This document shows positions 1 through 64,000 of a stretch of DNA of 64,000 nt, piece after piece (within the stretch, counting starts at the first letter, position 1; every line of letters begins with the position of its first letter). Made by a program: the position numbers and the translations under genes. The notes beneath the pieces were generated by a model. That model was not told the origin of the DNA. It made no database searches and saw only the letters and a program-made list of their open reading frames with translations. The stretch is from an uncultured delta proteobacterium (lineage in GTDB: Bacteria; Myxococcota_A; Polyangia; Polyangiales; Polyangiaceae), in contig CAVOKF010000001.1 of the NCBI GenBank assembly GCA_963696385.1, forward strand, positions 160,001 through 224,000, given 5' to 3'.

Positions 1-2022
1 CCATTCTGGCTTTGGACCGGAGCCCTCGTCGTAGGGCTCCTACTCATCCTGCGCGTTCGGAGCGAGCGCCTGACGACACGCGCGATCGCCGAGCTCTTGG
101 GCGCGCGTCTCATCCACGCGCGAGCGATCCCCTCGCTCACCCGTCGAACCCTGCGCGTCGCGGCGGTGTGCTTCGCGGTCGCCATGGGGTTCGTTGCCTT
201 GGCGCGCCCGCAGAAAGGAATGCAATGGCAAACGTTGGACCGGCACGGGACCGACCTTCTGCTGGTGGTCGATACGTCCAAGAGTATGAACGCGGATGAC
301 GTTGCCCCCACACGTCTCGAGCGCACCAAGCTGGCCATCCGAGATCTGGTCGAACGATTTCCCGGAGACCGCATCGGCCTCGTCGCGTTCGCGGGCGATG
401 CCTTCGTCGAGAGTCCCATGACGCTCGATCACGACGCTCTTCTCGAAACGCTCGGTGCCTTCGACACATCCATCATTTCACGCGGCGGGACCGACGTGGG
501 CCGGGCCATCGACGTCGGACAGGCGGCATTGAACGCGGAGTCGGCCGATGACAAGGTGATGGTGCTCCTGACCGACGGCGAAGATCTCGAGAGCCGGGGG
601 CTCGAGGCCGCCAAGCGCGCCGCCGAGGCTGGGATCACGATCCACACGGTGGGAGTCGGCACGGCCGCCGGCGAGCTCGTTCCGGCGATCAACGACCGGG
701 GAGTCGCGGTGGGCCTCATGCGCGACGAGAACGGGGCTCCCGTTCGATCGCGCCTCGACGAAGCAGGCTTGCGGGCCATTGCTCAGGCCGCACACGGCAC
801 GTACCGGCCGCTCGGTGCCGACGGACGCGGCCTCGATCGGCTCTATGCAGAGACGCTTGCACCGCTTTCCCACACCCAGCAAGGAGCGCGCGTGAGGCGC
901 GTGTACGCCGAGTGGTTCGCGGTCCCTCTCGCGTTGTCGCTCTTCGGCATCGTGCTCGATGCACTGCTCGGATGGCGACCGCGATCGCGCGAACGCGCGA
1001 AACGCCCCCCCCTTGGATCACGGCTCGCTCGCCGCGGAGCCTCGGTGGCCGCGGTGGCGTCGATGGCGCTCTTTTCAGCCAGCGCGAGCGCGTCGGTGCG
1101 CGACGCGGAGAAGGCGTACGCAGCAGGACGCTTCGAGGATGCGGCGCGCGGGTACGAGGCCGAGCAGGCGCGCCATCCGGGTGACGCACGACTCGCCATC
1201 GACGATGCCGTGGCGGCGTATCGCGCAGGGCACTACGATGCGGCCGAGGCGGCCCTCGGTCGAGCGCTGCCGCTGGCCGACCCCAAACTGCAGCAGCGAG
1301 TCCTCTACGACGTGGGGGATGCTCGGTACCGTCTGGGTGCGACCACGCTCAGCGACGCCCCGGACAAAACGATCGAGCGCTGGAAGGCCGCCATCGCCGC
1401 GTACGACGGAGCGATCGCACTCGCCCCGGCCGACGCGGACGCGCGCTTCAACCGTGACTTCGTGCAACGCAAGCTTTCGGAGTTGGAGAACAAGCAGAAG
1501 CAGCAGCCGAAAGAACCGCCGAAGGACAAACCTTCGAAGGGTGATTCCAAAGGCCAGGACTCGCAGAAGAATTCTCCCGCACAGAGCGAGAAGGATTCCA
1601 CGGGCCAGGACTCGAACAAGGACCAACCCGCACAGAACGGCGGAGCGAGCGGCACGTCGTCGGATGGAACGTCGCATCCGAACGACACGAAGCCGAACGG
1701 CACGTCGGGCGGAGGCGGTTCGCGCGGCCAGAGACCCTCCGGCGCAACACCGGGCGGCGACTCACCCGACGGCCCGCGACCGGACCCTGCGGGCGCTCCC
1801 GGTCCTGGCGGCAAGGACCCCCGCAGCACAACGAGCTCGTCGACGCACGTCGATCCCGGCAACGCAGGAGAGTCCGATGGTTCGGGTGCGGCTCCGGGAC
1901 ATCTCTCGCGGCGCGATGCTCGCGCGCTTTTGCAATCGCTCCGAGGCGAAGAACGTCGCGGCGTGAATTTCGGTACAAGGGCGGCGCCGCCCAGCGCGGA
2001 TTCGCCGCTCAAGGATTGGTGA
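1..2022 (+). CDS. VWA (BatB-like) + TPR (BatC-like) fusion protein, 5'-partial
   Basis: Frame is open from base 1 (PFWLWTGALVV...). MIDAS motif DTSKSM, LLTDGED, TM helix, TPR repeats, ARFNRDFV, low-complexity Q/K/S/G tail ending KDW as in Bat-operon proteins. Confidence 0.85.
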   Translation, partial: PFWLWTGALVVGLLLILRVRSERLTTRAIAELLGARLIHARAIPSLTRRTLRVAAVCFAVAMGFVALARPQKGMQWQTLDRHGTDLLLVVDTSKSMNADDVAPTRLERTKLAIRDLVERFPGDRIGLVAFAGDAFVESPMTLDHDALLETLGAFDTSIISRGGTDVGRAIDVGQAALNAESADDKVMVLLTDGEDLESRGLEAAKRAAEAGITIHTVGVGTAAGELVPAINDRGVAVGLMRDENGAPVRSRLDEAGLRAIAQAAHGTYRPLGADGRGLDRLYAETLAPLSHTQQGARVRRVYAEWFAVPLALSLFGIVLDALLGWRPRSRERAKRPPLGSRLARRGASVAAVASMALFSASASASVRDAEKAYAAGRFEDAARGYEAEQARHPGDARLAIDDAVAAYRAGHYDAAEAALGRALPLADPKLQQRVLYDVGDARYRLGATTLSDAPDKTIERWKAAIAAYDGAIALAPADADARFNRDFVQRKLSELENKQKQQPKEPPKDKPSKGDSKGQDSQKNSPAQSEKDSTGQDSNKDQPAQNGGASGTSSDGTSHPNDTKPNGTSGGGGSRGQRPSGATPGGDSPDGPRPDPAGAPGPGGKDPRSTTSSSTHVDPGNAGESDGSGAAPGHLSRRDARALLQSLRGEERRGVNFGTRAAPPSADSPLKDW

Positions 2023-2026
2023 ACCC

Positions 2027-3535
2027 ATGCACCGTCGAGTTGCCGTTGTCGGCGCCGTCCTGATGGCAGGTCTGGTCGCCACTCTCCAGTCGCCCGCGAC
2101 CGCGGCGTCTCCCTCTTCGGTCGCGGCCGTAACGGCTGCCACGCACCGCCCCCGAGCGTCGATTTACCTCACCATCGGGCGCGCCAGCGGATGGGTCGGG
2201 CAGGCCATCCCGATCACGGTGAGCGCCCGGTTCCGAGACGTGGAGGGCGTCACGCTCGAGGGAACCCCTCAACTTCAGTCCGATACCGTGTTCACCGCCG
2301 ATCTCGCTCGAGAGCCGCGCCAGTCGACCGAGATCACCGACGGAGAACCGATCCTCGTCGCCACTTGGGCAGGGACGATCACGCCCTCGACCGCGGGCCC
2401 CCTCGCCCTTTCCGTCGAGCTGCCGGTGCGCATTCGTTTCCACGAACCCGTGGCCCAAGCGCCGGCTGTCCACGACTCGTGGCAGGGGGATCCTTTCGGC
2501 GATCTGGACATCGATCCCTCCAACCCGGCAAGCATCCAGCGCCTGTTCCAGTCGTTTCAGCGGTCGTTCGCTCAGCCCTTCGAACCGTCGCTCGGACGGG
2601 CGCACGACGATGCCATCACGCTGAAGGCCGCGCCCGCCCCGACCGAGATCAAGGCTCTTCCGGGTGCCGGTCAGCCCCCCTCCTTCTCCGGCGCCGTCGG
2701 ACGATTCGACATCCGGGCATCCGTTGCCGCAACCCAGGTCCGCACGTCCGAGCCGGTCACGCTGAGAGTCACGGTCGAGGGTCAAGGCGATCTCGGCCGC
2801 GTCGATTTGCCCGGGATCGAGACGTCCGAGGATTGGAAGGCCTATCCCACGACCTCCAAGGTCGAAGCCCAACGCGGTGGGAGGCTCGGACGAAAGATGT
2901 TCGAGCAAGTTCTCATCCCCTTGCACGGCGGAAAGCTGACGATTCCGTCGGTCGCGCTCTCCGTATTCGACCCGATCGCCGCGCGGTACACGACCCTGCA
3001 GACGGCACCGCTGTCGATCGCGGTCGAGGGCGCACTCGCGCCGGCGCTTTCCGTCGCTTCACCGACGCCCACGGCCTCCCCGTCCCCCGTCGCGGCCACG
3101 GACCTTGCTACGCCGGTCGCCGCGGAGCCTCCGTCGCCACGATCGCTCGTCGAGAGTCCCACAACGTTGGGTTGGCTTCTCACCCCGGCTCTTGCGGCTC
3201 CCTTGGCGGCCCTCGGGATCGGGCTCTGGCGGCGACGCGATGAGGAGAAAGCCCTTCGCCAGACGCTGCGCCGCGCCGCCGCGCAGGGCAAAGTCGGCAC
3301 GTTCTTCGACGCGGCCCGCCGACTCATCGCGGTCCACTTCGCAAAGCGCTGGGGAATCCCGGAGGCCGAAGTGAACGGCGAATCTCTCCGAAAACACCTC
3401 GGTCCGACCGCCGACCCGCTGGTCGCGGCACTCTCGGCGGCCGACGCGTTGCGCTTCGGTCGGCGCACTCTGCAACCAACCGATCTCGACAACGTGTTTA
3501 TGTCCATCGAGGCCAGCCTGAGGAGCGCACCATGA
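2027..3535 (+). CDS. BatD family protein
   Basis: Signal peptide, FSGAVGRF motif, Ig-like repeats, C-terminal TM; follows the VWA/TPR gene. Confidence 0.8.
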   Translation: MHRRVAVVGAVLMAGLVATLQSPATAASPSSVAAVTAATHRPRASIYLTIGRASGWVGQAIPITVSARFRDVEGVTLEGTPQLQSDTVFTADLAREPRQSTEITDGEPILVATWAGTITPSTAGPLALSVELPVRIRFHEPVAQAPAVHDSWQGDPFGDLDIDPSNPASIQRLFQSFQRSFAQPFEPSLGRAHDDAITLKAAPAPTEIKALPGAGQPPSFSGAVGRFDIRASVAATQVRTSEPVTLRVTVEGQGDLGRVDLPGIETSEDWKAYPTTSKVEAQRGGRLGRKMFEQVLIPLHGGKLTIPSVALSVFDPIAARYTTLQTAPLSIAVEGALAPALSVASPTPTASPSPVAATDLATPVAAEPPSPRSLVESPTTLGWLLTPALAAPLAALGIGLWRRRDEEKALRQTLRRAAAQGKVGTFFDAARRLIAVHFAKRWGIPEAEVNGESLRKHLGPTADPLVAALSAADALRFGRRTLQPTDLDNVFMSIEASLRSAP

Positions 3536-4212
3536 GCCGGGACAAGAATTCTAGGGGTCGAACGAAGCTCGTTGCGTTCATCGCGGCCGCATGCCTCGCC
3601 TTCGGGGGAATCGGTGCCTTGGCGGCTCGCCATCTCTCGGTGGCGAGCGCCCAAGCTCGCAGCTGGGTGAATCAAGGCCAGACCGAGCTTGCCCGAGGCG
3701 ATCGGGCGGGGGCGGTCTTGGCGTTCGAGCGCGCGCGGCTGCTGTCACCCCGATCGGATTTCGTGCGGGCCGCACTGGTCGCGACGGATGCCCGGGACCC
3801 AGAAGCTTCGGTGGACCGCGCGGTCCGCTGGATCAGCCCGCGCGAATGGTTTTCTCTGACCGTGGCCTTCGGATGGGTCGCGGGCGTCAGCATCGCTCTC
3901 GAGATCGTGCGAAGGCGCCGAAGTCCGTTGGTTCGCCGCGTCGCGTTGGGCTCAGGCGTCGCCTTGCTGCTCAGCATGGGCGGCTTCGCGCAATCCAGCC
4001 TCTCTTCACGGGTGTTGGCCGTCGTCACAGGCCCCACCGGCGTTCTCGTCGCCCCCTACGACGCGGCGGGCGCGTCCGCCGACCTTCGCGCCGGAACGGT
4101 CGTCGTCACGGGTTCACGCTACGGTGGGTTCGTGCAGGTGCGTGGCCCCCACGATGCGCATGGATGGGTGCCGTCGAGCGCCGTCCACTTCGTCGTAGGG
4201 GCAAGCAGCTGA
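3532..4212 (+). CDS. BatE-like TPR/SH3 membrane protein
   Basis: AVLAFERARLLSPR TPR, two TM segments, C-terminal GWVP SH3b-like motif; ATGA overlap with batD. Confidence 0.7.
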   Translation: MSRDKNSRGRTKLVAFIAAACLAFGGIGALAARHLSVASAQARSWVNQGQTELARGDRAGAVLAFERARLLSPRSDFVRAALVATDARDPEASVDRAVRWISPREWFSLTVAFGWVAGVSIALEIVRRRRSPLVRRVALGSGVALLLSMGGFAQSSLSSRVLAVVTGPTGVLVAPYDAAGASADLRAGTVVVTGSRYGGFVQVRGPHDAHGWVPSSAVHFVVGASS

Positions 4213-4264
4213 AGGAAAGGGGACGCCAAGCCCCCTCCCTTGAATCCTCGAGGACTAAACAGCC

Positions 4265-4699
4265 ATGTACGCGCGAATTTTAGTACCCACCGACGGCAGC
4301 GCATGCAGCGACCTCGCGATCGGCCATGGCGTGGCGATCGCCCGAGCGATGGGGTCCACCGTCACCTTCTTGTTCGTGATGGATACGCTCGGCGCCCGCT
4401 ACGAAGGCGTGGTGAACATGGCCGAAGCGCGCGACGCGCTGACGGCTCAGGGACAGGCGATCGTGCGGCGTGCCGAAGAGACGGCCGCCGACGCGGACGT
4501 ACGCGCGGTCGGGGAGCTGATCGAGGGCACACCCGCCGATGCGATCGCAAGCCGATCCGCGGACTTCGACCTCGTCGTGATGGGCAGCCATGGCAAAGGG
4601 CTCCTGAAGCGGCTCACGGTCGGCTCCGTGACCGAGGCCGTTCTGCATCGGATCGCGCGTCCACTTCTGCTCGTCCGGTGCCCTGAAGAGCGAGGGTGA
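4265..4699 (+). CDS. Universal stress protein
   Basis: ILVPTDGS ... LVVMGSHG ... GSVTEAVL Usp signature. Confidence 0.93.
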   Translation: MYARILVPTDGSACSDLAIGHGVAIARAMGSTVTFLFVMDTLGARYEGVVNMAEARDALTAQGQAIVRRAEETAADADVRAVGELIEGTPADAIASRSADFDLVVMGSHGKGLLKRLTVGSVTEAVLHRIARPLLLVRCPEERG

Positions 4700-5017
4700 A
4701 GCGGCAAATGGGCGTGCGGCATGGGCTCGGAGGCAGGTGCGCCCGATCGCACCGTGATGCATTTCGCCCGCCCTCGCTGCCGCACTCTCGCGCGAGCGCG
4801 CCTGGCCAAGTTGCTCGAGCAGAGCAGACGGACGAACCTGCCTCGCGAATTGCGAATCGCAATCTGCGATGGGTCGGATCGCGCGAACGTGTGGCGCGAT
4901 GCCACAGCCGTGACTTGTCGCATCACGCCGCTCATGCCGCTTTTCCCGACAGGGTTACGCCGGGGAAAATGGACGGGCGGCCATTCCATGGACCGGTCGC
5001 GTCGATCGTTGTTTGTA

Positions 5018-5032
5018 AGGTACGCGTCTTGC
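5018..5032 (+). promoter_or_regulatory. Putative sigma54 -24/-12 promoter
   Basis: AGGTACGCGTCTTGC (GG-N10-GC with TTGC) upstream of 5131. Confidence 0.55.
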
Positions 5033-5130
5033 AGTTTGCGTGTCGAGCCGGCTTGCGCCAGAGGTGAGCTCTGGGCAGTGGACCCGGCCGACACGGCAAC
5101 GAAGCACACACCCAAAGAACGGACGCCCCG

Positions 5131-5646
5131 ATGAGTGACAAGAATGCGGCAGTCGCAATCTACGAGTCCCACGCGCTGGCTGAAGCCGCAGTGAAGGAGC
5201 TTCAGCGATCCGGTTTCAACATGAAGAGCATCTCCATCATCGGAAAGGACTACCACACCGAGGAGAACGTCGTCGGCTATTACAATACCGGCGATCGGAT
5301 GAAGTATTGGGGCAAAATGGGGGCCTTCTGGGGCGGATTCTGGGGGCTCCTCTTCGGAAGCGGTTTCTTTTTCATTCCTGGGATCGGCCCCATCCTGGTC
5401 GCGGGCCCGATCGTGACCTGGATCGTCGCCGGGCTGGAGGGCGCTGCGGTCGTCGGCGGCATGGGCGCGCTGGGGGGAGCTCTCTTCAGCATGGGGATTC
5501 CCAAGGACAGCGTCGTCAAATATGAGACGGCCCTCAAGTCCGACAAATTTCTCGTCTTCGTGCACGGCACTGCCGAGAACGCGGCGAAGGCGAAACAGAT
5601 TCTCGACAAGGCGAGCGCCACGGAGACGACCGTGCATCTTGCCTGA
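5131..5646 (+). CDS. General stress protein (17M/YflT-like) with Gly-rich membrane hairpin
   Basis: AEAAVKELQRSGF, ISIIGKD, GAFWGGFWGLL, IPGIGPILVAGP, MGIPKD motifs. Confidence 0.8.
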   Translation: MSDKNAAVAIYESHALAEAAVKELQRSGFNMKSISIIGKDYHTEENVVGYYNTGDRMKYWGKMGAFWGGFWGLLFGSGFFFIPGIGPILVAGPIVTWIVAGLEGAAVVGGMGALGGALFSMGIPKDSVVKYETALKSDKFLVFVHGTAENAAKAKQILDKASATETTVHLA

Positions 5647-5901
5647 GCGAAGCCGTTGGTCGACGTTCGGCGTGCCCCAAGCAGGACACGCCCCTTGCAG
5701 GAGACGCCTTGACGACTGCACTCCAACGAGGCCGCCGCGGCAATCAGGCTCTCGAAGCGGCCGCATAACGGCGAAACACGAGTTCTGGCGAAGCGGGAGA
5801 GGCCGGCCCACAGCTCGCGTGGCCTCTCGGGGTTAGCGTATCCAGCAGGCTCATCCGGCTTTTCAGCCGGTGTGGCCCCTCTCGACGAATTCCGAGGCGT
5901 C

Positions 5902-6441
5902 ATGAACCACTGCATTCCCGTCGTCGTCGTCGCGCTCGTGTCCAGCGTTTTGGGCGGTTGCGCCACGCAACAGCCACAAAGCCCCGCGGCGGGCTTGACC
6001 GAGCCGATTCACCCGCCCGTTCCGCCGAACTTGGGGACGGGGCCTGGGACGGCGGAGATCGAAGACATCGGCGGGCCGTACAACATCTATGTCTCGGAGA
6101 CGATCCGCGTCTGCTCCGGGCCCGATCCCTTCTTCGCCTTCGATGTCTCCAAGCCGATGGGGGGCGACCAGCCGACCATGAGGAATCTGATCGCGTGCAT
6201 GGTCTCCGGACCTCTGCAGGGCAGGACCATCAAGCTTATCGGCCACACGGACCCGCGGGGGACCGGCGCCTACAACGAGCAACTCGGGCTCCAGCGCGCC
6301 GAAAAAGTCAAGAAGTTCCTCGTCGCGAGCGGCACCGACCCGGCGCGCATCCTGATCGCGTCGATGGGTGCGGAAGACGCAGCGACTGGACCGAGTTCGT
6401 GGCCCGCAGACAGGCGCGTTCAAATCGAGCTCGTCCCCTGA
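5902..6441 (+). CDS. OmpA/Pal-like peptidoglycan-binding lipoprotein
   Basis: Lipobox VLGGC; GHTDPRG..YNEQLGLQRA..V and DRRV OmpA_C motifs. Confidence 0.88.
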   Translation: MNHCIPVVVVALVSSVLGGCATQQPQSPAAGLTEPIHPPVPPNLGTGPGTAEIEDIGGPYNIYVSETIRVCSGPDPFFAFDVSKPMGGDQPTMRNLIACMVSGPLQGRTIKLIGHTDPRGTGAYNEQLGLQRAEKVKKFLVASGTDPARILIASMGAEDAATGPSSWPADRRVQIELVP

Positions 6442-6673
6442 CGTGGACTTCACGGTTCTCGTCTCGCCGCGGCCGCAGCTCGTGGTCGCGCCAGAACGGC
6501 GAAATCGCGACCGACTCCACCGGATGCGTCATCGGCCCATTCCGGCCTCCTATCGAACCGAGCCGTTGCGCGGCCAAATCCTCGCATGGCTGACGGTCGG
6601 CGGCTCCCGCTCTTCCGCCGCGTGCTCGTCCCCTCGAAAAGTTGCGGATCGCGTCGCGACGAGCCGCGTCGAC

Positions 6674-8872
6674 TCAGCTCGCCCCGATGTCGCCTCGTGC
6701 GTTCGGGTGGGTCAGAAGGTCGACGTAGTCCGCCAAGATCCGCTCCCCTTCGGACAAGACGATGTCGTCTGCCGCGGATCGGTCGTTCGGAAGCGGGTCC
6801 AGGTGGCTCGTCGCCGGGGACGACACCGGATCTGGGTCATTCGTCCGCGCGACGGGCGGTGGAAGGCCCGGCTCGGAGGCGTTTTCGAGGGTGATCGCGT
6901 ATGTGGTGGGCCGCGTCTCCCGAAGGCCTCCGTCCGCGCGCTCATCGTGACGCGCCTTGTCCAAGGCGAGCTCGTGGCGCCGGTCCGCTTCGTTCAGTGA
7001 AACGGATTTCGTGGCCAGCCGTTGCCTGAGGCGGGCGATGTCGTCCGCCAGGTAGCGGAAATCCTTGTCCGCCGCGACCCGTCGGGCGGACTCGTCGCGC
7101 AGGCGGGCGACATAGGGCTCCACTCGGTTCAGACGTTCGTACGAGGCGGACGGTACGGCGTCCCACGGCAGCGGGTTCTTCAGGGCCGACTCACTCACCT
7201 CGCTGATGTCGCTCGTCGACGGCAGCACGATGTCGGAGGAGACGCCGCGCAGCTGCGTCGAGGCGCCGCTCGGCCGGTAGAACTTGCTGATCGTGACTTT
7301 GAGGGCACCGGGGTCGTAGGAGTGTGCGAGGCCTGCCTGATCCATGATGCGTGCGAGCGGCAGGATGGTCTGCACCGTGCCCTTGCCGAAGGTCGAGGAA
7401 TCGCCCACAACGAGCGCCCGCCCGTAGTCCTGCAGAGCCCCCGCCAGGATCTCCGTGGCAGACGCGCTGAATCGGCTGGTCAAAAGGACCAGCGGCCCGT
7501 CGTAGGCCACGCCGGGATCGGTGTCGGCACCCACCTCGATCTCGCCGTTCGGGTTGCGCGTCTGAACGACCGGCCCCTGGCGAATGAAGAGCCCCGTGAG
7601 CGTGATCGCTTCCTCGAGCGATCCGCCGCCGTTGGTCCGGAGATCCAACACGATCCCCTCCACGTGCTCCGCCTTCAACTTGCCGAGCAGCCGTGCGACA
7701 TCCGCGGTCGCGCTGCGGCTCCCGGCTCCCGCGCCGTCGCCCCTGTCGGCATAGAACGACGGGAGGTCGATGACACCGAGTCGACGCGTCGCGTCGCCCT
7801 TGCCCGTGGGCAGGTCCACGATGCGGGCCTTGGCTTCCTGATCTTCGAGCTTAACCTCGTCGCGCGCGATCGACGCCGTCTTGAGAGGGAGTGCGCCGTC
7901 CGCGCCGTCCGCAGGCAGGATCTGCAGCGTCACAGTCGAACCCTTCGGACCGCGGATCAATTCAACGGTTCGGGAAAGTGGCATGTTCGTGACGTCGACG
8001 GGCTGCTGGCCGGCTTGCGCCACCGCGACGATGCGGTCGCCAGGCTTCAGAAGACCGCTTCGCGCCGCGGGGCCGCCCGGGACCAGGCTGCGAATCGTGC
8101 AGTAGCCTTCCGCGTTCTCGAGCGTGGCGCCAATGCCGAACAGCGACAATTTCATGCCGATGGCGAAACTCTCCATCTGTTCGTGCCCGAGATAGTCCGA
8201 ATGCGGGTCGTAGACATGAGCGAGTGCGTCCAGGTAGACCTCGAGCCACTCGTCGGGCTTGACAGCCTTCAGGGTCTGCAGCTGCTGCGCGTATCGGTGC
8301 GTCAGCGTGCTCGCGATCGTCTCCGGTCTCCGGTCGCCCAGCTTTTCTTGCAAGTACTCCGCCCGGAGCTGCTCGAGCCAGAGTTTTCGGGCCGCGGTCA
8401 GGTCGGCCGGCCGCGGCGCGTGCCCGCGATCCAACGAGTCGACGTCGTGTCCCGTGAAGTCGAATGTCGTGGTCCGCAGGGTGTCGGCCACATAAGAAGC
8501 CCGCTGATCCATCCGTGTTAGAACCCGCGCAAAGATGGCCTCGGCCGCCCGGGTGTCGCCTGCCGCTCGGGTGGCCTGCGGCAGCGTCGCGCGGTTCGCG
8601 GCGAATTCGTCGACGTCCGTTTGCAGGAAGAGCGAACGCGTTCCATCCAGGGCATCGAGGTAGCGATCGAGCAAAGCGCCGGCCAGATCGCTGTCGAACG
8701 GGTGATGCGCGAATTGGGAGTGTTCGAGCAGACTGGTCGTCAGCCGGGTGATATTGGCCTCCGTCGTGCGCGTGTCTGGCTCGGCGGCCGAACGACGCCC
8801 GAGTCCGGTCGTGGCAAAGACCACAACGAGGGCAAGAGCGACCAGAGGGGAGGCAAACTTTCGAAATTTCAT
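6674..8872 (-). CDS. prc: Carboxy-terminal processing (tail-specific) protease, S41A
   Basis: DPHSDY, PDZ domain, DLRTNGGGSL, SASATEILAGALQDYGRA, TFGKGTVQ, STQLRGV; start chosen at MKFRKF signal peptide. Confidence 0.9.
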   Translation of the reverse strand: MKFRKFASPLVALALVVVFATTGLGRRSAAEPDTRTTEANITRLTTSLLEHSQFAHHPFDSDLAGALLDRYLDALDGTRSLFLQTDVDEFAANRATLPQATRAAGDTRAAEAIFARVLTRMDQRASYVADTLRTTTFDFTGHDVDSLDRGHAPRPADLTAARKLWLEQLRAEYLQEKLGDRRPETIASTLTHRYAQQLQTLKAVKPDEWLEVYLDALAHVYDPHSDYLGHEQMESFAIGMKLSLFGIGATLENAEGYCTIRSLVPGGPAARSGLLKPGDRIVAVAQAGQQPVDVTNMPLSRTVELIRGPKGSTVTLQILPADGADGALPLKTASIARDEVKLEDQEAKARIVDLPTGKGDATRRLGVIDLPSFYADRGDGAGAGSRSATADVARLLGKLKAEHVEGIVLDLRTNGGGSLEEAITLTGLFIRQGPVVQTRNPNGEIEVGADTDPGVAYDGPLVLLTSRFSASATEILAGALQDYGRALVVGDSSTFGKGTVQTILPLARIMDQAGLAHSYDPGALKVTISKFYRPSGASTQLRGVSSDIVLPSTSDISEVSESALKNPLPWDAVPSASYERLNRVEPYVARLRDESARRVAADKDFRYLADDIARLRQRLATKSVSLNEADRRHELALDKARHDERADGGLRETRPTTYAITLENASEPGLPPPVARTNDPDPVSSPATSHLDPLPNDRSAADDIVLSEGERILADYVDLLTHPNARGDIGAS

Positions 8873-9080
8873 AGCGACTCCAAGGGCTCCACAGATGAAT
8901 GCCGCAGTAGAAATACGGAACGCGCCTCGGGAGGGAGGCTCGACCGTCACACAACGGGTTCCATCCTGGGTCTGGCCGATGACCCGGGCCTTGCGAGGAG
9001 ATGACAAGCGTGAAGGGATGCGGACGGCGCTTTCGTTACATCCCGTCAGTCGCTCCGGTGGCGGGGGGCGTGCTAAGTCT

Positions 9081-9293
9081 GGGCGGCGTCGAGCCATCGA
9101 GTTGCAAACCAAAGAATTCACCTTGCTCGAATGCTTGATGCGCCATGTTGGGCGCGCCGTCTCCAACCACTTCGATCCCCAGACCCACGTCGTGGACGAG
9201 CTCGTGAGCCGTCTGAGCGGCGAGATCGGTCGCGATTTTTCGCCGAGGCTCATCGACACGTTGCGCGGCGGTTATGTCCTCCGGGTCGATTAG
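9081..9293 (+). pseudogene. OmpR-type response regulator remnant (winged-helix part only)
   Basis: IELQTKEFTLLECLMRH..FDPQTHVVDELVSRL..IDTLRGGYVL; no receiver domain and an apparent internal deletion. Confidence 0.75.
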
Positions 9294-10689
9294 TCCGCGC
9301 CGGCCGCTGCAGGCCGCCGCGGCCACGCGCGCGACGGGGCCTCGTACGTGGCGATCGTTGGGGGCGCGGCTCGCACTTTGGTACGTGCTCGTCACCCTCG
9401 GCTCGTTTCTCGCCGCCGCGGCCGTCTTTGCCCTGCGCGTGCAGTCCTCGGTGCAACAGCAAGGTCAGCGCTCGGCCGAAAGCGCGCTGCAACGATACCG
9501 CCTCGCGCTTGAGAACGGGGGCGTCGCCGCACTCCAGGCGATGTTCGATTGCTCGTCGGGCCCCGGGCCCAGCATCGCGGTCCGGTTGACCGACGAGCGG
9601 GATGTCGAGTTGTTCGGCATTTCATCGGACGAGGCGTCCCGTCGCGTCGCCGCGGGTTCCTCCGAGCGCGGCGCGCAGGCAGCCGTGCCGATCGAGTGGC
9701 ACATTGCACGAGCCGAAGTGTCGCAGAGGCGACGCCTGTCGCTCGCGCTGCGCGATGAACCGACCCAACTGCTCTGGCGTGAGTTGCGAAAAACCTCCTG
9801 GCTCATTTTCGGTCTCGGACTCGGGCTGTCGATTGTCGGTGCGTTGATCATCACGCGACGAACTCTGCGACCGGTGACCGATTTGATGCGAGCGACCCAG
9901 CAAATCGTGGAGTCCGGTGACCTTCAGCTGCGCGTGCAGACGCGCGCGTCCACGGACGAATTGGCTCAGCTCACGCAGCTGTTCAACCGCATGTTGGCGC
10001 GCATCGAAGCGCTCGTGAAGGCCATGCGCGAATCGCTCGATTATGTCGCTCATGACCTGCGAACGCCGCTTGCGCGCCTCCGCGCGGGCGCGGAGCTCGC
10101 TCTCCGCCGTCCGGCTGAGGACACCCGCGCGCGAGACGCCCTCGCAGAGGTCATCGATGAATCGGACCGGATCCTCCGAATGCTCACCACGTTGACGGAC
10201 ATCGTCGAAGCCGAAGCGGGCGCAATGCGGCTTGACAAGCGCATCGAAGACTTCGGCACGATTGTCCGCGAAGCCGTGGTGCTCTACGATTTCGTCTCGA
10301 AGGACAAGGGCGTAACGGTCGTGACACACATCGCCGGGGACGCCAAAGTCTTCGCGGACCGCCGCCGCCTTTCGCAAGTCTGCGCCAATCTCATCGACAA
10401 CGCCATCAAGTACACCGCGCCAGGAGGGCGCGTGGAGGTCGCCATCGCTCCGGACGGGGATTGGACGATCCTGCGAGTGTCCGATACGGGAATCGGCATC
10501 GCGCCCGAAGATTGAGATCGTGTCTGGGACCGACTCTTCCGGGCCGACCGAAGCCGTGGGGAGCCCGGGCTCGGACTGGGCCTTTCGCTGGTGAAGGCAG
10601 TCGTCGAAGCGCACGGGGGGGAGGTGCGTCTCGAAAGTACGCTCGGCGCGGGATCGATGTTCGAGGTTCGCTTGCGACGCGCGCCCTGA
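9274..10689 (+). pseudogene. HAMP sensor histidine kinase interrupted by in-frame TGA at 10513-10515
   Basis: HAMP, H-box AHDLRTPL, N-box NLIDNAIKY, DTGIGI; after the TGA the same frame continues DRVWDRLFRADRSRGEPGLGLGLSLVKAVVEAHGG to the stop at 10689. Confidence 0.85.
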
Positions 10690-10822
10690 CACGGACTCGG
10701 ACGTGGTCGGGTCCGCTTCTCGTTTGGGCAAGAGGCAAAAGGTCGCGGCCAAGGGGGCGGCGACGCCGGTGATGGCCTCGGCGGTCGATCGCGAAGGAAC
10801 CATCCTTGCATGAGGCCCAGCC

Positions 10823-12243
10823 ATGTCAGTTGCACATTTTCGATGGGGGGTGGGGGTCACGGCGGCTCTCGAGACGCTGTTCGCGACGGCCTTGGCCAGC
10901 GCCGCCGCGCCTCCCGCGTCTCTGGACAAGCCCGCTGACATCCCCCAGCTCCACCTCGACGTGCGGCGGTCGACCCTGCCCAACGGGCTGCGGATCGTGC
11001 TCTCGGTCGACCACACCTCGCCGACGGTGGCGGTCGACGTCATGTACGACGTCGGCGCGCGCAACGAGAAGCGAGGGCACTCCGGGTTCGCGCATCTGTT
11101 CGAGCACATGATGTTCCAGGGATCGGCGAACGTGGCCAAGGGCGAGCAGATGAAGCTCATCACCGCCCATGGCGGCACCCTCAACGCCAACACGAGCTCC
11201 GACCGCACGAACTACTTCGACGTGGTCCCGGAGAGCGAGCTGCCGCTCGCCCTGTGGCTCGAGGCCGACCGGATGAAGTCGCTCGATGTATCGCTGGCCA
11301 ACTTCGACAACCAGCGTCTCGTCGTCGAGGAGGAGTACCGCATGAGGATTCTCAATGCGGCGTACGCACCCGCCGCGCTCCGCCTCGAAGAGCTCGTCTT
11401 TCAGGGCTACTGGCCGTACGCGCACCCGGTCATCGGGTCGATGACGGACCTCGACACGTCGCAGCTCGACTGGGTCAAGGCGTTCCACGCCGAGTACTAC
11501 GCGCCGAACGACGCCGTGCTCGTCGTCTCGGGCGATTTCGATCCCGCCGTGGCCCTCGACCGCGCCAGCGCCTATTTCGGCGATGCGAAGACGGCGACAC
11601 CGCCCGAATACGATCCCGGCGTGATGCCCGATCAGACGCTGCCGCGCGAGGACATCGTGCGGGACGTGCACGCACGTTTTCCCGCGGTTCTTTATGGCTG
11701 GCCCATCCCCCCCGCGCATACGCCCGATCACTACGCGCTCGAGGTCGCCGCCGACGTTCTCGCCGGGGGGAGAGCTCGCGCCTCTATAGGACGCTCGTCC
11801 ACGACAGGGCGATCGCCATCGACATCGACGCCGAGACCGAGGGGCACCGTGGCCCCGACGCTTTCGAGATGAGCTCGAAGGTCTCGAGCAAAGGAACGGT
11901 GGGCGAGGTCGAGAAGGTGATCGCCGATGCCATCGCGTCGCTCTCCAAGCGGCCGCCGACGGACGACGAGATGGTCAAGGTGCGGAGCGGGCTGGCCTCG
12001 CACTTTCTTTTCGGCCTCGAGTCGAACTACGCGCGTGCCGCAGAGCTTGCGACCTTCGAGACCTACTGGGGCGATGCGGCGCTCCTGAACACCGAGCTCG
12101 ATCGATACCTCGCCGTGACCAAGGAGGACGTCTCGCGCGTGGTGGCGAAGTACCTTGTTCCGAGCCGTCGCTCGCGGGTCGAGGTGGAGCCGGGGTTTGC
12201 GAATCCAGCGGCGGCCGACGCAAGCGAGGGGAGGGCGCCATGA
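10823..12243 (+). pseudogene. M16 family zinc peptidase (catalytic subunit), frameshifted at G-run 11765-11770
   Basis: HLFEHMMF HxxEH motif; the C-terminus (GESSRLY...) is in another frame, and adding one G restores LAGGESSRLY. May be a sequencing error. Confidence 0.8.
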
Positions 12244-13814
12244 TGCGGGCGAACGTTCGAAACCATGCTTTCGAGGCCTCGTTCGCCTCCTGGGCTGCGT
12301 CCGCGTTGGCGCTGGGCGCTTGCGGTTGCGGGTCGGCCCGTCCGTCTCCAACCCTGTCCGCCCCGCCCACAGGCGCCTATGTCGCGCCTGCGGCGCCGAG
12401 CAAGGAGCTGCCTCCGGCGCCTCTGGAGACCAGGCCGTCTCCCTTTCCTGGCGTGGTGAAGAGCGCCCTTCAGAATGGCCTTCGCGTGTCCGTCGTCGAA
12501 TCGCATGCCCTGCCCGTCATCGAGCTCCGCGTCGTCGTTCACGCGGGAAGGGGGTTCGCTGCGCCCGGGGTGAGCGAAGTCACCGCCAGGATGCTCAAGG
12601 AGGGCGGGACTCGAGCGCACACGGCGACCGAGGTCGTGAAGCGCATCGAGATGCTCGGGTCGAGCCTCGATGTCGCCGTGGGACCGGATGCGACATGGCT
12701 GTCGATGGGTGTCGTTCGAGGACAGCTGGGCGAGGCCCTGGAGATCCTGGGCGAGGTGCTCACGACTCCACGCTTCGATGCCGCCGAGCTCGCGAGAGTG
12801 AAGGCTCGGACAACGGATCAAGCGCGTGACGATGCGCGCTCGAACGGCACGTGGAGCGCGAACCGCATTCTTTTCCGAGCGCTCTTTCCGCCCGCAAGCC
12901 CGTACGCGATCTACGGCCTCGTTCCAGCGGAAATCGCGAAGGTGGACGGCGCCGCTGTTCGCGATTTCTACGAGCGCTTCTACGCTCCGTCGAAGGTCGA
13001 GGTCATCGTCGCCGGCGATGTGGAGGCGCGGGAAGTGGACAAGGCGATCGACCAGGCGCTGGGGCACTGGAGAGCGGCGACGGTCCGCCCATCCGCGCCG
13101 CCCGATTTCCCGCAGCCCACACCCCCCGACGTGACGCGCGTGTTTGTCGCCCATCGACCGAAGAGCGTGCAGAGCGACATCGTCGTCTCGCAGCTTCTAC
13201 CCGATCGGCACTCCCCCGGCTGGCCCACCGATCGCGTCGCGCTCCAGGTGTTCGGCGGAGGGCTCACGGGGCGCCTGTTCCGGGATGTGCGCGAGAAGCG
13301 ATCGCTCGCCTACTCGGCCAGCGCGCACCCGCTCGAGCTCGCGCACGACGCACAGCCGCTCCTCGCCTACGCGGGCACGCAGGCACCGAAGACGGCGGAA
13401 GCGGTGCAGGCAGTCCTGGACAACCTTGCCGGCATGCGCACTGCGCCGCCGACCCCCGACGAAGTGATGTCGGCCCGGCGCTACCTCAGCGATATCTTCG
13501 CCGTGCGCATGGAAACCCTCGGTGCCATTGCGGACATGGTCGCCCAGCTGCGCGAGCTCGATCTCCCGGACGATTACTGGGACACGTATCGCGCGGGGCT
13601 CCGCGCGGTCACGACAGCGGACACGGACGCAGAGGCGGCGAGGGTGTTCACACCCGATCATGCGCTCATCATCGTGGCCGGCGACGCGGACGTGGTGGCC
13701 GATCCATTGACTCGCTTCGGCGAAGTCACCGTCATCGACCCCGAGAACGACTTCCGCGTGATTCGCCGCCTCCCGAGGAGTGCGGCTGCGGCGAACGATC
13801 GCCAAAATCGATGA
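12240..13814 (+). CDS. M16 family peptidase-like partner subunit (no HxxEH), probable lipoprotein
   Basis: LQNGLRV, RLFRDVREKRSLAYSA motif; ATGA-coupled to the preceding gene. Confidence 0.85.
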   Translation: MMRANVRNHAFEASFASWAASALALGACGCGSARPSPTLSAPPTGAYVAPAAPSKELPPAPLETRPSPFPGVVKSALQNGLRVSVVESHALPVIELRVVVHAGRGFAAPGVSEVTARMLKEGGTRAHTATEVVKRIEMLGSSLDVAVGPDATWLSMGVVRGQLGEALEILGEVLTTPRFDAAELARVKARTTDQARDDARSNGTWSANRILFRALFPPASPYAIYGLVPAEIAKVDGAAVRDFYERFYAPSKVEVIVAGDVEAREVDKAIDQALGHWRAATVRPSAPPDFPQPTPPDVTRVFVAHRPKSVQSDIVVSQLLPDRHSPGWPTDRVALQVFGGGLTGRLFRDVREKRSLAYSASAHPLELAHDAQPLLAYAGTQAPKTAEAVQAVLDNLAGMRTAPPTPDEVMSARRYLSDIFAVRMETLGAIADMVAQLRELDLPDDYWDTYRAGLRAVTTADTDAEAARVFTPDHALIIVAGDADVVADPLTRFGEVTVIDPENDFRVIRRLPRSAAAANDRQNR

Positions 13815-13859
13815 GCGGCGTTCGCTGCACGCGCGGCTGGCGATTCCGGCGAAACTGGG

Positions 13860-14141
13860 TCAGCCGATGAAGACGCCCTTGACGTTGATGGCGAAAATCC
13901 GATCGAACTCAACCTCGCTGACGTCCTCGATTGCCTTCGTGAACGCCCACGCCGCGTTGTTCACGACGATGTCGATGCGACCGAACTTGTCGAAGGCGGC
14001 CCCGAACATGGCGCGGATCTCCTCCGGGATGCCGACGTCGGCTTTCACCGCAAACGCACGCCCGCCACGCCGCTCGATCTCGACGGCGACATCTTCGGCC
14101 TGCGTAGATGTGTCGAGATAGTTGACGGCGATGGACACATC
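13860..14141 (-). pseudogene. SDR oxidoreductase internal fragment
   Basis: IAVNY..AVKADV..FGRIDIVVNNA..FAINVKG; lacks N-terminal TGxxxGIG and YxxxK. Confidence 0.75.
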
Positions 14142-14306
14142 GAGAACCGCAACGGCCTGCTGGTGGACCTGCAAATGGACACCGCCGACGGGTACGCCGA
14201 ACGCCGTGCGGCGCTCGAGATGCTCGACAACAACGTGCCAGGCGTACGGCGCATCACCGTCGCGGGCGACAAGGGCTACGACACCAGCGACTTCGTCGAG
14301 GAGCTC
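14142..14306 (+). mobile_element. IS5-like transposase fragment
   Basis: ENRNGLLVD..AERRAALEML..ITVAGDKGYDTSDFVEEL DDE segment. Confidence 0.7.
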
Positions 14307-14697
14307 GTCCACGTGGCACTTGCCGTACTGTCCAACCTCACGGATCCCAGCGCGATCGCATCACCCCAGGTTCGCTATAGCGTCGCGAGCAACGCGCTCA
14401 TCATTTGCGGGGCGTTCGTACCGATGGGTGCGCGGCCCGGAGCCGGCGCGAGCGGACCGACGTCGCCCAGTGAGTTCGGCCTTTATCCGTACTTGTATCA
14501 CGTCGACTTGAAGGTCTACATGTGAGCCCGCGCGCGCGTGCTGGTGGTGCGCTCCCCGGCGCGGTCTCGGCCCCGCGCGAGGGAGCCGGGCAGGTCTTCG
14601 CCTGTAGTGCGTGCGGTGCAACGTACCGGGATGAAACCTGGGAGAACCTTCTGCTTTCCCGGCGAATCGAGCCGCCGGAGGTGCAACGCCTCCCTCG

Positions 14698-15333
14698 ATG
14701 CATTCCTCCGAGGGGAAGAACCAATGGGTGCGTCGCTGGCGCTACGTGATGGCGCCGACGACGCGACCAGGAATCTGGCGGCTGAAGGATCGGCGATACT
14801 TCGTTCGCGTTCGAGTGACGGACCCGCGTACGGGCCGGCGGGTCCAGTGCGCGCGCGCTCTTCGCGGGATGACCGTTACGGTCCGGGACGCCATCCGGGT
14901 CCGGGACCGGCTTCGGTACGAGGGCCGCGAGCGCATCGAGGGGAAGATCCGGTCGCTGCCGCTTTGGGGCGAGTACGCAGCGTCGTTGCTGGAGGCAAAG
15001 GTCGCTGAAGGAAGGCTCTCGTCCTCGAAGAGCCGCGAGCGTTGGGGCAACGTGCTGGGACGGCTGATCCCGGCGTTCGGGCGTCTGCGCGTCGACGAAC
15101 TGCGGACCGCCGACCTCGTCGCGTGGCGTGACGAGGTTGGGCGCTGGCTCCGCGACGGGATGCCCTCGTCGCGCACGCGCGACAAGGGCAAGCTCGTCCG
15201 GCTCTCGCCCACCACGGCGAACGGATGGATCTCGATCCTCAAGGTGATCTGCGCCGCGATGACGAAGCACTACGAGCTCGCGCGCGACCCAGCGCTCCTT
15301 CTCAGGACACCGTGCTCAAAGATGCTTGGCTGA
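14698..15333 (+). pseudogene. Tyrosine integrase N-terminal (arm/core-binding) fragment
   Basis: PGIWR..YFVR..DPRTGR, LIPAFGRLRVDELRTADL, SPTTANGWISILK; catalytic domain absent where the SDR gene ends. Confidence 0.65.
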
Positions 15334-16264
15334 CGCCGGAGGCCTTGATGAAACGGTGAATTGCCTCGTTGGCATTGTCTTGAAATGACGTGTTCTTCAA
15401 AGATGTAAAGAAGGTGCTCTGGTCCACCATCTCCCCGGACAGCTTGCCCTCCTTACTGGCGTAGAAGACGCCGCTCTTGTACCGGTCCTCCGAGATGGCA
15501 TCTACGAACCGCTTCACGCCCACTTCAATCCCATGCACTGCTCCCATCAGCGGGAAGACGATGGGCATCATCACGAACTTCAACATGAATCTCATTGGTT
15601 GCGGGAGACTGTCTGGAGCCAGAGTTCCCCGCGTATTCCCGGGACTGACAACCACAAATTTCAGCTCCGGGTGCCTTCGGGCCATGGAGAGCGCCCACAT
15701 CGTTCCCGCATACTTCACGTAGCCGTAGGCTTGCGTTGGATCGAACTTCTTGCCGAAGTATGTTCCGTCGAGAACGGCAGCAAATTCATCAGCAGAATAC
15801 GTCGGCAGTGCCACCGGTTTCATGCCAAGTGGCTTCACTCCTGGCACAGCTTCTGCGCTTACAAACAGCACCGCCTTCTTCAGCTTTCCGCGTTTGATCA
15901 GCTCGTCTACCAAGACGACGTGCCCCAAAATATTGGTAGCAGCCAGTTCATTCATGCCGGAAGGCGTGGGCTTCCAAGCGGTTGCTCCGACCATCCCTCC
16001 TGCATTCAGGATGACGGCATCAATCGGTTGTTTAAGCTTGTCTACGGCCTTTCTGACGGAAGCTTCGTCAGAGACATCGCCGATAACGATGTCAAAGATC
16101 CTCTTCCCCGTTTTCTCCTCGAGATTCTTCTGTGCCGCCTCTGCTTTCGCTTGATTTCTGCAGAAAAGAACGACTTTTTTCGTTTCTTCTCTCAGCGCCA
16201 ACTGCCGGGCAGTCTCTTTCCCGAGACCAATGTTGGCGCCGGTGATCAATATGCTCTCGTTCAT
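15302..16264 (-). CDS. SDR family NAD(P)-dependent oxidoreductase
   Basis: ITGANIGLG, ILNAG, YGYVK (YxxxK); visibly lower GC than its flanks. Confidence 0.9.
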   Translation of the reverse strand: MNESILITGANIGLGKETARQLALREETKKVVLFCRNQAKAEAAQKNLEEKTGKRIFDIVIGDVSDEASVRKAVDKLKQPIDAVILNAGGMVGATAWKPTPSGMNELAATNILGHVVLVDELIKRGKLKKAVLFVSAEAVPGVKPLGMKPVALPTYSADEFAAVLDGTYFGKKFDPTQAYGYVKYAGTMWALSMARRHPELKFVVVSPGNTRGTLAPDSLPQPMRFMLKFVMMPIVFPLMGAVHGIEVGVKRFVDAISEDRYKSGVFYASKEGKLSGEMVDQSTFFTSLKNTSFQDNANEAIHRFIKASGVSQASLSTVS

Positions 16265-16778
16265 GTGGCTCCGGGGGGTGGTGAGGGCGATCGAACCGGG
16301 CGCGTCAGAGGCCGGTCACCTTGCCAATTGTGAAACGATCGGTACCTTATGGAGCGCAGCCGTACGAGGAGTTCAAGACGGCCATCGATCGCGAACTGGC
16401 CAGGAGCGCCGCGACGAGATGACCCGGGCTGCGAAACGGGAGCTTTCCGTCGGTCCTTCGGTACGCGACATGCTTCGAAACTCGTCCGGCGCTCCCAAAG
16501 GATGTCGAGCACCTTCGGGGTTGACTCGCCCCGCACCCGGCATGGCCGATGCTAGGTGGGCCCTTGAAATGGAGGTTCCAGTGATGAGCATGATCCATTC
16601 TGAGCACCAGGTCGTCACGATCACCGCTGCCGTGGTCGCCTTGACTCTTGTCGCCTGCGGGCACGAGACGCAGACACAAGCGGCGGCAGCACCGTCCAAT
16701 GAAGTGGACCCCAAATTTCGGACCACCCCTTAAGGTAGTAAAGACGGGCCTGCTCCCCGATGACGAGGAGCAGGATCA

Positions 16779-17072
16779 ATGAAAAATACACGCACGAAGC
16801 ACACGGCAGAATTCAAGGCGAAGGTTGCGCTTGCGGCGATTCGGGAGGAGGCCACGGTCCCGGAGCTGGCGCGTCGATACGGGATTCACCCGACGCAGAT
16901 CTTCAAGTGGAAGAAGACGTTCGTGGAAAACGCAGCACGCGTATTCCAATCCGAGGGGGCCAGGAGCGATGGTGGCGAGGAGCGCGAGCGCGAGGCGGAG
17001 CTACTCAAGAAGATTGGCGAGCTCACGGTTGAACGCGATTTTTTATCGCGCGGGCTCGGGCGGCTGCGGTGA
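16779..17072 (+). CDS. IS3 transposase OrfA (HTH)
   Basis: [30 protein letters not shown]; ends ERDFL near a T6 run, a possible frameshift site. Confidence 0.9.
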
Positions 17073-17911
17073 AGGACCGACGCGCGATGGTGGCCCCGGA
17101 CAGCAAGGTTTCGGTCCGCCGACAATGCGAGCTTTTGCGCGTATCGCGCTCGGGCCTGTACTACGTGCCCGAGCCAACCGAGCCCGAGGAGCTTGCGCTG
17201 ATGCGACGGATCGACGAGCTCCATCTGCGGTTTCCGTTTTACGGGAGCCGCAAGCTCGCAATCGCGTTGCGAGGCGAAGGCCACGAAGTGAATCGAAAAC
17301 ATATCCAGCGACTGATGCGGGTCATGGGGCTGGAGGCCATGGCTCCTCGGGCGCGCACGAGTCGGCCGAGTCAAGAGCACGCGATCTATCCTTACCTCCT
17401 TCGCGGCCTCGAGATCAGCCGCATCAATCAGGTGTGGGCAAGCGACATCACGTACGTGCCGCTGGCGCACGGCTTCGTGTACCTCGTCGCGATCCTGGAC
17501 TGGTACTCGCGGCGGGTTCTCGCCTGGCGCCTGTCGAACACGCTCGATCCCGGCTTCTGCGTGGACGCCCTGGAGCAGGCACTTGCCCACTTCGGTGCGC
17601 CCGAGATCTTCAATACCGACCAAGGCGCGCAATTCACGTCCGACGCATTTACGAAGGTGCTTCGGCGACGCGGCATTCGCATAAGCATGGACGGCAAGGG
17701 CCGCTGCATCGACAACGTGTTCGTCGAGCGGCTTTGGCGATCGGTCAAATACGAGGAGGTGTACCTGCATGCCTACGAAGACGTGCGCGAGGCGCGCGCC
17801 GGGATCGGTCGCTACATGACGTTCTACAACGAAAGCCGCCCGCACCAAGCGCTCGGCTACCAAACACCCAGGGCATTCTTCGACGCACTGTGGTCGGGCA
17901 AGGCTGCGTGA
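17069..17911 (+). CDS. IS3 transposase OrfB (DDE)
   Basis: [35 protein letters not shown]. Confidence 0.93.
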
Positions 17912-18486
17912 ATTCTTTCCACCGTCGTCCACAGGGTCGCTCACAACTTGCCAGTCTCCCCCCCGCCCCCCCCCTCAATTGCCACCAGACACGTGGAAGT
18001 CTATGTGGACGACCGATACGAAATTCACGACGAGAACAACTACGACTTGACTTTAGATATCCCACGAGCGAGAGAAAGAACGAGAGCAGGCCCTACCTTA
18101 ACTGCCGACCAGTTTGGTCCGAACGAAGGGGTCCACCTCACAATGCCCAGCCGGGTGTGACGAGCATGCAACCGACGCCGTCCAACACGCCGACCGCGTC
18201 GAGCGTTGCAATCTCCGACGAGGTGCTGCGAGCCTGCAACATCCCCGACGGCGACGCCTATTTCGCGTTCGACTCAGCTCACCTGACCGGGTTCGACCAG
18301 GCACCACTGGACGCAGTGGCCGTGTGCTTCACCAGCGGACCGATGCAAGGTCACAAGTTGGATCTCGTGGGGCACGCCGATCCGCGTGGAGCCATGGATT
18401 ACAACATGACGCTCGGACAGGCCCGGTCCGACGCCGTTGCCGCGTATCTCGGCGACCACGGCCTGAATCGGAGCCAAGTATCGACG

Positions 18487-19377
18487 TCATCGCGGGGGGC
18501 GATGGACGCCACCGGTCGCGACGAGACCGGCTGGGCGCATGACCGGCGGGTCGACATCTCGCTGGCCAAGTGATCCAGGTTCACGGGTCACGTGGAAAAG
18601 GGAGTCGACTGCGATGCGCGCTGCCTGCGAAACGCGCGAGATACGTCGATTCCGATGAAAGGCGAGATCTTCAGCGGAGCTTTCAGCCGGAAAGTTCATA
18701 CCCATGTAGGCGACGAACTGTTCCGCGAGGTCCTCATCGCGTTGCCGATCGTAGCCAACAAGATCCCAGACTCCCAGCCGTGAGCTGAGCACGTGCGAAA
18801 TCTCGTGAGTCAGTGTCCGGACGAAGCCCGGATTGGGTTGAAACGATCCATTTGCGCTTTTGATCAATGGGTCGTTGCGAACGAACAGGTGGTTGAGCGA
18901 ATCGACGTACAGTCCCCAATAACAGCACCGTGGTGCGACTGCGTCGAAACGGGATGGCAAATCGTTCAAGGCACGGGCCGACTTGCCGTCCAACAGCGAG
19001 TTGCCCGGCAGAAGGGAGATCGTGGGAAGGTTTTCGGCTTCGTAGCGGCGTTCAGGCAACTTCTTCGCGCTCAGAAACTCGCGATATCGCGCGAATGCGC
19101 TCCGGCAAGTTTCGTCGATGACGGCGAAGGCGTCCGCGCTCGGCGACGTCTCCGCAAGCAGAGCCGACGTGGGGCGCCACTCGACGACCGCCATCCGGCA
19201 GTGAGGGACCCACACTGGTTGAGCGAGGCGTTCGTTTTCGCGAGGCAATGCGTCGAACCGGGTGACCGGCCCGCGTGCAGCGGCGGGCCACGAGATCAGC
19301 AAGACCCACGCGAGCGCTGCGAGCGCGACGAATCGCGTGAGGCGGAACGCCACGGAGCTTTGAGGACAATGTGCCAT
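18487..19377 (-). CDS. Secreted hypothetical protein with HEXXH zincin-like motif
   Basis: Signal peptide; TLTHEISH with downstream DEDLAE. 3' end overlaps the OmpA remnant. Confidence 0.55.
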   Translation of the reverse strand: MAHCPQSSVAFRLTRFVALAALAWVLLISWPAAARGPVTRFDALPRENERLAQPVWVPHCRMAVVEWRPTSALLAETSPSADAFAVIDETCRSAFARYREFLSAKKLPERRYEAENLPTISLLPGNSLLDGKSARALNDLPSRFDAVAPRCCYWGLYVDSLNHLFVRNDPLIKSANGSFQPNPGFVRTLTHEISHVLSSRLGVWDLVGYDRQRDEDLAEQFVAYMGMNFPAESSAEDLAFHRNRRISRVSQAARIAVDSLFHVTREPGSLGQRDVDPPVMRPAGLVATGGVHRPPR

Positions 19378-19498
19378 AAGGCCGCTCCGTCAGGTTAGCG
19401 GACTGAGGAGAGCCGATCACCCTCGCGCGCGCAGCCGGGTTGCTTTAACGATGATACGCTCCCGTTACGACCCCAATAGCGGCGGCCGAAGGGCGGAC

Positions 19499-20890
19499 TC
19501 AGTGCGATCGGCTGGCTGCGGACGCCTGCGCGACCCGAAGGCGGTTCGTCACGTGTGCCGCCCCCGCCAAGACAGCGTCGGCGTTGGCGGCCCGTACCTC
19601 GCCCCAGGTGTCGACGACGCCGGTGAGCGTCACATCGCCGTCGCGATCGACGGCCACCGTGACCGGACCCGTGCCGACGCGCGGATCCCAGAAGATGTTC
19701 TCGTTCACGCGATCTTCGATCGCCTGGGGCGAGCGAAGCGGGGGCCTTGCGCCGCCCCCAGGTCCCTTGTCTTGCACGTCCACGACCCCTGGCGCGCCCT
19801 CGACGTCGCTCGCGACGCTCTCCTCCGGCAGCGCCATCCGAGCGTCCACTCGCCGGACGCCCCAGACACGGTAGGCATCGCGCACGGCCGCTTCCGCGGC
19901 CGGGAAGTCGGAGACCGGGCCGACCAGTGTCACGACGCTGCTTTCGACGCTCACGCTCGGCAACACGGTGCCGACCTCGGCGTCGGTCAGGAGGGCTGTG
20001 CGGACCGCCTCCGCGATGGTCGCGTCGGTCGGAGGCGTCCGCTCCTCCGCTGCGCGAACCTGCTCGTTGGCGAACCAGTCGACGCGTAGGGCGCCGGCGT
20101 TCACGTTGGTGACGCCGGAAACCGAAGCGTCCGCCACGGCCGCGTCGTGTTGGAAAAGACTGCCGACCACTCCCGAAAGGGTGGCCGTTCCGCGGCTCAC
20201 CGCGACCGCGACGGGCGCCCCATCGAGTCGAGCGTCGTGCTCGAGCCTGTTCCGGACATCAGCCGAAACCTGGGCGTCGCCTCGAGATTCCGGAGGCAGA
20301 TCGATGGCGAGCGCGACCCGACGGACGCCTGGAACGCGGGCCGCGACCTCCGATAGCTCCTCGCGCTGGCTGGGCGATTCCGCCGAGCCGCGAATCGTGA
20401 CGGCGCCCCCAAGGGACGACGCGTGCACCTGGGTGCTTCGCGTGACCCGGTTTGCCCGGATCGCGTCGTCCACGCTCGAACCGATCTCCTCGTCGCTGCG
20501 CGCGATGGCGTTCACGACGATGCCGTTGTCGACCGAGGTGGCTCCCTTGAAGGTGCCGGCCACGCGGGAAGCCCGCCACCGGTCGGCGAGGGTCGGCACG
20601 GAGCCCGCGAGGCTGACCTTTCCGTTCAGCACCGACACCTGCACCGGTTGGGCGCCCAGAACGGCATCGCGCTGGATGGCTCGCTGGATCGCGGCCGCCA
20701 AACGCGCGTCAGAAACCGGGACGCGCGCGGGGGCCGACGTGCGCTCGCGCGCGCACGCGGGCGAGACGACCGCCGGGCCGAAGAACAGGAGACACAACCA
20801 GAGGGCGCGCGCTAGGACCGCAGTCAACGTCCGAGCGGTCCGTCCCGGCGCCGAGGTCGATCTGGTTTCCGCCACGCGTGGCTCGGTCAT
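19499..20890 (-). CDS. Multi-BON domain lipoprotein (OsmY-like)
   Basis: About five repeats of D..I...V..(G)xVTLxGxV..A...V.GV..V.N; PAC lipobox-like site. Confidence 0.85.
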   Translation of the reverse strand: MTEPRVAETRSTSAPGRTARTLTAVLARALWLCLLFFGPAVVSPACARERTSAPARVPVSDARLAAAIQRAIQRDAVLGAQPVQVSVLNGKVSLAGSVPTLADRWRASRVAGTFKGATSVDNGIVVNAIARSDEEIGSSVDDAIRANRVTRSTQVHASSLGGAVTIRGSAESPSQREELSEVAARVPGVRRVALAIDLPPESRGDAQVSADVRNRLEHDARLDGAPVAVAVSRGTATLSGVVGSLFQHDAAVADASVSGVTNVNAGALRVDWFANEQVRAAEERTPPTDATIAEAVRTALLTDAEVGTVLPSVSVESSVVTLVGPVSDFPAAEAAVRDAYRVWGVRRVDARMALPEESVASDVEGAPGVVDVQDKGPGGGARPPLRSPQAIEDRVNENIFWDPRVGTGPVTVAVDRDGDVTLTGVVDTWGEVRAANADAVLAGAAHVTNRLRVAQASAASRSH

Positions 20891-21070
20891 TGCGTGCGTC
20901 GGTTCGTCGCGCGCACCTTGCCGCGACACAATTCCAGCGAAATGTCGAGGCATTGTTGGATCTCCACATTGACGCCCGAGCCGCTCTCCCGGACTGTGGC
21001 CAACCCCGCCGATCCGGGCCGAGCGAACGACGACTCCACCATGCGGCACTTCCCCACGATCGCCTCTGCC

Positions 21071-21205
21071 TCAGCGGACCGTCGTCGTGGTTGGCCCGGC
21101 CGGAGGCCGCTGCCTGAGCCTCCATAAGCTCACCAGGGCCGCGAGAAGGCCGATTCCGAGAATCAGATAGATGACCAGGGATGGGACCGATTCCGGGGGA
21201 TTCAT
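21071..21205 (-). CDS. Small single-TM protein (44 aa)
   Basis: MNPPESVPSLVIYLILGIGLLAALVSLWRLRQ...; GAGG RBS, ATGA overlap with the upstream ORF. Confidence 0.45.
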   Translation of the reverse strand: MNPPESVPSLVIYLILGIGLLAALVSLWRLRQRPPAGPTTTTVR

Positions 21206-21390
21206 CGCGACCTCGTCGGCGAGAAGATCGTCAAGAAACGAGTACTAGACCCGAGTGCGGACCTGCGACCGAGCCCAAAAGCGATCTCTCTCCGGTACTC
21301 CTCGGCGATGCGGATCATCAAGGCAGCGATGACGAGCGGGTGCAACGCGACCGCAGCCCCAACCTGACCCAATAAACCTGCTGCATTCAT
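21202..21390 (-). CDS. Small hypothetical protein (62 aa)
   Basis: AAGGAG RBS and upstream sigma54-like motif. Confidence 0.4.
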   Translation of the reverse strand: MNAAGLLGQVGAAVALHPLVIAALMIRIAEEYRREIAFGLGRRSALGSSTRFLTIFSPTRSR

Positions 21391-21428
21391 GGAAGCTCCT
21401 TGAGCAACGGCAACGGGGATCGCTGAAC

Positions 21429-21443
21429 GCAAGACCCATGCCC
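21429..21443 (-). promoter_or_regulatory. Putative sigma54 promoter
   Basis: GGGCATGGGTCTTGC on the minus strand. Confidence 0.55.
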
Positions 21444-21460
21444 GGCCGACCCAAGGTGCG

Positions 21461-22291
21461 CTAGCTCTGCTTCGCGGCGTGATACTCGCGCCGGATGTGC
21501 TCGATGTTCACCGAGGGCTTCGGGAACTTCAGGTGCAGTCCCTCCAAGTGTTCCACGACGATCCGCGCCACCGCCAGGTTCCGGAACCATTTGTGGTCCG
21601 ACGGAATGACGAACCACGGCGCGTGGTCAGTACTGCAACGCGACAGCACGTCCTCGTACGCAGTCATGTAGTCACCCCACAGCTTCCGCTCCTTGTAGTC
21701 CGACTCGCTGATCTTCCATTGCTTTGCCGGTTCGTTGAGCCGTTCTGCGAATCGCTTCAGCTGTTCTTCTTTGGAAATGTGCAGGTAGAACTTCAGAATG
21801 TGCACATTGTTTTCCACGAGCTCCTTCTCGAAGGCGTTGATCTGATCGTACCGGCTCGACCATACTCCCTCGGGAACGAGATTGTGGACGCGGACGATCA
21901 GCACGTCCTCGTAGTGCGAGCGATTGAAGATCGTAGCGACTCCACGAGGCGGAACGGCATTGTGAATCCGCCACAGGAAATCGTGTGCGAGTTCTTCTGC
22001 GGAAGGTTGCCGGAACTGCGCGACGCGACAGCCCTGGGGGTTCATGGCCGCGAGGAAGTGGCGTATCGTGCCATCCTTTCCGCCGGCGTCCATTCCTTGC
22101 AGGCAGAGCAGAACGGAGCACTGCCCGTCGGCATAGAGCAGCTCCTGTAGCTCGAGGAGCTTCTTCCGGTCCTTCTCGATCTCCTCGGCCGCGTCCTTGT
22201 GACTCTCATGGTGCGCCGTGAATCGGGTGTCGATCTCCGTCAACTTCACCGTGCTCCCCGGCACCACTCTGAATCGCTCGATATATTTCAT
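21461..22291 (-). CDS. ppk2: Polyphosphate kinase 2 family (polyphosphate:nucleotide phosphotransferase)
   Basis: QGMDAGGKDG Walker A, HDFLWR, FNRSHYEDVL, APWFVIPSDHKWFRN. Confidence 0.92.
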   Translation of the reverse strand: MKYIERFRVVPGSTVKLTEIDTRFTAHHESHKDAAEEIEKDRKKLLELQELLYADGQCSVLLCLQGMDAGGKDGTIRHFLAAMNPQGCRVAQFRQPSAEELAHDFLWRIHNAVPPRGVATIFNRSHYEDVLIVRVHNLVPEGVWSSRYDQINAFEKELVENNVHILKFYLHISKEEQLKRFAERLNEPAKQWKISESDYKERKLWGDYMTAYEDVLSRCSTDHAPWFVIPSDHKWFRNLAVARIVVEHLEGLHLKFPKPSVNIEHIRREYHAAKQS

Positions 22292-22401
22292 CGTGGTCTC
22301 CCATCTGTGCGAGCCCTGCCCGACACGAATGCGCGAAGTGTACTGACATATCGGGTGAACCTGCCATTGCACGTGTGATCACCGCGATCCATGGCGAGCT
22401 A

Positions 22402-23596
22402 GTACCTCGAATCCATTGACGCGACGGGTTTTGCTTTCCATGGCGACGAGGGCGTGCTCCATGGTGGGCCATGAAAAAGCGCTACGTAGTGAATCTGACG
22501 GTGGACGAGCGGGCGGCGCTGACGCAGCTCGTGAAGCGTGAGCGCGTCTCGGGCCTGAAAAGGCTTCGCGCAAGCATTTTGCTGAAAGCCGACGAAGGGC
22601 TGACCGATCAGGAAATCTCGGACGACTTGGAGGCCGGGCTCGTCACGGTGGAGCGCGTGCGCAAGCGCTGCTGCGAGCGCGGCGTCGAAGCGTGCCTGGA
22701 GCGCAAGCCCCAAGACACCCCGTCGCGGCCGCGAAAGCTCGACGGGGCCTCGGAGGCGCGGCTGGTTCAGATCGCTTGCAGTGAGCCGCCCGCAGGGCGG
22801 GCACGGTGGACCATCTCGCTTCTCGCGGACCGACTCGTCGAGCTGAAGGTGTTCGACTCCGTCAGCCCGAGCACGGTCCAGCGCGGTCTAAAAAAAACGA
22901 AATCAAGCCCTGGCTTGTAGAGCGCTTCTGCATTCCGCCTGAGGAAAACGCGGCGTTCGTAAAGTGCATGGAGGATGTGCTCGACGTTTACCATCGACCC
23001 TATGATCCGGACCGGCCGCAGGTCTGTCTCGACGAGACCAGCAAGCAGTTGCTCGAGCACACCCGCCAGCCCGTTCCTGCGAGCCCCGGCACACCGGCCC
23101 GCGTCGATGACGAATACAAGCGGTGCGGCACAGCCAACATCTTCGCTGCCGTGGAACCGCTGACCGGGCAATCCGTCGTCGAAGTGACCGAGCGACGCAC
23201 GGCCGTCGACATGGCGCATTTCTTAGCCCGCCTGTCCGACGAGACCTACGCAACCGCGACCGTCATCGTCTTGGTCATGGACAACCTCAACATCCACGAT
23301 CTTTCGTGCCTGTACGAAGCATTCGCGCCCAAAGAGGCTCGTCGTCTGGTCGAGAGGTTCGAGGTTCACCACACCCCCAAGCACGGCAGTTGGCTCAACG
23401 TCGCCGAAATCTTCCTCTCGACCCTATCGATACAGTGTCTCGACCAGCGCGTCGGCAGCATCGGCGCGCTCCACACGATCGTCTCCGCGTGGCAGGCTTC
23501 GCGACCCGACCGCAAGGTCAACTGGCGCTTCACCACGGCGGACGCACGCATCAAGCTGCGCCGCCTCTACCCTTCCATTCCGTAGAATCGGGGTAC
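22402..23596 (+). mobile_element. IS630 family insertion sequence, TA TSD within CTAG
   Basis: Ends GTACCTCGAATC / GAATCGGGGTAC flanked by TA at 22400-22401 and 23597-23598. Confidence 0.9.
22471..23585 (+). CDS. IS630 transposase (two ORFs joined by probable -1 frameshift at A8, 22890-22897)
   Basis: HTH ORF with GRARWT; DDE ORF with CLDETSKQL, MDNLNIH, TPKHGSWLNVAE. Confidence 0.9.
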
Positions 23597-23761
23597 TAGG
23601 CCCCATCTCGTGGACGCGCTCGACGAGCTCGGGAGTCGCACGAGCCTCGCCGTGCCCGTGCCTGTTGATGTACCGCTTGGGTTGCGACGGCCTTGTCCTG
23701 GACCCTCTGCGTCAGGTAGGCGCCGTCGAAGGCTTCGTTTCATGGGGTTCTTCGCGGAAAG

Positions 23762-26278
23762 TCACCGCTGCCAGAGAATGGAAGCGACTTCCAGGGGCAC
23801 CGCGACGCCGTCTCGGCGGGGTATCACTCGGGCCGTGTAGTCCGATGAGGGGCGGCCCCCGGACACGGTCGCGCTGTAGATAGAGCCGCCCGGCGTGTCG
23901 TCGCGTCGACCCGTGCGAGTCATCTCGACACGTTCGGGCACACCTCCCGCGATGCCGTCCGCGTAGAGCTCAACCCGAACCGCCTCGGGGGCGATGTCGC
24001 TGAGAACGACCGGCACGTCGAATACATGGTGCGCGCCGCTCGTTTCGACCTTGACATCGCCGAGGCGCAGCCTGCCCCACTTCTCTCGCAGCGTGTGCTG
24101 CCAGTCCACGATGCCCTTGCCGGCTGCGCCGTTATCCGCAGCACGCTTGCGGTAGCGGGACGCGGCTGGAAGGTAGTGTTGTTCGGTGTATTCGCGTACC
24201 GTGCGGTTAGTCGAAAACCGCGGCGTCAGCCGCGCCATGCTCTCGCGCATCCGCCCGACCCACGCGGTCGGAATGCCGTTGCCGTCTCGCGCGAAGAACT
24301 CGGGAATGACCTGGCGCTCGAGCAGGTCGTAGAGCGCGTTGGCTTCGACGGCGTCCCAGGCGGGATCGTCGCCGTGTTCCCGACGGTCACCGAGCGCCCA
24401 CCCCACGTCGGGCGTGTAGGCCTCCGCCCACCAGCCATCCAGTTCCGAGAGATTCACGCCACCGTTGACCAGCACCTTCATGCCGCTCGTTCCGCTCGCC
24501 TCCCAGGGGCGCCGTGGCGTGTTGATCCAGACGTCCACCCCTTGCACAAGGTGCTCCGTCAAAAGCATGTCGTAGTCGCTCAGAAAGATGGCGTGGGAGC
24601 GAGCCTCGGAGTGGCGGATGAAGTGGATCCATTCGCGAATCAAGGCGCGCCCCGCCGGGTCTTCCGGGTGGGCCTTACCGGCAATGATGATTTGCACCGG
24701 GCGCTCGGCGCTGGCCAAAAGGCGCAGCAAACGCGCCGGGTCGTGCAAGAGAAGATTCGGCCTCTTGTAGGTCGCGAAGCGGCGCGCAAAACCAAGGGTC
24801 AATGCGTTGGGGTCAAAAAGATGCTTCGCCCCCGCGACCGCTTCGGCCGAAGCGCCGGCAGCGGCAAGTTCCTTGGACAACCGTTCGCGGGCGTAGTCGA
24901 CAAGAGACTTGCGCGCGGCCGTACGAAGCTGCCAGAGCTTTGCGTCAGGAACGCGGCGAATCTGCTGCTCGAGCGCGTTCGCGTTCCCCAGCCAGCGGCC
25001 CTTCCCGCACGCTTCCGTCCAGAGGTCGTCCGCCGCACTCGAGTCCCAGGTCGGCATGTGGACGCCGTTGGTCACGTGTCCGACCGGCACTTCGGTCTCT
25101 GGCCACTGCGGAAAGAGCGGCTCGAACATCTTCCGGCTGACCTCTCCGTGCAGGCGACTCACGCCGTTCACCGCCCCGCTCCCCCGGATAGCCAGGTAGG
25201 CCATGTTGAAGGTCTCCGACGAGTCGTCCGGGTTCTGGCGACCCAGGGCCAGCAGATCGCGAAGTGGAATGCCGAGCTTCTGCGCGGCATAACCGCCAAG
25301 ATATTGCTCGATGAGAGCGGGAGAGAAGCGATCAAAGCCGGCCGCCACCGCAGTATGCGTGGTGAAAAGGTTTCCCGCTCGAGTGACGGCCAGCGCGACT
25401 TCGAAAGGCTGCCCTGCCTCTTGCATAAAGCCGCAGGCGCGCTCGAGCACGGCAAAGGCTGCGTGCCCTTCATTCAGGTGACAGACCTCCGGCCGGACGC
25501 CCAGCGCGCGAAGCAGCCGCCAGCCGCCGATGCCGAGCAGTATCTCTTGCTTGAGGCGTAGCTCCGGGCCACCGCCATACAGCTCACTGGTGATCGCTCG
25601 GTGAGCCGGGATGTTCGCCGGATCATTGCTGTCCAGCAGATAGAGCTTCACTCGGCCGACCTGGACCTGCCAGGCACGCAGCCAGACGGAATAGCCAGGT
25701 AGGGCGATCTCGAGCCGCAACCACTCGCCGTTCGCCAGGCGGACGGGCGCGATCGGCAACTGTCCGGGGTCGTTATAGGGAAAGAGGGCCTGCTGATCGC
25801 CCTCTTTGTCGATCACCTGGCGAAAGTACCCTTGCTGGTACAAGAGACCGACGCCGACCACGGGTACGCCGAGATCGCTGGTGGCCTTTAGCTGGTCGCC
25901 CGCCACATTGCCAAGCCCGCCGGAATAAATGGGCAAAGCCTCGCTCAACATGAATTCCATGCTGAAGTACGCGACACACGTGAGGTGTTCCGACGAATGG
26001 GTCTCCTGAAACCACGAGCGCGCAGCAAGCGCGTCTCTCCGGGTCCGCACCAAGCCGTCCAATCGTTTGCGAAAAGATGGGTCCGCCGAGGCGCGCGCGA
26101 TCGTGTCGCGCGAGACGGTCTGTAAGATCACCCAGGGGTTATGCGTGGTGTCCCAGAGCTCAGGATCGAGCTGCCGCCAGAGCGGGTCGGCAGCGTGATT
26201 CCAGGACCAACGCATATCCAGCGCAAGCTCCATCAGGGAATCGAATCCTGCGACTTCCGTACGAAGAGGATTGTACAT
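23762..26278 (-). CDS. glgP: Alpha-glucan (glycogen/maltodextrin) phosphorylase
   Basis: YFSMEF, YSGGLG, HLNEGH, FARRFATYKR, EASGTSGMK PLP motif. Confidence 0.96.
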   Translation of the reverse strand: MYNPLRTEVAGFDSLMELALDMRWSWNHAADPLWRQLDPELWDTTHNPWVILQTVSRDTIARASADPSFRKRLDGLVRTRRDALAARSWFQETHSSEHLTCVAYFSMEFMLSEALPIYSGGLGNVAGDQLKATSDLGVPVVGVGLLYQQGYFRQVIDKEGDQQALFPYNDPGQLPIAPVRLANGEWLRLEIALPGYSVWLRAWQVQVGRVKLYLLDSNDPANIPAHRAITSELYGGGPELRLKQEILLGIGGWRLLRALGVRPEVCHLNEGHAAFAVLERACGFMQEAGQPFEVALAVTRAGNLFTTHTAVAAGFDRFSPALIEQYLGGYAAQKLGIPLRDLLALGRQNPDDSSETFNMAYLAIRGSGAVNGVSRLHGEVSRKMFEPLFPQWPETEVPVGHVTNGVHMPTWDSSAADDLWTEACGKGRWLGNANALEQQIRRVPDAKLWQLRTAARKSLVDYARERLSKELAAAGASAEAVAGAKHLFDPNALTLGFARRFATYKRPNLLLHDPARLLRLLASAERPVQIIIAGKAHPEDPAGRALIREWIHFIRHSEARSHAIFLSDYDMLLTEHLVQGVDVWINTPRRPWEASGTSGMKVLVNGGVNLSELDGWWAEAYTPDVGWALGDRREHGDDPAWDAVEANALYDLLERQVIPEFFARDGNGIPTAWVGRMRESMARLTPRFSTNRTVREYTEQHYLPAASRYRKRAADNGAAGKGIVDWQHTLREKWGRLRLGDVKVETSGAHHVFDVPVVLSDIAPEAVRVELYADGIAGGVPERVEMTRTGRRDDTPGGSIYSATVSGGRPSSDYTARVIPRRDGVAVPLEVASILWQR

Positions 26279-26527
26279 GGGGTGGTGGGCGCCTGCTTGA
26301 TCGCTCGGGGAAATCCGGCTGATGTTCGTCGTTGCGTCACGATTCCGTGGTGTTGCCTGCTGCGACGGATGAACTTCGCGGGTGGATCGCCAAAGCCGAC
26401 TGGATATCGCAGCGCGGACAGCCCCTTATCGGCGAAGCCGTCGAGCCTCGGTCATCCATCGTCCGCGGCGACGAGACGGGTTTGGCCTGAACGTGAGGGA
26501 GATCCATTCCGGCTCGTGGCCTAGAAT

Positions 26528-26542
26528 GCAAAGGATATGCCG
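26528..26542 (-). promoter_or_regulatory. Putative sigma54 promoter for glgP
   Basis: CGGCATATCCTTTGC on the minus strand. Confidence 0.6.
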
Positions 26543-26845
26543 TTTTGCATTTGCACAGGCCGACAGTCGGATGACAACGCGCTGCGGGCGGCCAGAGGTC
26601 GGACCGTTCGCGTCGCGCGAAGTCGGGTTCGCAAGTTGCCCGCGCCTCGTCTTTCAAGCCTCGCATCGCCGCGAGGGTATGCGCACGGCGCGTCTTCTCT
26701 CGCAGCGTGGCTGTATCGGGAAGGCCCCTCAAGAGGGCTGCCGCAAATCCGTGGGTGTGGCGCCAAGCCACATGGCGCGTCGCGCCACACGGGGTCGGCC
26801 GGCCGTGTGCATCCGGGCCTGATTATTGCGTCGGCGTACGGGGCG

Positions 26846-27220
26846 ATGCCGCTCGTCTCGCACATCGTTTACGGCATCGCTGCGGCGGTGGTCGTTCTCG
26901 CGGCGCTCAAGACTGCGTGGGTGAGCGGCGGCCGGAGCGTCGTTGGACCTGCTCTGGTCGTCGTGCTCCTCGGCAGCTGGGCACTGTGTGTATGGCTGAC
27001 TCCCTTGGGCCCTCAGCTCTGGCGTGCATCTTCGCTGGGGCTTCTTGCTGCCGGTGCATTCCTCGTGGTCTCGCTCGACGGCGCGCGGGGAATCTCTCTT
27101 TTCACGCGGCACCCGAACATGCCGGCGCTACGCAGGGCGGCCTGGCTCGTTCTCTTGATGTTCGCACTCCCGGTGATTGCGCATCTCTCCGGTCTCGGTG
27201 GCGCATCCGACCCGAGATGA
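26846..27220 (+). CDS. Hypothetical 4-TM membrane protein
   Basis: Four hydrophobic segments; GG-N10-GC motif at 26796-26810. Confidence 0.55.
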   Translation: MPLVSHIVYGIAAAVVVLAALKTAWVSGGRSVVGPALVVVLLGSWALCVWLTPLGPQLWRASSLGLLAAGAFLVVSLDGARGISLFTRHPNMPALRRAAWLVLLMFALPVIAHLSGLGGASDPR

Positions 27221-27483
27221 CGATCGGCTGCGCGCGCGGCCGTGGAGCATCAGCAGAACGGCAACGCGGTTTGGGTCACTACGGCGTCCGATGAGTGCGC
27301 TGTGCGGTTGCCACCGTTCGATCTTGAGATGGACGTGAAGGCGTCTCTGGATATCCGCGAAGCCCGAGTGAAGCCGGGTTGGCCGACGATCACCAGCTGG
27401 GGAACGGACGGGTCTCCTGTTTGCCGCGCTGGCAGACCCGTACGTACGTGGGGCCGAGACCGCGAGATCCGGCGCGCGAAGAG

Positions 27484-28299
27484 TCACTGCGACGACGCGA
27501 TACCCTCGCGCTGCGACGGCTTCGGGCCTTCCGAGCGGTCGTCGCTGCCCCAGTACGGCGGCCGTCCGTAGTATTCGTGCATGCGGGCTTCGTACTCGCG
27601 CGTGATGAGGGCGTTCCCGTCCCACTCGGGGCTATTCTTGATGGCTTGTCGAGACAGGTCGACATAGACCTTGCGCTGGTCCCAACTGACACGGTTGGCC
27701 CACCGCGGGGCAACCAGGACCCGTTTGCCGAGGCCCCAGTGGCTCGTGTCGATCGCGAGATAGCGTATTTCCCATGTTTCATCGTCGACGATGAAGTCTG
27801 AGACCTTGCCGATCGCGTCGTCACTTCCCTGAATGTGGTAGCCGCGGACTTCGTTTGCGCTCCGCAAGTGGGCGTCGTTCGAGGCTTGCCCCGACGTCTC
27901 GCCGCGCGGCGTCTCGTCCCACCCACCCGCCGCGAGCCAGCCCGGATAGGCACCCATGGCCCAGGCGCCCGAGTAGCCCCAATAGTACGGATAGCCGTAA
28001 TATCGGTAATAGTCGCGCTCGTGTTGGCGGGAGACCGGCTGATCCGTGTCGACGCCGGGGCTCTTCTTGATCTTGTCCATCGTGAGAGCCAGGTGGAATA
28101 GGTCCGTCGACCAGTCCACCCCCGAAAACGAGATCGGCGAAATGAGTACTTTGCGCTCATCGAAGAAGTGTCCCGTCTTGACGACGAGATAACGAAGGGT
28201 CCAGCGTTCGTCATCGAATAAGAAGTTGACGACGCTCCCGAGTTCGCCGTCGGTTGCGGCCACCCGGTACCCGTCGAGAGCTTTTAGACTTCGCAGCAT
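27484..28299 (-). CDS. Tandem PRC-barrel domain protein
   Basis: ATDGELGSV..FDDERWTLRYLVV twice, Tyr-rich linker; GAGGTG RBS. Confidence 0.9.
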   Translation of the reverse strand: MLRSLKALDGYRVAATDGELGSVVNFLFDDERWTLRYLVVKTGHFFDERKVLISPISFSGVDWSTDLFHLALTMDKIKKSPGVDTDQPVSRQHERDYYRYYGYPYYWGYSGAWAMGAYPGWLAAGGWDETPRGETSGQASNDAHLRSANEVRGYHIQGSDDAIGKVSDFIVDDETWEIRYLAIDTSHWGLGKRVLVAPRWANRVSWDQRKVYVDLSRQAIKNSPEWDGNALITREYEARMHEYYGRPPYWGSDDRSEGPKPSQREGIASSQ

Positions 28300-28553
28300 G
28301 GCGATCACCTCACCTGCCGGGCTAGCAAGTCCCGGTCCCGGGCAGCCGCACCCCAGCCGTTGGCGAAATGCGAGCCAAGGGATCGAAAAGCGAACCGTCC
28401 CGCGTGCCCGACCACCAGCGGGGCGAGCCACGAGCGCGCTCGCCGCGGGCGGATCTCCATCGGATCGCAGACCGCGAGGAGGGTCCAACGCCATGGCGTC
28501 TTCAGTGGTGCAATCAGCCTGAGCCGAAGGACGCGCCCTCCATTCGGCCCAGA

Positions 28554-28736
28554 TCAGGCAGGCGACCAGACGTGCCCGCGTTTGCACTGGAGGCGAACGA
28601 CGTGCACGTGCTTCTCGGCACCCGGGTTCGCGGCCGCGGGGCTCTCGTGCGCAGTCTCGGCGGTCACTTCGTTAGACCCGCACTCGGGGCAAGGGTCGGG
28701 GCTCGGTTCGGATGGCTTCCACGGGCTGGGATTCAT
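28554..28736 (-). CDS. Small CPxCG zinc-ribbon protein
   Basis: CPECGS ... CKRGHVW metal-binding pairs in 60 aa. Confidence 0.5.
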   Translation of the reverse strand: MNPSPWKPSEPSPDPCPECGSNEVTAETAHESPAAANPGAEKHVHVVRLQCKRGHVWSPA

Positions 28737-28997
28737 GACCGAAGGAGAACGCAGCTTTCGAGCCGGCGTTGGCTCTCCTCGATTGCCGCCCTCTGAGAAC
28801 GGCTATCCAACGGCCTCCCCTCGGGCGCGAAAGCGCGCCATGGACCGCGCGTCCGAATCGCAACGTGCCAAAAGCTATGGCAAAGTGCGGAGGATCGGGC
28901 CCACGCGCGCGGTGAGCTTGGGATCAAGAGTTCCAGGCTCCCGAGTGGTCCGCCGGCGTCGTCGGCATGCTTCGTGCGTGCGACCGCCACGAACTTC

Positions 28998-29987
28998 ATG
29001 CGCGATCCGCTCGCTCTCGATCCAGGCGCCCAACGCATGCACGCCGGCCATGGGCTCGGCGTCGCGGCACTCCTCGCGCTCGCCTCGGCCGGTTGTGGCA
29101 GTCGCCCTTCGCAGGCCACAGCGCCCGTCGGGATGGCGCTCAAATCGGAGACGGCCCCTGCCGCGACGCATGCCGACGATGCCGACGAGTCGACCGCCAA
29201 TCTGAGGGAGCACCACCGTCATCACAGTCACGGCGGGTTTGCGATGTTCATAGCCATGAGCCTCGATTCGCTCGGCGCTCCGGCCGGCTCGGGTCCGAAT
29301 TCGGGGATCCTGGATCAGAGAGCCGGCATCGCCACGATTCAGGCGGAGATGCGGGCGAAAATGGGGCCCGCACACGACGCCGAAAAGAACGTCTTGATGA
29401 CGCTCGCCGATGGCATCGCGGCCGGCACGATCGACACGGCTCGGGTGAACGCGGCCCTCGCGCACTTGTCCGAGGTGGCCGCCAGGGTCAACGATACCGT
29501 GGCGGACTCGCTCGACGCGCTGCACGCCATCCTTACGAGGCCGCAGCGCGCCGCGCTGGTCGAAAAAGTCGAGGCGCACTTCGAGGTCTGGAACGAGGTC
29601 AATGCGGCGGACGAGTCCGATCGCGATGCCCGCGGCGGTCACCTCGGCGAGCTCTCGCGGGAGCTCGATCTCTCCCCCGAGCAGGTCGACACGGTCCGCG
29701 CGAGCTTAAAGTCCAAGGCGGGCAACACGCCGCCGGTCCCTTGGGACCGCAAAGAAGGCGAGGAGTACCTCCGAGCGTTCGGCGCGGCTTTCGAAGGCGA
29801 CGCGTTGCACGCGAAGACCCTCCCCACGGCCTCCGCGGTGAACGCCCATCTCGCTGCGTGGGGAGCGACGCGGACCGTGCTCTTCTACGAAGCCGTGGCC
29901 TCGGTACTCACCCCCGAGGAGCGCACGAAGCTGGTCACCCTGATTCGGCGGCACGCGAACTACCACCAAACCCAAACGGGCCCCTGA
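28998..29987 (+). CDS. Spy/CpxP-like (LTxxQ) helical lipoprotein with His-rich patch
   Basis: Lipobox SAGC; HHRHHSHGG; LTRPQ, LSPEQ and LTPEE motifs. Confidence 0.65.
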   Translation: MRDPLALDPGAQRMHAGHGLGVAALLALASAGCGSRPSQATAPVGMALKSETAPAATHADDADESTANLREHHRHHSHGGFAMFIAMSLDSLGAPAGSGPNSGILDQRAGIATIQAEMRAKMGPAHDAEKNVLMTLADGIAAGTIDTARVNAALAHLSEVAARVNDTVADSLDALHAILTRPQRAALVEKVEAHFEVWNEVNAADESDRDARGGHLGELSRELDLSPEQVDTVRASLKSKAGNTPPVPWDRKEGEEYLRAFGAAFEGDALHAKTLPTASAVNAHLAAWGATRTVLFYEAVASVLTPEERTKLVTLIRRHANYHQTQTGP

Positions 29988-29995
29988 GGTCGACC

Positions 29996-30283
29996 ATGCA
30001 CCACATCACGTCCATTCCGGCCAAAGCCCTTCTCCTCGCCGTGCCGCTGTGCGTCGGCGCTCCCGACGAAGCTCGGGCGCAGATGCTTTCACCGGCGCCG
30101 CCCGCGGCGTTCATCGCCACGACTCAGCCGGAGTACTTCGAAAATCGGTCGGTCTACTGGTACCAAGACCACTGGTTCTACCGGGACGGGCTCCGCTGGA
30201 ACGTCTACCGCACCGAGCCGCCGTACCTCCGTAGCCGTCGGTCGAACTGGGGCAGTCGCCCGCGCTACCACTACTACCGCTGA
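29996..30283 (+). CDS. Small secreted Tyr/Trp/Arg-rich hypothetical protein
   Basis: GAGG RBS, signal-like N-terminus, PEYFENRSVYWYQDHWFYRDG. Confidence 0.6.
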   Translation: MHHITSIPAKALLLAVPLCVGAPDEARAQMLSPAPPAAFIATTQPEYFENRSVYWYQDHWFYRDGLRWNVYRTEPPYLRSRRSNWGSRPRYHYYR

Positions 30284-30321
30284 GTCGGGCCCGACGAGAA
30301 CCACTCCTACCGCTGAGTCGG
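30267..30321 (+). repeat. 22-bp direct repeat x2 (1 mismatch)
   Basis: ACCACT(A/C)CTACCGCTGAGTCGG at 30267 and 30300. Confidence 0.8.
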
Positions 30322-30328
30322 CATGCTG

Positions 30329-30343
30329 CGGCACGCGTATTGC
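30329..30343 (+). promoter_or_regulatory. Putative sigma54 promoter
   Basis: CGGCACGCGTATTGC, near-consensus. Confidence 0.7.
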
Positions 30344-30383
30344 GACTATGCACCGCTCCGCTCGAGTGAACTCGGAGTCAATC

Positions 30384-30644
30384 ATGAAAAAGCCGGATGA
30401 AGTCATCGGAAGCCTCTCGCCGCACGAGGCGAAGCAGGTTGCAGAACTGGTGAGCGGTGCCGAAAAAACACTGGCGCACGAGGCTGCGGTCACGTTCGAT
30501 GTCAGCGAGACGCGTGCGACGATTCCTGAGCGTGTCTGGGATCACGTCATCGCCCAAGCCAGCGCGGCGGGGTGGCTCGCGGAGGCAAAAGGCGCGACCG
30601 TGACGATCCGTCGCCCGCCAAACGGCAGCCGCACGTCGCGCTGA
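30384..30644 (+). CDS. Hypothetical protein (86 aa)
   Basis: GGAG RBS; a degraded second copy lies at 43689-43935. Confidence 0.65.
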   Translation: MKKPDEVIGSLSPHEAKQVAELVSGAEKTLAHEAAVTFDVSETRATIPERVWDHVIAQASAAGWLAEAKGATVTIRRPPNGSRTSR

Positions 30645-30792
30645 CCGGCCGACGCGGCCACGAGCGATCCAACACGGGACAACGCGACGTTTGCCGTCGC
30701 GCGGGAGGATCGCCGTCCGGGTCGCATGTCCACATCCGCCCGACGGATCGCCGTGACCGAGCCCACCCGCAAACCGCACCGCCAACGTGTCA

Positions 30793-30807
30793 CGGCATGG
30801 CTCTTGC
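30793..30807 (+). promoter_or_regulatory. Putative sigma54 promoter
   Basis: CGGCATGGCTCTTGC upstream of the slipin gene. Confidence 0.65.
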
Positions 30808-30903
30808 GCTCGGGGCGCATGTCACGCGCTCCTTCGAGCGCGCGCCCCCCCACTCGATGCATGCGATGCATGCGATGCATCGGTCGCCGTAGGAGATCGT
30901 TCC

Positions 30904-31764
30904 ATGAATGCGGGATATTTTCAGGTCGCAGTCTTGTCTCTACTGGGCATGGGCTTGGTCATGCTTGCGGCGTCGGCCATCCGAATCGCCAAGGAATACG
31001 AGCGAGGGGTCGTCTTTCGGCTCGGTCGCCTCATTCCTCTGCGCGGCCCCGGCCTCTTTTTCATTTTTCCATTCGGCGTCGACCGCGTGCGAATGGTCGA
31101 CCTCCGGGTGATTACGCTCGAGGTCCCGCAGCAGGAGGTCATCACGTCCGACAACGTGACGGTCAAGGTGAATGCCGTCATTTTCTTTCAGGTCAAGGAC
31201 GCGCAGGCGGCCATCGTCCGCGTCTCGAACTACATGGAAGCGACCTCCCAAATCGCGCAAACGACCCTCCGTGCCGTTCTCGGCCAGTCGAGCCTCGACG
31301 AGCTTTTGGGCGGCCGCGACAAGATCAACGGCAAGCTGCAAACGATCATCGATGGCCAGACCGAGCCCTGGGGCATCAAGGTGGGTCCGGTCGAACTCAA
31401 GGATGCGCAGCTGGCCGAGTCGATGGTCCGTGCGTTGGCGAGGCAAGCGGAAGCCGAGCGCGAGAAGCGAGCGAAGATCATTGCCACCGAGGGCGAATTC
31501 CAGGCCGCCCAGGTCCTTGCCAATGCCGCCGAAATCATTTCCACACAACCGGCCGCTCTTGCCCTGCGCTACATGCAGACCCTTCTCGACATGGGATCGA
31601 ATCAAAACTCGACGATCGTGTTTCCGATCCCCGTCGAACTGATCCGGCCGCTCTTGGCCGCTCCGGTGCCCATGAGAGCCGTGGAAGCGCCGCGCGCTTC
31701 CGCAAACGGCGGGGGGGAGTCCTCGGTCGCGAAGCCACTCGCTCTCGCGCCGGTCGTGCGCTAG
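30904..31764 (+). CDS. SPFH/stomatin (slipin) family protein
   Basis: EYERGVVFRLGR, QEVITSDNVTVKVNAV, ARQAEAEREKRAKII, LRYMQTL; AGGAG RBS. Confidence 0.93.
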   Translation: MNAGYFQVAVLSLLGMGLVMLAASAIRIAKEYERGVVFRLGRLIPLRGPGLFFIFPFGVDRVRMVDLRVITLEVPQQEVITSDNVTVKVNAVIFFQVKDAQAAIVRVSNYMEATSQIAQTTLRAVLGQSSLDELLGGRDKINGKLQTIIDGQTEPWGIKVGPVELKDAQLAESMVRALARQAEAEREKRAKIIATEGEFQAAQVLANAAEIISTQPAALALRYMQTLLDMGSNQNSTIVFPIPVELIRPLLAAPVPMRAVEAPRASANGGGESSVAKPLALAPVVR

Positions 31765-31795
31765 CCCTACTTTCGCATTCGGGCGGCGAAACAGG

Positions 31796-31999
31796 TTACG
31801 CCGCCTCGTGAATTGCAGCCCGTTTGCGACGTGACGGCATAGTGGAAAGAAGTGAAGGCATCCAACGTCCAAGCTCGAAGACTTCGATCGCCTGCTTTTG
31901 CCACGGGGTAATGTCGGGCGGGAGCAGCCAGGTCGGGCGACGGCCCATTCCCCCGCCAGTGGCTCTCACCTGCGTTGCCTCAATCTCTGCGAGAGTCTT
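31796..31999 (-). pseudogene. IS1634 transposase C-terminal piece
   Basis: KTLAEIEATQV..ITPWQKQAIEVFEL joins in frame to ..SARAMM after removing the nested element. Confidence 0.85.
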
Positions 32000-32107
32000 C
32001 ATCATCGGTGACCTTGCGGCAACACTGCGGTGAGCGGTCGTGACGCGGAGGCGTGGGTGTAAAATAGAGCTTGCGTTCTAAAAAATGACGCGATACGGAT
32101 CGCGCCC

Positions 32108-32983
32108 ATGGAGGCATTGCTTCGATATCGAGGACGCGAGGTGCGCGCCGGCGACGTGGCGTTTCTGCGAGAGCTGATCGCCGCGAGTCCGGGGACCAGT
32201 CGCCGAGCGTTGTCGTTCAAGGTTTGTGAGGCGTGGGGTTGGGCGCAACCCAACGGGACGTTGTGCGATGCGGTCTGTCGCGGGCTGATGCTGCGATTGC
32301 ACCGGGAAGGCCACGTGGAGCTGCCGCCGGCGCGATGGCGGAGTCAGCAGCCGCGTCGGCACGCGGTCGTGGATCATGTGGATGTCCCGGCGCGCCCGCT
32401 GGCGGTTCCGCTCGCGGAGCTCGGTCCCCTGGACATTCGGCAGGTTCGACGCACGCCCGAGGAGTCGCTGGTCAAGTCGCTGGTCCAGCAGCATCACTAT
32501 CTGGGGTACACGCATCCGGTCGGCGAGCACCTCAAGTACCTGGTATCGGCGGCCGGACAGCCGATCGCGTGTTTCTGCTGGTCGTCGGCCGCGCGGCATC
32601 TGGGGCCTCGGGATCGCTACATCGGCTGGTCCAAGGAGCAGCGAAGGGCCCATATTCGGTTTGTCGCCTACCAGAGCCGGTTTCTGATTTTGCCGTGGGT
32701 GAAGGTGCCGCATCTGGCGTCGCATCTGCTCGGCGCCATTTCGCGCCGGCTTTCGGACGACTGGCAGCGAGTCTACCGGCATCCGATCTACTTCACCGAA
32801 ACGTTCGTCGATCCGGATCGTTTTCGTGGCACCTGCTACCGCGCGGCCAACTGGACCGTTTTGGGCATCACGACCGGCCGCGGAAAAGACGACCAGACGC
32901 ATGCCGCGAATCGTTCCCTCAAACAGCTGTTCGGATATCCGCTGGTCGGCGACTTCCGAAAACGCCTGCTCGGTGGGTACTGA
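32108..32983 (+). CDS. DUF4338 (DruA-like) domain protein
   Basis: SRRALS..CEAWGW.QPNG, HHYLGY, RDRYIGW, RFLILPWV..PHLASHLL, ETFVDP.RFRGTCYRAANW. Confidence 0.85.
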   Translation: MEALLRYRGREVRAGDVAFLRELIAASPGTSRRALSFKVCEAWGWAQPNGTLCDAVCRGLMLRLHREGHVELPPARWRSQQPRRHAVVDHVDVPARPLAVPLAELGPLDIRQVRRTPEESLVKSLVQQHHYLGYTHPVGEHLKYLVSAAGQPIACFCWSSAARHLGPRDRYIGWSKEQRRAHIRFVAYQSRFLILPWVKVPHLASHLLGAISRRLSDDWQRVYRHPIYFTETFVDPDRFRGTCYRAANWTVLGITTGRGKDDQTHAANRSLKQLFGYPLVGDFRKRLLGGY

Positions 32984-32984
32984 C

Positions 32985-34709
32985 GTGGATCGCACGCCCG
33001 TCCGTGACGTCGACCTGAACGACCTGCCGCCGATGCTGGAGCGCATCCGGGCGGTCGTCTGTGACGACGACTACCACCTCATCGAAGCGCTTGCGACGAC
33101 CGTGATCGAGATGACCCGCGAGCTGCGCAAGACCCACGCCACGCTGACGCGGGTGCGGCGCCTCTTCGGACTCACGGGCAATGAGAAGACCGCTCACATC
33201 AAGGCCGACGTGGCCAACCCTGCGTCGCAGACGGCCCATCCGGCGGTCGAGCCGCAAGACGCGCCCGCGAGCGATCCCAGCGCCACCCCCGCGGCCGCGG
33301 CGAATGCGCCGGAGCCATCGGCGCCCCCCACGAAAGAAAAGCGCAAGGGTCACGGACGCGTGCCCGCCTCCGCCTATCGCGCGGCGCAGCACGTCACCGT
33401 GGATCACGAGTCGCTGCGGCGGGGAGACTCGTGCCCGCTCTGCACACAAGGCCGTGTCTACGAGCTGGCCGCCCCCGCGACCCTCGTTCGGATCGTCGGG
33501 CGGGCTCCGCTGGGGGCCGCCTGCTTTCACTGCAAGCAGCTTCGCTGCGGCGCCTGCGGCCACGTGTTCACCGCTCGTCCGCCGCCCGAGGCCCAGGGAG
33601 AAAAGTGCGACGAGTCCGCCAGCAGCATGATCGCCGTGATGCACTACGGAGCGGGCGTTCCCTTCCATCGACTCGAGAAGCTGCAGGACAATCTCGGTAC
33701 GCCCGTCCCTGCGTCGACCCAGTGGGATGTCCTGCGCGACCGCGTCGATCGGGTCGAGCCGGTCTACAAGGAGCTCAAGCGCATCGCCGCCCAGGCCGAG
33801 CTCTTGCACGTCGACGATAGCCACATGCGCATCTTGAGCCTCATGGGCAAGCGCCGCGCCGACTTGCTCGCGAAAGGAACACTCGAGGCCCCCGAGCGCA
33901 CAGGCTTGTTCACGACCGCCATCGTCTCGATCATCGCGTCACTCGGCGTCATCGCGCTATTTTTCACGGGGCGAAAGCATGCGGGAGAAAACCTCGCCGA
34001 GCTGCTGAAACAACGAGCCCCAGACCGGCCTGTCCCTCTGCTCATGAGTGATGCCCTTTCGCGCAACGTCCCCGACGGCCATGACGTCATCGAGATCAAT
34101 TGCATCTCCCACGGGCGACGCAAGGTCGTCGACGAGGTCGCCAACTACCCCGACGAGTGCCTCGCGCTTCTCGAGCGGCTCGCGGCGGTTTACAAGGTCG
34201 ACCACGACTGCAAAAAGCAAGGCCTCTCGGACGACGAGCGATTACGGGTGCACCAGCGACTCAGCGCGCCCGTCATGGGGGATCTGCAGAAGTGGATGAC
34301 CGCTCAGCTCGACGAAAAGCGCATCGAGCCCCACTCCGACCTCGGGCAGGCCTTCCACTATTTCCTCAAACGGTGGGACAAATTCACGGTTTTTCTCCGT
34401 GTTCCGGGAGCCCCGCTCGACAATAACCTGTGCGAGCGTGTCCTCAAGATGGCGATTCGGTTGAGAAACGTGTCGTTCTTTTACAGAAGCGAGCTCGGTG
34501 CGCGCGTCGGCGACATCTATATGACCCTCATCCACACCGCCGAGCTGCACCACCAAAATCCCTTCGATTACCTCACCGCGCTGCAACGCCATTCCAAGGC
34601 CGTCGCCGAGGCTCCCGGCGACTGGCTCCCCTGGAACTACAAGGCCACCCTCGCACGGCGCGGCGCCTCGCCGAGCGGCGGCGGCGACGATACGCGTGCC
34701 GCCGCCTAG
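32985..34709 (+). CDS. IS66 transposase TnpC
   Basis: RKGHGR, CPLC/CGAC zinc finger, LHVDDS, MSDAL, CISHGRRK, PLDNNLCER; GTG start inferred. Confidence 0.9.
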   Translation: MDRTPVRDVDLNDLPPMLERIRAVVCDDDYHLIEALATTVIEMTRELRKTHATLTRVRRLFGLTGNEKTAHIKADVANPASQTAHPAVEPQDAPASDPSATPAAAANAPEPSAPPTKEKRKGHGRVPASAYRAAQHVTVDHESLRRGDSCPLCTQGRVYELAAPATLVRIVGRAPLGAACFHCKQLRCGACGHVFTARPPPEAQGEKCDESASSMIAVMHYGAGVPFHRLEKLQDNLGTPVPASTQWDVLRDRVDRVEPVYKELKRIAAQAELLHVDDSHMRILSLMGKRRADLLAKGTLEAPERTGLFTTAIVSIIASLGVIALFFTGRKHAGENLAELLKQRAPDRPVPLLMSDALSRNVPDGHDVIEINCISHGRRKVVDEVANYPDECLALLERLAAVYKVDHDCKKQGLSDDERLRVHQRLSAPVMGDLQKWMTAQLDEKRIEPHSDLGQAFHYFLKRWDKFTVFLRVPGAPLDNNLCERVLKMAIRLRNVSFFYRSELGARVGDIYMTLIHTAELHHQNPFDYLTALQRHSKAVAEAPGDWLPWNYKATLARRGASPSGGGDDTRAAA

Positions 34710-34730
34710 ACGGCGATGAGCGCGGCCGGC

Positions 34731-35108
34731 TTACGCCGCCGCGACGTCCGGCGTCACGGAACGCCACGGGCTCGCCGCCTGCGTCGCCTCCGGATTGCCA
34801 CCCATCAGCAGCACCTGCACTTGGTGCGCCAGCAGCTGGCGAGTCTTCTCGTCGCCAGCGCCGCTTCGTGGCCAATGTGCAAATCGACCCTGCGACAAAC
34901 GCTTTTGGCAGAGCCAGAATCCCTGCCCATCATACGCCAAAATCTTAATCGCGGTCCCCCGACGACTTCGAAATACGAACACTGCTCCCGAAAACGGATC
35001 GCTCGACAAGATCTGCCGGCACACCCGGCACATCCCGTCGATCCCCCGCCGAAAGTCCACCGGCTCCACCGCAACCAGAATCCGCATCTGCGGCGTGAGC
35101 TGGATCAT
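34731..35108 (-). CDS. IS66 accessory protein TnpB (OrfB)
   Basis: PVDFRRGIDG..DPFSGAVFVFRSRR..IKILAYDGQGFWLCQKRL..GRF. Confidence 0.92.
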   Translation of the reverse strand: MIQLTPQMRILVAVEPVDFRRGIDGMCRVCRQILSSDPFSGAVFVFRSRRGTAIKILAYDGQGFWLCQKRLSQGRFAHWPRSGAGDEKTRQLLAHQVQVLLMGGNPEATQAASPWRSVTPDVAAA

Positions 35109-35518
35109 CGCTCGCGTCTCCAGAAGGCGTGCGCCAATCCGACCACGTCCAACCCGCTCGCGCCCGTCACCTCCACGCGCAGCCGCTCTCCGCCTCGACC
35201 CTCGAGCTCGATCACCGTCCGGCTCGACCCGTCCGCCGTCCTCGCCGCCGGCATCGCCACTTCGATGAACGACGGCGACGTCGTCTCGATCGCCGAACCC
35301 GTCGACGCTTGGCTCATCCGGTCCTTCAGCCCTTGGTAATTCAAACGCGTCGCCCGCGACGTCGCCCACACCCCTTCGCGGCGAGCCACCTCGATCGCCG
35401 CGTTCCACAGCTCCTGCGGCACCCTCGACCGCTTGCCTCCGCATCCGGCTCGCCACCGCTCTATCCGCCCGCGCAGACTTTCTAGAGCGCCCGTTGCCCC
35501 GATACTCGTTCGATTCAT
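35105..35518 (-). CDS. IS66 accessory protein TnpA-like
   Basis: RVPQELWNAA HTH-like region, PSFIEV motif; ATGA-coupled to tnpB. Confidence 0.75.
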   Translation of the reverse strand: MNRTSIGATGALESLRGRIERWRAGCGGKRSRVPQELWNAAIEVARREGVWATSRATRLNYQGLKDRMSQASTGSAIETTSPSFIEVAMPAARTADGSSRTVIELEGRGGERLRVEVTGASGLDVVGLAHAFWRRER

Positions 35519-35679
35519 CAGGTCTTCCTCCTGACCGCGACGCTGCCCGAGTCACGCGTCGACTTCACGCACTGTTGCCGAATGCCACCGCCGCCCGCCG
35601 CGACCCGCCCCTCTCGCACGCCCCCCCCGCCAGACCCCCCCCTCGTACTCCCCGCCCCGCAGCCGTGCCGCAAGGACAC

Positions 35680-37206
35680 CATCATCGCTCGCGCTGACTT
35701 CGTCGTGCCCATCGCGATCCGGGCAAGGCTAACGAGCGTCAGGCCGAGCACGGTCGCAAACGTGTGCAGGCGCAGGGAGGTGTCGGCCCATTGGTGCGAG
35801 GGTCCCCAGGGAACCACGCCGCCCTTCTTCGATCGGCGGAAGACCTCCTCGACGCACCATTGACCGCGGCAAGCGGTCACAATCCGTTCATTGGACCAGC
35901 TGTGTCTGTCGGTGCAGAGCACCCGTTTGCCGAGGCGTGTTCGCTCGAGCTCGCGTCGTCGGATGGGGTCGACGCTCCACTGCAACGTTGGGGCGTCCTC
36001 GGTGCCGCCGACGTGGGTGACCACGAAGGATGTGAGGTGTTCACGTCGAAGCGTTTTGGCGATACGGGCCTGCAGAGCGTCTCGTCGGATGCGCCCAGCA
36101 GTTACGCGTCGCTCGAGTTTCGCCAACTCGACTTTCGCCTTCTTCAAGGCCGCTGCGATTCCGCGCTTCTGCCCGGCGAGAAGTTCCTGGCTGTCGACCA
36201 CAACCAGCGTTCGGTCAAGATCGCCGACAGACGTGCGAAGACGTGCGGCGCGCACGTGACGGAGTCGGCCTGACAGAGGCTTCATCGCTCCGCGGCCCGC
36301 TGCTTCTGCGAGCGCCTTCTCAGCGGCCTTCGTGCCGAGCGGCAATGACACGAGCGTGTAGTAGCCAGCAACATCGAGATTCAGCTCCGTCTGCTCGCCC
36401 CAGGAGCCACCATCGCGCACGATCGTTCGCTCTCCCGGTTGCTTGCGTTCCTCGGCCGCGTCCAAAGCATCGTGGAGCCGTGCCAGTCCACCGAGGCAGT
36501 CTTCCAGAACCGTATGGTCGGATGCATTGCCAGCATACGTCCGGTGAAGCAACGGGACGTGTCCAGTCTCGGTCACGAGTACACCAAGACCCACTACGCG
36601 GAGGTCAGCGCGTTTGCTTTTTGCGTGCCCGCGACGCGCCAGATCTCCCTCGGTTGTTGTGGCGATGTACGTGTCAAAATTCGTCGTGTCGAACGCGAGC
36701 ACATTCGTGCCGAGGTCGAACTTCGACACTGCGGCCCGGGCCAACTCGATCTGCGCCGTCTCCAGCTGCGCGTCAGTCGCCGTCGCTGCAAGGCGATGGA
36801 ATTCCTGTCCGGTGAACGACTTCGCAGAAAGGCAGGACACCCGCGGGATCGCATCCGACAAGAATGCGCTCAGGTGGCACTTCGCGGCGGGTGAACACGC
36901 TCGCTGCACGGCAACCGCGAGCACCATTTCACCAAGGCTCACGCTCTTCGCTCCTCCACTCCAGCCGCACGCACGATTGAGCGTGCCGACGACGTCTAAC
37001 TGCTCCGCCACCCAGACCAGAGCCCCAACGTCGCCGATAGGACGTCGGCCCACCGTCCGCAGCTGTGCGAGCTTCACGCTCACGGGCATCTCCGCCGGTC
37101 CAAGGATGGCCTGCCGAGAATACGACTGCCCGGCGGCTGCGTCCCAGACCGCTTGCGCAGCGATGCGGTAACGGTTGCCATTGACGAGCTTCTCCGTGAA
37201 GTGCAT
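35680..37206 (-). pseudogene. IS1634 family transposase, N-terminal 509 codons
   Basis: LAFDTTNFDTYI, RRGHAKSKRADLR, YAGNASD, IVRDGG, QWCVEEVFR. Confidence 0.85.
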
Positions 37207-37404
37207 TTCTTTCCACTATCCCGTGTCGCCAGCGATGGAAAGAGAAAACGCCGCAAACGTAAGCCTCCCGTGACGGCAATGCCTCGCTCCGCGTCGCGAT
37301 TTTGCGAAAGTAGGGCTAGAGCGTACGGGAATAGGCGTCGCGCGCTTTCGCAACAGCCTATAACTAAAGCGCTCGGCCACCTCTGCCAGCGCTAGGCAGT
37401 GACG

Positions 37405-37419
37405 CGGCAGGACATTTGC
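37405..37419 (+). promoter_or_regulatory. Putative sigma54 promoter
   Basis: CGGCAGGACATTTGC; near-identical copy at 43098-43112. Confidence 0.6.
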
Positions 37420-37432
37420 ACTGCACGATCGC

Positions 37433-37534
37433 ATGAAGATCTCGATGACGCTCGGTGCTTGTTCCATCCTCGGCCTGGCCGCCTGCGGCGGAGCGGTGCA
37501 CGATCGCCGCGTCGACGTGACGTTGGCCCAGTGA
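37433..37534 (+). pseudogene. Internally deleted OmpA-like lipoprotein (33 aa)
   Basis: MKISMTLGACSILGLAACGGAVHDRRVDVTLAQ: signal peptide fused to the last OmpA residues. Confidence 0.7.
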
Positions 37535-37914
37535 AGCGAAAAGTCATCCTCGTCGTGGACGACGACGAGCAAACGCGAGCGGCGCTCGACATCGTTCTCT
37601 CTCCTCATTACTGCATGAGGTTCGCGGTGGATGGGGTCGATGGATATTTGAGGGCCAATGATCTGCCAGGGCCCGATCTGATCATTGCCGATGTAGCGAT
37701 GCCCAACCTCGATGGCTTGGCGATGGTCCGGCGCATTCGCGACAATCACGCGCTCGGCAGCCTGCCCGTCCTGTTTCTGACCGGGCAGGTTTCGCGGGCG
37801 GTCGTGGCCGAAAGGATCGGGCTGTCCGGCGGTGCATTCGCCTACCTTTGGAAGCCAACCGACTCCGGGCTACTGCAGAAGAAGGTCCGAAGCTTGCTCT
37901 GGGCCTAGGTGCGG
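37495..37914 (+). repeat. ~420-bp direct repeat, copy 1 (copy 2 at 43270-43689)
   Basis: Identical by eye except 2 nt before the stop codon; offset 5775 bp. Confidence 0.92.
37531..37908 (+). CDS. Single-domain response regulator (receiver), copy 1
   Basis: ILVVDDD, PDLIIADVAMPNLDG, FLTG, KP. Confidence 0.85.
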   Translation: MKRKVILVVDDDEQTRAALDIVLSPHYCMRFAVDGVDGYLRANDLPGPDLIIADVAMPNLDGLAMVRRIRDNHALGSLPVLFLTGQVSRAVVAERIGLSGGAFAYLWKPTDSGLLQKKVRSLLWA

Positions 37915-38208
37915 CAGGGGAGGGGCGGAAGGTTCACAGGCTCCAATTCTGGGGCGCATCGCCACGCGGGGACGAAACGGCCGATCGGGCAACCCCGTTG
38001 GTACCTTGCGAATCCACACCGCAGTTTGCTCGCTGCGTGTCCGCTTCGGCGACGTGTCGCAGACAGGTCTCCCGTCGAGCCCGCGGTCGACGACGCACGG
38101 CGATCGTCGACCGGACTCGGTCGGGATCGGGGCCTTAAACGCTTGCGATGAGCCATTCGCCTAGCGGATACGATCGGCTGTGCGGCTTCGCGCTCCCGGT
38201 GGGTTGAA

Positions 38209-38223
38209 TGGCACGGACCGTGC
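38209..38223 (+). promoter_or_regulatory. Putative sigma54 promoter for tal-pgi
   Basis: TGGCACGGACCGTGC. Confidence 0.6.
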
Positions 38224-38249
38224 GATCGGACTGCCATGAGGAGGCCTCC

Positions 38250-41100
38250 GTGGATGTAAAAGAGCTTCATGAAAAATACGGCCAATCGGTCTGGCTCGAC
38301 GACATGCGGCGCCACCGTCTGCAAAGCGGCGATTTTTCGCGGATGGTGCAGAACGATGGCATCCGCGGCGCGACCTCGAATCCCTCCATCTTCGAGAAGG
38401 CCATCGCGGGCAGCACCGACTATGGCCCGGCCCTCGAGCGCTACGAAAAGCGCAAAGACGCGACTGCGTCGGCCATCTACGAACACTTGGCCATCCAAGA
38501 CATTCAGCAAGCGGCCGACCTTCTCCGTCCTGTGTACGAGCAGTCCGAGCGACGCGACGGCTACGTCAGCATGGAGGTCTCTCCCTACCTCGCGCACGAC
38601 ACCCAGGCGACGCTCGACGAGGCGACCCGCCTGTGGAGGACCGTGCGTCGCGACAACCTGATGATCAAGATTCCGGCGACGCCCGAGGGGGTTCCGGTGA
38701 TCCGAACGCTCATCGGCCAGGGAATCAACGTCAACGCGACCCTCCTGTTCTCGCGCGCCGTGTGTCGGCAGGTGGCTGAGGCGTATATGGACGGCCTCGA
38801 CGCATGGAGTGCGGCCGGCGGAGATTTCACACGCGTCGCGAGCGTCGCGAGCCTGTTCGTCAGTCGCCTGGACGTTCTCGTGGATCCGATGTTGGAGGCG
38901 GGGGCTACGGCGATGTCCGGCGCGCGGCAGGGGCCCCTGCCAAACCTCGTTGGCAAGGTGGCTATCGCCAATGCCAAGCTCGCTTACCAGGACTGGAAAG
39001 ATATGTGCCAGAGCCCGCGCTGGCAGGCGCTCGCCGCCCGTGGGGCCCGCTCACAGCGCCTCTTGTGGGCCAGTACGAGCACCAAGGACCCCCGTTGGAG
39101 CGATGTCGTCTATGTCGAGTCGCTCATCGGCCCGGATACCGTGGACACGATTGCACCCGCGACGCTCGACGCGTTTCGCGACCACGGCAAGGCGTCGAAT
39201 CGCCTCGAGGAAAACGTCGACGACGCGCGGCAGGTCTTGGCCACGCTCGCGCGCTCCGGCATCTCGATCGACGATCTGACCGCGCGCCTTCTCGACGAGG
39301 GCGTCCGACAATTCTCGGCGGCGTTCGACACGCTGCTGGCAGCCATCGAGGCCAAGCGCGACGGTGTGCTGAAGTCGGCCCTCGACCGGATGAGCTACCG
39401 ACTGCCCGCCCCAATCCATGGCAAAGTAAACGAGGCGCTCGACGACTGGCGGGCCACGGGCAAGCAGCGGCGGCTCTGGGCGCGCGACGCGTCCATGTGG
39501 ACTGGCAACGACGAGAGCCGGTGGCTCGACTGGCTCGACATCGTCGAGCGAGAGCAAGCGAGTGTGAGGCGGCTGACGCTGTTCGCCAAAGAAGCCCGGA
39601 CGAAGTTCACGCACGCGGTCGTTTTGGGAATGGGTGGCTCGAGCCTCTGCCCCGATGTCTTGTCGCGCACGTTCGGCCCGATCGTGGGATTTCCCGAGCT
39701 GGGAGTTCTCGACTCGACCGACCCCGCGCAGATCCGGACGATGCAAGCGCGCATCGAGCTACCCAAGACGCTCTTTATCGTCTCGAGCAAGTCGGGCACG
39801 ACACTCGAGCCGAATATCCTCAAGGACTACTTCTACGATTGCCTTTGCCAGACCGTCGGCGAGGACGAGGCGGCCAAGCATTTCATCGTCGTGACCGACC
39901 CAAACTCGGTCCTGCAAGGGCTTGCCGAATCGGAGCACTTCGCACCGGTGTTTTTCGGCGTACGGGGTATCGGCGGGCGATACTCGGCGCTGTCCAACTT
40001 CGGCATGGTGCCCGCCGCGGTCATGGGGCTCGACGTGCCGCGGTTCCTCGAGCGTACGGCGATCATGGTGCACGCGTGCGCGCCGTGCGTGCCGCCCGAG
40101 CAAAACCCAGGTGTCCTGCTCGGCTTGATCCTCGGGACGTCGGGCCCGATCGGGTCGCGACAAAGTCACCCTCATTGCCTCTCCCGGCGTCGCACAGATC
40201 GGAGCGTGGCTCGAACAGCTTCTGGCCGAATCCACCGGCAAGCAGGGCAAGGGCATCATCCCCATCGACCGGGAGCCTCTCGGCAAGCCGGAGGTGTATG
40301 GAGTCGACCGACTGTTCGCCTACCTGAGACTCGACGGTGCGGCGGATCCGCAGCAGGATGCCGCGATCGATGCGCTCGAGAAGGCGGGACAGCCGGTCGT
40401 TCGCATCGCGATCGGCGAGCCCCACGATCTGGGGCAGGAATTCTTTCGATGGGAAGTCGCGGTGGCCGTAGCCGGCGCGATCATCGGCATCGACCCCTTC
40501 AATCAGCCGGATGTCGAAGCCAGCAAGGTGGCGGCGCGCGCCCTGACCGATGCCGTCGACAAGACCGGCACACTGCCGCCCGAGAGCCCGTTCTATCGAG
40601 AAGGTGCGATCCAGTTGTTCGCGGACGAAAAGAACCTCGTCGCTCTCGATCGGGGGGCCGGTTCCGACAAAACGCTGCATGGATACTTGCGAGCCCATCT
40701 GAAGCGCTTGGAGCCGGGCGACTACTTCGCGCTTCTCGCCTACGTCGAACGCGATGACGCGCACGACCGAACACTTCAGACGATTCGGCGCGCCGTCCGA
40801 GATTCGCGCCGCGTGGCCACGTGCGTCGGCTTCGGTCCTCGGTTCCTTCATTCGACCGGACAGGCCTACAAGGGCGGGCCCAATCGTGGCGTGTTTCTTC
40901 AGCTGACGTGCGACGACCTGCACGACCTGCGGGTTCCTGCGCACCGCTACACCTTCGGCACGGTGAAGGCGGCACAGGCGCGGGGTGACTTCCGCGTGCT
41001 CGCGCAGCGTGATCGCCGCGCTTTGCGCGTGCATCTGGGCAACGACGTCGATCATGGCCTCGACATGCTCCGCGAGGCGATCGCCCGGGTGCTCGCGTGA
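38250..41100 (+). pseudogene. Bifunctional transaldolase/phosphoglucose isomerase, frameshifted near 40140-40155
   Basis: GQSVWLD, TSNPSIF, MIKIPAT, RLLWASTS; GMGGSSL, SSKSGTT, GGRYSALS; second frame GRDKVT..EQLLAESTGK..PFNQPDVE. May be a sequencing indel. Confidence 0.88.
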
Positions 41101-41176
41101 TCGCGATGGGTCGCCTCGGCGTCGCGCCGAAGCCGCGTGTCTCGTGCTTCAGCTGCGCTCCCGTCCGGAGAACGAG

Positions 41177-41965
41177 ATGATTCCCAAATGCGTCGTCGGC
41201 AACTGGAAAATGCACAAGACAACCGCGGACGCCCGGCAGCTCGCCCAAGCGGTCGCGAAGGGTGCCGGCGTCGAGGACCGCGTATCGGTCGTTGTCTGTC
41301 CGCCATTTCCGTATCTATCCCTCGTCGGCGACATTTTCAGGGGCAGCCGCATCGCGCTCGGGGCGCAGAACCTCTATCCCGACAAGGAAGGCGCTTACAC
41401 CGGCGAGGTTAGTCCGACGATGCTCCTCGATCTGGGCTGCAAATGCGTGATCCTCGGGCACAGCGAGCGCCGCCACACGCTCGGCGAATCCGATGCATTC
41501 ATCAACCGAAAGGTACTGGCCGCACTGGCCGCCGGTCTCGACGTGATCTTCTGCGTCGGCGAAACGCTGAATGAGCGTGCGGCGCGCGAGACCGAAGGGG
41601 TGCTCGAACGGCAAATCGTCCTCGGTCTGGCGCATCTGCCGCCGCCATCGTTGGCCCGCCTGAGTGTCGCGTACGAACCGGTCTGGGCCATTGGCAGTCC
41701 CGGACACCACGCTTCGCCCGAGCAGGCGGATCAGGCCCACGCCGTCATTCGGCGCTGCTTCGGTCGGCTGTTCGGCGACGAGGCGGCCCGGAAGCTGTCC
41801 GTCCAATACGGTGGCAGCGTCGAGCCGGAAAATGCGGGTGCGTTTCTGAGCCGACCCGGTGTGGACGGCTGTCTCATCGGCGGTGCGAGCCTGCATGCCG
41901 GCCCATTTCTCGCGATCGTGGGAGCCGCCGTCCACGCATCGCAAACCATGAAACAGTCGGCATGA
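41177..41965 (+). CDS. tpiA: Triosephosphate isomerase
   Basis: GNWKM, GHSERR, AYEPVWAIG, YGGSV, IGGASL. Confidence 0.96.
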   Translation: MIPKCVVGNWKMHKTTADARQLAQAVAKGAGVEDRVSVVVCPPFPYLSLVGDIFRGSRIALGAQNLYPDKEGAYTGEVSPTMLLDLGCKCVILGHSERRHTLGESDAFINRKVLAALAAGLDVIFCVGETLNERAARETEGVLERQIVLGLAHLPPPSLARLSVAYEPVWAIGSPGHHASPEQADQAHAVIRRCFGRLFGDEAARKLSVQYGGSVEPENAGAFLSRPGVDGCLIGGASLHAGPFLAIVGAAVHASQTMKQSA

Positions 41966-42044
41966 CAGAGCACGCTCACGGGGACGCGACAGCGGGTGCG
42001 GGAAAACCGCGACGATACGGGTTGGACGAAATCGCGAAAGGAAC

Positions 42045-42866
42045 ATGTCGATGCTGAGAAGTCTCAACGAACTCGAGGGGTACACCGCGAGCGCGACCGA
42101 TGGCGACGTGGGGAGTGTCGTGAACTTTCTGTTCGACGATGAACGATGGGCCGTTCGGTATCTCGTCGTGCAGACAGGCAGTTTCTTTCGTGAGCGCAAA
42201 GTGCTCATCACGCCCATCGCGTTTCGCGACGTCGACTGGGCGAAGCGCCAATTTCATGTGGCATCGACGGTGGACAAAATCAGGAACAGTCCGAGCGTCG
42301 ACGCCGACCGGCCCGTCTCTCGCCAGCACGAGCGAGACTACTGCGGCTATTATGGCTATCCGGTCTACTGGCCGCCCGTCGGGGTATGGGGCATGGCTTC
42401 CTATCCGGGGTATCTCGCGGCAGGCCCTGGCGCCGAACGCGCCGTGTCCTCTTTCGACCGAACATCCGGCGACGTTCACTTGCGGAGCGCGGTGGAGGTT
42501 CATGGCTATTCCATCGAGGCGAGCGACGGCGAACTCGGCTTCGTCGCGGACCTCCTCGTCGACGATGAAACGTGGGCGGTGCGCTACTTCGTGATCGACA
42601 CGGGCCACTGGTGGAAGGGCCATAAGGTCTTGGTGGCGCCGCACTGGGCGAGCCGGGTGCGCTGGGAAGACAGGAAAGTATTCGTGAACCTGTCTCGAAC
42701 GGCGATCAAAAACAGCCCGGCATGGGACCCCGCGGAAGCGACCGCACGCGACTACGAAGCGAGTCTGCACGAGTACTACGGTCGGCGAGGGTACTGGGCC
42801 GCAGCCGACGTGGGCGCGCCGGAAGGAGCGCAGGCCAAGTCCGGCGCCGCAAGCCCGTCTGGTTGA
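42045..42866 (+). CDS. Tandem PRC-barrel domain protein (paralog of 27484-28299)
   Basis: ATDGDVGSVVNFLFDDERWAVRYLVV, VSRQHERDY. Confidence 0.9.
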   Translation: MSMLRSLNELEGYTASATDGDVGSVVNFLFDDERWAVRYLVVQTGSFFRERKVLITPIAFRDVDWAKRQFHVASTVDKIRNSPSVDADRPVSRQHERDYCGYYGYPVYWPPVGVWGMASYPGYLAAGPGAERAVSSFDRTSGDVHLRSAVEVHGYSIEASDGELGFVADLLVDDETWAVRYFVIDTGHWWKGHKVLVAPHWASRVRWEDRKVFVNLSRTAIKNSPAWDPAEATARDYEASLHEYYGRRGYWAAADVGAPEGAQAKSGAASPSG

Positions 42867-42938
42867 CGGGGTGGGGGGCCGGGCCGGCTCGAGCAGGCAC
42901 GCAAGGGGCCCGGAGCCGTTGCGGCTAGGGCGGCCGTC

Positions 42939-43060
42939 GTCGGTTGCGGCGCGGTTACGCCGATCGATGGGGACGGAGCCGGAACATCGCTGAGGGCGAT
43001 GAAATCCGGTACGCCGGGCGCGGTCCCCTGCGGCGCGGTCACGCCGACCCAGGAGGACAG
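42939..43060 (-). pseudogene. Fragment paralogous to pseudokinase tail (48271-48392)
   Basis: LSSWVGVTAPQGTAPGVPDF vs LSSWIGVTAPQATAPSVLDF. Confidence 0.75.
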
Positions 43061-43123
43061 AAAACTGCGACAGCCGTGCCAGCCTACGCAGTGACCACGG
43101 CAGGCCATTTGCACTGCACGACC

Positions 43124-43309
43124 GGAGCAACGGGTTACAACATGGCGTTGGGTCAGTCCCGGGCGGACGGCGTCGAGGGCTATCTCGGCAAAAGGGGGCT
43201 CGCGCAAGCCAAGGTCGAGACCACGTCGCGTGGCGCGATCGACGCGACCGGCACCCATGAAGCGGGGTGGGTGCACGATCGCCGCGTCGACGTGACGTTG
43301 GCCCAGTGA
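43124..43309 (+). pseudogene. OmpA-like C-terminal fragment
   Basis: YNMALGQSRADGV..TSRGAIDATG..HDRRVDV without start or N-terminal half. Confidence 0.8.
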
Positions 43310-43689
43310 AGCGAAAAGTCATCCTCGTCGTGGACGACGACGAGCAAACGCGAGCGGCGCTCGACATCGTTCTCTCTCCTCATTACTGCATGAGGTTCGC
43401 GGTGGATGGGGTCGATGGATATTTGAGGGCCAATGATCTGCCAGGGCCCGATCTGATCATTGCCGATGTAGCGATGCCCAACCTCGATGGCTTGGCGATG
43501 GTCCGGCGCATTCGCGACAATCACGCGCTCGGCAGCCTGCCCGTCCTGTTTCTGACCGGGCAGGTTTCGCGGGCGGTCGTGGCCGAAAGGATCGGGCTGT
43601 CCGGCGGTGCATTCGCCTACCTTTGGAAGCCAACCGACTCCGGGCTACTGCAGAAGAAGGTCCGAAGCTTGCTCTGGACGTAGGTGCGG
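43270..43689 (+). repeat. ~420-bp direct repeat, copy 2
   Basis: Matches 37495-37914. Confidence 0.92.
43306..43683 (+). CDS. Single-domain response regulator (receiver), copy 2
   Basis: Identical to copy 1 except the last residue. Confidence 0.85.
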   Translation: MKRKVILVVDDDEQTRAALDIVLSPHYCMRFAVDGVDGYLRANDLPGPDLIIADVAMPNLDGLAMVRRIRDNHALGSLPVLFLTGQVSRAVVAERIGLSGGAFAYLWKPTDSGLLQKKVRSLLWT

Positions 43690-43935
43690 AAGTCATCGGA
43701 AGCCTCTCGCCGCACGAGGCGAAGCAGGGTGCAGAACTAGTGAGCGGCGCCGAGAAAAGCACTGGCGGACGAGGCCGCGGTCACGTTCGACGTCAGCGAA
43801 ACGCGTGCGACGATTCCAGAGCGTGTCTGGGATCACGTCATCGCCCAAGCCAACGCGGCGGGGTGGCTCGCGGAGGCAAAAGGCGCGACCGTGACGAACC
43901 GTCGCCCGCCAAATGGCAGCCGCGCCTCCCACTGA
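43689..43935 (+). pseudogene. Frameshifted, start-less copy of 30384-30644 gene
   Basis: EVIGSLSPHEAKQ... near-identical DNA with one extra base near 43755-43760. Confidence 0.85.
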
Positions 43936-44084
43936 CCGGCGGACGCAACCACGAGATGCAGATCGAGTACTTCGAGACCGAGGCGCAGAAGCGCACGATG
44001 AGCATCACCGGTGGTGCTCGACCTGGTCCGCGTGGGTGCCATTGCTCACACGCCACCCCACTCCCGCCGCACTCGAGCGTTCCG

Positions 44085-44099
44085 TGGCTCCGAAATTGC
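44085..44099 (+). promoter_or_regulatory. Putative sigma54 promoter for csbD(-gnd-zwf)
   Basis: TGGCTCCGAAATTGC. Confidence 0.55.
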
Positions 44100-44181
44100 A
44101 CGCTCTTGTCGCGGCGTCGAGCGAATCGCGCGTCGAGCGACCTCTCAAAACGCAACCATCCAAAGAGCGAGAAAAACGTCC

Positions 44182-44358
44182 ATGGGCGAAATCATCGACA
44201 GGGCCAAAGGCAGGATCAAACAAGCCGCCGGCGTGTTAACCGGCGACAAGAAGTTGGAGAGCGAGGGTCAAGCAGACGAAGCCAAAGGCAAACTGAAGGG
44301 TGCGGTGGAAGACTTCAAACACGCGGTGAAAGACGCCGTGAAGCCTAAGAGTCGGTAA
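44182..44358 (+). CDS. CsbD family stress protein
   Basis: [31 protein letters not shown]. Confidence 0.92.
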
Positions 44359-44368
44359 GCAAGCACCG

Positions 44369-44393
44369 GGGGCGCCGTCCAAGGCGGCGCTCC
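44369..44393 (+). terminator. GC-rich stem-loop after csbD (no U-tract)
   Basis: GGGGCGCCGTC-CAA-GGCGGCGCTCC. Confidence 0.4.
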
Positions 44394-44519
44394 TGCGTGG
44401 GAGCGGGCTTCGAGGAAAACTCCGCTCCATACACGGAGGGTGCCGGCGCGGCATCCAAGGCACCCCAGTTCGGCGAGCGGCCGAGTCCGGCGAAGGCGCA
44501 GGAAGCGAAAGAGGACGAG

Positions 44520-45524
44520 ATGAAAATCGGAATGGTCGGGCTCGGACGGATGGGGTCCAACATGGCTCGTCGCCTCCTTGGGGCCGGCCATGAATGTGTG
44601 GTATTCGACGTTCACCCGCAGGCGGCTCAAGATCTTGTCAAGGCGGGCGCGACGGCAACCCGCTCGCTTGCCGAGTTGGTTGGCAAGCTGGACAAGCCGC
44701 GTGCGATCTGGATCATGGTGCCGGCCGCCGTCGTCGAGTCGACCCTCGGCGATCTCGTGCCGCTGCTTGCGGCCGACGATGCCGTGATCGACGGGGGCAA
44801 CTCGTACTATCACGACGACATCCGCCGCGCCGAGACGCTCGGCAAGAGCGGTATCCACTACGTCGACGCCGGCACGTCGGGTGGCGTCTGGGGCTTCGAG
44901 CGCGGTTACTGCCTCATGATTGGCGGCGATCCCGCCATTGTAAAAAGGCTCGACGGGGTCTTCGCCGCGCTGGCGCCCGGACTCGAGGGCGGGACCCCGT
45001 CGCGTTCCGATGGCAACGGCACCGCGCAGCGGGGTTACATCCATTGCGGACCGTCGGGCGCCGGGCACTTCGTCAAGATGGTTCACAACGGGATCGAGTA
45101 CGGCGTCATGGCCGCGTACGCCGAGGGACTCAACATTCTTCGTCACGCCAACGCTGGAACTGCGAAGCGTGCAGCCGACGCCGAGACCGCACCGCTCCGG
45201 CACCCCGAGCTCTACCGGTACGACTTGAACCTCCCCGACATCGCCGAAGCATGGCGGCATGGCAGCGTCATCGGTTCATGGCTTCTCGACCTGACCGCCG
45301 CCGCTCTGAAGAAAAGCCCTGACCTCGTCGGATTCGCGGGTCGCGTGTCCGACTCGGGCGAGGGGCGCTGGACCCTCAAGGCGGCCATCGACGAGGGAGT
45401 GCCCGCCCCTGTCCTGAGCACTGCGCTCGCTCAGCGGTTCGCCTCGCGCGGCGAAGAGGACTTCGCCAACAAGCTGCTCTCGGCGATGCGATACCAGTTC
45501 GGTGGGCACGAGGAAAAACACTGA
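44520..45524 (+). CDS. gnd: 6-phosphogluconate dehydrogenase (short-chain decarboxylating type)
   Basis: [41 protein letters not shown]. Confidence 0.95.
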
Positions 45525-46927
45525 TGGCCCCCATCTACTCCGATGCGCTGGTCTTCTTCGGCGCGACCGGCGACCTCGCCTATAAGATGGTCTTCCCGGC
45601 GCTGCAGGCGATGGTCAAGCGCGGCCATCTGAACGTGCCGGTCATCGGAGTGGCCAAAGCCGGCTGGAATCTCGATCAGCTGAGAGAGCGCGCGCGGAGC
45701 AGCCTGGAGACGCACGGCGGCGGCGTCGACCGGGCGGCCTTTGACAAGCTCTTGTCGCTGCTCCACTACGTGGACGGCGACTACCAAGATCCGGCCACGT
45801 TCGAGCGCCTGCGTCGCGAGCTCGGCTCGTGCGAGAGGCCGCTGCACTATCTCGCCATTCCCACGAGCTTGTTCTCGACCGTCGTCGGGCAGCTCAGCCG
45901 ATCCGGCTGCGCCAGGGCCGGACGAGTCATGGCTGAGAAGCCATTCGGCCGCGATCTCGCGTCGGCGCAAGCGCTCAACGCCTCGCTTTTGGCCGTATTC
46001 ACCGAGTCCGCCATATTCCGCATCGACCACTACCTGGGCAAGGAGCCGGTGCAGAACCTGCTCTACTTTCGCTTCAGCAACGCTCTATTCGAGCCGGTTT
46101 GGAACCGCAACTACGTCGACAGCGTTCAGATCACCATGGCCGAGACCTTTGGGGTCGAGGGGCGGGGGAGCTTTTACGAACAAGTCGGCGCGGTCCGCGA
46201 CGTCATCGAGAACCACTTGCTGCAAGTGACGGCGTGCTTGGCCATGGATGCACCCTCGAGTGGCTATGCCGAAGCGCTGCGCGACGAAAAGACGCGCGTG
46301 CTCGAGGCCATCACGCCGCTGGATCCGAAGAACGTCGTCCGCGGACAGTTTCGCGGCTACCGGAGCGAGTCCGGGGTTGCGGCTCAGTCGCGGGTCGAAA
46401 CCTTCGCCGCGCTGCGGCTTCAGGTCAACAACTGGCGCTGGGCAGGAGTGCCCTTCTACATCCGCGCGGGAAAGTGCCTTCCGGTCACCTGCACCGAGGT
46501 GCTCGTCGAGCTCAAGGCGCCGCCGTGCTCGCCCTTCGGCGAGAACCTCGAGCGAGCGAACGGCTCGAACTACGTGCGCTTCCGCCTCGGACCCGACGCC
46601 GCGATCGCCCTCGGCGTGCGCTCCAAGGCGCCTGGGGAACCCATGGTCGGTCAGGAGGTCGAGCTTTTGGCTACGCACGGCATCAAAGACGAGATGGGGG
46701 CATACGAACGCCTCCTCGGCGACGCGATGAAGGGCGATGCGACCCTTTTCGCGCGCGAGGACGCCGTCGAGGCCGAGTGGCGCATTGTCGCGCCGATCTT
46801 GAACAGCGCGACTCCGCCCCATGAGTACGATGTCGGAACCTGGGGACCGGTCGAAGCCGATCGCTTGATCCATGACTCCGGCGGCTGGCACAAGCCCCAG
46901 CCCACACCGCCGAAAGGTGCGCCCTGA
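45524..46927 (+). CDS. zwf: Glucose-6-phosphate 1-dehydrogenase
   Basis: [35 protein letters not shown]. Confidence 0.96.
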
Positions 46928-47138
46928 AGCCGTCCGTCGGATGCGAGAGCCAAAGGCCATGTGGACGTCCTCTCGTGACGCGTGAAAAAAGCTCGCGGCC
47001 GTGCGCGCTGCCGCAAGGGTCCTGAGGGGTTGACGTGCTGGCCGAAAGAGCGGCGACGAAGGAAAGACGAGGTCGCTGGCGACCGCCGCGAATGTCGCCG
47101 CTCGGCTTGCGGGCGCGGGGGAGGGCCCGGTCTCATTC

Positions 47139-47843
47139 CTATAGGGCGGATACAGGGGCGACATCGCGGTCCCCGAACCGGCGTCGAGAGAGAGAAAAGG
47201 CAAATGCGGCACGGTCCGATTCACGGTCCCACCCGAGTTCTTCATCGTCGCGTTCCCGCGTCGGGTCGGGGTCGCCGAGCCCGTAGCACTCGATCCTCTC
47301 GGCACCACGGTCCTCTTTCGCCCCCGCGAGCCCGGTGGGCTGGCGCTGCGCCGTCTCCGGCAGCGGTTGCAGCTCGCGCATGGGCCGCGAGCTCGAGCGC
47401 GTCGTACCGAGAGGCGTTCCGAGAAGGGTCTCGACGCAGTGTGCGAAGTGCCGCATGGAAAATGGCTTTCGGAGAAATGCGTTTCCGCCGACTTCCTCGC
47501 CATACGCCAGCTCTTCCGCATGACCATGCTCACCGACGAGGATAATCGGTAGACGCATGAGCTTGAGCGAACATCGAATATGCTCGCAGAGCTCGTAACC
47601 GGAACGGCTCGGAAGCCGGACGTCGATGCACACGACGTGGGGCTCGGTCGTTGCCAGGTGCGAGACGGCAGCATCGAAGTGCTTCGCATGCAACACGCGG
47701 AATTTCATGCGCCCGAGTCGCTTGCTCATCGCTTTCGCCAGCGAGGGGTCGTCCTGGACGATGAGCGCAGCCCGCACGCTCGGCACGCGCGCGAGGGAAT
47801 CCCCCGCTGGGTACAGCGACTGAAACGAGCTTTGCGTGAACAT
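47139..47843 (-). CDS. Response regulator receiver protein with C-terminal extension
   Basis: LIVQDD, VVCIDVRLP..SGYELC, FLRKPF. Confidence 0.75.
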   Translation of the reverse strand: MFTQSSFQSLYPAGDSLARVPSVRAALIVQDDPSLAKAMSKRLGRMKFRVLHAKHFDAAVSHLATTEPHVVCIDVRLPSRSGYELCEHIRCSLKLMRLPIILVGEHGHAEELAYGEEVGGNAFLRKPFSMRHFAHCVETLLGTPLGTTRSSSRPMRELQPLPETAQRQPTGLAGAKEDRGAERIECYGLGDPDPTRERDDEELGWDRESDRAAFAFSLSRRRFGDRDVAPVSAL

Positions 47844-47857
47844 GGATGAGCATCAAC

Positions 47858-47872
47858 GCAAGTGACGTGCCG
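47858..47872 (-). promoter_or_regulatory. Putative sigma54 promoter
   Basis: CGGCACGTCACTTGC on the minus strand, near-consensus. Confidence 0.7.
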
Positions 47873-47891
47873 CCATGCTTAGGATGCTGCG

Positions 47892-49529
47892 CTACGGCTC
47901 GTCGTAAGGATTCGGGGTCTCGACGGCCGTTGCACGCGCTCCAGAGCCCGACGTCGCAGCGGCGGCGTTGGCGTGGTCCGCCGAGGGCGTGGACGCGCTT
48001 GCCGAAGCCGCGGCGACGGAGGAAACGAGGCCTCGGGCGACCGGAAGGAATGTCCCCGCTGCGGGCGCGGGGGAGCGCGACATGGCCGGCGCGAACGTCT
48101 TCGCCGTGGGCGCGGGCGAAGGCTGCGACGAGGCCTGCGAGGGCGCCTCGCCGGAGAGGATCTCCGGAGCGGTGGAGTAGAAGGAGGCGGCGACCGATGC
48201 GGTGGCGACCGTGGCGGCGTTCGCGGCGGTCTCGTTTGCCATGACGCCCATCCGGGCGATCGCGGGCGAAGTCGGTTGTGGTGCGGTTGCGCCGATCGAT
48301 GCGGACGGAGCCGGCCTATCGCTAGGGGCCATGAAATCGAGGACGCTGGGCGCGGTCGCTTGGGGCGCGGTCACGCCGATCCATGACGACAGCGCAGGCG
48401 ATCGATGCACGTCGGCGTAGAGGGCCGTGAAGACGCCCACGAACAGCGCCGACAGCAGCAACAGCGAACCGACCACGATGCGGGCGGAAGCCGGTTTTTG
48501 GAACGTGGACACACTGTTATCGCTCGGGTCCGCTTCGCTTGGATCCTGTTCGGCGGCTACGGGTGGCAAGGGCGAGGCCGCGCTCAACCGGTGGGCAATG
48601 CGCGCGTGCGCGATGCGATCGCAGGATGCGCGTCCCAGATGGGTACCGTACGGCGCGAGCGCCGCTGCGAAGGCCGCCACGTTGCCAAAGCGGTCATCGG
48701 GGTCCTTTTGCAGACAGCGTTCGATCGCCGCCTCGACCGGCGGCGCAATGTTTGGCCGCAGTGCGGACAGGGGGGTGGGCGGCCGAGTGAGCACCGCGAG
48801 GCTCAGCTCGGAAAGGGTCTCCGCACGAAACGGCGATTCGCCTGCGATGAGCTCGTAGACAATGGCGCCGAGCGCCCAGATGTCGGTTCGGGCCTCTGCC
48901 TGATACGGCGGTCGGAGCTGCTCCGGCGCCATGTACTGCAGCGACTCCATGATGTGGATGGGTTTCGCCAAAGCATCCTCGGCGAGGTGTCGGAGCGGAC
49001 CCCCGATCGGGAATAGGCCGAAGTCGGTGAGTTTGATGCACACCGTGCCGTTGGAACGCTGGGTTAGAAAGAGATGGGCCAATTTCAGGTGGCCGTGAAT
49101 GATGCCCAGAGCGTGAGCTTCGGCGACCGCCTCTGCGGCTTGCAGCACCCAGTCGATCGCTGTCGGAGCCGCCAGAGGACCCCAGGCGTGGACCAGCTGG
49201 TCGAAGTTGCGACCGTCGGGGTATTCGGCGACGAGATACGGCCTGCCATTCGGGAGTCTGCCCGAGTCGAGAACCCGCACGGTGTGCTCGTTGCCGAGGC
49301 TCATGGAAGTCTGCGCCGCGCGAAGAAATTGGTCGATCATGTCGGAGTCGCCTGCCCAATCGGGCGACAGCATTTGGATGGCCACGCGACGATCGAGTTG
49401 GGCGTCTTCGGCGGCGAGCATCACCGTCACGTCGTCGCCCCCGCACTCGGCTTCGATCACGTATCGCGACGCAATCGTTGCGCCCTGCGGCGGTATTCTC
49501 CAGCTGAGATCCGGTGCGAGTTGGTTCAT
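47892..49529 (-). CDS. Membrane Ser/Thr protein kinase-like protein (probable pseudokinase)
   Basis: Kinase fold with DFG, YMAPE, DIWALG, but VAIQ and HGHLKLAH; TM and Ala/Pro/Ser tail ending NPY. Confidence 0.85.
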   Translation of the reverse strand: MNQLAPDLSWRIPPQGATIASRYVIEAECGGDDVTVMLAAEDAQLDRRVAIQMLSPDWAGDSDMIDQFLRAAQTSMSLGNEHTVRVLDSGRLPNGRPYLVAEYPDGRNFDQLVHAWGPLAAPTAIDWVLQAAEAVAEAHALGIIHGHLKLAHLFLTQRSNGTVCIKLTDFGLFPIGGPLRHLAEDALAKPIHIMESLQYMAPEQLRPPYQAEARTDIWALGAIVYELIAGESPFRAETLSELSLAVLTRPPTPLSALRPNIAPPVEAAIERCLQKDPDDRFGNVAAFAAALAPYGTHLGRASCDRIAHARIAHRLSAASPLPPVAAEQDPSEADPSDNSVSTFQKPASARIVVGSLLLLSALFVGVFTALYADVHRSPALSSWIGVTAPQATAPSVLDFMAPSDRPAPSASIGATAPQPTSPAIARMGVMANETAANAATVATASVAASFYSTAPEILSGEAPSQASSQPSPAPTAKTFAPAMSRSPAPAAGTFLPVARGLVSSVAAASASASTPSADHANAAAATSGSGARATAVETPNPYDEP

Positions 49530-49685
49530 GGTGGAGTCTCCACACCTGCGAAAGCCGGGCCACATCGCCTTCGGCAATCGCGAGGTGAGCGATCGAGACC
49601 GGTCGCGACAGTTGGATCGCCCTTACGGGAGCGGCGGTTGGGTCTTACTCTCTCGGCGGTGCGCTCGCCGGTGCGACAAAAATGG

Positions 49686-50252
49686 ATGCGCCGATACCGA
49701 TTCGTCCTCGCGGCGGGATCATCGGTCGTGTGTCTGCGGTGCGCGTCGGGTGAGCGACCGCCGCCATCGAGCCGTGTGGACCCGGCGGCCACCGGGACGG
49801 CTCCGGGGTCGGATTTCGACGACTCGGCGATCGCGACCATCGCCGCGACGATTTCCGACGGGCAAGAGGTCCGCGTGCGCCTCGCGATGCGGCGCGCGGT
49901 CGATGCCCGCGTCCGCGGCTTTGCTGCGAGCCTCGAAGCCGACTTGCCTGCCGCGAAGATCGCCATGATGCAACTCGGGCCCCATCCCAGCGTGGTCGAC
50001 GACGAGCTCACCCAATCCACCGTCAGCGCGCTCCGGGACCTCGATCTCCGCCGAGGAAGCGACTTCGATCGCGCGTTCCTCGCATCGGAGCAGAACTCGC
50101 TCGTGGCCGCGCTTCGTGTCCTGGAACAAACGCTTATTCCAAAGGCCGCCAACGAGGATCTCGCGCGGCGCTTGTCGCGTATGCGCGCCGTTCTGGCCGA
50201 CGAACTTTCGCGGGCCAACACGCTTGAAGGTGCTCTGTCCGCGACGCCGTAG
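49686..50252 (+). CDS. DUF4142-like (ferritin-fold) exported protein
   Basis: EV..RLA..RA.DARVRGFA, GSDFDRAFL, LIPKAANEDL. Confidence 0.65.
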   Translation: MRRYRFVLAAGSSVVCLRCASGERPPPSSRVDPAATGTAPGSDFDDSAIATIAATISDGQEVRVRLAMRRAVDARVRGFAASLEADLPAAKIAMMQLGPHPSVVDDELTQSTVSALRDLDLRRGSDFDRAFLASEQNSLVAALRVLEQTLIPKAANEDLARRLSRMRAVLADELSRANTLEGALSATP

Positions 50253-50383
50253 CGCGGATCTTCGGGTCTGGCGGCCGCAGACCTTTGTGAATCGGCTCCG
50301 GTGTCTTTGGAGGCTCGTGAGTCGCCCGGCGTCCACGTCATTGCAGAGCCCCCGTGCACGGCGCACGTGCCCGTTGGCACTCG

Positions 50384-50398
50384 TGGCACGCCGTGTGC
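50384..50398 (+). promoter_or_regulatory. Putative sigma54 promoter
   Basis: TGGCACGCCGTGTGC. Confidence 0.6.
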
Positions 50399-50422
50399 GT
50401 GCATCACGACATGGAGATTGCC

Positions 50423-50884
50423 ATGAAACTCAAAGCGCCCCTCGTTGTCGGCCTTTTGCTCGGCTCCTCGTTGCTCTGCGCGATCGGTTTTGCGGGAGAG
50501 CATTCGCGGCCGGCGCCCGCACGGCAGGCGCCACCCGCGTTTCGGCCCCATGCGCCGGGGGTCCATCCGCGTGGCGCGACCGTGCGTCAGCATGAGGTCC
50601 GCGTGCTTGCCCCTCGGTCCGTGGTTCACGGCCACAGCGGGTGGTCGCACTGGGATCATCCCGAGTTCCCGCGCCCGGCCTACTATTGGGACTGGGCGGG
50701 CATTCATACCGTGACCTGCATCGCCGAGGATTCCTACGGCGATCAGTATCCGGTCAGCGAGGCCGCAGCACCGGGGTTTGCTCTCGGCAACATGACCGGC
50801 GTCGAAGACGATGCGCTCGACCGCTGCTACGCCGAGTCGGGGCAGGACACGACCTGCGTCCTTCTGACCTGCACACACATTTAG
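50423..50884 (+). CDS. Secreted hypothetical protein with four Cys in the C-terminal domain
   Basis: GGAG RBS, signal peptide, His/Trp-rich middle. Confidence 0.65.
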   Translation: MKLKAPLVVGLLLGSSLLCAIGFAGEHSRPAPARQAPPAFRPHAPGVHPRGATVRQHEVRVLAPRSVVHGHSGWSHWDHPEFPRPAYYWDWAGIHTVTCIAEDSYGDQYPVSEAAAPGFALGNMTGVEDDALDRCYAESGQDTTCVLLTCTHI

Positions 50885-50963
50885 ATCACCGAACCCGTTG
50901 GCTTTCGCGCGGGGCGGGGGCGGTCCCGGCGGGCCTCGGCCCGACGGGGCGGCCGCCTGTACG

Positions 50964-52133
50964 CTACGCCAGTCGCTTTCGGAAGCGCATCACGGAGACC
51001 GCGAGAATTCCGATCCCGAGAATCGTCAGCGCGATCAACTGCGGCGCGAGGTCGCGGAGGCTCGCCCCTTTCAAGAGACACGATCGCATGATCTCGATGT
51101 AATGGCGCATGGGGATGAGCAGCGTGAAGGGTTGTAGCCACGCGGGCATACTCGAGATGGGGGACATGAAGCCCGAGAGAAGCATCGCGGGCAGCATGAA
51201 GGCGAAAGCGCCGAGCATCGCCTGCTGCTGAGAGGAGCTGAGAGTCGCGATGAGAATCCCGATCCCCAGCGTCGAGAAGAGGTAGAGAAACGAGCCGAGA
51301 GCGACGACTCCGAGCGAACCGCGAAAGGGCACGTCGAAGATCAGGTTACCGAGAAGCAAGATCGCCAGCACGTCGATGAGACCGAACAGAATGTAGGGCA
51401 GACATTTGCCGGACAACAGCACTGCGGGGCGGATGGGCGTGACGAGGATCTGTTCGAGGGTTCCGGTCTCGCGCTCGCGCGCCAGGCCCATGGCCGTCAC
51501 GATGGCCGTGACATTCAGAAGCAGCGTCGCGAGAACGCCCGGCAGCATGTACACGGCACTCTTGAGGCGCTGGTTGTACATCACTCGGGGAACGAGCGAC
51601 GCGGTGGCGGCCCCGGAAAAGCCCGGAAGCGCAAAGGGGCCCTTGGCGACCGGCACGGGCTCTCCGCCCGTCGGCTCCCCACCGATCCCGTGCAAGAGCA
51701 AAAATTGGCTCGCCGCATTCGACGCGACCTGCGCAAGCGTGACGTCGGTTCCGTCGACGATGACCTGAACCTCGGGAGCGTCCGCGCGTGCGACACGCAA
51801 CTCGAAGCCGCGCGGAACGACGAGGGCCGCAGAGGCCTGTCCCGTTTCGAGCGCACGTTGCGCTTGGTTGGGATCCAGAACGTCCCGTCGACGAAGAAAT
51901 GTCCGATCGGCGAAGAATGCCTGCGTGAGATCTCGGCTCGCAGGCGTCCGATCCTGATCGCAGACCACGGTGGGAATCCGATCGACGTCGAGGTCGATGG
52001 CGTAACCGAAGACGACGAGCTGCAAGACCGGCGACACGATCAGCGTCGCGAGCATGCGCCGGTCGCGCAGCGTCTGACTGAACTCCTTCTTCATCACGTT
52101 GAAAAGCGATTGCAGGATGAGGACCACGTTCAT
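50964..52133 (-). CDS. ABC-2 transporter permease (YbhR-like)
   Basis: KEFSQTLRDRR, ARERETGTLEQILVTP. Confidence 0.92.
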   Translation of the reverse strand: MNVVLILQSLFNVMKKEFSQTLRDRRMLATLIVSPVLQLVVFGYAIDLDVDRIPTVVCDQDRTPASRDLTQAFFADRTFLRRRDVLDPNQAQRALETGQASAALVVPRGFELRVARADAPEVQVIVDGTDVTLAQVASNAASQFLLLHGIGGEPTGGEPVPVAKGPFALPGFSGAATASLVPRVMYNQRLKSAVYMLPGVLATLLLNVTAIVTAMGLARERETGTLEQILVTPIRPAVLLSGKCLPYILFGLIDVLAILLLGNLIFDVPFRGSLGVVALGSFLYLFSTLGIGILIATLSSSQQQAMLGAFAFMLPAMLLSGFMSPISSMPAWLQPFTLLIPMRHYIEIMRSCLLKGASLRDLAPQLIALTILGIGILAVSVMRFRKRLA

Positions 52134-53239
52134 GCGAGCCTCCGGCGAAAGCGCCACACGGCTATGGCCAGAAAAACTGTGGCGAATCCGGCGAGGGCTA
52201 CGACGTCGCGCCCGAGCACGTCGAGACCGTTGCCCTTGAGCAGGACTCCACGCAGCGTCGTGAGGTAGTAGCGGCCCGGCACGACCATCGAGAGAGCTTG
52301 CAGCCACCGAGGCATGTTCGCGATCGGAAACATGAAGCCGCTGATCATCGCGACTGGCATGTACGACATCATCAGCGCGAACTGCACGGCGACGAGCTGA
52401 CTTTTTGCGATGACGCTCGCGATGAGCCCCGACCCGAGCATCGCCAGCAAGAACAGCATCGAGCACCCGAAGAGCGTCAGGAGCGATCCGCGGATCGGGA
52501 CACCGAACATGTACGAACCGAGGGTGACGACGAGTAACGTTTGCACGAACCCGAGGCCGGCGTACGGCACGAGCTTGCCGGCGATGATCTCCGACCGCAA
52601 TACCGGTGTCGCGAAGAGCTGCTCCATGCTCCCGCGCTCCCACTCGCGGGCGATCGTCAGCGCTGTGAGGAGCGACGCGACCATCGCGAGGATGAGTACG
52701 ATGACACCCGATACCATGTTGTAGGTGGAGCGCATGGTCGGGTTGAACCGGGCCCGAATCTTCGGCCCACTGCTGAGCGAGGCTCGCACGGCGCGCACCG
52801 CCGACGTCGCTTGCAGGATGCCGGCGGCATCGCCCAGTGCGATCGTCGCGGTCGTCCCATCGCTGCCGTCCACGAGGAGCTGTACGGCCGCAGGAACGCC
52901 GCGCGCGAGGTCGCGCGCGAATTCCCGCGGAATGACGAGAACGGCCTTGACGCGCCCGGCGCGCAACGCGGCCTCGGCATCGTCGGGGGAGCCGAGATCG
53001 GCTTCGCGCACGAAGTCTCCTCCCGCCACGAGCGCTTGGCTCAGGCGCCGCGACGTGGGCGTCCCATCCTGATCGGCGACGGCCATCGGGATATGACCGA
53101 CGTCTTGTGAGATGCCGTAGCCGAAAAGCATCAGCATCACGACCGGCAGACCGAGGGCCATGTAGACCGCGCGCGCGTCGCGGATGATGTGCAGGACTTC
53201 CTTGTGCGCGACGGCCATCGTTCGGCGAAGCGACTTCAC
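52130..53239 (-). CDS. ABC-2 transporter permease (YbhS-like)
   Basis: KEVLHIIRD, AREWERGSMEQLFATP. Confidence 0.92.
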   Translation of the reverse strand: MKSLRRTMAVAHKEVLHIIRDARAVYMALGLPVVMLMLFGYGISQDVGHIPMAVADQDGTPTSRRLSQALVAGGDFVREADLGSPDDAEAALRAGRVKAVLVIPREFARDLARGVPAAVQLLVDGSDGTTATIALGDAAGILQATSAVRAVRASLSSGPKIRARFNPTMRSTYNMVSGVIVLILAMVASLLTALTIAREWERGSMEQLFATPVLRSEIIAGKLVPYAGLGFVQTLLVVTLGSYMFGVPIRGSLLTLFGCSMLFLLAMLGSGLIASVIAKSQLVAVQFALMMSYMPVAMISGFMFPIANMPRWLQALSMVVPGRYYLTTLRGVLLKGNGLDVLGRDVVALAGFATVFLAIAVWRFRRRLA

Positions 53240-54198
53240 GACGCCTTCGCTCCCCCGGGTGCGTGGCTCGGTTTTGCGGCGCCGACGACCTGCAGAAAGA
53301 CGTCCTCCAGGGTGACTTCGGCATCGATGACGCCCGTCACGCGCACCCCGCGGTCGGCGAGCGCAGCCCGCAGTTTTTCTGCGTCTGGCCCATCTTGGGC
53401 AACACGGACGTGAAGTGCCGCGCCGAACGGCTCGACGTCGAGCAGCGCAAGTTCGGTCGCGACCTTTTGCACCTCGGGCGCGGTAGTGCCTTGAACTTCG
53501 TACATCCGCCCGGGCACGATCGTCCGCTTCAAGCTCTCGGGTGTATCGAGCGCGGCGAGCTTGCCTGCGACCATCAGGCCGACGCGATCGCAGTATTCCG
53601 CTTCGTCCATGTAGTGAGTCGTGACGAAGATTGTCGTCCCGGCTTCCGCGAGGTGGCGGATGACGCGCCAAAACGTGCGGCGCGCCTCCGGATCGACACC
53701 GGCTGTCGGCTCGTCCAGGAAGACGACCTGCGGTTGGTGAAGAAGGGCGCACGCGAGAGCCAGGCGCTGCTGCAGGCCGCCCGGAAGCGACCCCGTCAAT
53801 TCACCCGAGAGGGTTTCGAGCGCAAGATCGTGCGTGACGGCGTCGCGTCGCGCACGAAAGACCTTGCCGAAGAGATCGTACGCTCCGCCGAAGAACTCCA
53901 GGTTCTCCGCAACCGTCAGATCGAGGTACAGCGAAAACTTCTGGGACATGTATCCGATGGCGTGGCGTACGGCACCGGGCTTGTGGACGACGTCGACTCC
54001 CGCGACGGTCGCCTCGCCGCTCGAGACGGAGAGCAGACCGCAGAGAATTCGAATCGTCGTCGACTTGCCGGCACCGTTTGCGCCCAGATAGCCGAAAATT
54101 TCCCCTTTTTTCACCTCGAAGGAAACGTCGTCCACGGCGACGAAGGCTCCGAACCGCTTCGTCACGGCCTTCACGCGAACCGAGACGTCTTCGCTCAC
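53236..54198 (-). CDS. ABC transporter ATP-binding protein
   Basis: GANGAGKST, LPGG, FLDEPT. Confidence 0.94.
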   Translation of the reverse strand: MSEDVSVRVKAVTKRFGAFVAVDDVSFEVKKGEIFGYLGANGAGKSTTIRILCGLLSVSSGEATVAGVDVVHKPGAVRHAIGYMSQKFSLYLDLTVAENLEFFGGAYDLFGKVFRARRDAVTHDLALETLSGELTGSLPGGLQQRLALACALLHQPQVVFLDEPTAGVDPEARRTFWRVIRHLAEAGTTIFVTTHYMDEAEYCDRVGLMVAGKLAALDTPESLKRTIVPGRMYEVQGTTAPEVQKVATELALLDVEPFGAALHVRVAQDGPDAEKLRAALADRGVRVTGVIDAEVTLEDVFLQVVGAAKPSHAPGGAKAS

Positions 54199-55151
54199 GA
54201 AACGCTCTTCTTTTCGTGCACGGATTCTGCGCGCTCGCGCAGACGCGTCAGAAATAGATCCTCGAAGGTCGCCGTCGCCGGGGAGGTCGTGGCGCCCAGA
54301 ACCGACAGGGTCTTGAGCACGGCTTGCTGGCGGTCCTTCCGAACGACGACACGCAGCTCGGCTCCCGCCGGCGTGGACGCCAGCACATCGGCGTCCTTCT
54401 CGATGGCCTCGGCGACCTTGCTGCGCTCGCCGTGCACGCGAAAGACGGGATGCGCGAAGGCTCGGAGCATTTCGCTCGGCTCACCTTCCTCGAGCAGTCG
54501 TCCCTCGAAGAGCAGGCCCGCACGGTGGCAGCGCGCAGCCTCGTCCATCGTTGGCGTGGCGATCAGGATGGCCATCCCCTCGGAGAGGAAATCATGCAGA
54601 AGGTTCCAGAAGTCGCGGCGGCTCACCGGATCGACGCCGTTGGTCGGCTCGTCGAGCAAGAGGACCTTGGGTTCGTTCAAGAGCGCGCACGACAGCGCGA
54701 GCTTCTTGTACATGCCGCCGGACAGGGCCTCGGCGCGCCGGTCCTTGAACTCGCCGAGGCGCGTGATCGCGAGGAGCCGATCGCGACGCGTGCGGAACGC
54801 CTCGCGCGACAGGCAGAACATCTCTCGAAAGAAGGCGAGGTTCTCGGCCACGGTCAGGTCCCCGTAGAGGCTGTACTGCTGCGGCATGTACCCGAGCGTT
54901 TCGCGCACACGGGCATCGTTGCCGAAGGGGTCGAGCCCGACGAGGCGGACCTGGCCGCCGGAAGGGTCGAGCAGTCCGGCGATCATTCGCAGGGTCGTCG
55001 TCTTGCCTGCGCCGTCGGGCCCGACGAGGCCGTAGATCTCGCCGGCGGTCACGCGCAGGGACAGCCCGTCGACCGCTTTTTTCACCTTATTTTTCGCCTT
55101 GAAGGTGCGTCGTAGATCGGTCGCCTCGATCCGCAGCTGCGCCTCGGTCAT
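54195..55151 (-). CDS. ABC transporter ATP-binding protein
   Basis: GPDGAGKTT, LSGGM, LLDEPT. Confidence 0.94.
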   Translation of the reverse strand: MTEAQLRIEATDLRRTFKAKNKVKKAVDGLSLRVTAGEIYGLVGPDGAGKTTTLRMIAGLLDPSGGQVRLVGLDPFGNDARVRETLGYMPQQYSLYGDLTVAENLAFFREMFCLSREAFRTRRDRLLAITRLGEFKDRRAEALSGGMYKKLALSCALLNEPKVLLLDEPTNGVDPVSRRDFWNLLHDFLSEGMAILIATPTMDEAARCHRAGLLFEGRLLEEGEPSEMLRAFAHPVFRVHGERSKVAEAIEKDADVLASTPAGAELRVVVRKDRQQAVLKTLSVLGATTSPATATFEDLFLTRLRERAESVHEKKSVS

Positions 55152-56194
55152 TGCCAGCTGCCTTCGATCGTGATTTCGACGGGCATCCCCGACCGCAGCC
55201 GCATGTCCGCGTTCGGGATGCGAACTTCCACCGCATAGACCAAGCGCTCGCGGTCCTCCCGGGTCTGAACGTTGCGCGGCGTGAATTCGGCGCGTGGCGA
55301 AACGTAGAAGATCGTGCCTTCGAAGATCTGCCCCGGATAGGCATCCGCGACGACCTGAACCTTCCGACCCGGCGCCGCGGCGGCGAGCTCCGCGTTGGGA
55401 AGGTAAAAGCGCGTGCGCCCCTCGGTCACGTCGGTCAGCGCGATGACGTTGGTGCCCGGTTGCACGGCTTCGCCGGGACGGAAATTGAGCGAGACGACCA
55501 TCGCATCTCGCGGCGCGAGCAACTTGCACTCGCCCACCGTGACCTGCGCGCCGAGGACCGCCGCTCTCGCGGCTTCGACACTGTCTTCGGCAGCGATGGC
55601 CTTCGATTTCGCCTCCGTGCCCGAGGCCCAGAGTGCGCCGGCCTGGTCTTGGATCATCGACTCGATGGCGTGCTGTTCGGCAATCTGATTTTCCACCGCG
55701 AGCTCCTTCGAGCGGGCTTCGTCGAGCGCCGACGCGGAAAGTGTCCCACGCTCCACGAGCTGCTCGGTTCGCAGAAGTTCGAGCCGCGAAAGCTCCTCCT
55801 GGGCCTTGAGGACATCGATTTGCGACCGGGCCGCAGTGACGTTTTGAGAGGCGCCCGTCGCGTTCTGCGACGCCGATTTCACGTTCGATTGCGCGGCTTT
55901 GTGGCTCGACTGCTCGGCCGCGAGCTGGGCTTTCAACTGACTGAGCGTCGCTTCCGCCTCGGTGCAATCGAGCTCCACGAGGACGTCGCCCTGCTTGACC
56001 ATGTCGCCCTCGCGCACGTCGAGCTTCACGATTCGGGCGGCGATGCGGCTCGTGGCGTTGACGTCGACGCCCTCGATGACGCCGCTGCCGCCGGCGGGCC
56101 CGTGCTCGGCGGCGCGAAGATGCCGCACCAAGACGAGCAGAGCGACGAGCAGGCCACCGGCCAGGATGCTGATGAGGATCAGAGCCCGCTTCAT
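55148..56194 (-). CDS. HlyD family membrane-fusion protein (YbhG-like)
   Basis: SGVIEG, VREGDMVKQGDVL, AEFTPRNVQT, GMP. Confidence 0.92.
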   Translation of the reverse strand: MKRALILISILAGGLLVALLVLVRHLRAAEHGPAGGSGVIEGVDVNATSRIAARIVKLDVREGDMVKQGDVLVELDCTEAEATLSQLKAQLAAEQSSHKAAQSNVKSASQNATGASQNVTAARSQIDVLKAQEELSRLELLRTEQLVERGTLSASALDEARSKELAVENQIAEQHAIESMIQDQAGALWASGTEAKSKAIAAEDSVEAARAAVLGAQVTVGECKLLAPRDAMVVSLNFRPGEAVQPGTNVIALTDVTEGRTRFYLPNAELAAAAPGRKVQVVADAYPGQIFEGTIFYVSPRAEFTPRNVQTREDRERLVYAVEVRIPNADMRLRSGMPVEITIEGSWQ

Positions 56195-56291
56195 GACGGT
56201 TGCTTCGAGATATCCCGGCCTGTGGCGTGATCGACGCGTGCCATCGCCTTGGTCGGCTCCTTCGAGGGTCTGCTTCTTGCGTGCGCTTCTT

Positions 56292-56306
56292 GCACGCCGG
56301 GTGCCA
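56292..56306 (-). promoter_or_regulatory. Putative sigma54 promoter for ABC exporter operon
   Basis: TGGCACCCGGCGTGC on the minus strand. Confidence 0.55.
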
Positions 56307-56565
56307 GCACACCGCACGAAGGCGCTCGCGCGATGCCAGAAACCGCTGCGGCTTGAGACGCGGGTGCTGGACAACGTCTCCCGACGGCGCAGGCTCGTCA
56401 CGCATGATACGGAGGTATTTTCTCGTATAGAAGCGCAAGCCGTATAGAAGCGTCGCGCCGAAGAACGCCGCCGAACGTGGAACGGAGGTGTGGCTCCCAA
56501 GGCGAAGTGCGAAGACGGATGCGCTTTAGCAGGCATTTTGCCAAATGCGCCGAATCTTCGCGGAA

Positions 56566-57255
56566 TCACCGAGTCGCAGCGGGAGCTGGGAACCCAATCT
56601 CTTGCAGTAACCCCTTTAGGCCGTTCCAGCCAATCTGCACCCCGATGCTCAGCACGATGAATGCCGACAAGCGCAATACGACGAGCATGCCGCGGCGTCC
56701 GATGCGGGCGGCGAAGCGCTTCGCATAGCGGTAGGTGAGCAGGATGGACAACGCGACGACGCCGCAGCCGATGACGGCGGCCAAGATCTGGATCAACAAA
56801 CGATTGAGAGTGTGTGCGTGGTTGGCGCCGATCGCGACGGCCACCGACATGACGCCCGGATCGACCGTCAGCGGCATCGTGAGCGGGTAGAACGATCGCG
56901 CGAGTGCGGCGGCCGAGGCTTCGCGGGGATCGACCTTCATTTCGGATCGGTTCGCATCGTCGTTCAGGAGCTTCCAGCCGAGCGAGCACACGAGCGCGCC
57001 ACCCGCGACCTGAATGACCGCTACGGACAATTCGAACAGGCGCAGCACGAGCGAACCGAACAGCATGGATCCGAACAACAGCGCGAACGAGTAGACGGAG
57101 ATCACCTTGGCCAGTGTGGTGCGCGTCGCGTCATCGCAGCCGGCCGTCATGCGCAGAAACAGGGGTGCGTCACCCACGGGATTGACGACGGGGAGAATGG
57201 CGCCGACGATCAGTAGGACCGCCCCTAGCAGTTGAGTGCAGTCGGTCCAGACCAT
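56566..57255 (-). CDS. MarC family membrane protein
   Basis: VVNPVG..PLF, IQVAGG, FYPLTMPLTVDPG, RLSAFIVLSIGVQ. Confidence 0.9.
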   Translation of the reverse strand: MVWTDCTQLLGAVLLIVGAILPVVNPVGDAPLFLRMTAGCDDATRTTLAKVISVYSFALLFGSMLFGSLVLRLFELSVAVIQVAGGALVCSLGWKLLNDDANRSEMKVDPREASAAALARSFYPLTMPLTVDPGVMSVAVAIGANHAHTLNRLLIQILAAVIGCGVVALSILLTYRYAKRFAARIGRRGMLVVLRLSAFIVLSIGVQIGWNGLKGLLQEIGFPAPAATR

Positions 57256-57476
57256 GCCCTACGCAACCCTCCTCGGCTGAGTATCGCAGTCCACCGACGA
57301 GCGCCACGCATCCGAGCTCGCGCTGCTGCGCCCCGCCCGTCTTTGCCGCCCGCCCCGCCGCGCCCTCACGAGAAGAGAGCGAGAGGCCAATCTCACGACA
57401 GCGAGACGGGCACGAAAGCGAGACGGGCCATCCTCACGAGAGCGAAGACGGGAGCCGTTCGGTGTCGGTGCGCCGT

Positions 57477-57866
57477 TTACCAGGGTTCGCGGCAGACGAG
57501 GCCCCCCGACGAGGACAGCGAGATCGCCGTCAATCCCAAGTCGGCTCGGGTGAGCTGCTGCCCTCGGGCCGGGCACAGGCTGAGCGAGTAGGGCGGCAGG
57601 ATCGGCCCGCTCGGCGGCGGCTCCCAAACGGTGACGGGTGCGCGCACTTCGTTCGGAATGCAGGGCGGCAACTGACCGCGCAAGACTTGTCCTTGCGGAA
57701 AGCTGGCGCGTTCGCAAGCGTCGTGACCGTTGGCAATCACGTCGTGCACTCGCGACTCCGGAGTCGCGCCGCCAAGCACCGGGGCGTTGGCCAGTCCGAC
57801 TTGAAGGTTTGAGCTGCAGCCGACGAGGCATGCACACGCTACAAGGCAATAACGGATTCGATCCAC
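57477..57866 (-). CDS. Hypothetical Cys-containing lipoprotein
   Basis: Lipobox LVGC; AAGGAG upstream. Confidence 0.55.
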   Translation of the reverse strand: MDRIRYCLVACACLVGCSSNLQVGLANAPVLGGATPESRVHDVIANGHDACERASFPQGQVLRGQLPPCIPNEVRAPVTVWEPPPSGPILPPYSLSLCPARGQQLTRADLGLTAISLSSSGGLVCREPW

Positions 57867-58105
57867 CCATGGCGAACGCTCCTTGACGCAAGACGCGCCT
57901 TGAAACGAGCCTGTTGCGACCTACCCCTAGTGTAAGACTGAAAGGGTCGAGTGCCCGTTAACCGATCGAAATAAGCTTGTTGCACTTGCTGAGCTCGAGC
58001 CCTCGTAGCTCGAGCGGGCGAGGGCATCGCGATAAGCGGCGGTGCGCAGGCGCTCGCGCTGTGCGGTCGACGTGAGGCGGCAGGCTCAGCCGCAATGGGT
58101 GCGAC

Positions 58106-58120
58106 GGGCACGGCTTATGC
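58106..58120 (+). promoter_or_regulatory. Putative sigma54 promoter
   Basis: GGGCACGGCTTATGC. Confidence 0.5.
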
Positions 58121-58166
58121 TGCCGGGGGGTGCAGGATCGCATAGGAGGAGGTTCAACGTGAAACC

Positions 58167-58268
58167 ATGAACCGGTTCCGAGTGGCGCCAGGGCACAAGC
58201 TACGACTGAACGACGTCGATCCGGGGTTCACGGATCACCACGGTGGAAGTGACTTGGAAGCAGAATGA
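58167..58268 (+). pseudogene. 33-aa ORF resembling the PPK2 N-terminus, coupled to MFS start
   Basis: MNRFRVAPGHKLRLNDVDPGFTDHH vs IERFRVVPGSTVKLTEIDTRFTAHH of ppk2. Confidence 0.55.
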
Positions 58269-59563
58269 AGGACACGGGCAGCGACGCCCTTTCGAGCACG
58301 GAGCGACGACTCATCCTTCTCCTCGGCGTTCCGAGTGCCGGGCTGTCGGCGTGCCTTACGGTCCTCTCCACGTACGTTCCGGTGCTGGCGCGCCGGTTTA
58401 CCGCGTCGACCGCAGTCATTGGCGTGCTCGTCGGGGGCGAGGGGCTCATCGCGGTGCTCATCCCCGTCTGGGTGGGCCGATTCTCGGATCACTCCGACAC
58501 TCGGTGGGGTCGCCGCGTCCCGTTCCTGTTGGCGACCGCGCCCGTCGCGGCCCTGGCGCTCGCCTTGGTGCCCTTCGCGCCGTCGCTGTCCGTCATGGCC
58601 GTGGAGGTGTTCTTCTTTTATCTCGCGTACTTCACGTACTTCGCGCCGTACCAAGCTCTCTACCCCGACCTCGTCTCGGAGGCTGCGAGTGGCCGAGCGC
58701 AGGGAATCCAGGGCGTCTTCAGCGAGGTCGGTCTCGGCTTGGCGCTCGTCGGTGGAGGGTTTTTGCTCTCGCTGTGGCGGCCGCTGCCTTACCTAGGCGC
58801 GGCGGCCACGCTGCTTCTGTCGACGGTCGTCCTCGTGCGGGGGCTCAGCATTGGCGGGCAAGCTCAGCGGGGTCCCGCTTCCAAGCGCGATCGACGCTCG
58901 CCTGCTGCGGAGGTCTGGGCGCTTCTGCGCGGCCATCGCGAGATCCGAACCTTCGTGTTCGGCAACGCACTTCTGACGCTCGGCCTCGGGGGTCTCAAAA
59001 GTTTCGTCGTGCTTTGGCTGACCGAGGGGCTCGGCAAGAGCATGAATTTCACCGCGGGCGCGATGAGCGTGGTCGCGCTCGGAACGGTCCTCGGCGCGTT
59101 GGTGTCCGGCAAACTCGCGGACCGAACCGGTACGGGCCCCGTCCTTTGCATCGCTCTCGCCGTGTTCGGCATCGGGATCGCCCTCGGTACCTGGTCGAGG
59201 TCCACGGTCCTGCTCGGCATCGCGTTTCCGATCATCGCGCTCTCTGCGGGGGCGGCGGTGGCCTTGCCCTACGCGTTGCTCATGCAACTGATGCAGTCGC
59301 GTCACCATGGCACGATGGCCGGTCTCTACGACGTGAGTAGCGGCGTCGGGACGCTCCTCGGGCCGACGATCACCGGTGTGGCCATCGATCTCTTGCGGCC
59401 GCAATTCGCGTCTACGCACGGATATGCGGCGATGTGGCCCGTGCTCAGCGTGTCGATCCTCGCCAGCGCGGTGATGCTGTGGCATGCCGCCGCGCTCGGG
59501 CGTTCTCCAGGCCCATCCGTCTTTGCGTCGCAGCGGCCGTCGCAGCGGCCTACCGCTCGGTAG
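58265..59563 (+). CDS. MFS transporter (GPH/sugar-like)
   Basis: GRFSDHSDTRWGRRVPF, GKLADRTG, ~12 TM. Confidence 0.9.
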   Translation: MKDTGSDALSSTERRLILLLGVPSAGLSACLTVLSTYVPVLARRFTASTAVIGVLVGGEGLIAVLIPVWVGRFSDHSDTRWGRRVPFLLATAPVAALALALVPFAPSLSVMAVEVFFFYLAYFTYFAPYQALYPDLVSEAASGRAQGIQGVFSEVGLGLALVGGGFLLSLWRPLPYLGAAATLLLSTVVLVRGLSIGGQAQRGPASKRDRRSPAAEVWALLRGHREIRTFVFGNALLTLGLGGLKSFVVLWLTEGLGKSMNFTAGAMSVVALGTVLGALVSGKLADRTGTGPVLCIALAVFGIGIALGTWSRSTVLLGIAFPIIALSAGAAVALPYALLMQLMQSRHHGTMAGLYDVSSGVGTLLGPTITGVAIDLLRPQFASTHGYAAMWPVLSVSILASAVMLWHAAALGRSPGPSVFASQRPSQRPTAR

Positions 59564-59774
59564 GCCTGCGATCGGACGGCAGGCCGTGCCTGCGAGGTCT
59601 TTGCGGTTTGCAAAGAGTCGGCAATGCGCGAAGCGCGCGGTCGGTCGCTCAGTCGGTCCACGTCCGTCGATAACCAAGGCCGAACCAAGCACCGCCGCAT
59701 CCCGTTCGTCCCCGCACCCATCGAGGCACCCTCGGCGCTTGGATCGCGCCGGTCCGACGGGCGACTCGTGCGGC

Positions 59775-59789
59775 AGGTATGCCAATTGC
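59775..59789 (+). promoter_or_regulatory. Putative sigma54 promoter
   Basis: AGGTATGCCAATTGC. Confidence 0.55.
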
Positions 59790-59802
59790 AGAAGAGCGCC
59801 CC

Positions 59803-59973
59803 ATGCGACAAACGCTAACCTGGACGGCCATGGTGTTCGCCATCTCCGCCTCCGCCTGCTGGCACGAAGACCGGCCCGGCGCGGCGTACTACGATCACCA
59901 CCACGACGGCGACCACCACGATCAAGGCGACCATCACGACGACCATCACGACGACCATCACGACCAGCACTGA
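59803..59973 (+). CDS. Small His/Asp-rich lipoprotein (56 aa)
   Basis: ASAC lipobox-like site then DHHHDGDHHDQGDHHDDHHDDHHDQH. Confidence 0.7.
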   Translation: MRQTLTWTAMVFAISASACWHEDRPGAAYYDHHHDGDHHDQGDHHDDHHDDHHDQH

Positions 59974-60081
59974 GGTTTGCCGGACCCTTCGAACCGGCAC
60001 GCGAGCGGGTCGACTTGCGATGTCAACGAACAGGGCCCCGACGATCGCGCGCCGCAACCGCTGAACGCGCCACGCGCACAG

Positions 60082-60096
60082 CGGCCCGCTCCTTGC
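60082..60096 (+). promoter_or_regulatory. Putative sigma54 promoter
   Basis: CGGCCCGCTCCTTGC. Confidence 0.5.
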
Positions 60097-60128
60097 TCCG
60101 TGCTTCGTCCACGAAAGGCTGGTGGACC

Positions 60129-60422
60129 ATGACCCTCTTGGAATTCATCGTGTACCTCGTCATCGCTGGTGTCTGCGGAGCCATTGCGCGGGCCGTGGCA
60201 GGGGGTAGCGGGGGCGGGTTCGTCATCTCCCTGCTCGTCGGCTTCCTCGGCGCCTTCGTCGGTACCTGGCTGGGGCGTCAGTTCCATCTGCCGGCGTTCG
60301 TCGTCGTGAGCATCGGCGGGCATCCCTTCCCGATCGTATGGTCCATCGTCGGCGGCATTGTGCTCGTAGCCCTCGCGCAGATGTTCGTGCGACCGCGCTA
60401 CATCCATCGCTACGGGGAGTGA
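60129..60422 (+). CDS. GlsB/YeaQ/YmgE stress-response membrane protein
   Basis: LVIAGVCGAIA, LLVGFLGAFVGTWL, SIVGGIVL. Confidence 0.88.
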   Translation: MTLLEFIVYLVIAGVCGAIARAVAGGSGGGFVISLLVGFLGAFVGTWLGRQFHLPAFVVVSIGGHPFPIVWSIVGGIVLVALAQMFVRPRYIHRYGE

Positions 60423-60479
60423 CGGGCGGCCTTGACTCGGCTTTGCTCTTCCTGCAAGCGATCCCGCGTAGTGAGCCTT

Positions 60480-61349
60480 CTAGCCGACTCGACCCGTGAC
60501 GCACTTCTCGATGCGCGCCAAGCGAGTCAGAAGGCCGGCTTCGAATTCTTCGACCTTGCAATGCAGCGCGGCGACCTCGAGCTCTGCCTTGAGGTTCACG
60601 CGGTATTCGATGTCGTTGCGAGCCCGGTCGCGCGCAACCTGGCGGTTTTGCGACAGAAGCACGAAGACCGAGAGAATGATGGCCTCCAAAGAGACCGCCA
60701 TCGTGAGCAGCCCGAATGGATACGGGTCCCAACCCCCAAAAGGGGTATGCGACAAGGGGCCGACGTTGTCGGCAATCCACAAGAGGAAGACGAGGCAGTG
60801 AATGAGAAGAAAGGGAATGCTGCCGGAGAACTCGCTAATCGTGTCGGCTACCTTCATCACGCGCGTCCGACGGTCCTGCTCCTCTTCATTGAAATTTCGC
60901 GACGCGGGGTGGCGCAGCAGCCGCGCGGACTCGCGCAGCCGCTTTCCGGTCGCCGCCAAGAGGTCGAGCGCGGCGGGGGGATGCACCCTCAGGAATTCGT
61001 CGAGATCGCCCCGGTCGACGACGAGTGCCTCGACGTCGTCGGTCGCCATCGCCGACGCTGTGCGGGGACCGCCGTCGAGGAGCGACAGCTCACCAAAGAA
61101 ATCACCCGCCCGCACCGTTTCGATGACAATGCGGTCGCCAAAATCGTTCGTGAGCGACATCTCGACCTCGCCCGATCGCAGGACGAAGAGGGCATCGCCC
61201 GGCTCGCCGATGCGGAAGATGAGCGTCCCTCGCGGGAATGTCACGACGTCCAGACGCTCGGCAAGCGCCGAGCGCTCGTTGTCGTCAAGCAAGGCGAAGA
61301 GCGGGATGTCGGCGAGAAGATCGACGGAGGTGACCATGGGTCCGCCCAT
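60480..61349 (-). CDS. cNMP-binding domain + DUF1003 membrane protein
   Basis: GDFFGELSLLDGGPRTASA; DPYPFGLL..SLEAI..LLSQNRQ..D..VNLKAELE. Confidence 0.9.
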   Translation of the reverse strand: MGGPMVTSVDLLADIPLFALLDDNERSALAERLDVVTFPRGTLIFRIGEPGDALFVLRSGEVEMSLTNDFGDRIVIETVRAGDFFGELSLLDGGPRTASAMATDDVEALVVDRGDLDEFLRVHPPAALDLLAATGKRLRESARLLRHPASRNFNEEEQDRRTRVMKVADTISEFSGSIPFLLIHCLVFLLWIADNVGPLSHTPFGGWDPYPFGLLTMAVSLEAIILSVFVLLSQNRQVARDRARNDIEYRVNLKAELEVAALHCKVEEFEAGLLTRLARIEKCVTGRVG

Positions 61350-61578
61350 GTTGAGTCCAAACTCGCGACGACGGCCAGTCCTTCTATGGATCCGTCAGTC
61401 ACCCGGCCGTTTGTTTCAGGCCCTCTTCGCGATTGCGCATGATCTGCGCCGATCGACGACGCTTCCGCGACGGCGGTCGGCCGCTGTCTCCGAAGCAAGA
61501 GGCAGTCCACCCATATAGGTAAAACGGCACGCGCCTAGCCGCACTCCGACCCCGGCGACGACGACCCCCCCGCGTCCT

Positions 61579-61593
61579 TGGCATGAGTTCTGC
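61579..61593 (+). promoter_or_regulatory. Putative sigma54 promoter
   Basis: TGGCATGAGTTCTGC. Confidence 0.55.
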
Positions 61594-61660
61594 GAGTGCC
61601 GTCTCGGCGCCGCGATCGCGTTGGGTTCCGACGCGCGCGGCCTAGAGTGAGTTTGTCACC

Positions 61661-62986
61661 ATGGCGCCGATGTTCGTAATGGACGACTGGGTTTCTTCGG
61701 ACGTGCAGAGTGGCGAGCGCGCTCTGACAGACCGAGTCATTCCGGGTCCCGGTTCGATCGTCGGCGGCAGCTACCGCATCATCCGCCCTCTCGGAGCGGG
61801 CTCGATGGGCGTGGTCGTTCTCGCGCACGACGAGACGCTCGACCGCCCCGTCGCCATCAAGTTCACCCGCCCGAATTTCTTCGGCCCGAGCCTCCAAAAG
61901 TGTTTTCTCGACGAAGCTCGCGCGATGGCGCGGTTCAACCACCCGAATGTTCTGCAGGTCTACGGCCTCGGCGAACACGACGGAGCACCGTACATCGTCA
62001 TGGAATTCGTCGAAGGTCGTACGCTGGCGCAGTGGCTCGAGGAGCGTGACTCGCCTCCGGATTTGGAGATCGTATTTCGCATTCTTGACGACGTCTGTTT
62101 GGGCATGGCCGCGATTCATTTGCGCGACACCGTTCACCACGACCTCAAGCCCAGCAATATTCTTCTCGACGACCAGCTCCGAGCGCGAGTGGCGGACCTC
62201 GGGCTTGCGGCTCTCTGCCGACGAGACCGGCCGAGTCCGTCCGAACTCGTCGGCACCCCAGCCTACATGGCGCCGGAGATCGCATTTTCGAAAGGCTGCG
62301 ATCCTGCGTTGCGCTCGCGTGCCGACGTCTACTCGCTCGCTTGCCTCTCGTACGAGCTTTTTACGGGGCGCCCGCCTTTCGACGGAGCGGGGACCATGGG
62401 AATTCTGCTTCGGCACGCCATGGAGCCCGTCGTTCCACCGAGCGCATTTCGCGCCGGTCTCCCCGAGGCGCTGGATCGGGTGCTTCTCGACGCTCTGGCC
62501 AAGGACCCCCGGGAGCGGACTGCATCGGTCGAGACGTTTCGTTGCGACCTTCTCGCGTCGCATCGGGCAAGCCTCGACCCCAGGCGGATTCTGATTGCGG
62601 ACGACAATGACGCCTTTCGAGAAGGCCTGAAAGCCATCTTGGCTCAGGAGTTTCCGAATGCCGATTTCGAATGCGTGCCGGACGGCATCGCCGCCCTGGA
62701 AGCCTTCGAGCGGACTGTTCCCTCGATGGCCATTTTGGATCTTCAGATGCCCGGAATCGACGGCATGGCTCTCACCCAGCGTTTCCGCCAGCGCATTGGT
62801 TCTGCGGCGATGCCGATCGTCGTGTTGACCGCATCGGGAGGCCCCGACGAGTGGCGGCAGCTCGCGAAGATGGGTGCAGATGGCTTTTTGCTCAAGCCCG
62901 TGATTGCGGTCGACGTCGTCGCATTGGTGCGGCGCACTCTGCATGGGCGAACCAACGGCGCACCGCGCATGGTGGGATCCGAGTAG
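61661..62986 (+). CDS. Ser/Thr protein kinase with C-terminal receiver domain
   Basis: LGAGSMG, VAIK, HHDLKPSN, DLG, GTPAYMAPE; ILIADD..ILDLQMP..LTAS..KP. Confidence 0.9.
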   Translation: MAPMFVMDDWVSSDVQSGERALTDRVIPGPGSIVGGSYRIIRPLGAGSMGVVVLAHDETLDRPVAIKFTRPNFFGPSLQKCFLDEARAMARFNHPNVLQVYGLGEHDGAPYIVMEFVEGRTLAQWLEERDSPPDLEIVFRILDDVCLGMAAIHLRDTVHHDLKPSNILLDDQLRARVADLGLAALCRRDRPSPSELVGTPAYMAPEIAFSKGCDPALRSRADVYSLACLSYELFTGRPPFDGAGTMGILLRHAMEPVVPPSAFRAGLPEALDRVLLDALAKDPRERTASVETFRCDLLASHRASLDPRRILIADDNDAFREGLKAILAQEFPNADFECVPDGIAALEAFERTVPSMAILDLQMPGIDGMALTQRFRQRIGSAAMPIVVLTASGGPDEWRQLAKMGADGFLLKPVIAVDVVALVRRTLHGRTNGAPRMVGSE

Positions 62987-63202
62987 GGGGTGAGGGCACC
63001 CGAGGGACAGGCGCGGGCGGTCCTTTCGCTGCTCTTCGGGCGTCGGTCGCACGCCTAGCCCAATTCTAGCGGGCGCGGTCCGACCTCATGCGTTTGGCCA
63101 CTCCGGAAAGTAACCGAGCAGAGCCTCGTCGACGGTGGCTCCGAGGTTGTCCAAGTTGGCAATCCACACGCGCTCGCTGGTCATGAGCCAAAGCGGGAGT
63201 GG

Positions 63203-63217
63203 CGGCACGCCGCCTGC
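63203..63217 (+). promoter_or_regulatory. Putative sigma54 promoter
   Basis: CGGCACGCCGCCTGC. Confidence 0.55.
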
Positions 63218-63254
63218 AATCCGGCCGTCTCACGACATTCAACGGAGGAATTTC

Positions 63255-63404
63255 ATGCTGATGATCGTCTTGATCGTGGTTCTCTTGCTGGCGCTGGGCG
63301 GCGGAGGTTGGGCGCATAGTCGCTACGGATACGCCGGGTGGTCGCCCGCCGGGTTGATTTTGCTCCTAATCGCGATTCTTTGGTTTACGGGAAATCTGCG
63401 TTGA
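63255..63404 (+). CDS. DUF3309-like small membrane protein
   Basis: GGAGG RBS; IVLIVVLLLALGGGGW.HSRYGY..SP.GLILL. Confidence 0.75.
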   Translation: MLMIVLIVVLLLALGGGGWAHSRYGYAGWSPAGLILLLIAILWFTGNLR

Positions 63405-63685
63405 AGGTCGGTTCGGCGTCACTCCCATCCGTGCGAATTCACGACGCGTCGCTCGGCACGTGCGGGATTTCCACTCAGGATGCGGCTGGCGACTCCGGGG
63501 CCTCTCGATCCTTGCGTACAGCGTAGCGGTCGCGTGTGGGCGCAGAAGATGCGGGTACGGCGAGGGTGAGAGTCCCTGGGAGCGAGGCCGCGCCCACATG
63601 GCCGGGCGGGTCGGGTGCTGTGGCCTGTTTCTTGAACGTGGAGTGTCGAATGGGAACCGAAGTCGAGAACCATCGCCTTCTGGAC

Positions 63686-64000
63686 ATGAAACCACAGCGG
63701 CACGAGGCCAAGTCGCTCGCGCGTCACGGCGGAATCGGCCGGATTGTCGTCTGCTTGGATCACTCGTCGTTTTCGGACGCCGCGCTCGGGCATGCGATTT
63801 CCATCGCCAAGACGTTCGACAGCGCCATCACGCTCCTCTACGTGCTTCAGCCAGCCCACGAGACGGCGGTCCTGCACACGACGGACGCCTTCAGCTGGGA
63901 GATTGCGCGGAAAGAGGCGGGAGCCTACCTCGAGCAACTCCAGACGAAGACCGCCCAAGCCACCGGCCTGCAGGTCGACTGGCGGCTCGAGCAAGGTCAT
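63686..64000 (+). CDS. Universal stress protein, 3'-partial
   Basis: RIVVCLDHSSFSDAALGHAISIAKTFDSAITLLYV..RLEQGH; runs off the window. Confidence 0.8.
   Translation, partial: MKPQRHEAKSLARHGGIGRIVVCLDHSSFSDAALGHAISIAKTFDSAITLLYVLQPAHETAVLHTTDAFSWEIARKEAGAYLEQLQTKTAQATGLQVDWRLEQGH

Follow-up and report, generated by a model that had tools for sequence, protein, structure and literature searches.

General stress regulons are known for SigB in Bacillus, RpoS in E. coli and EcfG/PhyR in Alphaproteobacteria, and all of these are run by sigma70-family factors under anti-sigma or partner-switching control. Sigma54 takes part in stress adaptation in the phage-shock response (PspF), a single operon system, and in the Borrelia Rrp2-RpoN-RpoS pathway, where it drives one gene (rpoS) that then runs the regulon. 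Where a lineage has dozens of enhancer-binding proteins, a separate activator for each sigma54-dependent unit is expected. For the sigma54/Nla28 starvation regulon of M. xanthus, the accessible part of the source describes about 70 candidate promoters and 140 genes, activated when cells starve or reach stationary phase and with targets in regulation, metabolism, the envelope and defence, and quotes the published consensus TGGCACG-N4-TTGC(T/A) (PMC9765219). PexR and sigma54 control a peroxide stress response in M. xanthus and other Myxococcota, according to the available portion of PMC12754779.

We analysed a 64-kb stretch of DNA (the window) in which a reading made from the sequence alone had listed 24 GG-N10-GC motifs (17 on the plus strand and 7 on the minus strand) as RpoN -24/-12 elements and had proposed a general stress regulon wired through sigma54. 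GG and GC lie exactly 10 nt apart at all 24 listed sites and at three that we added (Table 1; plus-strand positions in that reading are one less than the element starts used here, e.g. 5018 for 5019). In our interpretation, about 20 of these sites are probably genuine sigma54 -24/-12 promoters of the form YGGCAYG-N4-TTGC[A/G/T], placing an island of stress, dormancy and storage genes under sigma54-RNA polymerase. Such a density is unusual, at about one element per two transcription units once transposons are set aside.

Table 1. Candidate sigma54-type elements in the window and the genes that follow them
Element (strand)	Listed as	Sequence	Class or score	Start signal or distance	Downstream
5019..5032 (+)	5018	GGTACGCGTCTTGC	TTGCA	98 nt upstream of gene	YflT-domain gene 5131-5646 (Pfam)
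10796..10809 (+)	10795	GGAACCATCCTTGC	TTGCA	ATG 13 nt past GC	M16 peptidase pair 10823-13814
16539..16552 (+)	16538	GGCATGGCCGATGC	GGCA		Lipoprotein N-terminal fragment 16569/16584-16733; beyond it IS3 element 16779-17911, then OmpA C-terminal fragment 18157-18573
21429..21442 (-)	21429	GGCATGGGTCTTGC	GGCA		Band7 N-terminal remnant 21202-21390 (E 3e-7 to Band7), then BON x5 gene 19499-21049, 296-aa ORF
26528..26541 (-)	26528	GGCATATCCTTTGC	GGCA	about 250 nt upstream of gene	Alpha-glucan (glycogen) phosphorylase gene 23762-26278
26797..26810 (+)	26796	GGCCGGCCGTGTGC	weak, 8/12		124-aa membrane ORF
28325..28338 (-)	28325	GGACCGGGACTTGC	TTGCT		PRC-barrel gene 27484-28299/28308
28964..28977 (+)	28963	GGCATGCTTCGTGC	GGCA		LTXXQ-family gene 28998-29987, 95-aa ORF
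30330..30343 (+)	30329	GGCACGCGTATTGC	GGCA		86-aa ORF 30384-30644, no known family
30794..30807 (+)	30793	GGCATGGCTCTTGC	GGCA		Band7/SPFH gene 30904-31764
37406..37419 (+)	37405	GGCAGGACATTTGC	GGCA	ATG 13 nt past GC	Lipoprotein/OmpA remnant 37433-37534, then receiver-only response regulator ending 37908
38210..38223 (+)	38209	GGCACGGACCGTGC	GGCA	Shine-Dalgarno GAGGAGG, GTG start	Tal-PGI 38250-41097 (frameshifted), then TIM and PRC-barrel gene (to 42866)
43066..43081 (-)		TGGCACGGCTGTCGCA	1 mismatch, nearest consensus match in window		138-nt fragment 42923-43060, 81% identical to part of a Ser/Thr kinase gene
43099..43112 (+)	43098	GGCAGGCCATTTGC	GGCA, paralogous copy of 37406 element		OmpA C-terminal fragment 43142-43309, duplicate response regulator 43267-43683
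44086..44099 (+)	44085	GGCTCCGAAATTGC	TTGCA	82 nt upstream of gene	CsbD 44182-44358, then 6PGD (gnd) 44397-45524, G6PD (zwf) 45524-46927
47858..47871 (-)	47858	GGCACGTCACTTGC	GGCA	in 48-nt gap past kinase gene; ATG 14 nt past GC	Response regulator 47139-47843
49548..49561 (-)	49548	GGCCCGGCTTTCGC	TCGC at -12, 10/12		Ser/Thr kinase 47892-49529
50385..50398 (+)	50384	GGCACGCCGTGTGC	GGCA		Secreted 153-157-aa ORF 50411/50423-50884
56292..56305 (-)	56292	GGCACCCGGCGTGC	GGCA	GGAG, ATG at 56245	HlyD - 2 ABC ATPase - 2 ABC-2 permease operon 50964-56245
56529..56542 (-)		GGCAAAATGCCTGC	atypical		Second site upstream of HlyD/ABC operon 50964-56245
58107..58120 (+)	58106	GGCACGGCTTATGC, then AGGAGGAGG	GGCA		33-aa PPK2 N-terminal remnant 58167-58268, then MFS transporter 58265-59563
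59776..59789 (+)	59775	GGTATGCCAATTGC	TTGCA	ATG 13 nt past GC	56-aa His/Asp-rich lipoprotein 59803-59973
60083..60096 (+)	60082	GGCCCGCTCCTTGC	TTGCT		GlsB/YeaQ-type gene 60129-60422 (Pfam Transgly_assoc)
61437..61450 (-)	61437	GGCGCAGATCATGC	weak, outside every enriched class		
61495..61508 (-)		GGACTGCCTCTTGC	TTGCT		cNMP-binding/DUF1003 gene 60480-61349
61580..61593 (+)	61579	GGCATGAGTTCTGC	GGCA		Ser/Thr kinase-receiver fusion gene 61661-62986
63204..63217 (+)	63203	GGCACGCCGCCTGC	GGCA		DUF3309 63255-63404, then Usp gene (about 63620 to window end)

Intergenic DNA makes up 10.3 kb of the window (16%). An unbiased scan of about 75,000 dyads, comparing intergenic with coding DNA, ranked GCA-N7-TGC first, with 18 sites against about 2 expected (p 5e-21), or 36 against 4.4 when both strands were counted. 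Of the 19 occurrences of GGCA-N7-TGC in the window, 16 are intergenic (Fisher p 1e-10), and Markov simulation of intergenic DNA alone gave 1.9 +/- 1.5 with a maximum of 8 in 500. There were 12 matches to GGCAYG-N5-TGC (2.25 expected), a count reached in none of 100 shuffles. When sites were scored over 12 positions against TGGCACG-N4-TTGCW with GG and GC held fixed, 16 agreed at 10/12 or better, against 4.9 expected and a simulation maximum of 13 (200 runs). A second class, GG-N8-TTGC[AT] without GGCA, is represented by 17 sites, 7 of them intergenic (Fisher p 0.012; simulated intergenic count 2.0 +/- 1.5, maximum 7). Positions that had played no part in the search also agree with TGGCAYG-N4-TTGC: among 15 independent GGCA sites, Y stands at +4 in 13, G at +5 in 12 and T at +10 in 6. 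The RpoN match proposed by the sequence-only reading is thus borne out by the extended consensus, by a frequency far above chance and by orientation towards genes.

Fifteen of the listed sites fall into the strong GGCA class and six into the TTGC[AT] class, and 49548 has a variant -12 element. The elements at 37405 and 43098 are paralogous copies and are therefore not independent. The last two listed sites, 26796 and 61437, agree with the consensus at 8/12 positions or fewer and may be chance matches, as had been cautioned for the weaker sites. Three elements were absent from the original list; among them, 61495-61508 is a better candidate than 61437 for the promoter of the cNMP-binding/DUF1003 gene, and the element at 56529-56542 is possibly due to chance.

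All 23 sites of the two classes face a gene start on the same strand. Fourteen of these are in gaps between tandem genes, in which a site could have been on the wrong strand, and every one is correctly oriented (p 6e-5), in line with the claim that each motif lies on the strand of its gene. The convergent intergenic DNA (1458 nt) contains no site of either class. The gene map was home-made from a codon-usage score and Pfam. Four of its small ORFs came to notice through the site upstream of them, but the strand result holds without these ORFs, since the next larger gene points the same way.

Since the GCA-N7-TGC core is its own reverse complement, it might be the operator of a dimeric protein, and bare GG-N10-GC is frequent enough (1211 sites in the window) to invite an explanation as a product of GC-rich DNA. 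We regard a non-promoter origin of either kind as very improbable. The count stands eightfold above simulation, all informative sites point the right way, and the two flanks differ: 16 of the 18 intergenic sites have a G in front of GCA on one side only, none of the 18 has GGCA on both sides, and C never follows GC (0/23). The motif is therefore directional and not a palindromic operator. A promoter also suits the fixed short spacing to starts and the Shine-Dalgarno sequences, every visible one of which lies downstream of the predicted transcription start.

In the window, CsbD, YflT, Transgly_assoc, BON (five repeats), Usp (two genes), PRC, DUF3309 and Band7 scored above curated Pfam cut-offs, and the genes downstream of the elements include YflT, BON, CsbD and GlsB, which the earlier reading had named, as well as PRC-barrel, DUF3309 and Usp. 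Other units code for an LTXXQ-family protein, M16 peptidases, glycogen phosphorylase, Tal-PGI, Ser/Thr kinases, response regulators, an ABC exporter and a remnant of PPK2. Roughly one driven unit in three falls outside the classical stress genes (M16 peptidases, ABC exporter, MFS transporter, kinases and response regulators), and the window also has stress-type genes that lack a site (Usp at 4265, OmpA at 5872, DUF4142 at 49686 and PPK2 at 22291). Under the interpretation that we favour, sigma54 would serve small stress proteins (YflT, CsbD, GlsB, DUF3309, BON x5, PRC-barrel, Band7, LTXXQ and OmpA-like lipoproteins) together with storage, metabolic and signalling functions (glycogen phosphorylase, PPK2 remnant, oxidative pentose-phosphate genes, response regulators and Ser/Thr kinases). 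The sites would fire with transcription predicted to begin about 12 nt past GC, and one or a few activators would turn the units on together as a stress or starvation programme.

The island also carries four IS elements, frameshifts, truncated genes (including a histidine kinase and a short-chain dehydrogenase) and duplications, so some promoters may be relics. It is unlikely, in our view, that they are largely so, left over in a decaying region with many elements that have lost an intact gene, even though remnants of Band7, PPK2, OmpA (twice) and a kinase gene lie right behind elements and Tal-PGI is frameshifted. Most elements front intact ORFs with good codon usage. The consensus has been kept, also in diverged paralogues: the N-termini of the Band7 paralogues are only 36% identical, while their promoter cores (21429-21442 and 30794-30807) share 13 of 14 bases between differing flanks. 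The frameshifts may themselves be assembly errors, as the related locus L014, from a MAG, shows many.

Neither rpoN nor an enhancer-binding protein gene was found in the window by Pfam and a six-frame signature search, which agrees with the earlier supposition that the activator is encoded outside it and makes the presence of sigma54 in the organism an assumption. Given the established properties of sigma54, the island would need ATP-dependent enhancer-binding activators whose genes lie elsewhere in the genome. Dyad analysis, a Gibbs sampler with controls and a search for half-sites of the Nla28 type found no shared enhancer, which the earlier reading anticipated about 100 bp upstream and which at sigma54 promoters typically lies some 80-150 bp upstream. 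Between -220 and -3 the best-ranked dyad reached only p 3e-6 over roughly 75,000 tests; Gibbs motifs contained 9.98 and 10.92 bits, compared with 10.2-10.6 and 11.0-12.4 in six random control sets each; and CT(C/G)CG(C/G)AG with at most one mismatch occurred 5.8 times per kb upstream versus 4.8 per kb window-wide. Single promoters do have palindromes; the Tal-PGI promoter, for instance, has TCGACGA-N10-TCGTCGA around -123. The missing common motif would be accounted for if the activators differ or have no DNA-binding domain.

It is possible that the promoters are genuine and form no single regulon, each unit answering to its own activator; the density would then reflect heavy use of sigma54 across the lineage and a build-up of accessory genes in a plastic region. 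The missing motif and the mixed content (exporter, peptidases, transporter and kinases) speak for this, as do the IS elements and duplications and the rank of Myxococcota among the lineages with most enhancer-binding proteins (PMC12316311, accessible part). However, the flanks of the two related loci, L014 and L015, are far sparser, with 5 sites of at least 10/12 in 39 kb against 16 in the 64-kb window, so regions of this lineage are not uniformly this dense. In other phyla these gene families are regulated together as general stress genes, and an activator lacking a DNA-binding domain would leave no enhancer motif behind. A sigma54-wired general stress regulon is plausible but unproven: the sites have a promoter class in common and the stress families are present, but no shared enhancer points to a single activator and the gene content is mixed.

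The window resembles the Nla28 regulon in probably belonging to the same phylum, in its many sigma54 promoters and in the consensus, as far as described in the accessible part of PMC9765219. According to the same portion, Nla28 targets have tandem CT(C/G)CG(C/G)AG half-sites, which are unenriched upstream of the sites here, and Nla28 promoters are mostly intragenic (9/12), whereas 16 of the 19 core sites here are intergenic and near starts; the gene set here is also of a different, CsbD/GlsB/BON/YflT/PRC type. As with PexR, a stress response in Myxococcota would run through sigma54 and an enhancer-binding protein, here a proposed one, and not a textbook regulator; PexR, in the available text, serves two genes (ahpC and katB) with dyad-symmetry enhancers, whereas the window has about 20 units, lacks ahpC and katB and shows no dyad common to the promoters (PMC12754779).

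CsbD, YflT, GlsB/YeaQ, OsmY/BON, Usp, PRC-barrel and small membrane proteins and lipoproteins are common to the SigB, RpoS and EcfG regulons and the window. Unlike those regulons, the window has sigma54-type elements, each needing an ATPase activator, and motifs of the other type, as generally known, were unenriched: EcfG-type GGAAC-N16/17-CGTT occurred twice (2.6 expected), neither time upstream of a stress gene, and SigB-type GTTT-N13-17-GGGTA did not occur (0.3 expected). PspF and Rrp2-RpoN-RpoS share stress adaptation by sigma54, proposed here from sequence, but here the elements lie directly at each stress gene. The elements in front of stress-protection, storage-polymer and signalling genes suggest that a stress or dormancy programme of this organism runs via sigma54 in place of the usual stress sigma factors. 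Only tentatively do we extend this to a doubtful further step, in which sigma54 and one master activator would form a general stress/dormancy switch in a Polyangia-like lineage. This switch would then fill the role of SigB, RpoS or EcfG, and every small stress gene would have its own -24/-12 element. Several transcripts would lack a leader, as an ATG stands 13-14 nt past GC at four promoters, and the activator would act without a fixed enhancer, through a missing DNA-binding domain or very loose binding.

Conservation in the two related loci was mixed. The Tal-PGI gene has no promoter of its own in either and sits behind tkt or gnd, and upstream of the PRC-gnd-tal/pgi-glgP cluster of L015 there is no GG-N10-GC of at least 8/12. 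The best site in L015, TGGCACGAATGTCGCT (11/12), lies upstream of a GlsB homologue, and another site, of the TTGCT class, stands before a divergent lipoprotein gene; in L014, CGGCACGATTCCTGCT lies upstream of a response regulator and Ser/Thr kinase pair. The organism probably belongs to Myxococcota: the best homologues of Tal-PGI that bear a name are labelled Polyangia or Kofleriaceae, and the nearest Atlas cluster of the BON protein is mostly Myxococcota.

Every one of the 24 sites listed in the sequence-only reading carries GG-N10-GC, the -24/-12 element of sigma54 (RpoN) type. Because the bare pattern is as frequent as that reading had cautioned (1211 sites in the window), we tested richer patterns. 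GGCAYG-N5-TGC occurred 12 times against 2.25 expected, a count reached by 0 of 100 shuffles, and with GG and GC fixed, 16 sites agreed with the consensus at 10 or more of its 12 positions (4.9 expected). TGGCACG-N4-TTGCW gave 20 matches with up to 2 mismatches (9.3 expected); with up to 3 it was hardly enriched (118 vs 96.6 expected), so matching this loose is uninformative. In an unbiased comparison of intergenic with coding DNA that took in every trinucleotide dyad (spacers 0-20 nt), GCA-N7-TGC came out first (18 sites vs ~2 expected, p 5e-21). GGCA-N7-TGC was found 19 times in the window, 16 of them intergenic, and simulated intergenic DNA alone yielded 1.9 +/- 1.5. A second class, GG-N8-TTGC[AT] without GGCA, comprises 17 sites; 7 of them are intergenic, where simulation gave 2.0 +/- 1.5, so about 5 of these 7 go beyond chance. 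Enrichment over background was borne out by the GGCAYG-N5-TGC shuffles, the dyad scan and the intergenic simulation. About 21 of the 24 listed sites were confirmed as sigma54-type promoter sequences and three further sites were added. The local density is unusually high, with about one site per 3 kb in the window; at the same cut-off, the flanks of L014 and L015, two related loci that carry homologues of the Tal-PGI gene, hold about one per 8 kb.

The core GCA-N7-TGC reads the same on both strands, so a palindromic operator was an alternative to rule out. GGCA stands on exactly one side of the core in 16 of the 18 intergenic core sites, on neither side in two and on both sides in none. Positions outside the selection match TGGCA(C/T)G-N4-(T)TGC (Y at +4 in 13/15, G at +5 in 12/15, T at +10 in 6/15), and the base after GC is C in 0 of the 23 sites of both classes. 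The sites were also said to lie on the strand of the downstream gene, and this held throughout: 23/23 face a same-strand start, including 14/14 between tandem genes (p 6e-5). Where Shine-Dalgarno sequences are visible, they lie downstream of the predicted transcription start. The two Band7 promoter cores share 13 of their 14 bases, spacer included; the N-termini encoded by these paralogues are 36% identical, and the DNA flanking the cores is unrelated. The reading of the predicted elements as sigma54-type is well supported at the sequence level.

Genes were called with a home-made codon-usage score and checked by Pfam and NCBIfam, which gave a map of ~62 genes (~84% coding, 10.3 kb intergenic) in DNA of 62-68% G+C over 64 kb. 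As had been proposed, general-stress families (YflT, CsbD, GlsB and BON) are among the units downstream of sites (Table). NCBIfam gave no further stress-specific names for the window genes, tRNA and Rfam scans of the whole window found none present, and 9 kb of the window searched against a plasmid collection returned short zwf matches only. Among homologues of the Tal-PGI protein that carry a name, the best are labelled Polyangia and Kofleriaceae, and the closest homologues reach 77% identity; the Atlas cluster nearest to the BON protein consists mostly of Myxococcota. With the labels of the two close relatives (given below), this makes Myxococcota the likely, though not certain, phylum. An inverted repeat, TCGACGA-N10-TCGTCGA, lies ~100-123 nt before the Tal-PGI promoter, in an enhancer-typical position; it is not common to the other promoters. 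The mini-lipoprotein (56 aa), whose His/Asp-rich tail has a run of DHH-type repeats, matched no family in Pfam or NCBIfam and is possibly metal-binding. A minus-strand ORF ("hyp215") was rejected because the DUF4142 gene occupies its position.

Table. Features of the window, their coordinates and their relation to sigma54-type sites
Feature	Coordinates	Strand	Behind a site
YflT			yes
M16 peptidase pair			yes
Lipoprotein/OmpA gene, apparently split by IS3 element			yes
Band7 N-terminal remnant (62 aa), then five-BON protein	remnant 21202-21390		yes, directly
Alpha-glucan phosphorylase			yes
PRC-barrel protein (first of two)			yes
LTXXQ protein			yes
86-aa protein, no known family			yes
Band7			yes
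Decayed OmpA-lipoprotein + receiver-only response regulator, two copies	OmpA-lipoprotein pieces 37433-37534; 43142-43309		yes, directly
Tal-PGI, TIM, second PRC-barrel protein	Tal-PGI 38250-41097		yes
CsbD, 6PGD, G6PD			yes
234-aa response regulator			yes
Ser/Thr kinase			yes
Secreted 157-aa protein			yes
HlyD/ABC exporter operon			yes
PPK2 N-terminal remnant (33 aa), then MFS transporter	remnant 58167-58268		yes, directly
His/Asp-rich mini-lipoprotein	59803-59973		yes
GlsB			yes
cNMP-binding DUF1003 protein			yes
Kinase-receiver fusion			yes
DUF3309, perhaps + Usp			yes
Frameshifted paralogue of 86-aa ORF (remnant)	43674-43935		yes, directly
Bat-like operon with Usp			no
OmpA	5872		no
Tail-specific protease			no
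Truncated histidine kinase	9274-10515		no
Short-chain dehydrogenases	one ORF 13860-14312		no
PPK2, IS630 element upstream			no
DUF4142 lipoprotein gene	49686-50252	+	no
MarC			no
Transposase genes, all			no
IS3-type element	16779-17911
IS630-type element	22471-23585
IS66-family transposase preceded by DruA-domain ORF	32108-34709
IS4-like DDE transposase	35518-37206
300-nt duplication	37495-37794; 43270-43569
Rejected ORF "hyp215"	49719-50366	-
Inverted repeat upstream of Tal-PGI	38087-38110
Band7 promoter cores	21429-21442; 30794-30807	-; +
Added site, closest consensus match	43066-43081	-
Other added sites	56529-56542; 61495-61508	-

In textbooks, general stress responses run on the sigma70-family factors SigB, RpoS and EcfG, and to our knowledge their organisation in Myxococcota and many uncultured soil lineages is poorly known. 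EcfG- and SigB-type motifs are not enriched in the window, and none of the 78 loci with enough upstream sequence showed an EcfG-type motif in the 300 nt before Tal-PGI. No RpoN or AAA+ activator gene is encoded within the window. A shared enhancer upstream of the sites, for which a search had been suggested, was not found by dyads, GAC-N-GTC palindromes, half-sites of Nla28 and a Gibbs sampler (controlled with 6 random sets per motif width). The common feature is therefore the promoter class only, and behind the sites there could be one activator, a few or many. That the candidate sites would form a general stress regulon is plausible. Sigma54 is silent without ATP-driven activation and so would provide a tight off state, which suits dormancy genes. 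If these promoters are active in concert, the protective genes known from the sigma70-family regulons would have come under a sigma factor that works by a different mechanism, and the ~20 natural promoter variants in the window could be used for testing this idea. A literature search of limited scope found no tie between sigma54 and the CsbD/GlsB/BON/YflT/PRC gene set. Two Myxococcus xanthus sigma54 activators are described, Nla28 with its starvation regulon (PMC9765219) and PexR, of peroxide stress (PMC12754779), and Myxococcota are given high activator counts and Planctomycetia an enrichment of Usp among predicted sigma54 targets (PMC12316311).

At the sites at 10796, 37406 and 59776 an ATG lies 13 nt past the GC, and at 47871 the distance is 14 nt, which places all four ATGs at the point where transcription is expected to start or no more than ~3 nt from it. 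Lipoprotein signal peptides fix two of these four starts. It may be that these units are transcribed by sigma54 as leaderless mRNAs, of which a limited search of the literature found no description.

A single-sequence search of genome contigs with the Tal-PGI protein retrieved no relative, and a second contig search with an 18-sequence alignment retrieved 80 loci. Only L014 (79%, labelled "Gemmatimonadaceae") and L015 (75%, labelled "Myxococcales") are close; the other 78 are from other phyla. Tal-PGI lies inside operons in both, so its promoter is not comparable there. In L015 the best site lies upstream of a GlsB homologue and a second lies on a divergent lipoprotein gene; in L014, sites stand before a response regulator paired with a kinase, before a small membrane protein and before a region with a CBS protein. 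In the PRC-gnd-tal/pgi-glgP cluster of L015 no good site was found. Taken together, the two relatives lend weak, partial support to the idea that sigma54 elements may be linked with genes of these kinds across the lineage. In L015 (7695-15411) the genes for PRC-barrel, gnd, tal-pgi and alpha-glucan phosphorylase adjoin in one direction, and members of these families are spread across 20 kb of the window; the arrangement suggests that they form a conserved functional module.

The island carries four transposable elements, of which the IS3-type element appears to split the lipoprotein/OmpA gene and the IS630-type element lies upstream of PPK2. The histidine kinase ends within its ATPase domain (53/111 profile positions), and one short-chain dehydrogenase ORF has only about the first half of the domain. 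Tal-PGI is frameshifted: residues 1-635 are read in one frame, the final 267 in another (40294-41097, 80% identical to residues 678-944 of P0001), and ~45 residues between the frames are unaccounted for; either the gene is a pseudogene or the assembly is in error here. Because L014 shows many frameshifts, part of the damage to the island may be assembly error; the truncations are real rearrangements. The element that comes closest to the sigma54 consensus in the window (43066-43081, 1 mismatch) has nothing in front of it but a 138-nt fragment that shares 81% identity with an internal stretch of the Ser/Thr kinase gene, as if a kinase paralogue had been deleted and its promoter had stayed. Paralogy of this element with that at 49548-49561 (14/16 bases identical) was considered and rejected, as flank alignment gave no support. 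Mosaic fragments lie at 42.9-44.0 kb. The duplication is 100% identical and covers the receiver-only response-regulator gene; the promoter regions upstream of its two copies are similar, not identical, and a different OmpA-like part has been lost in each.
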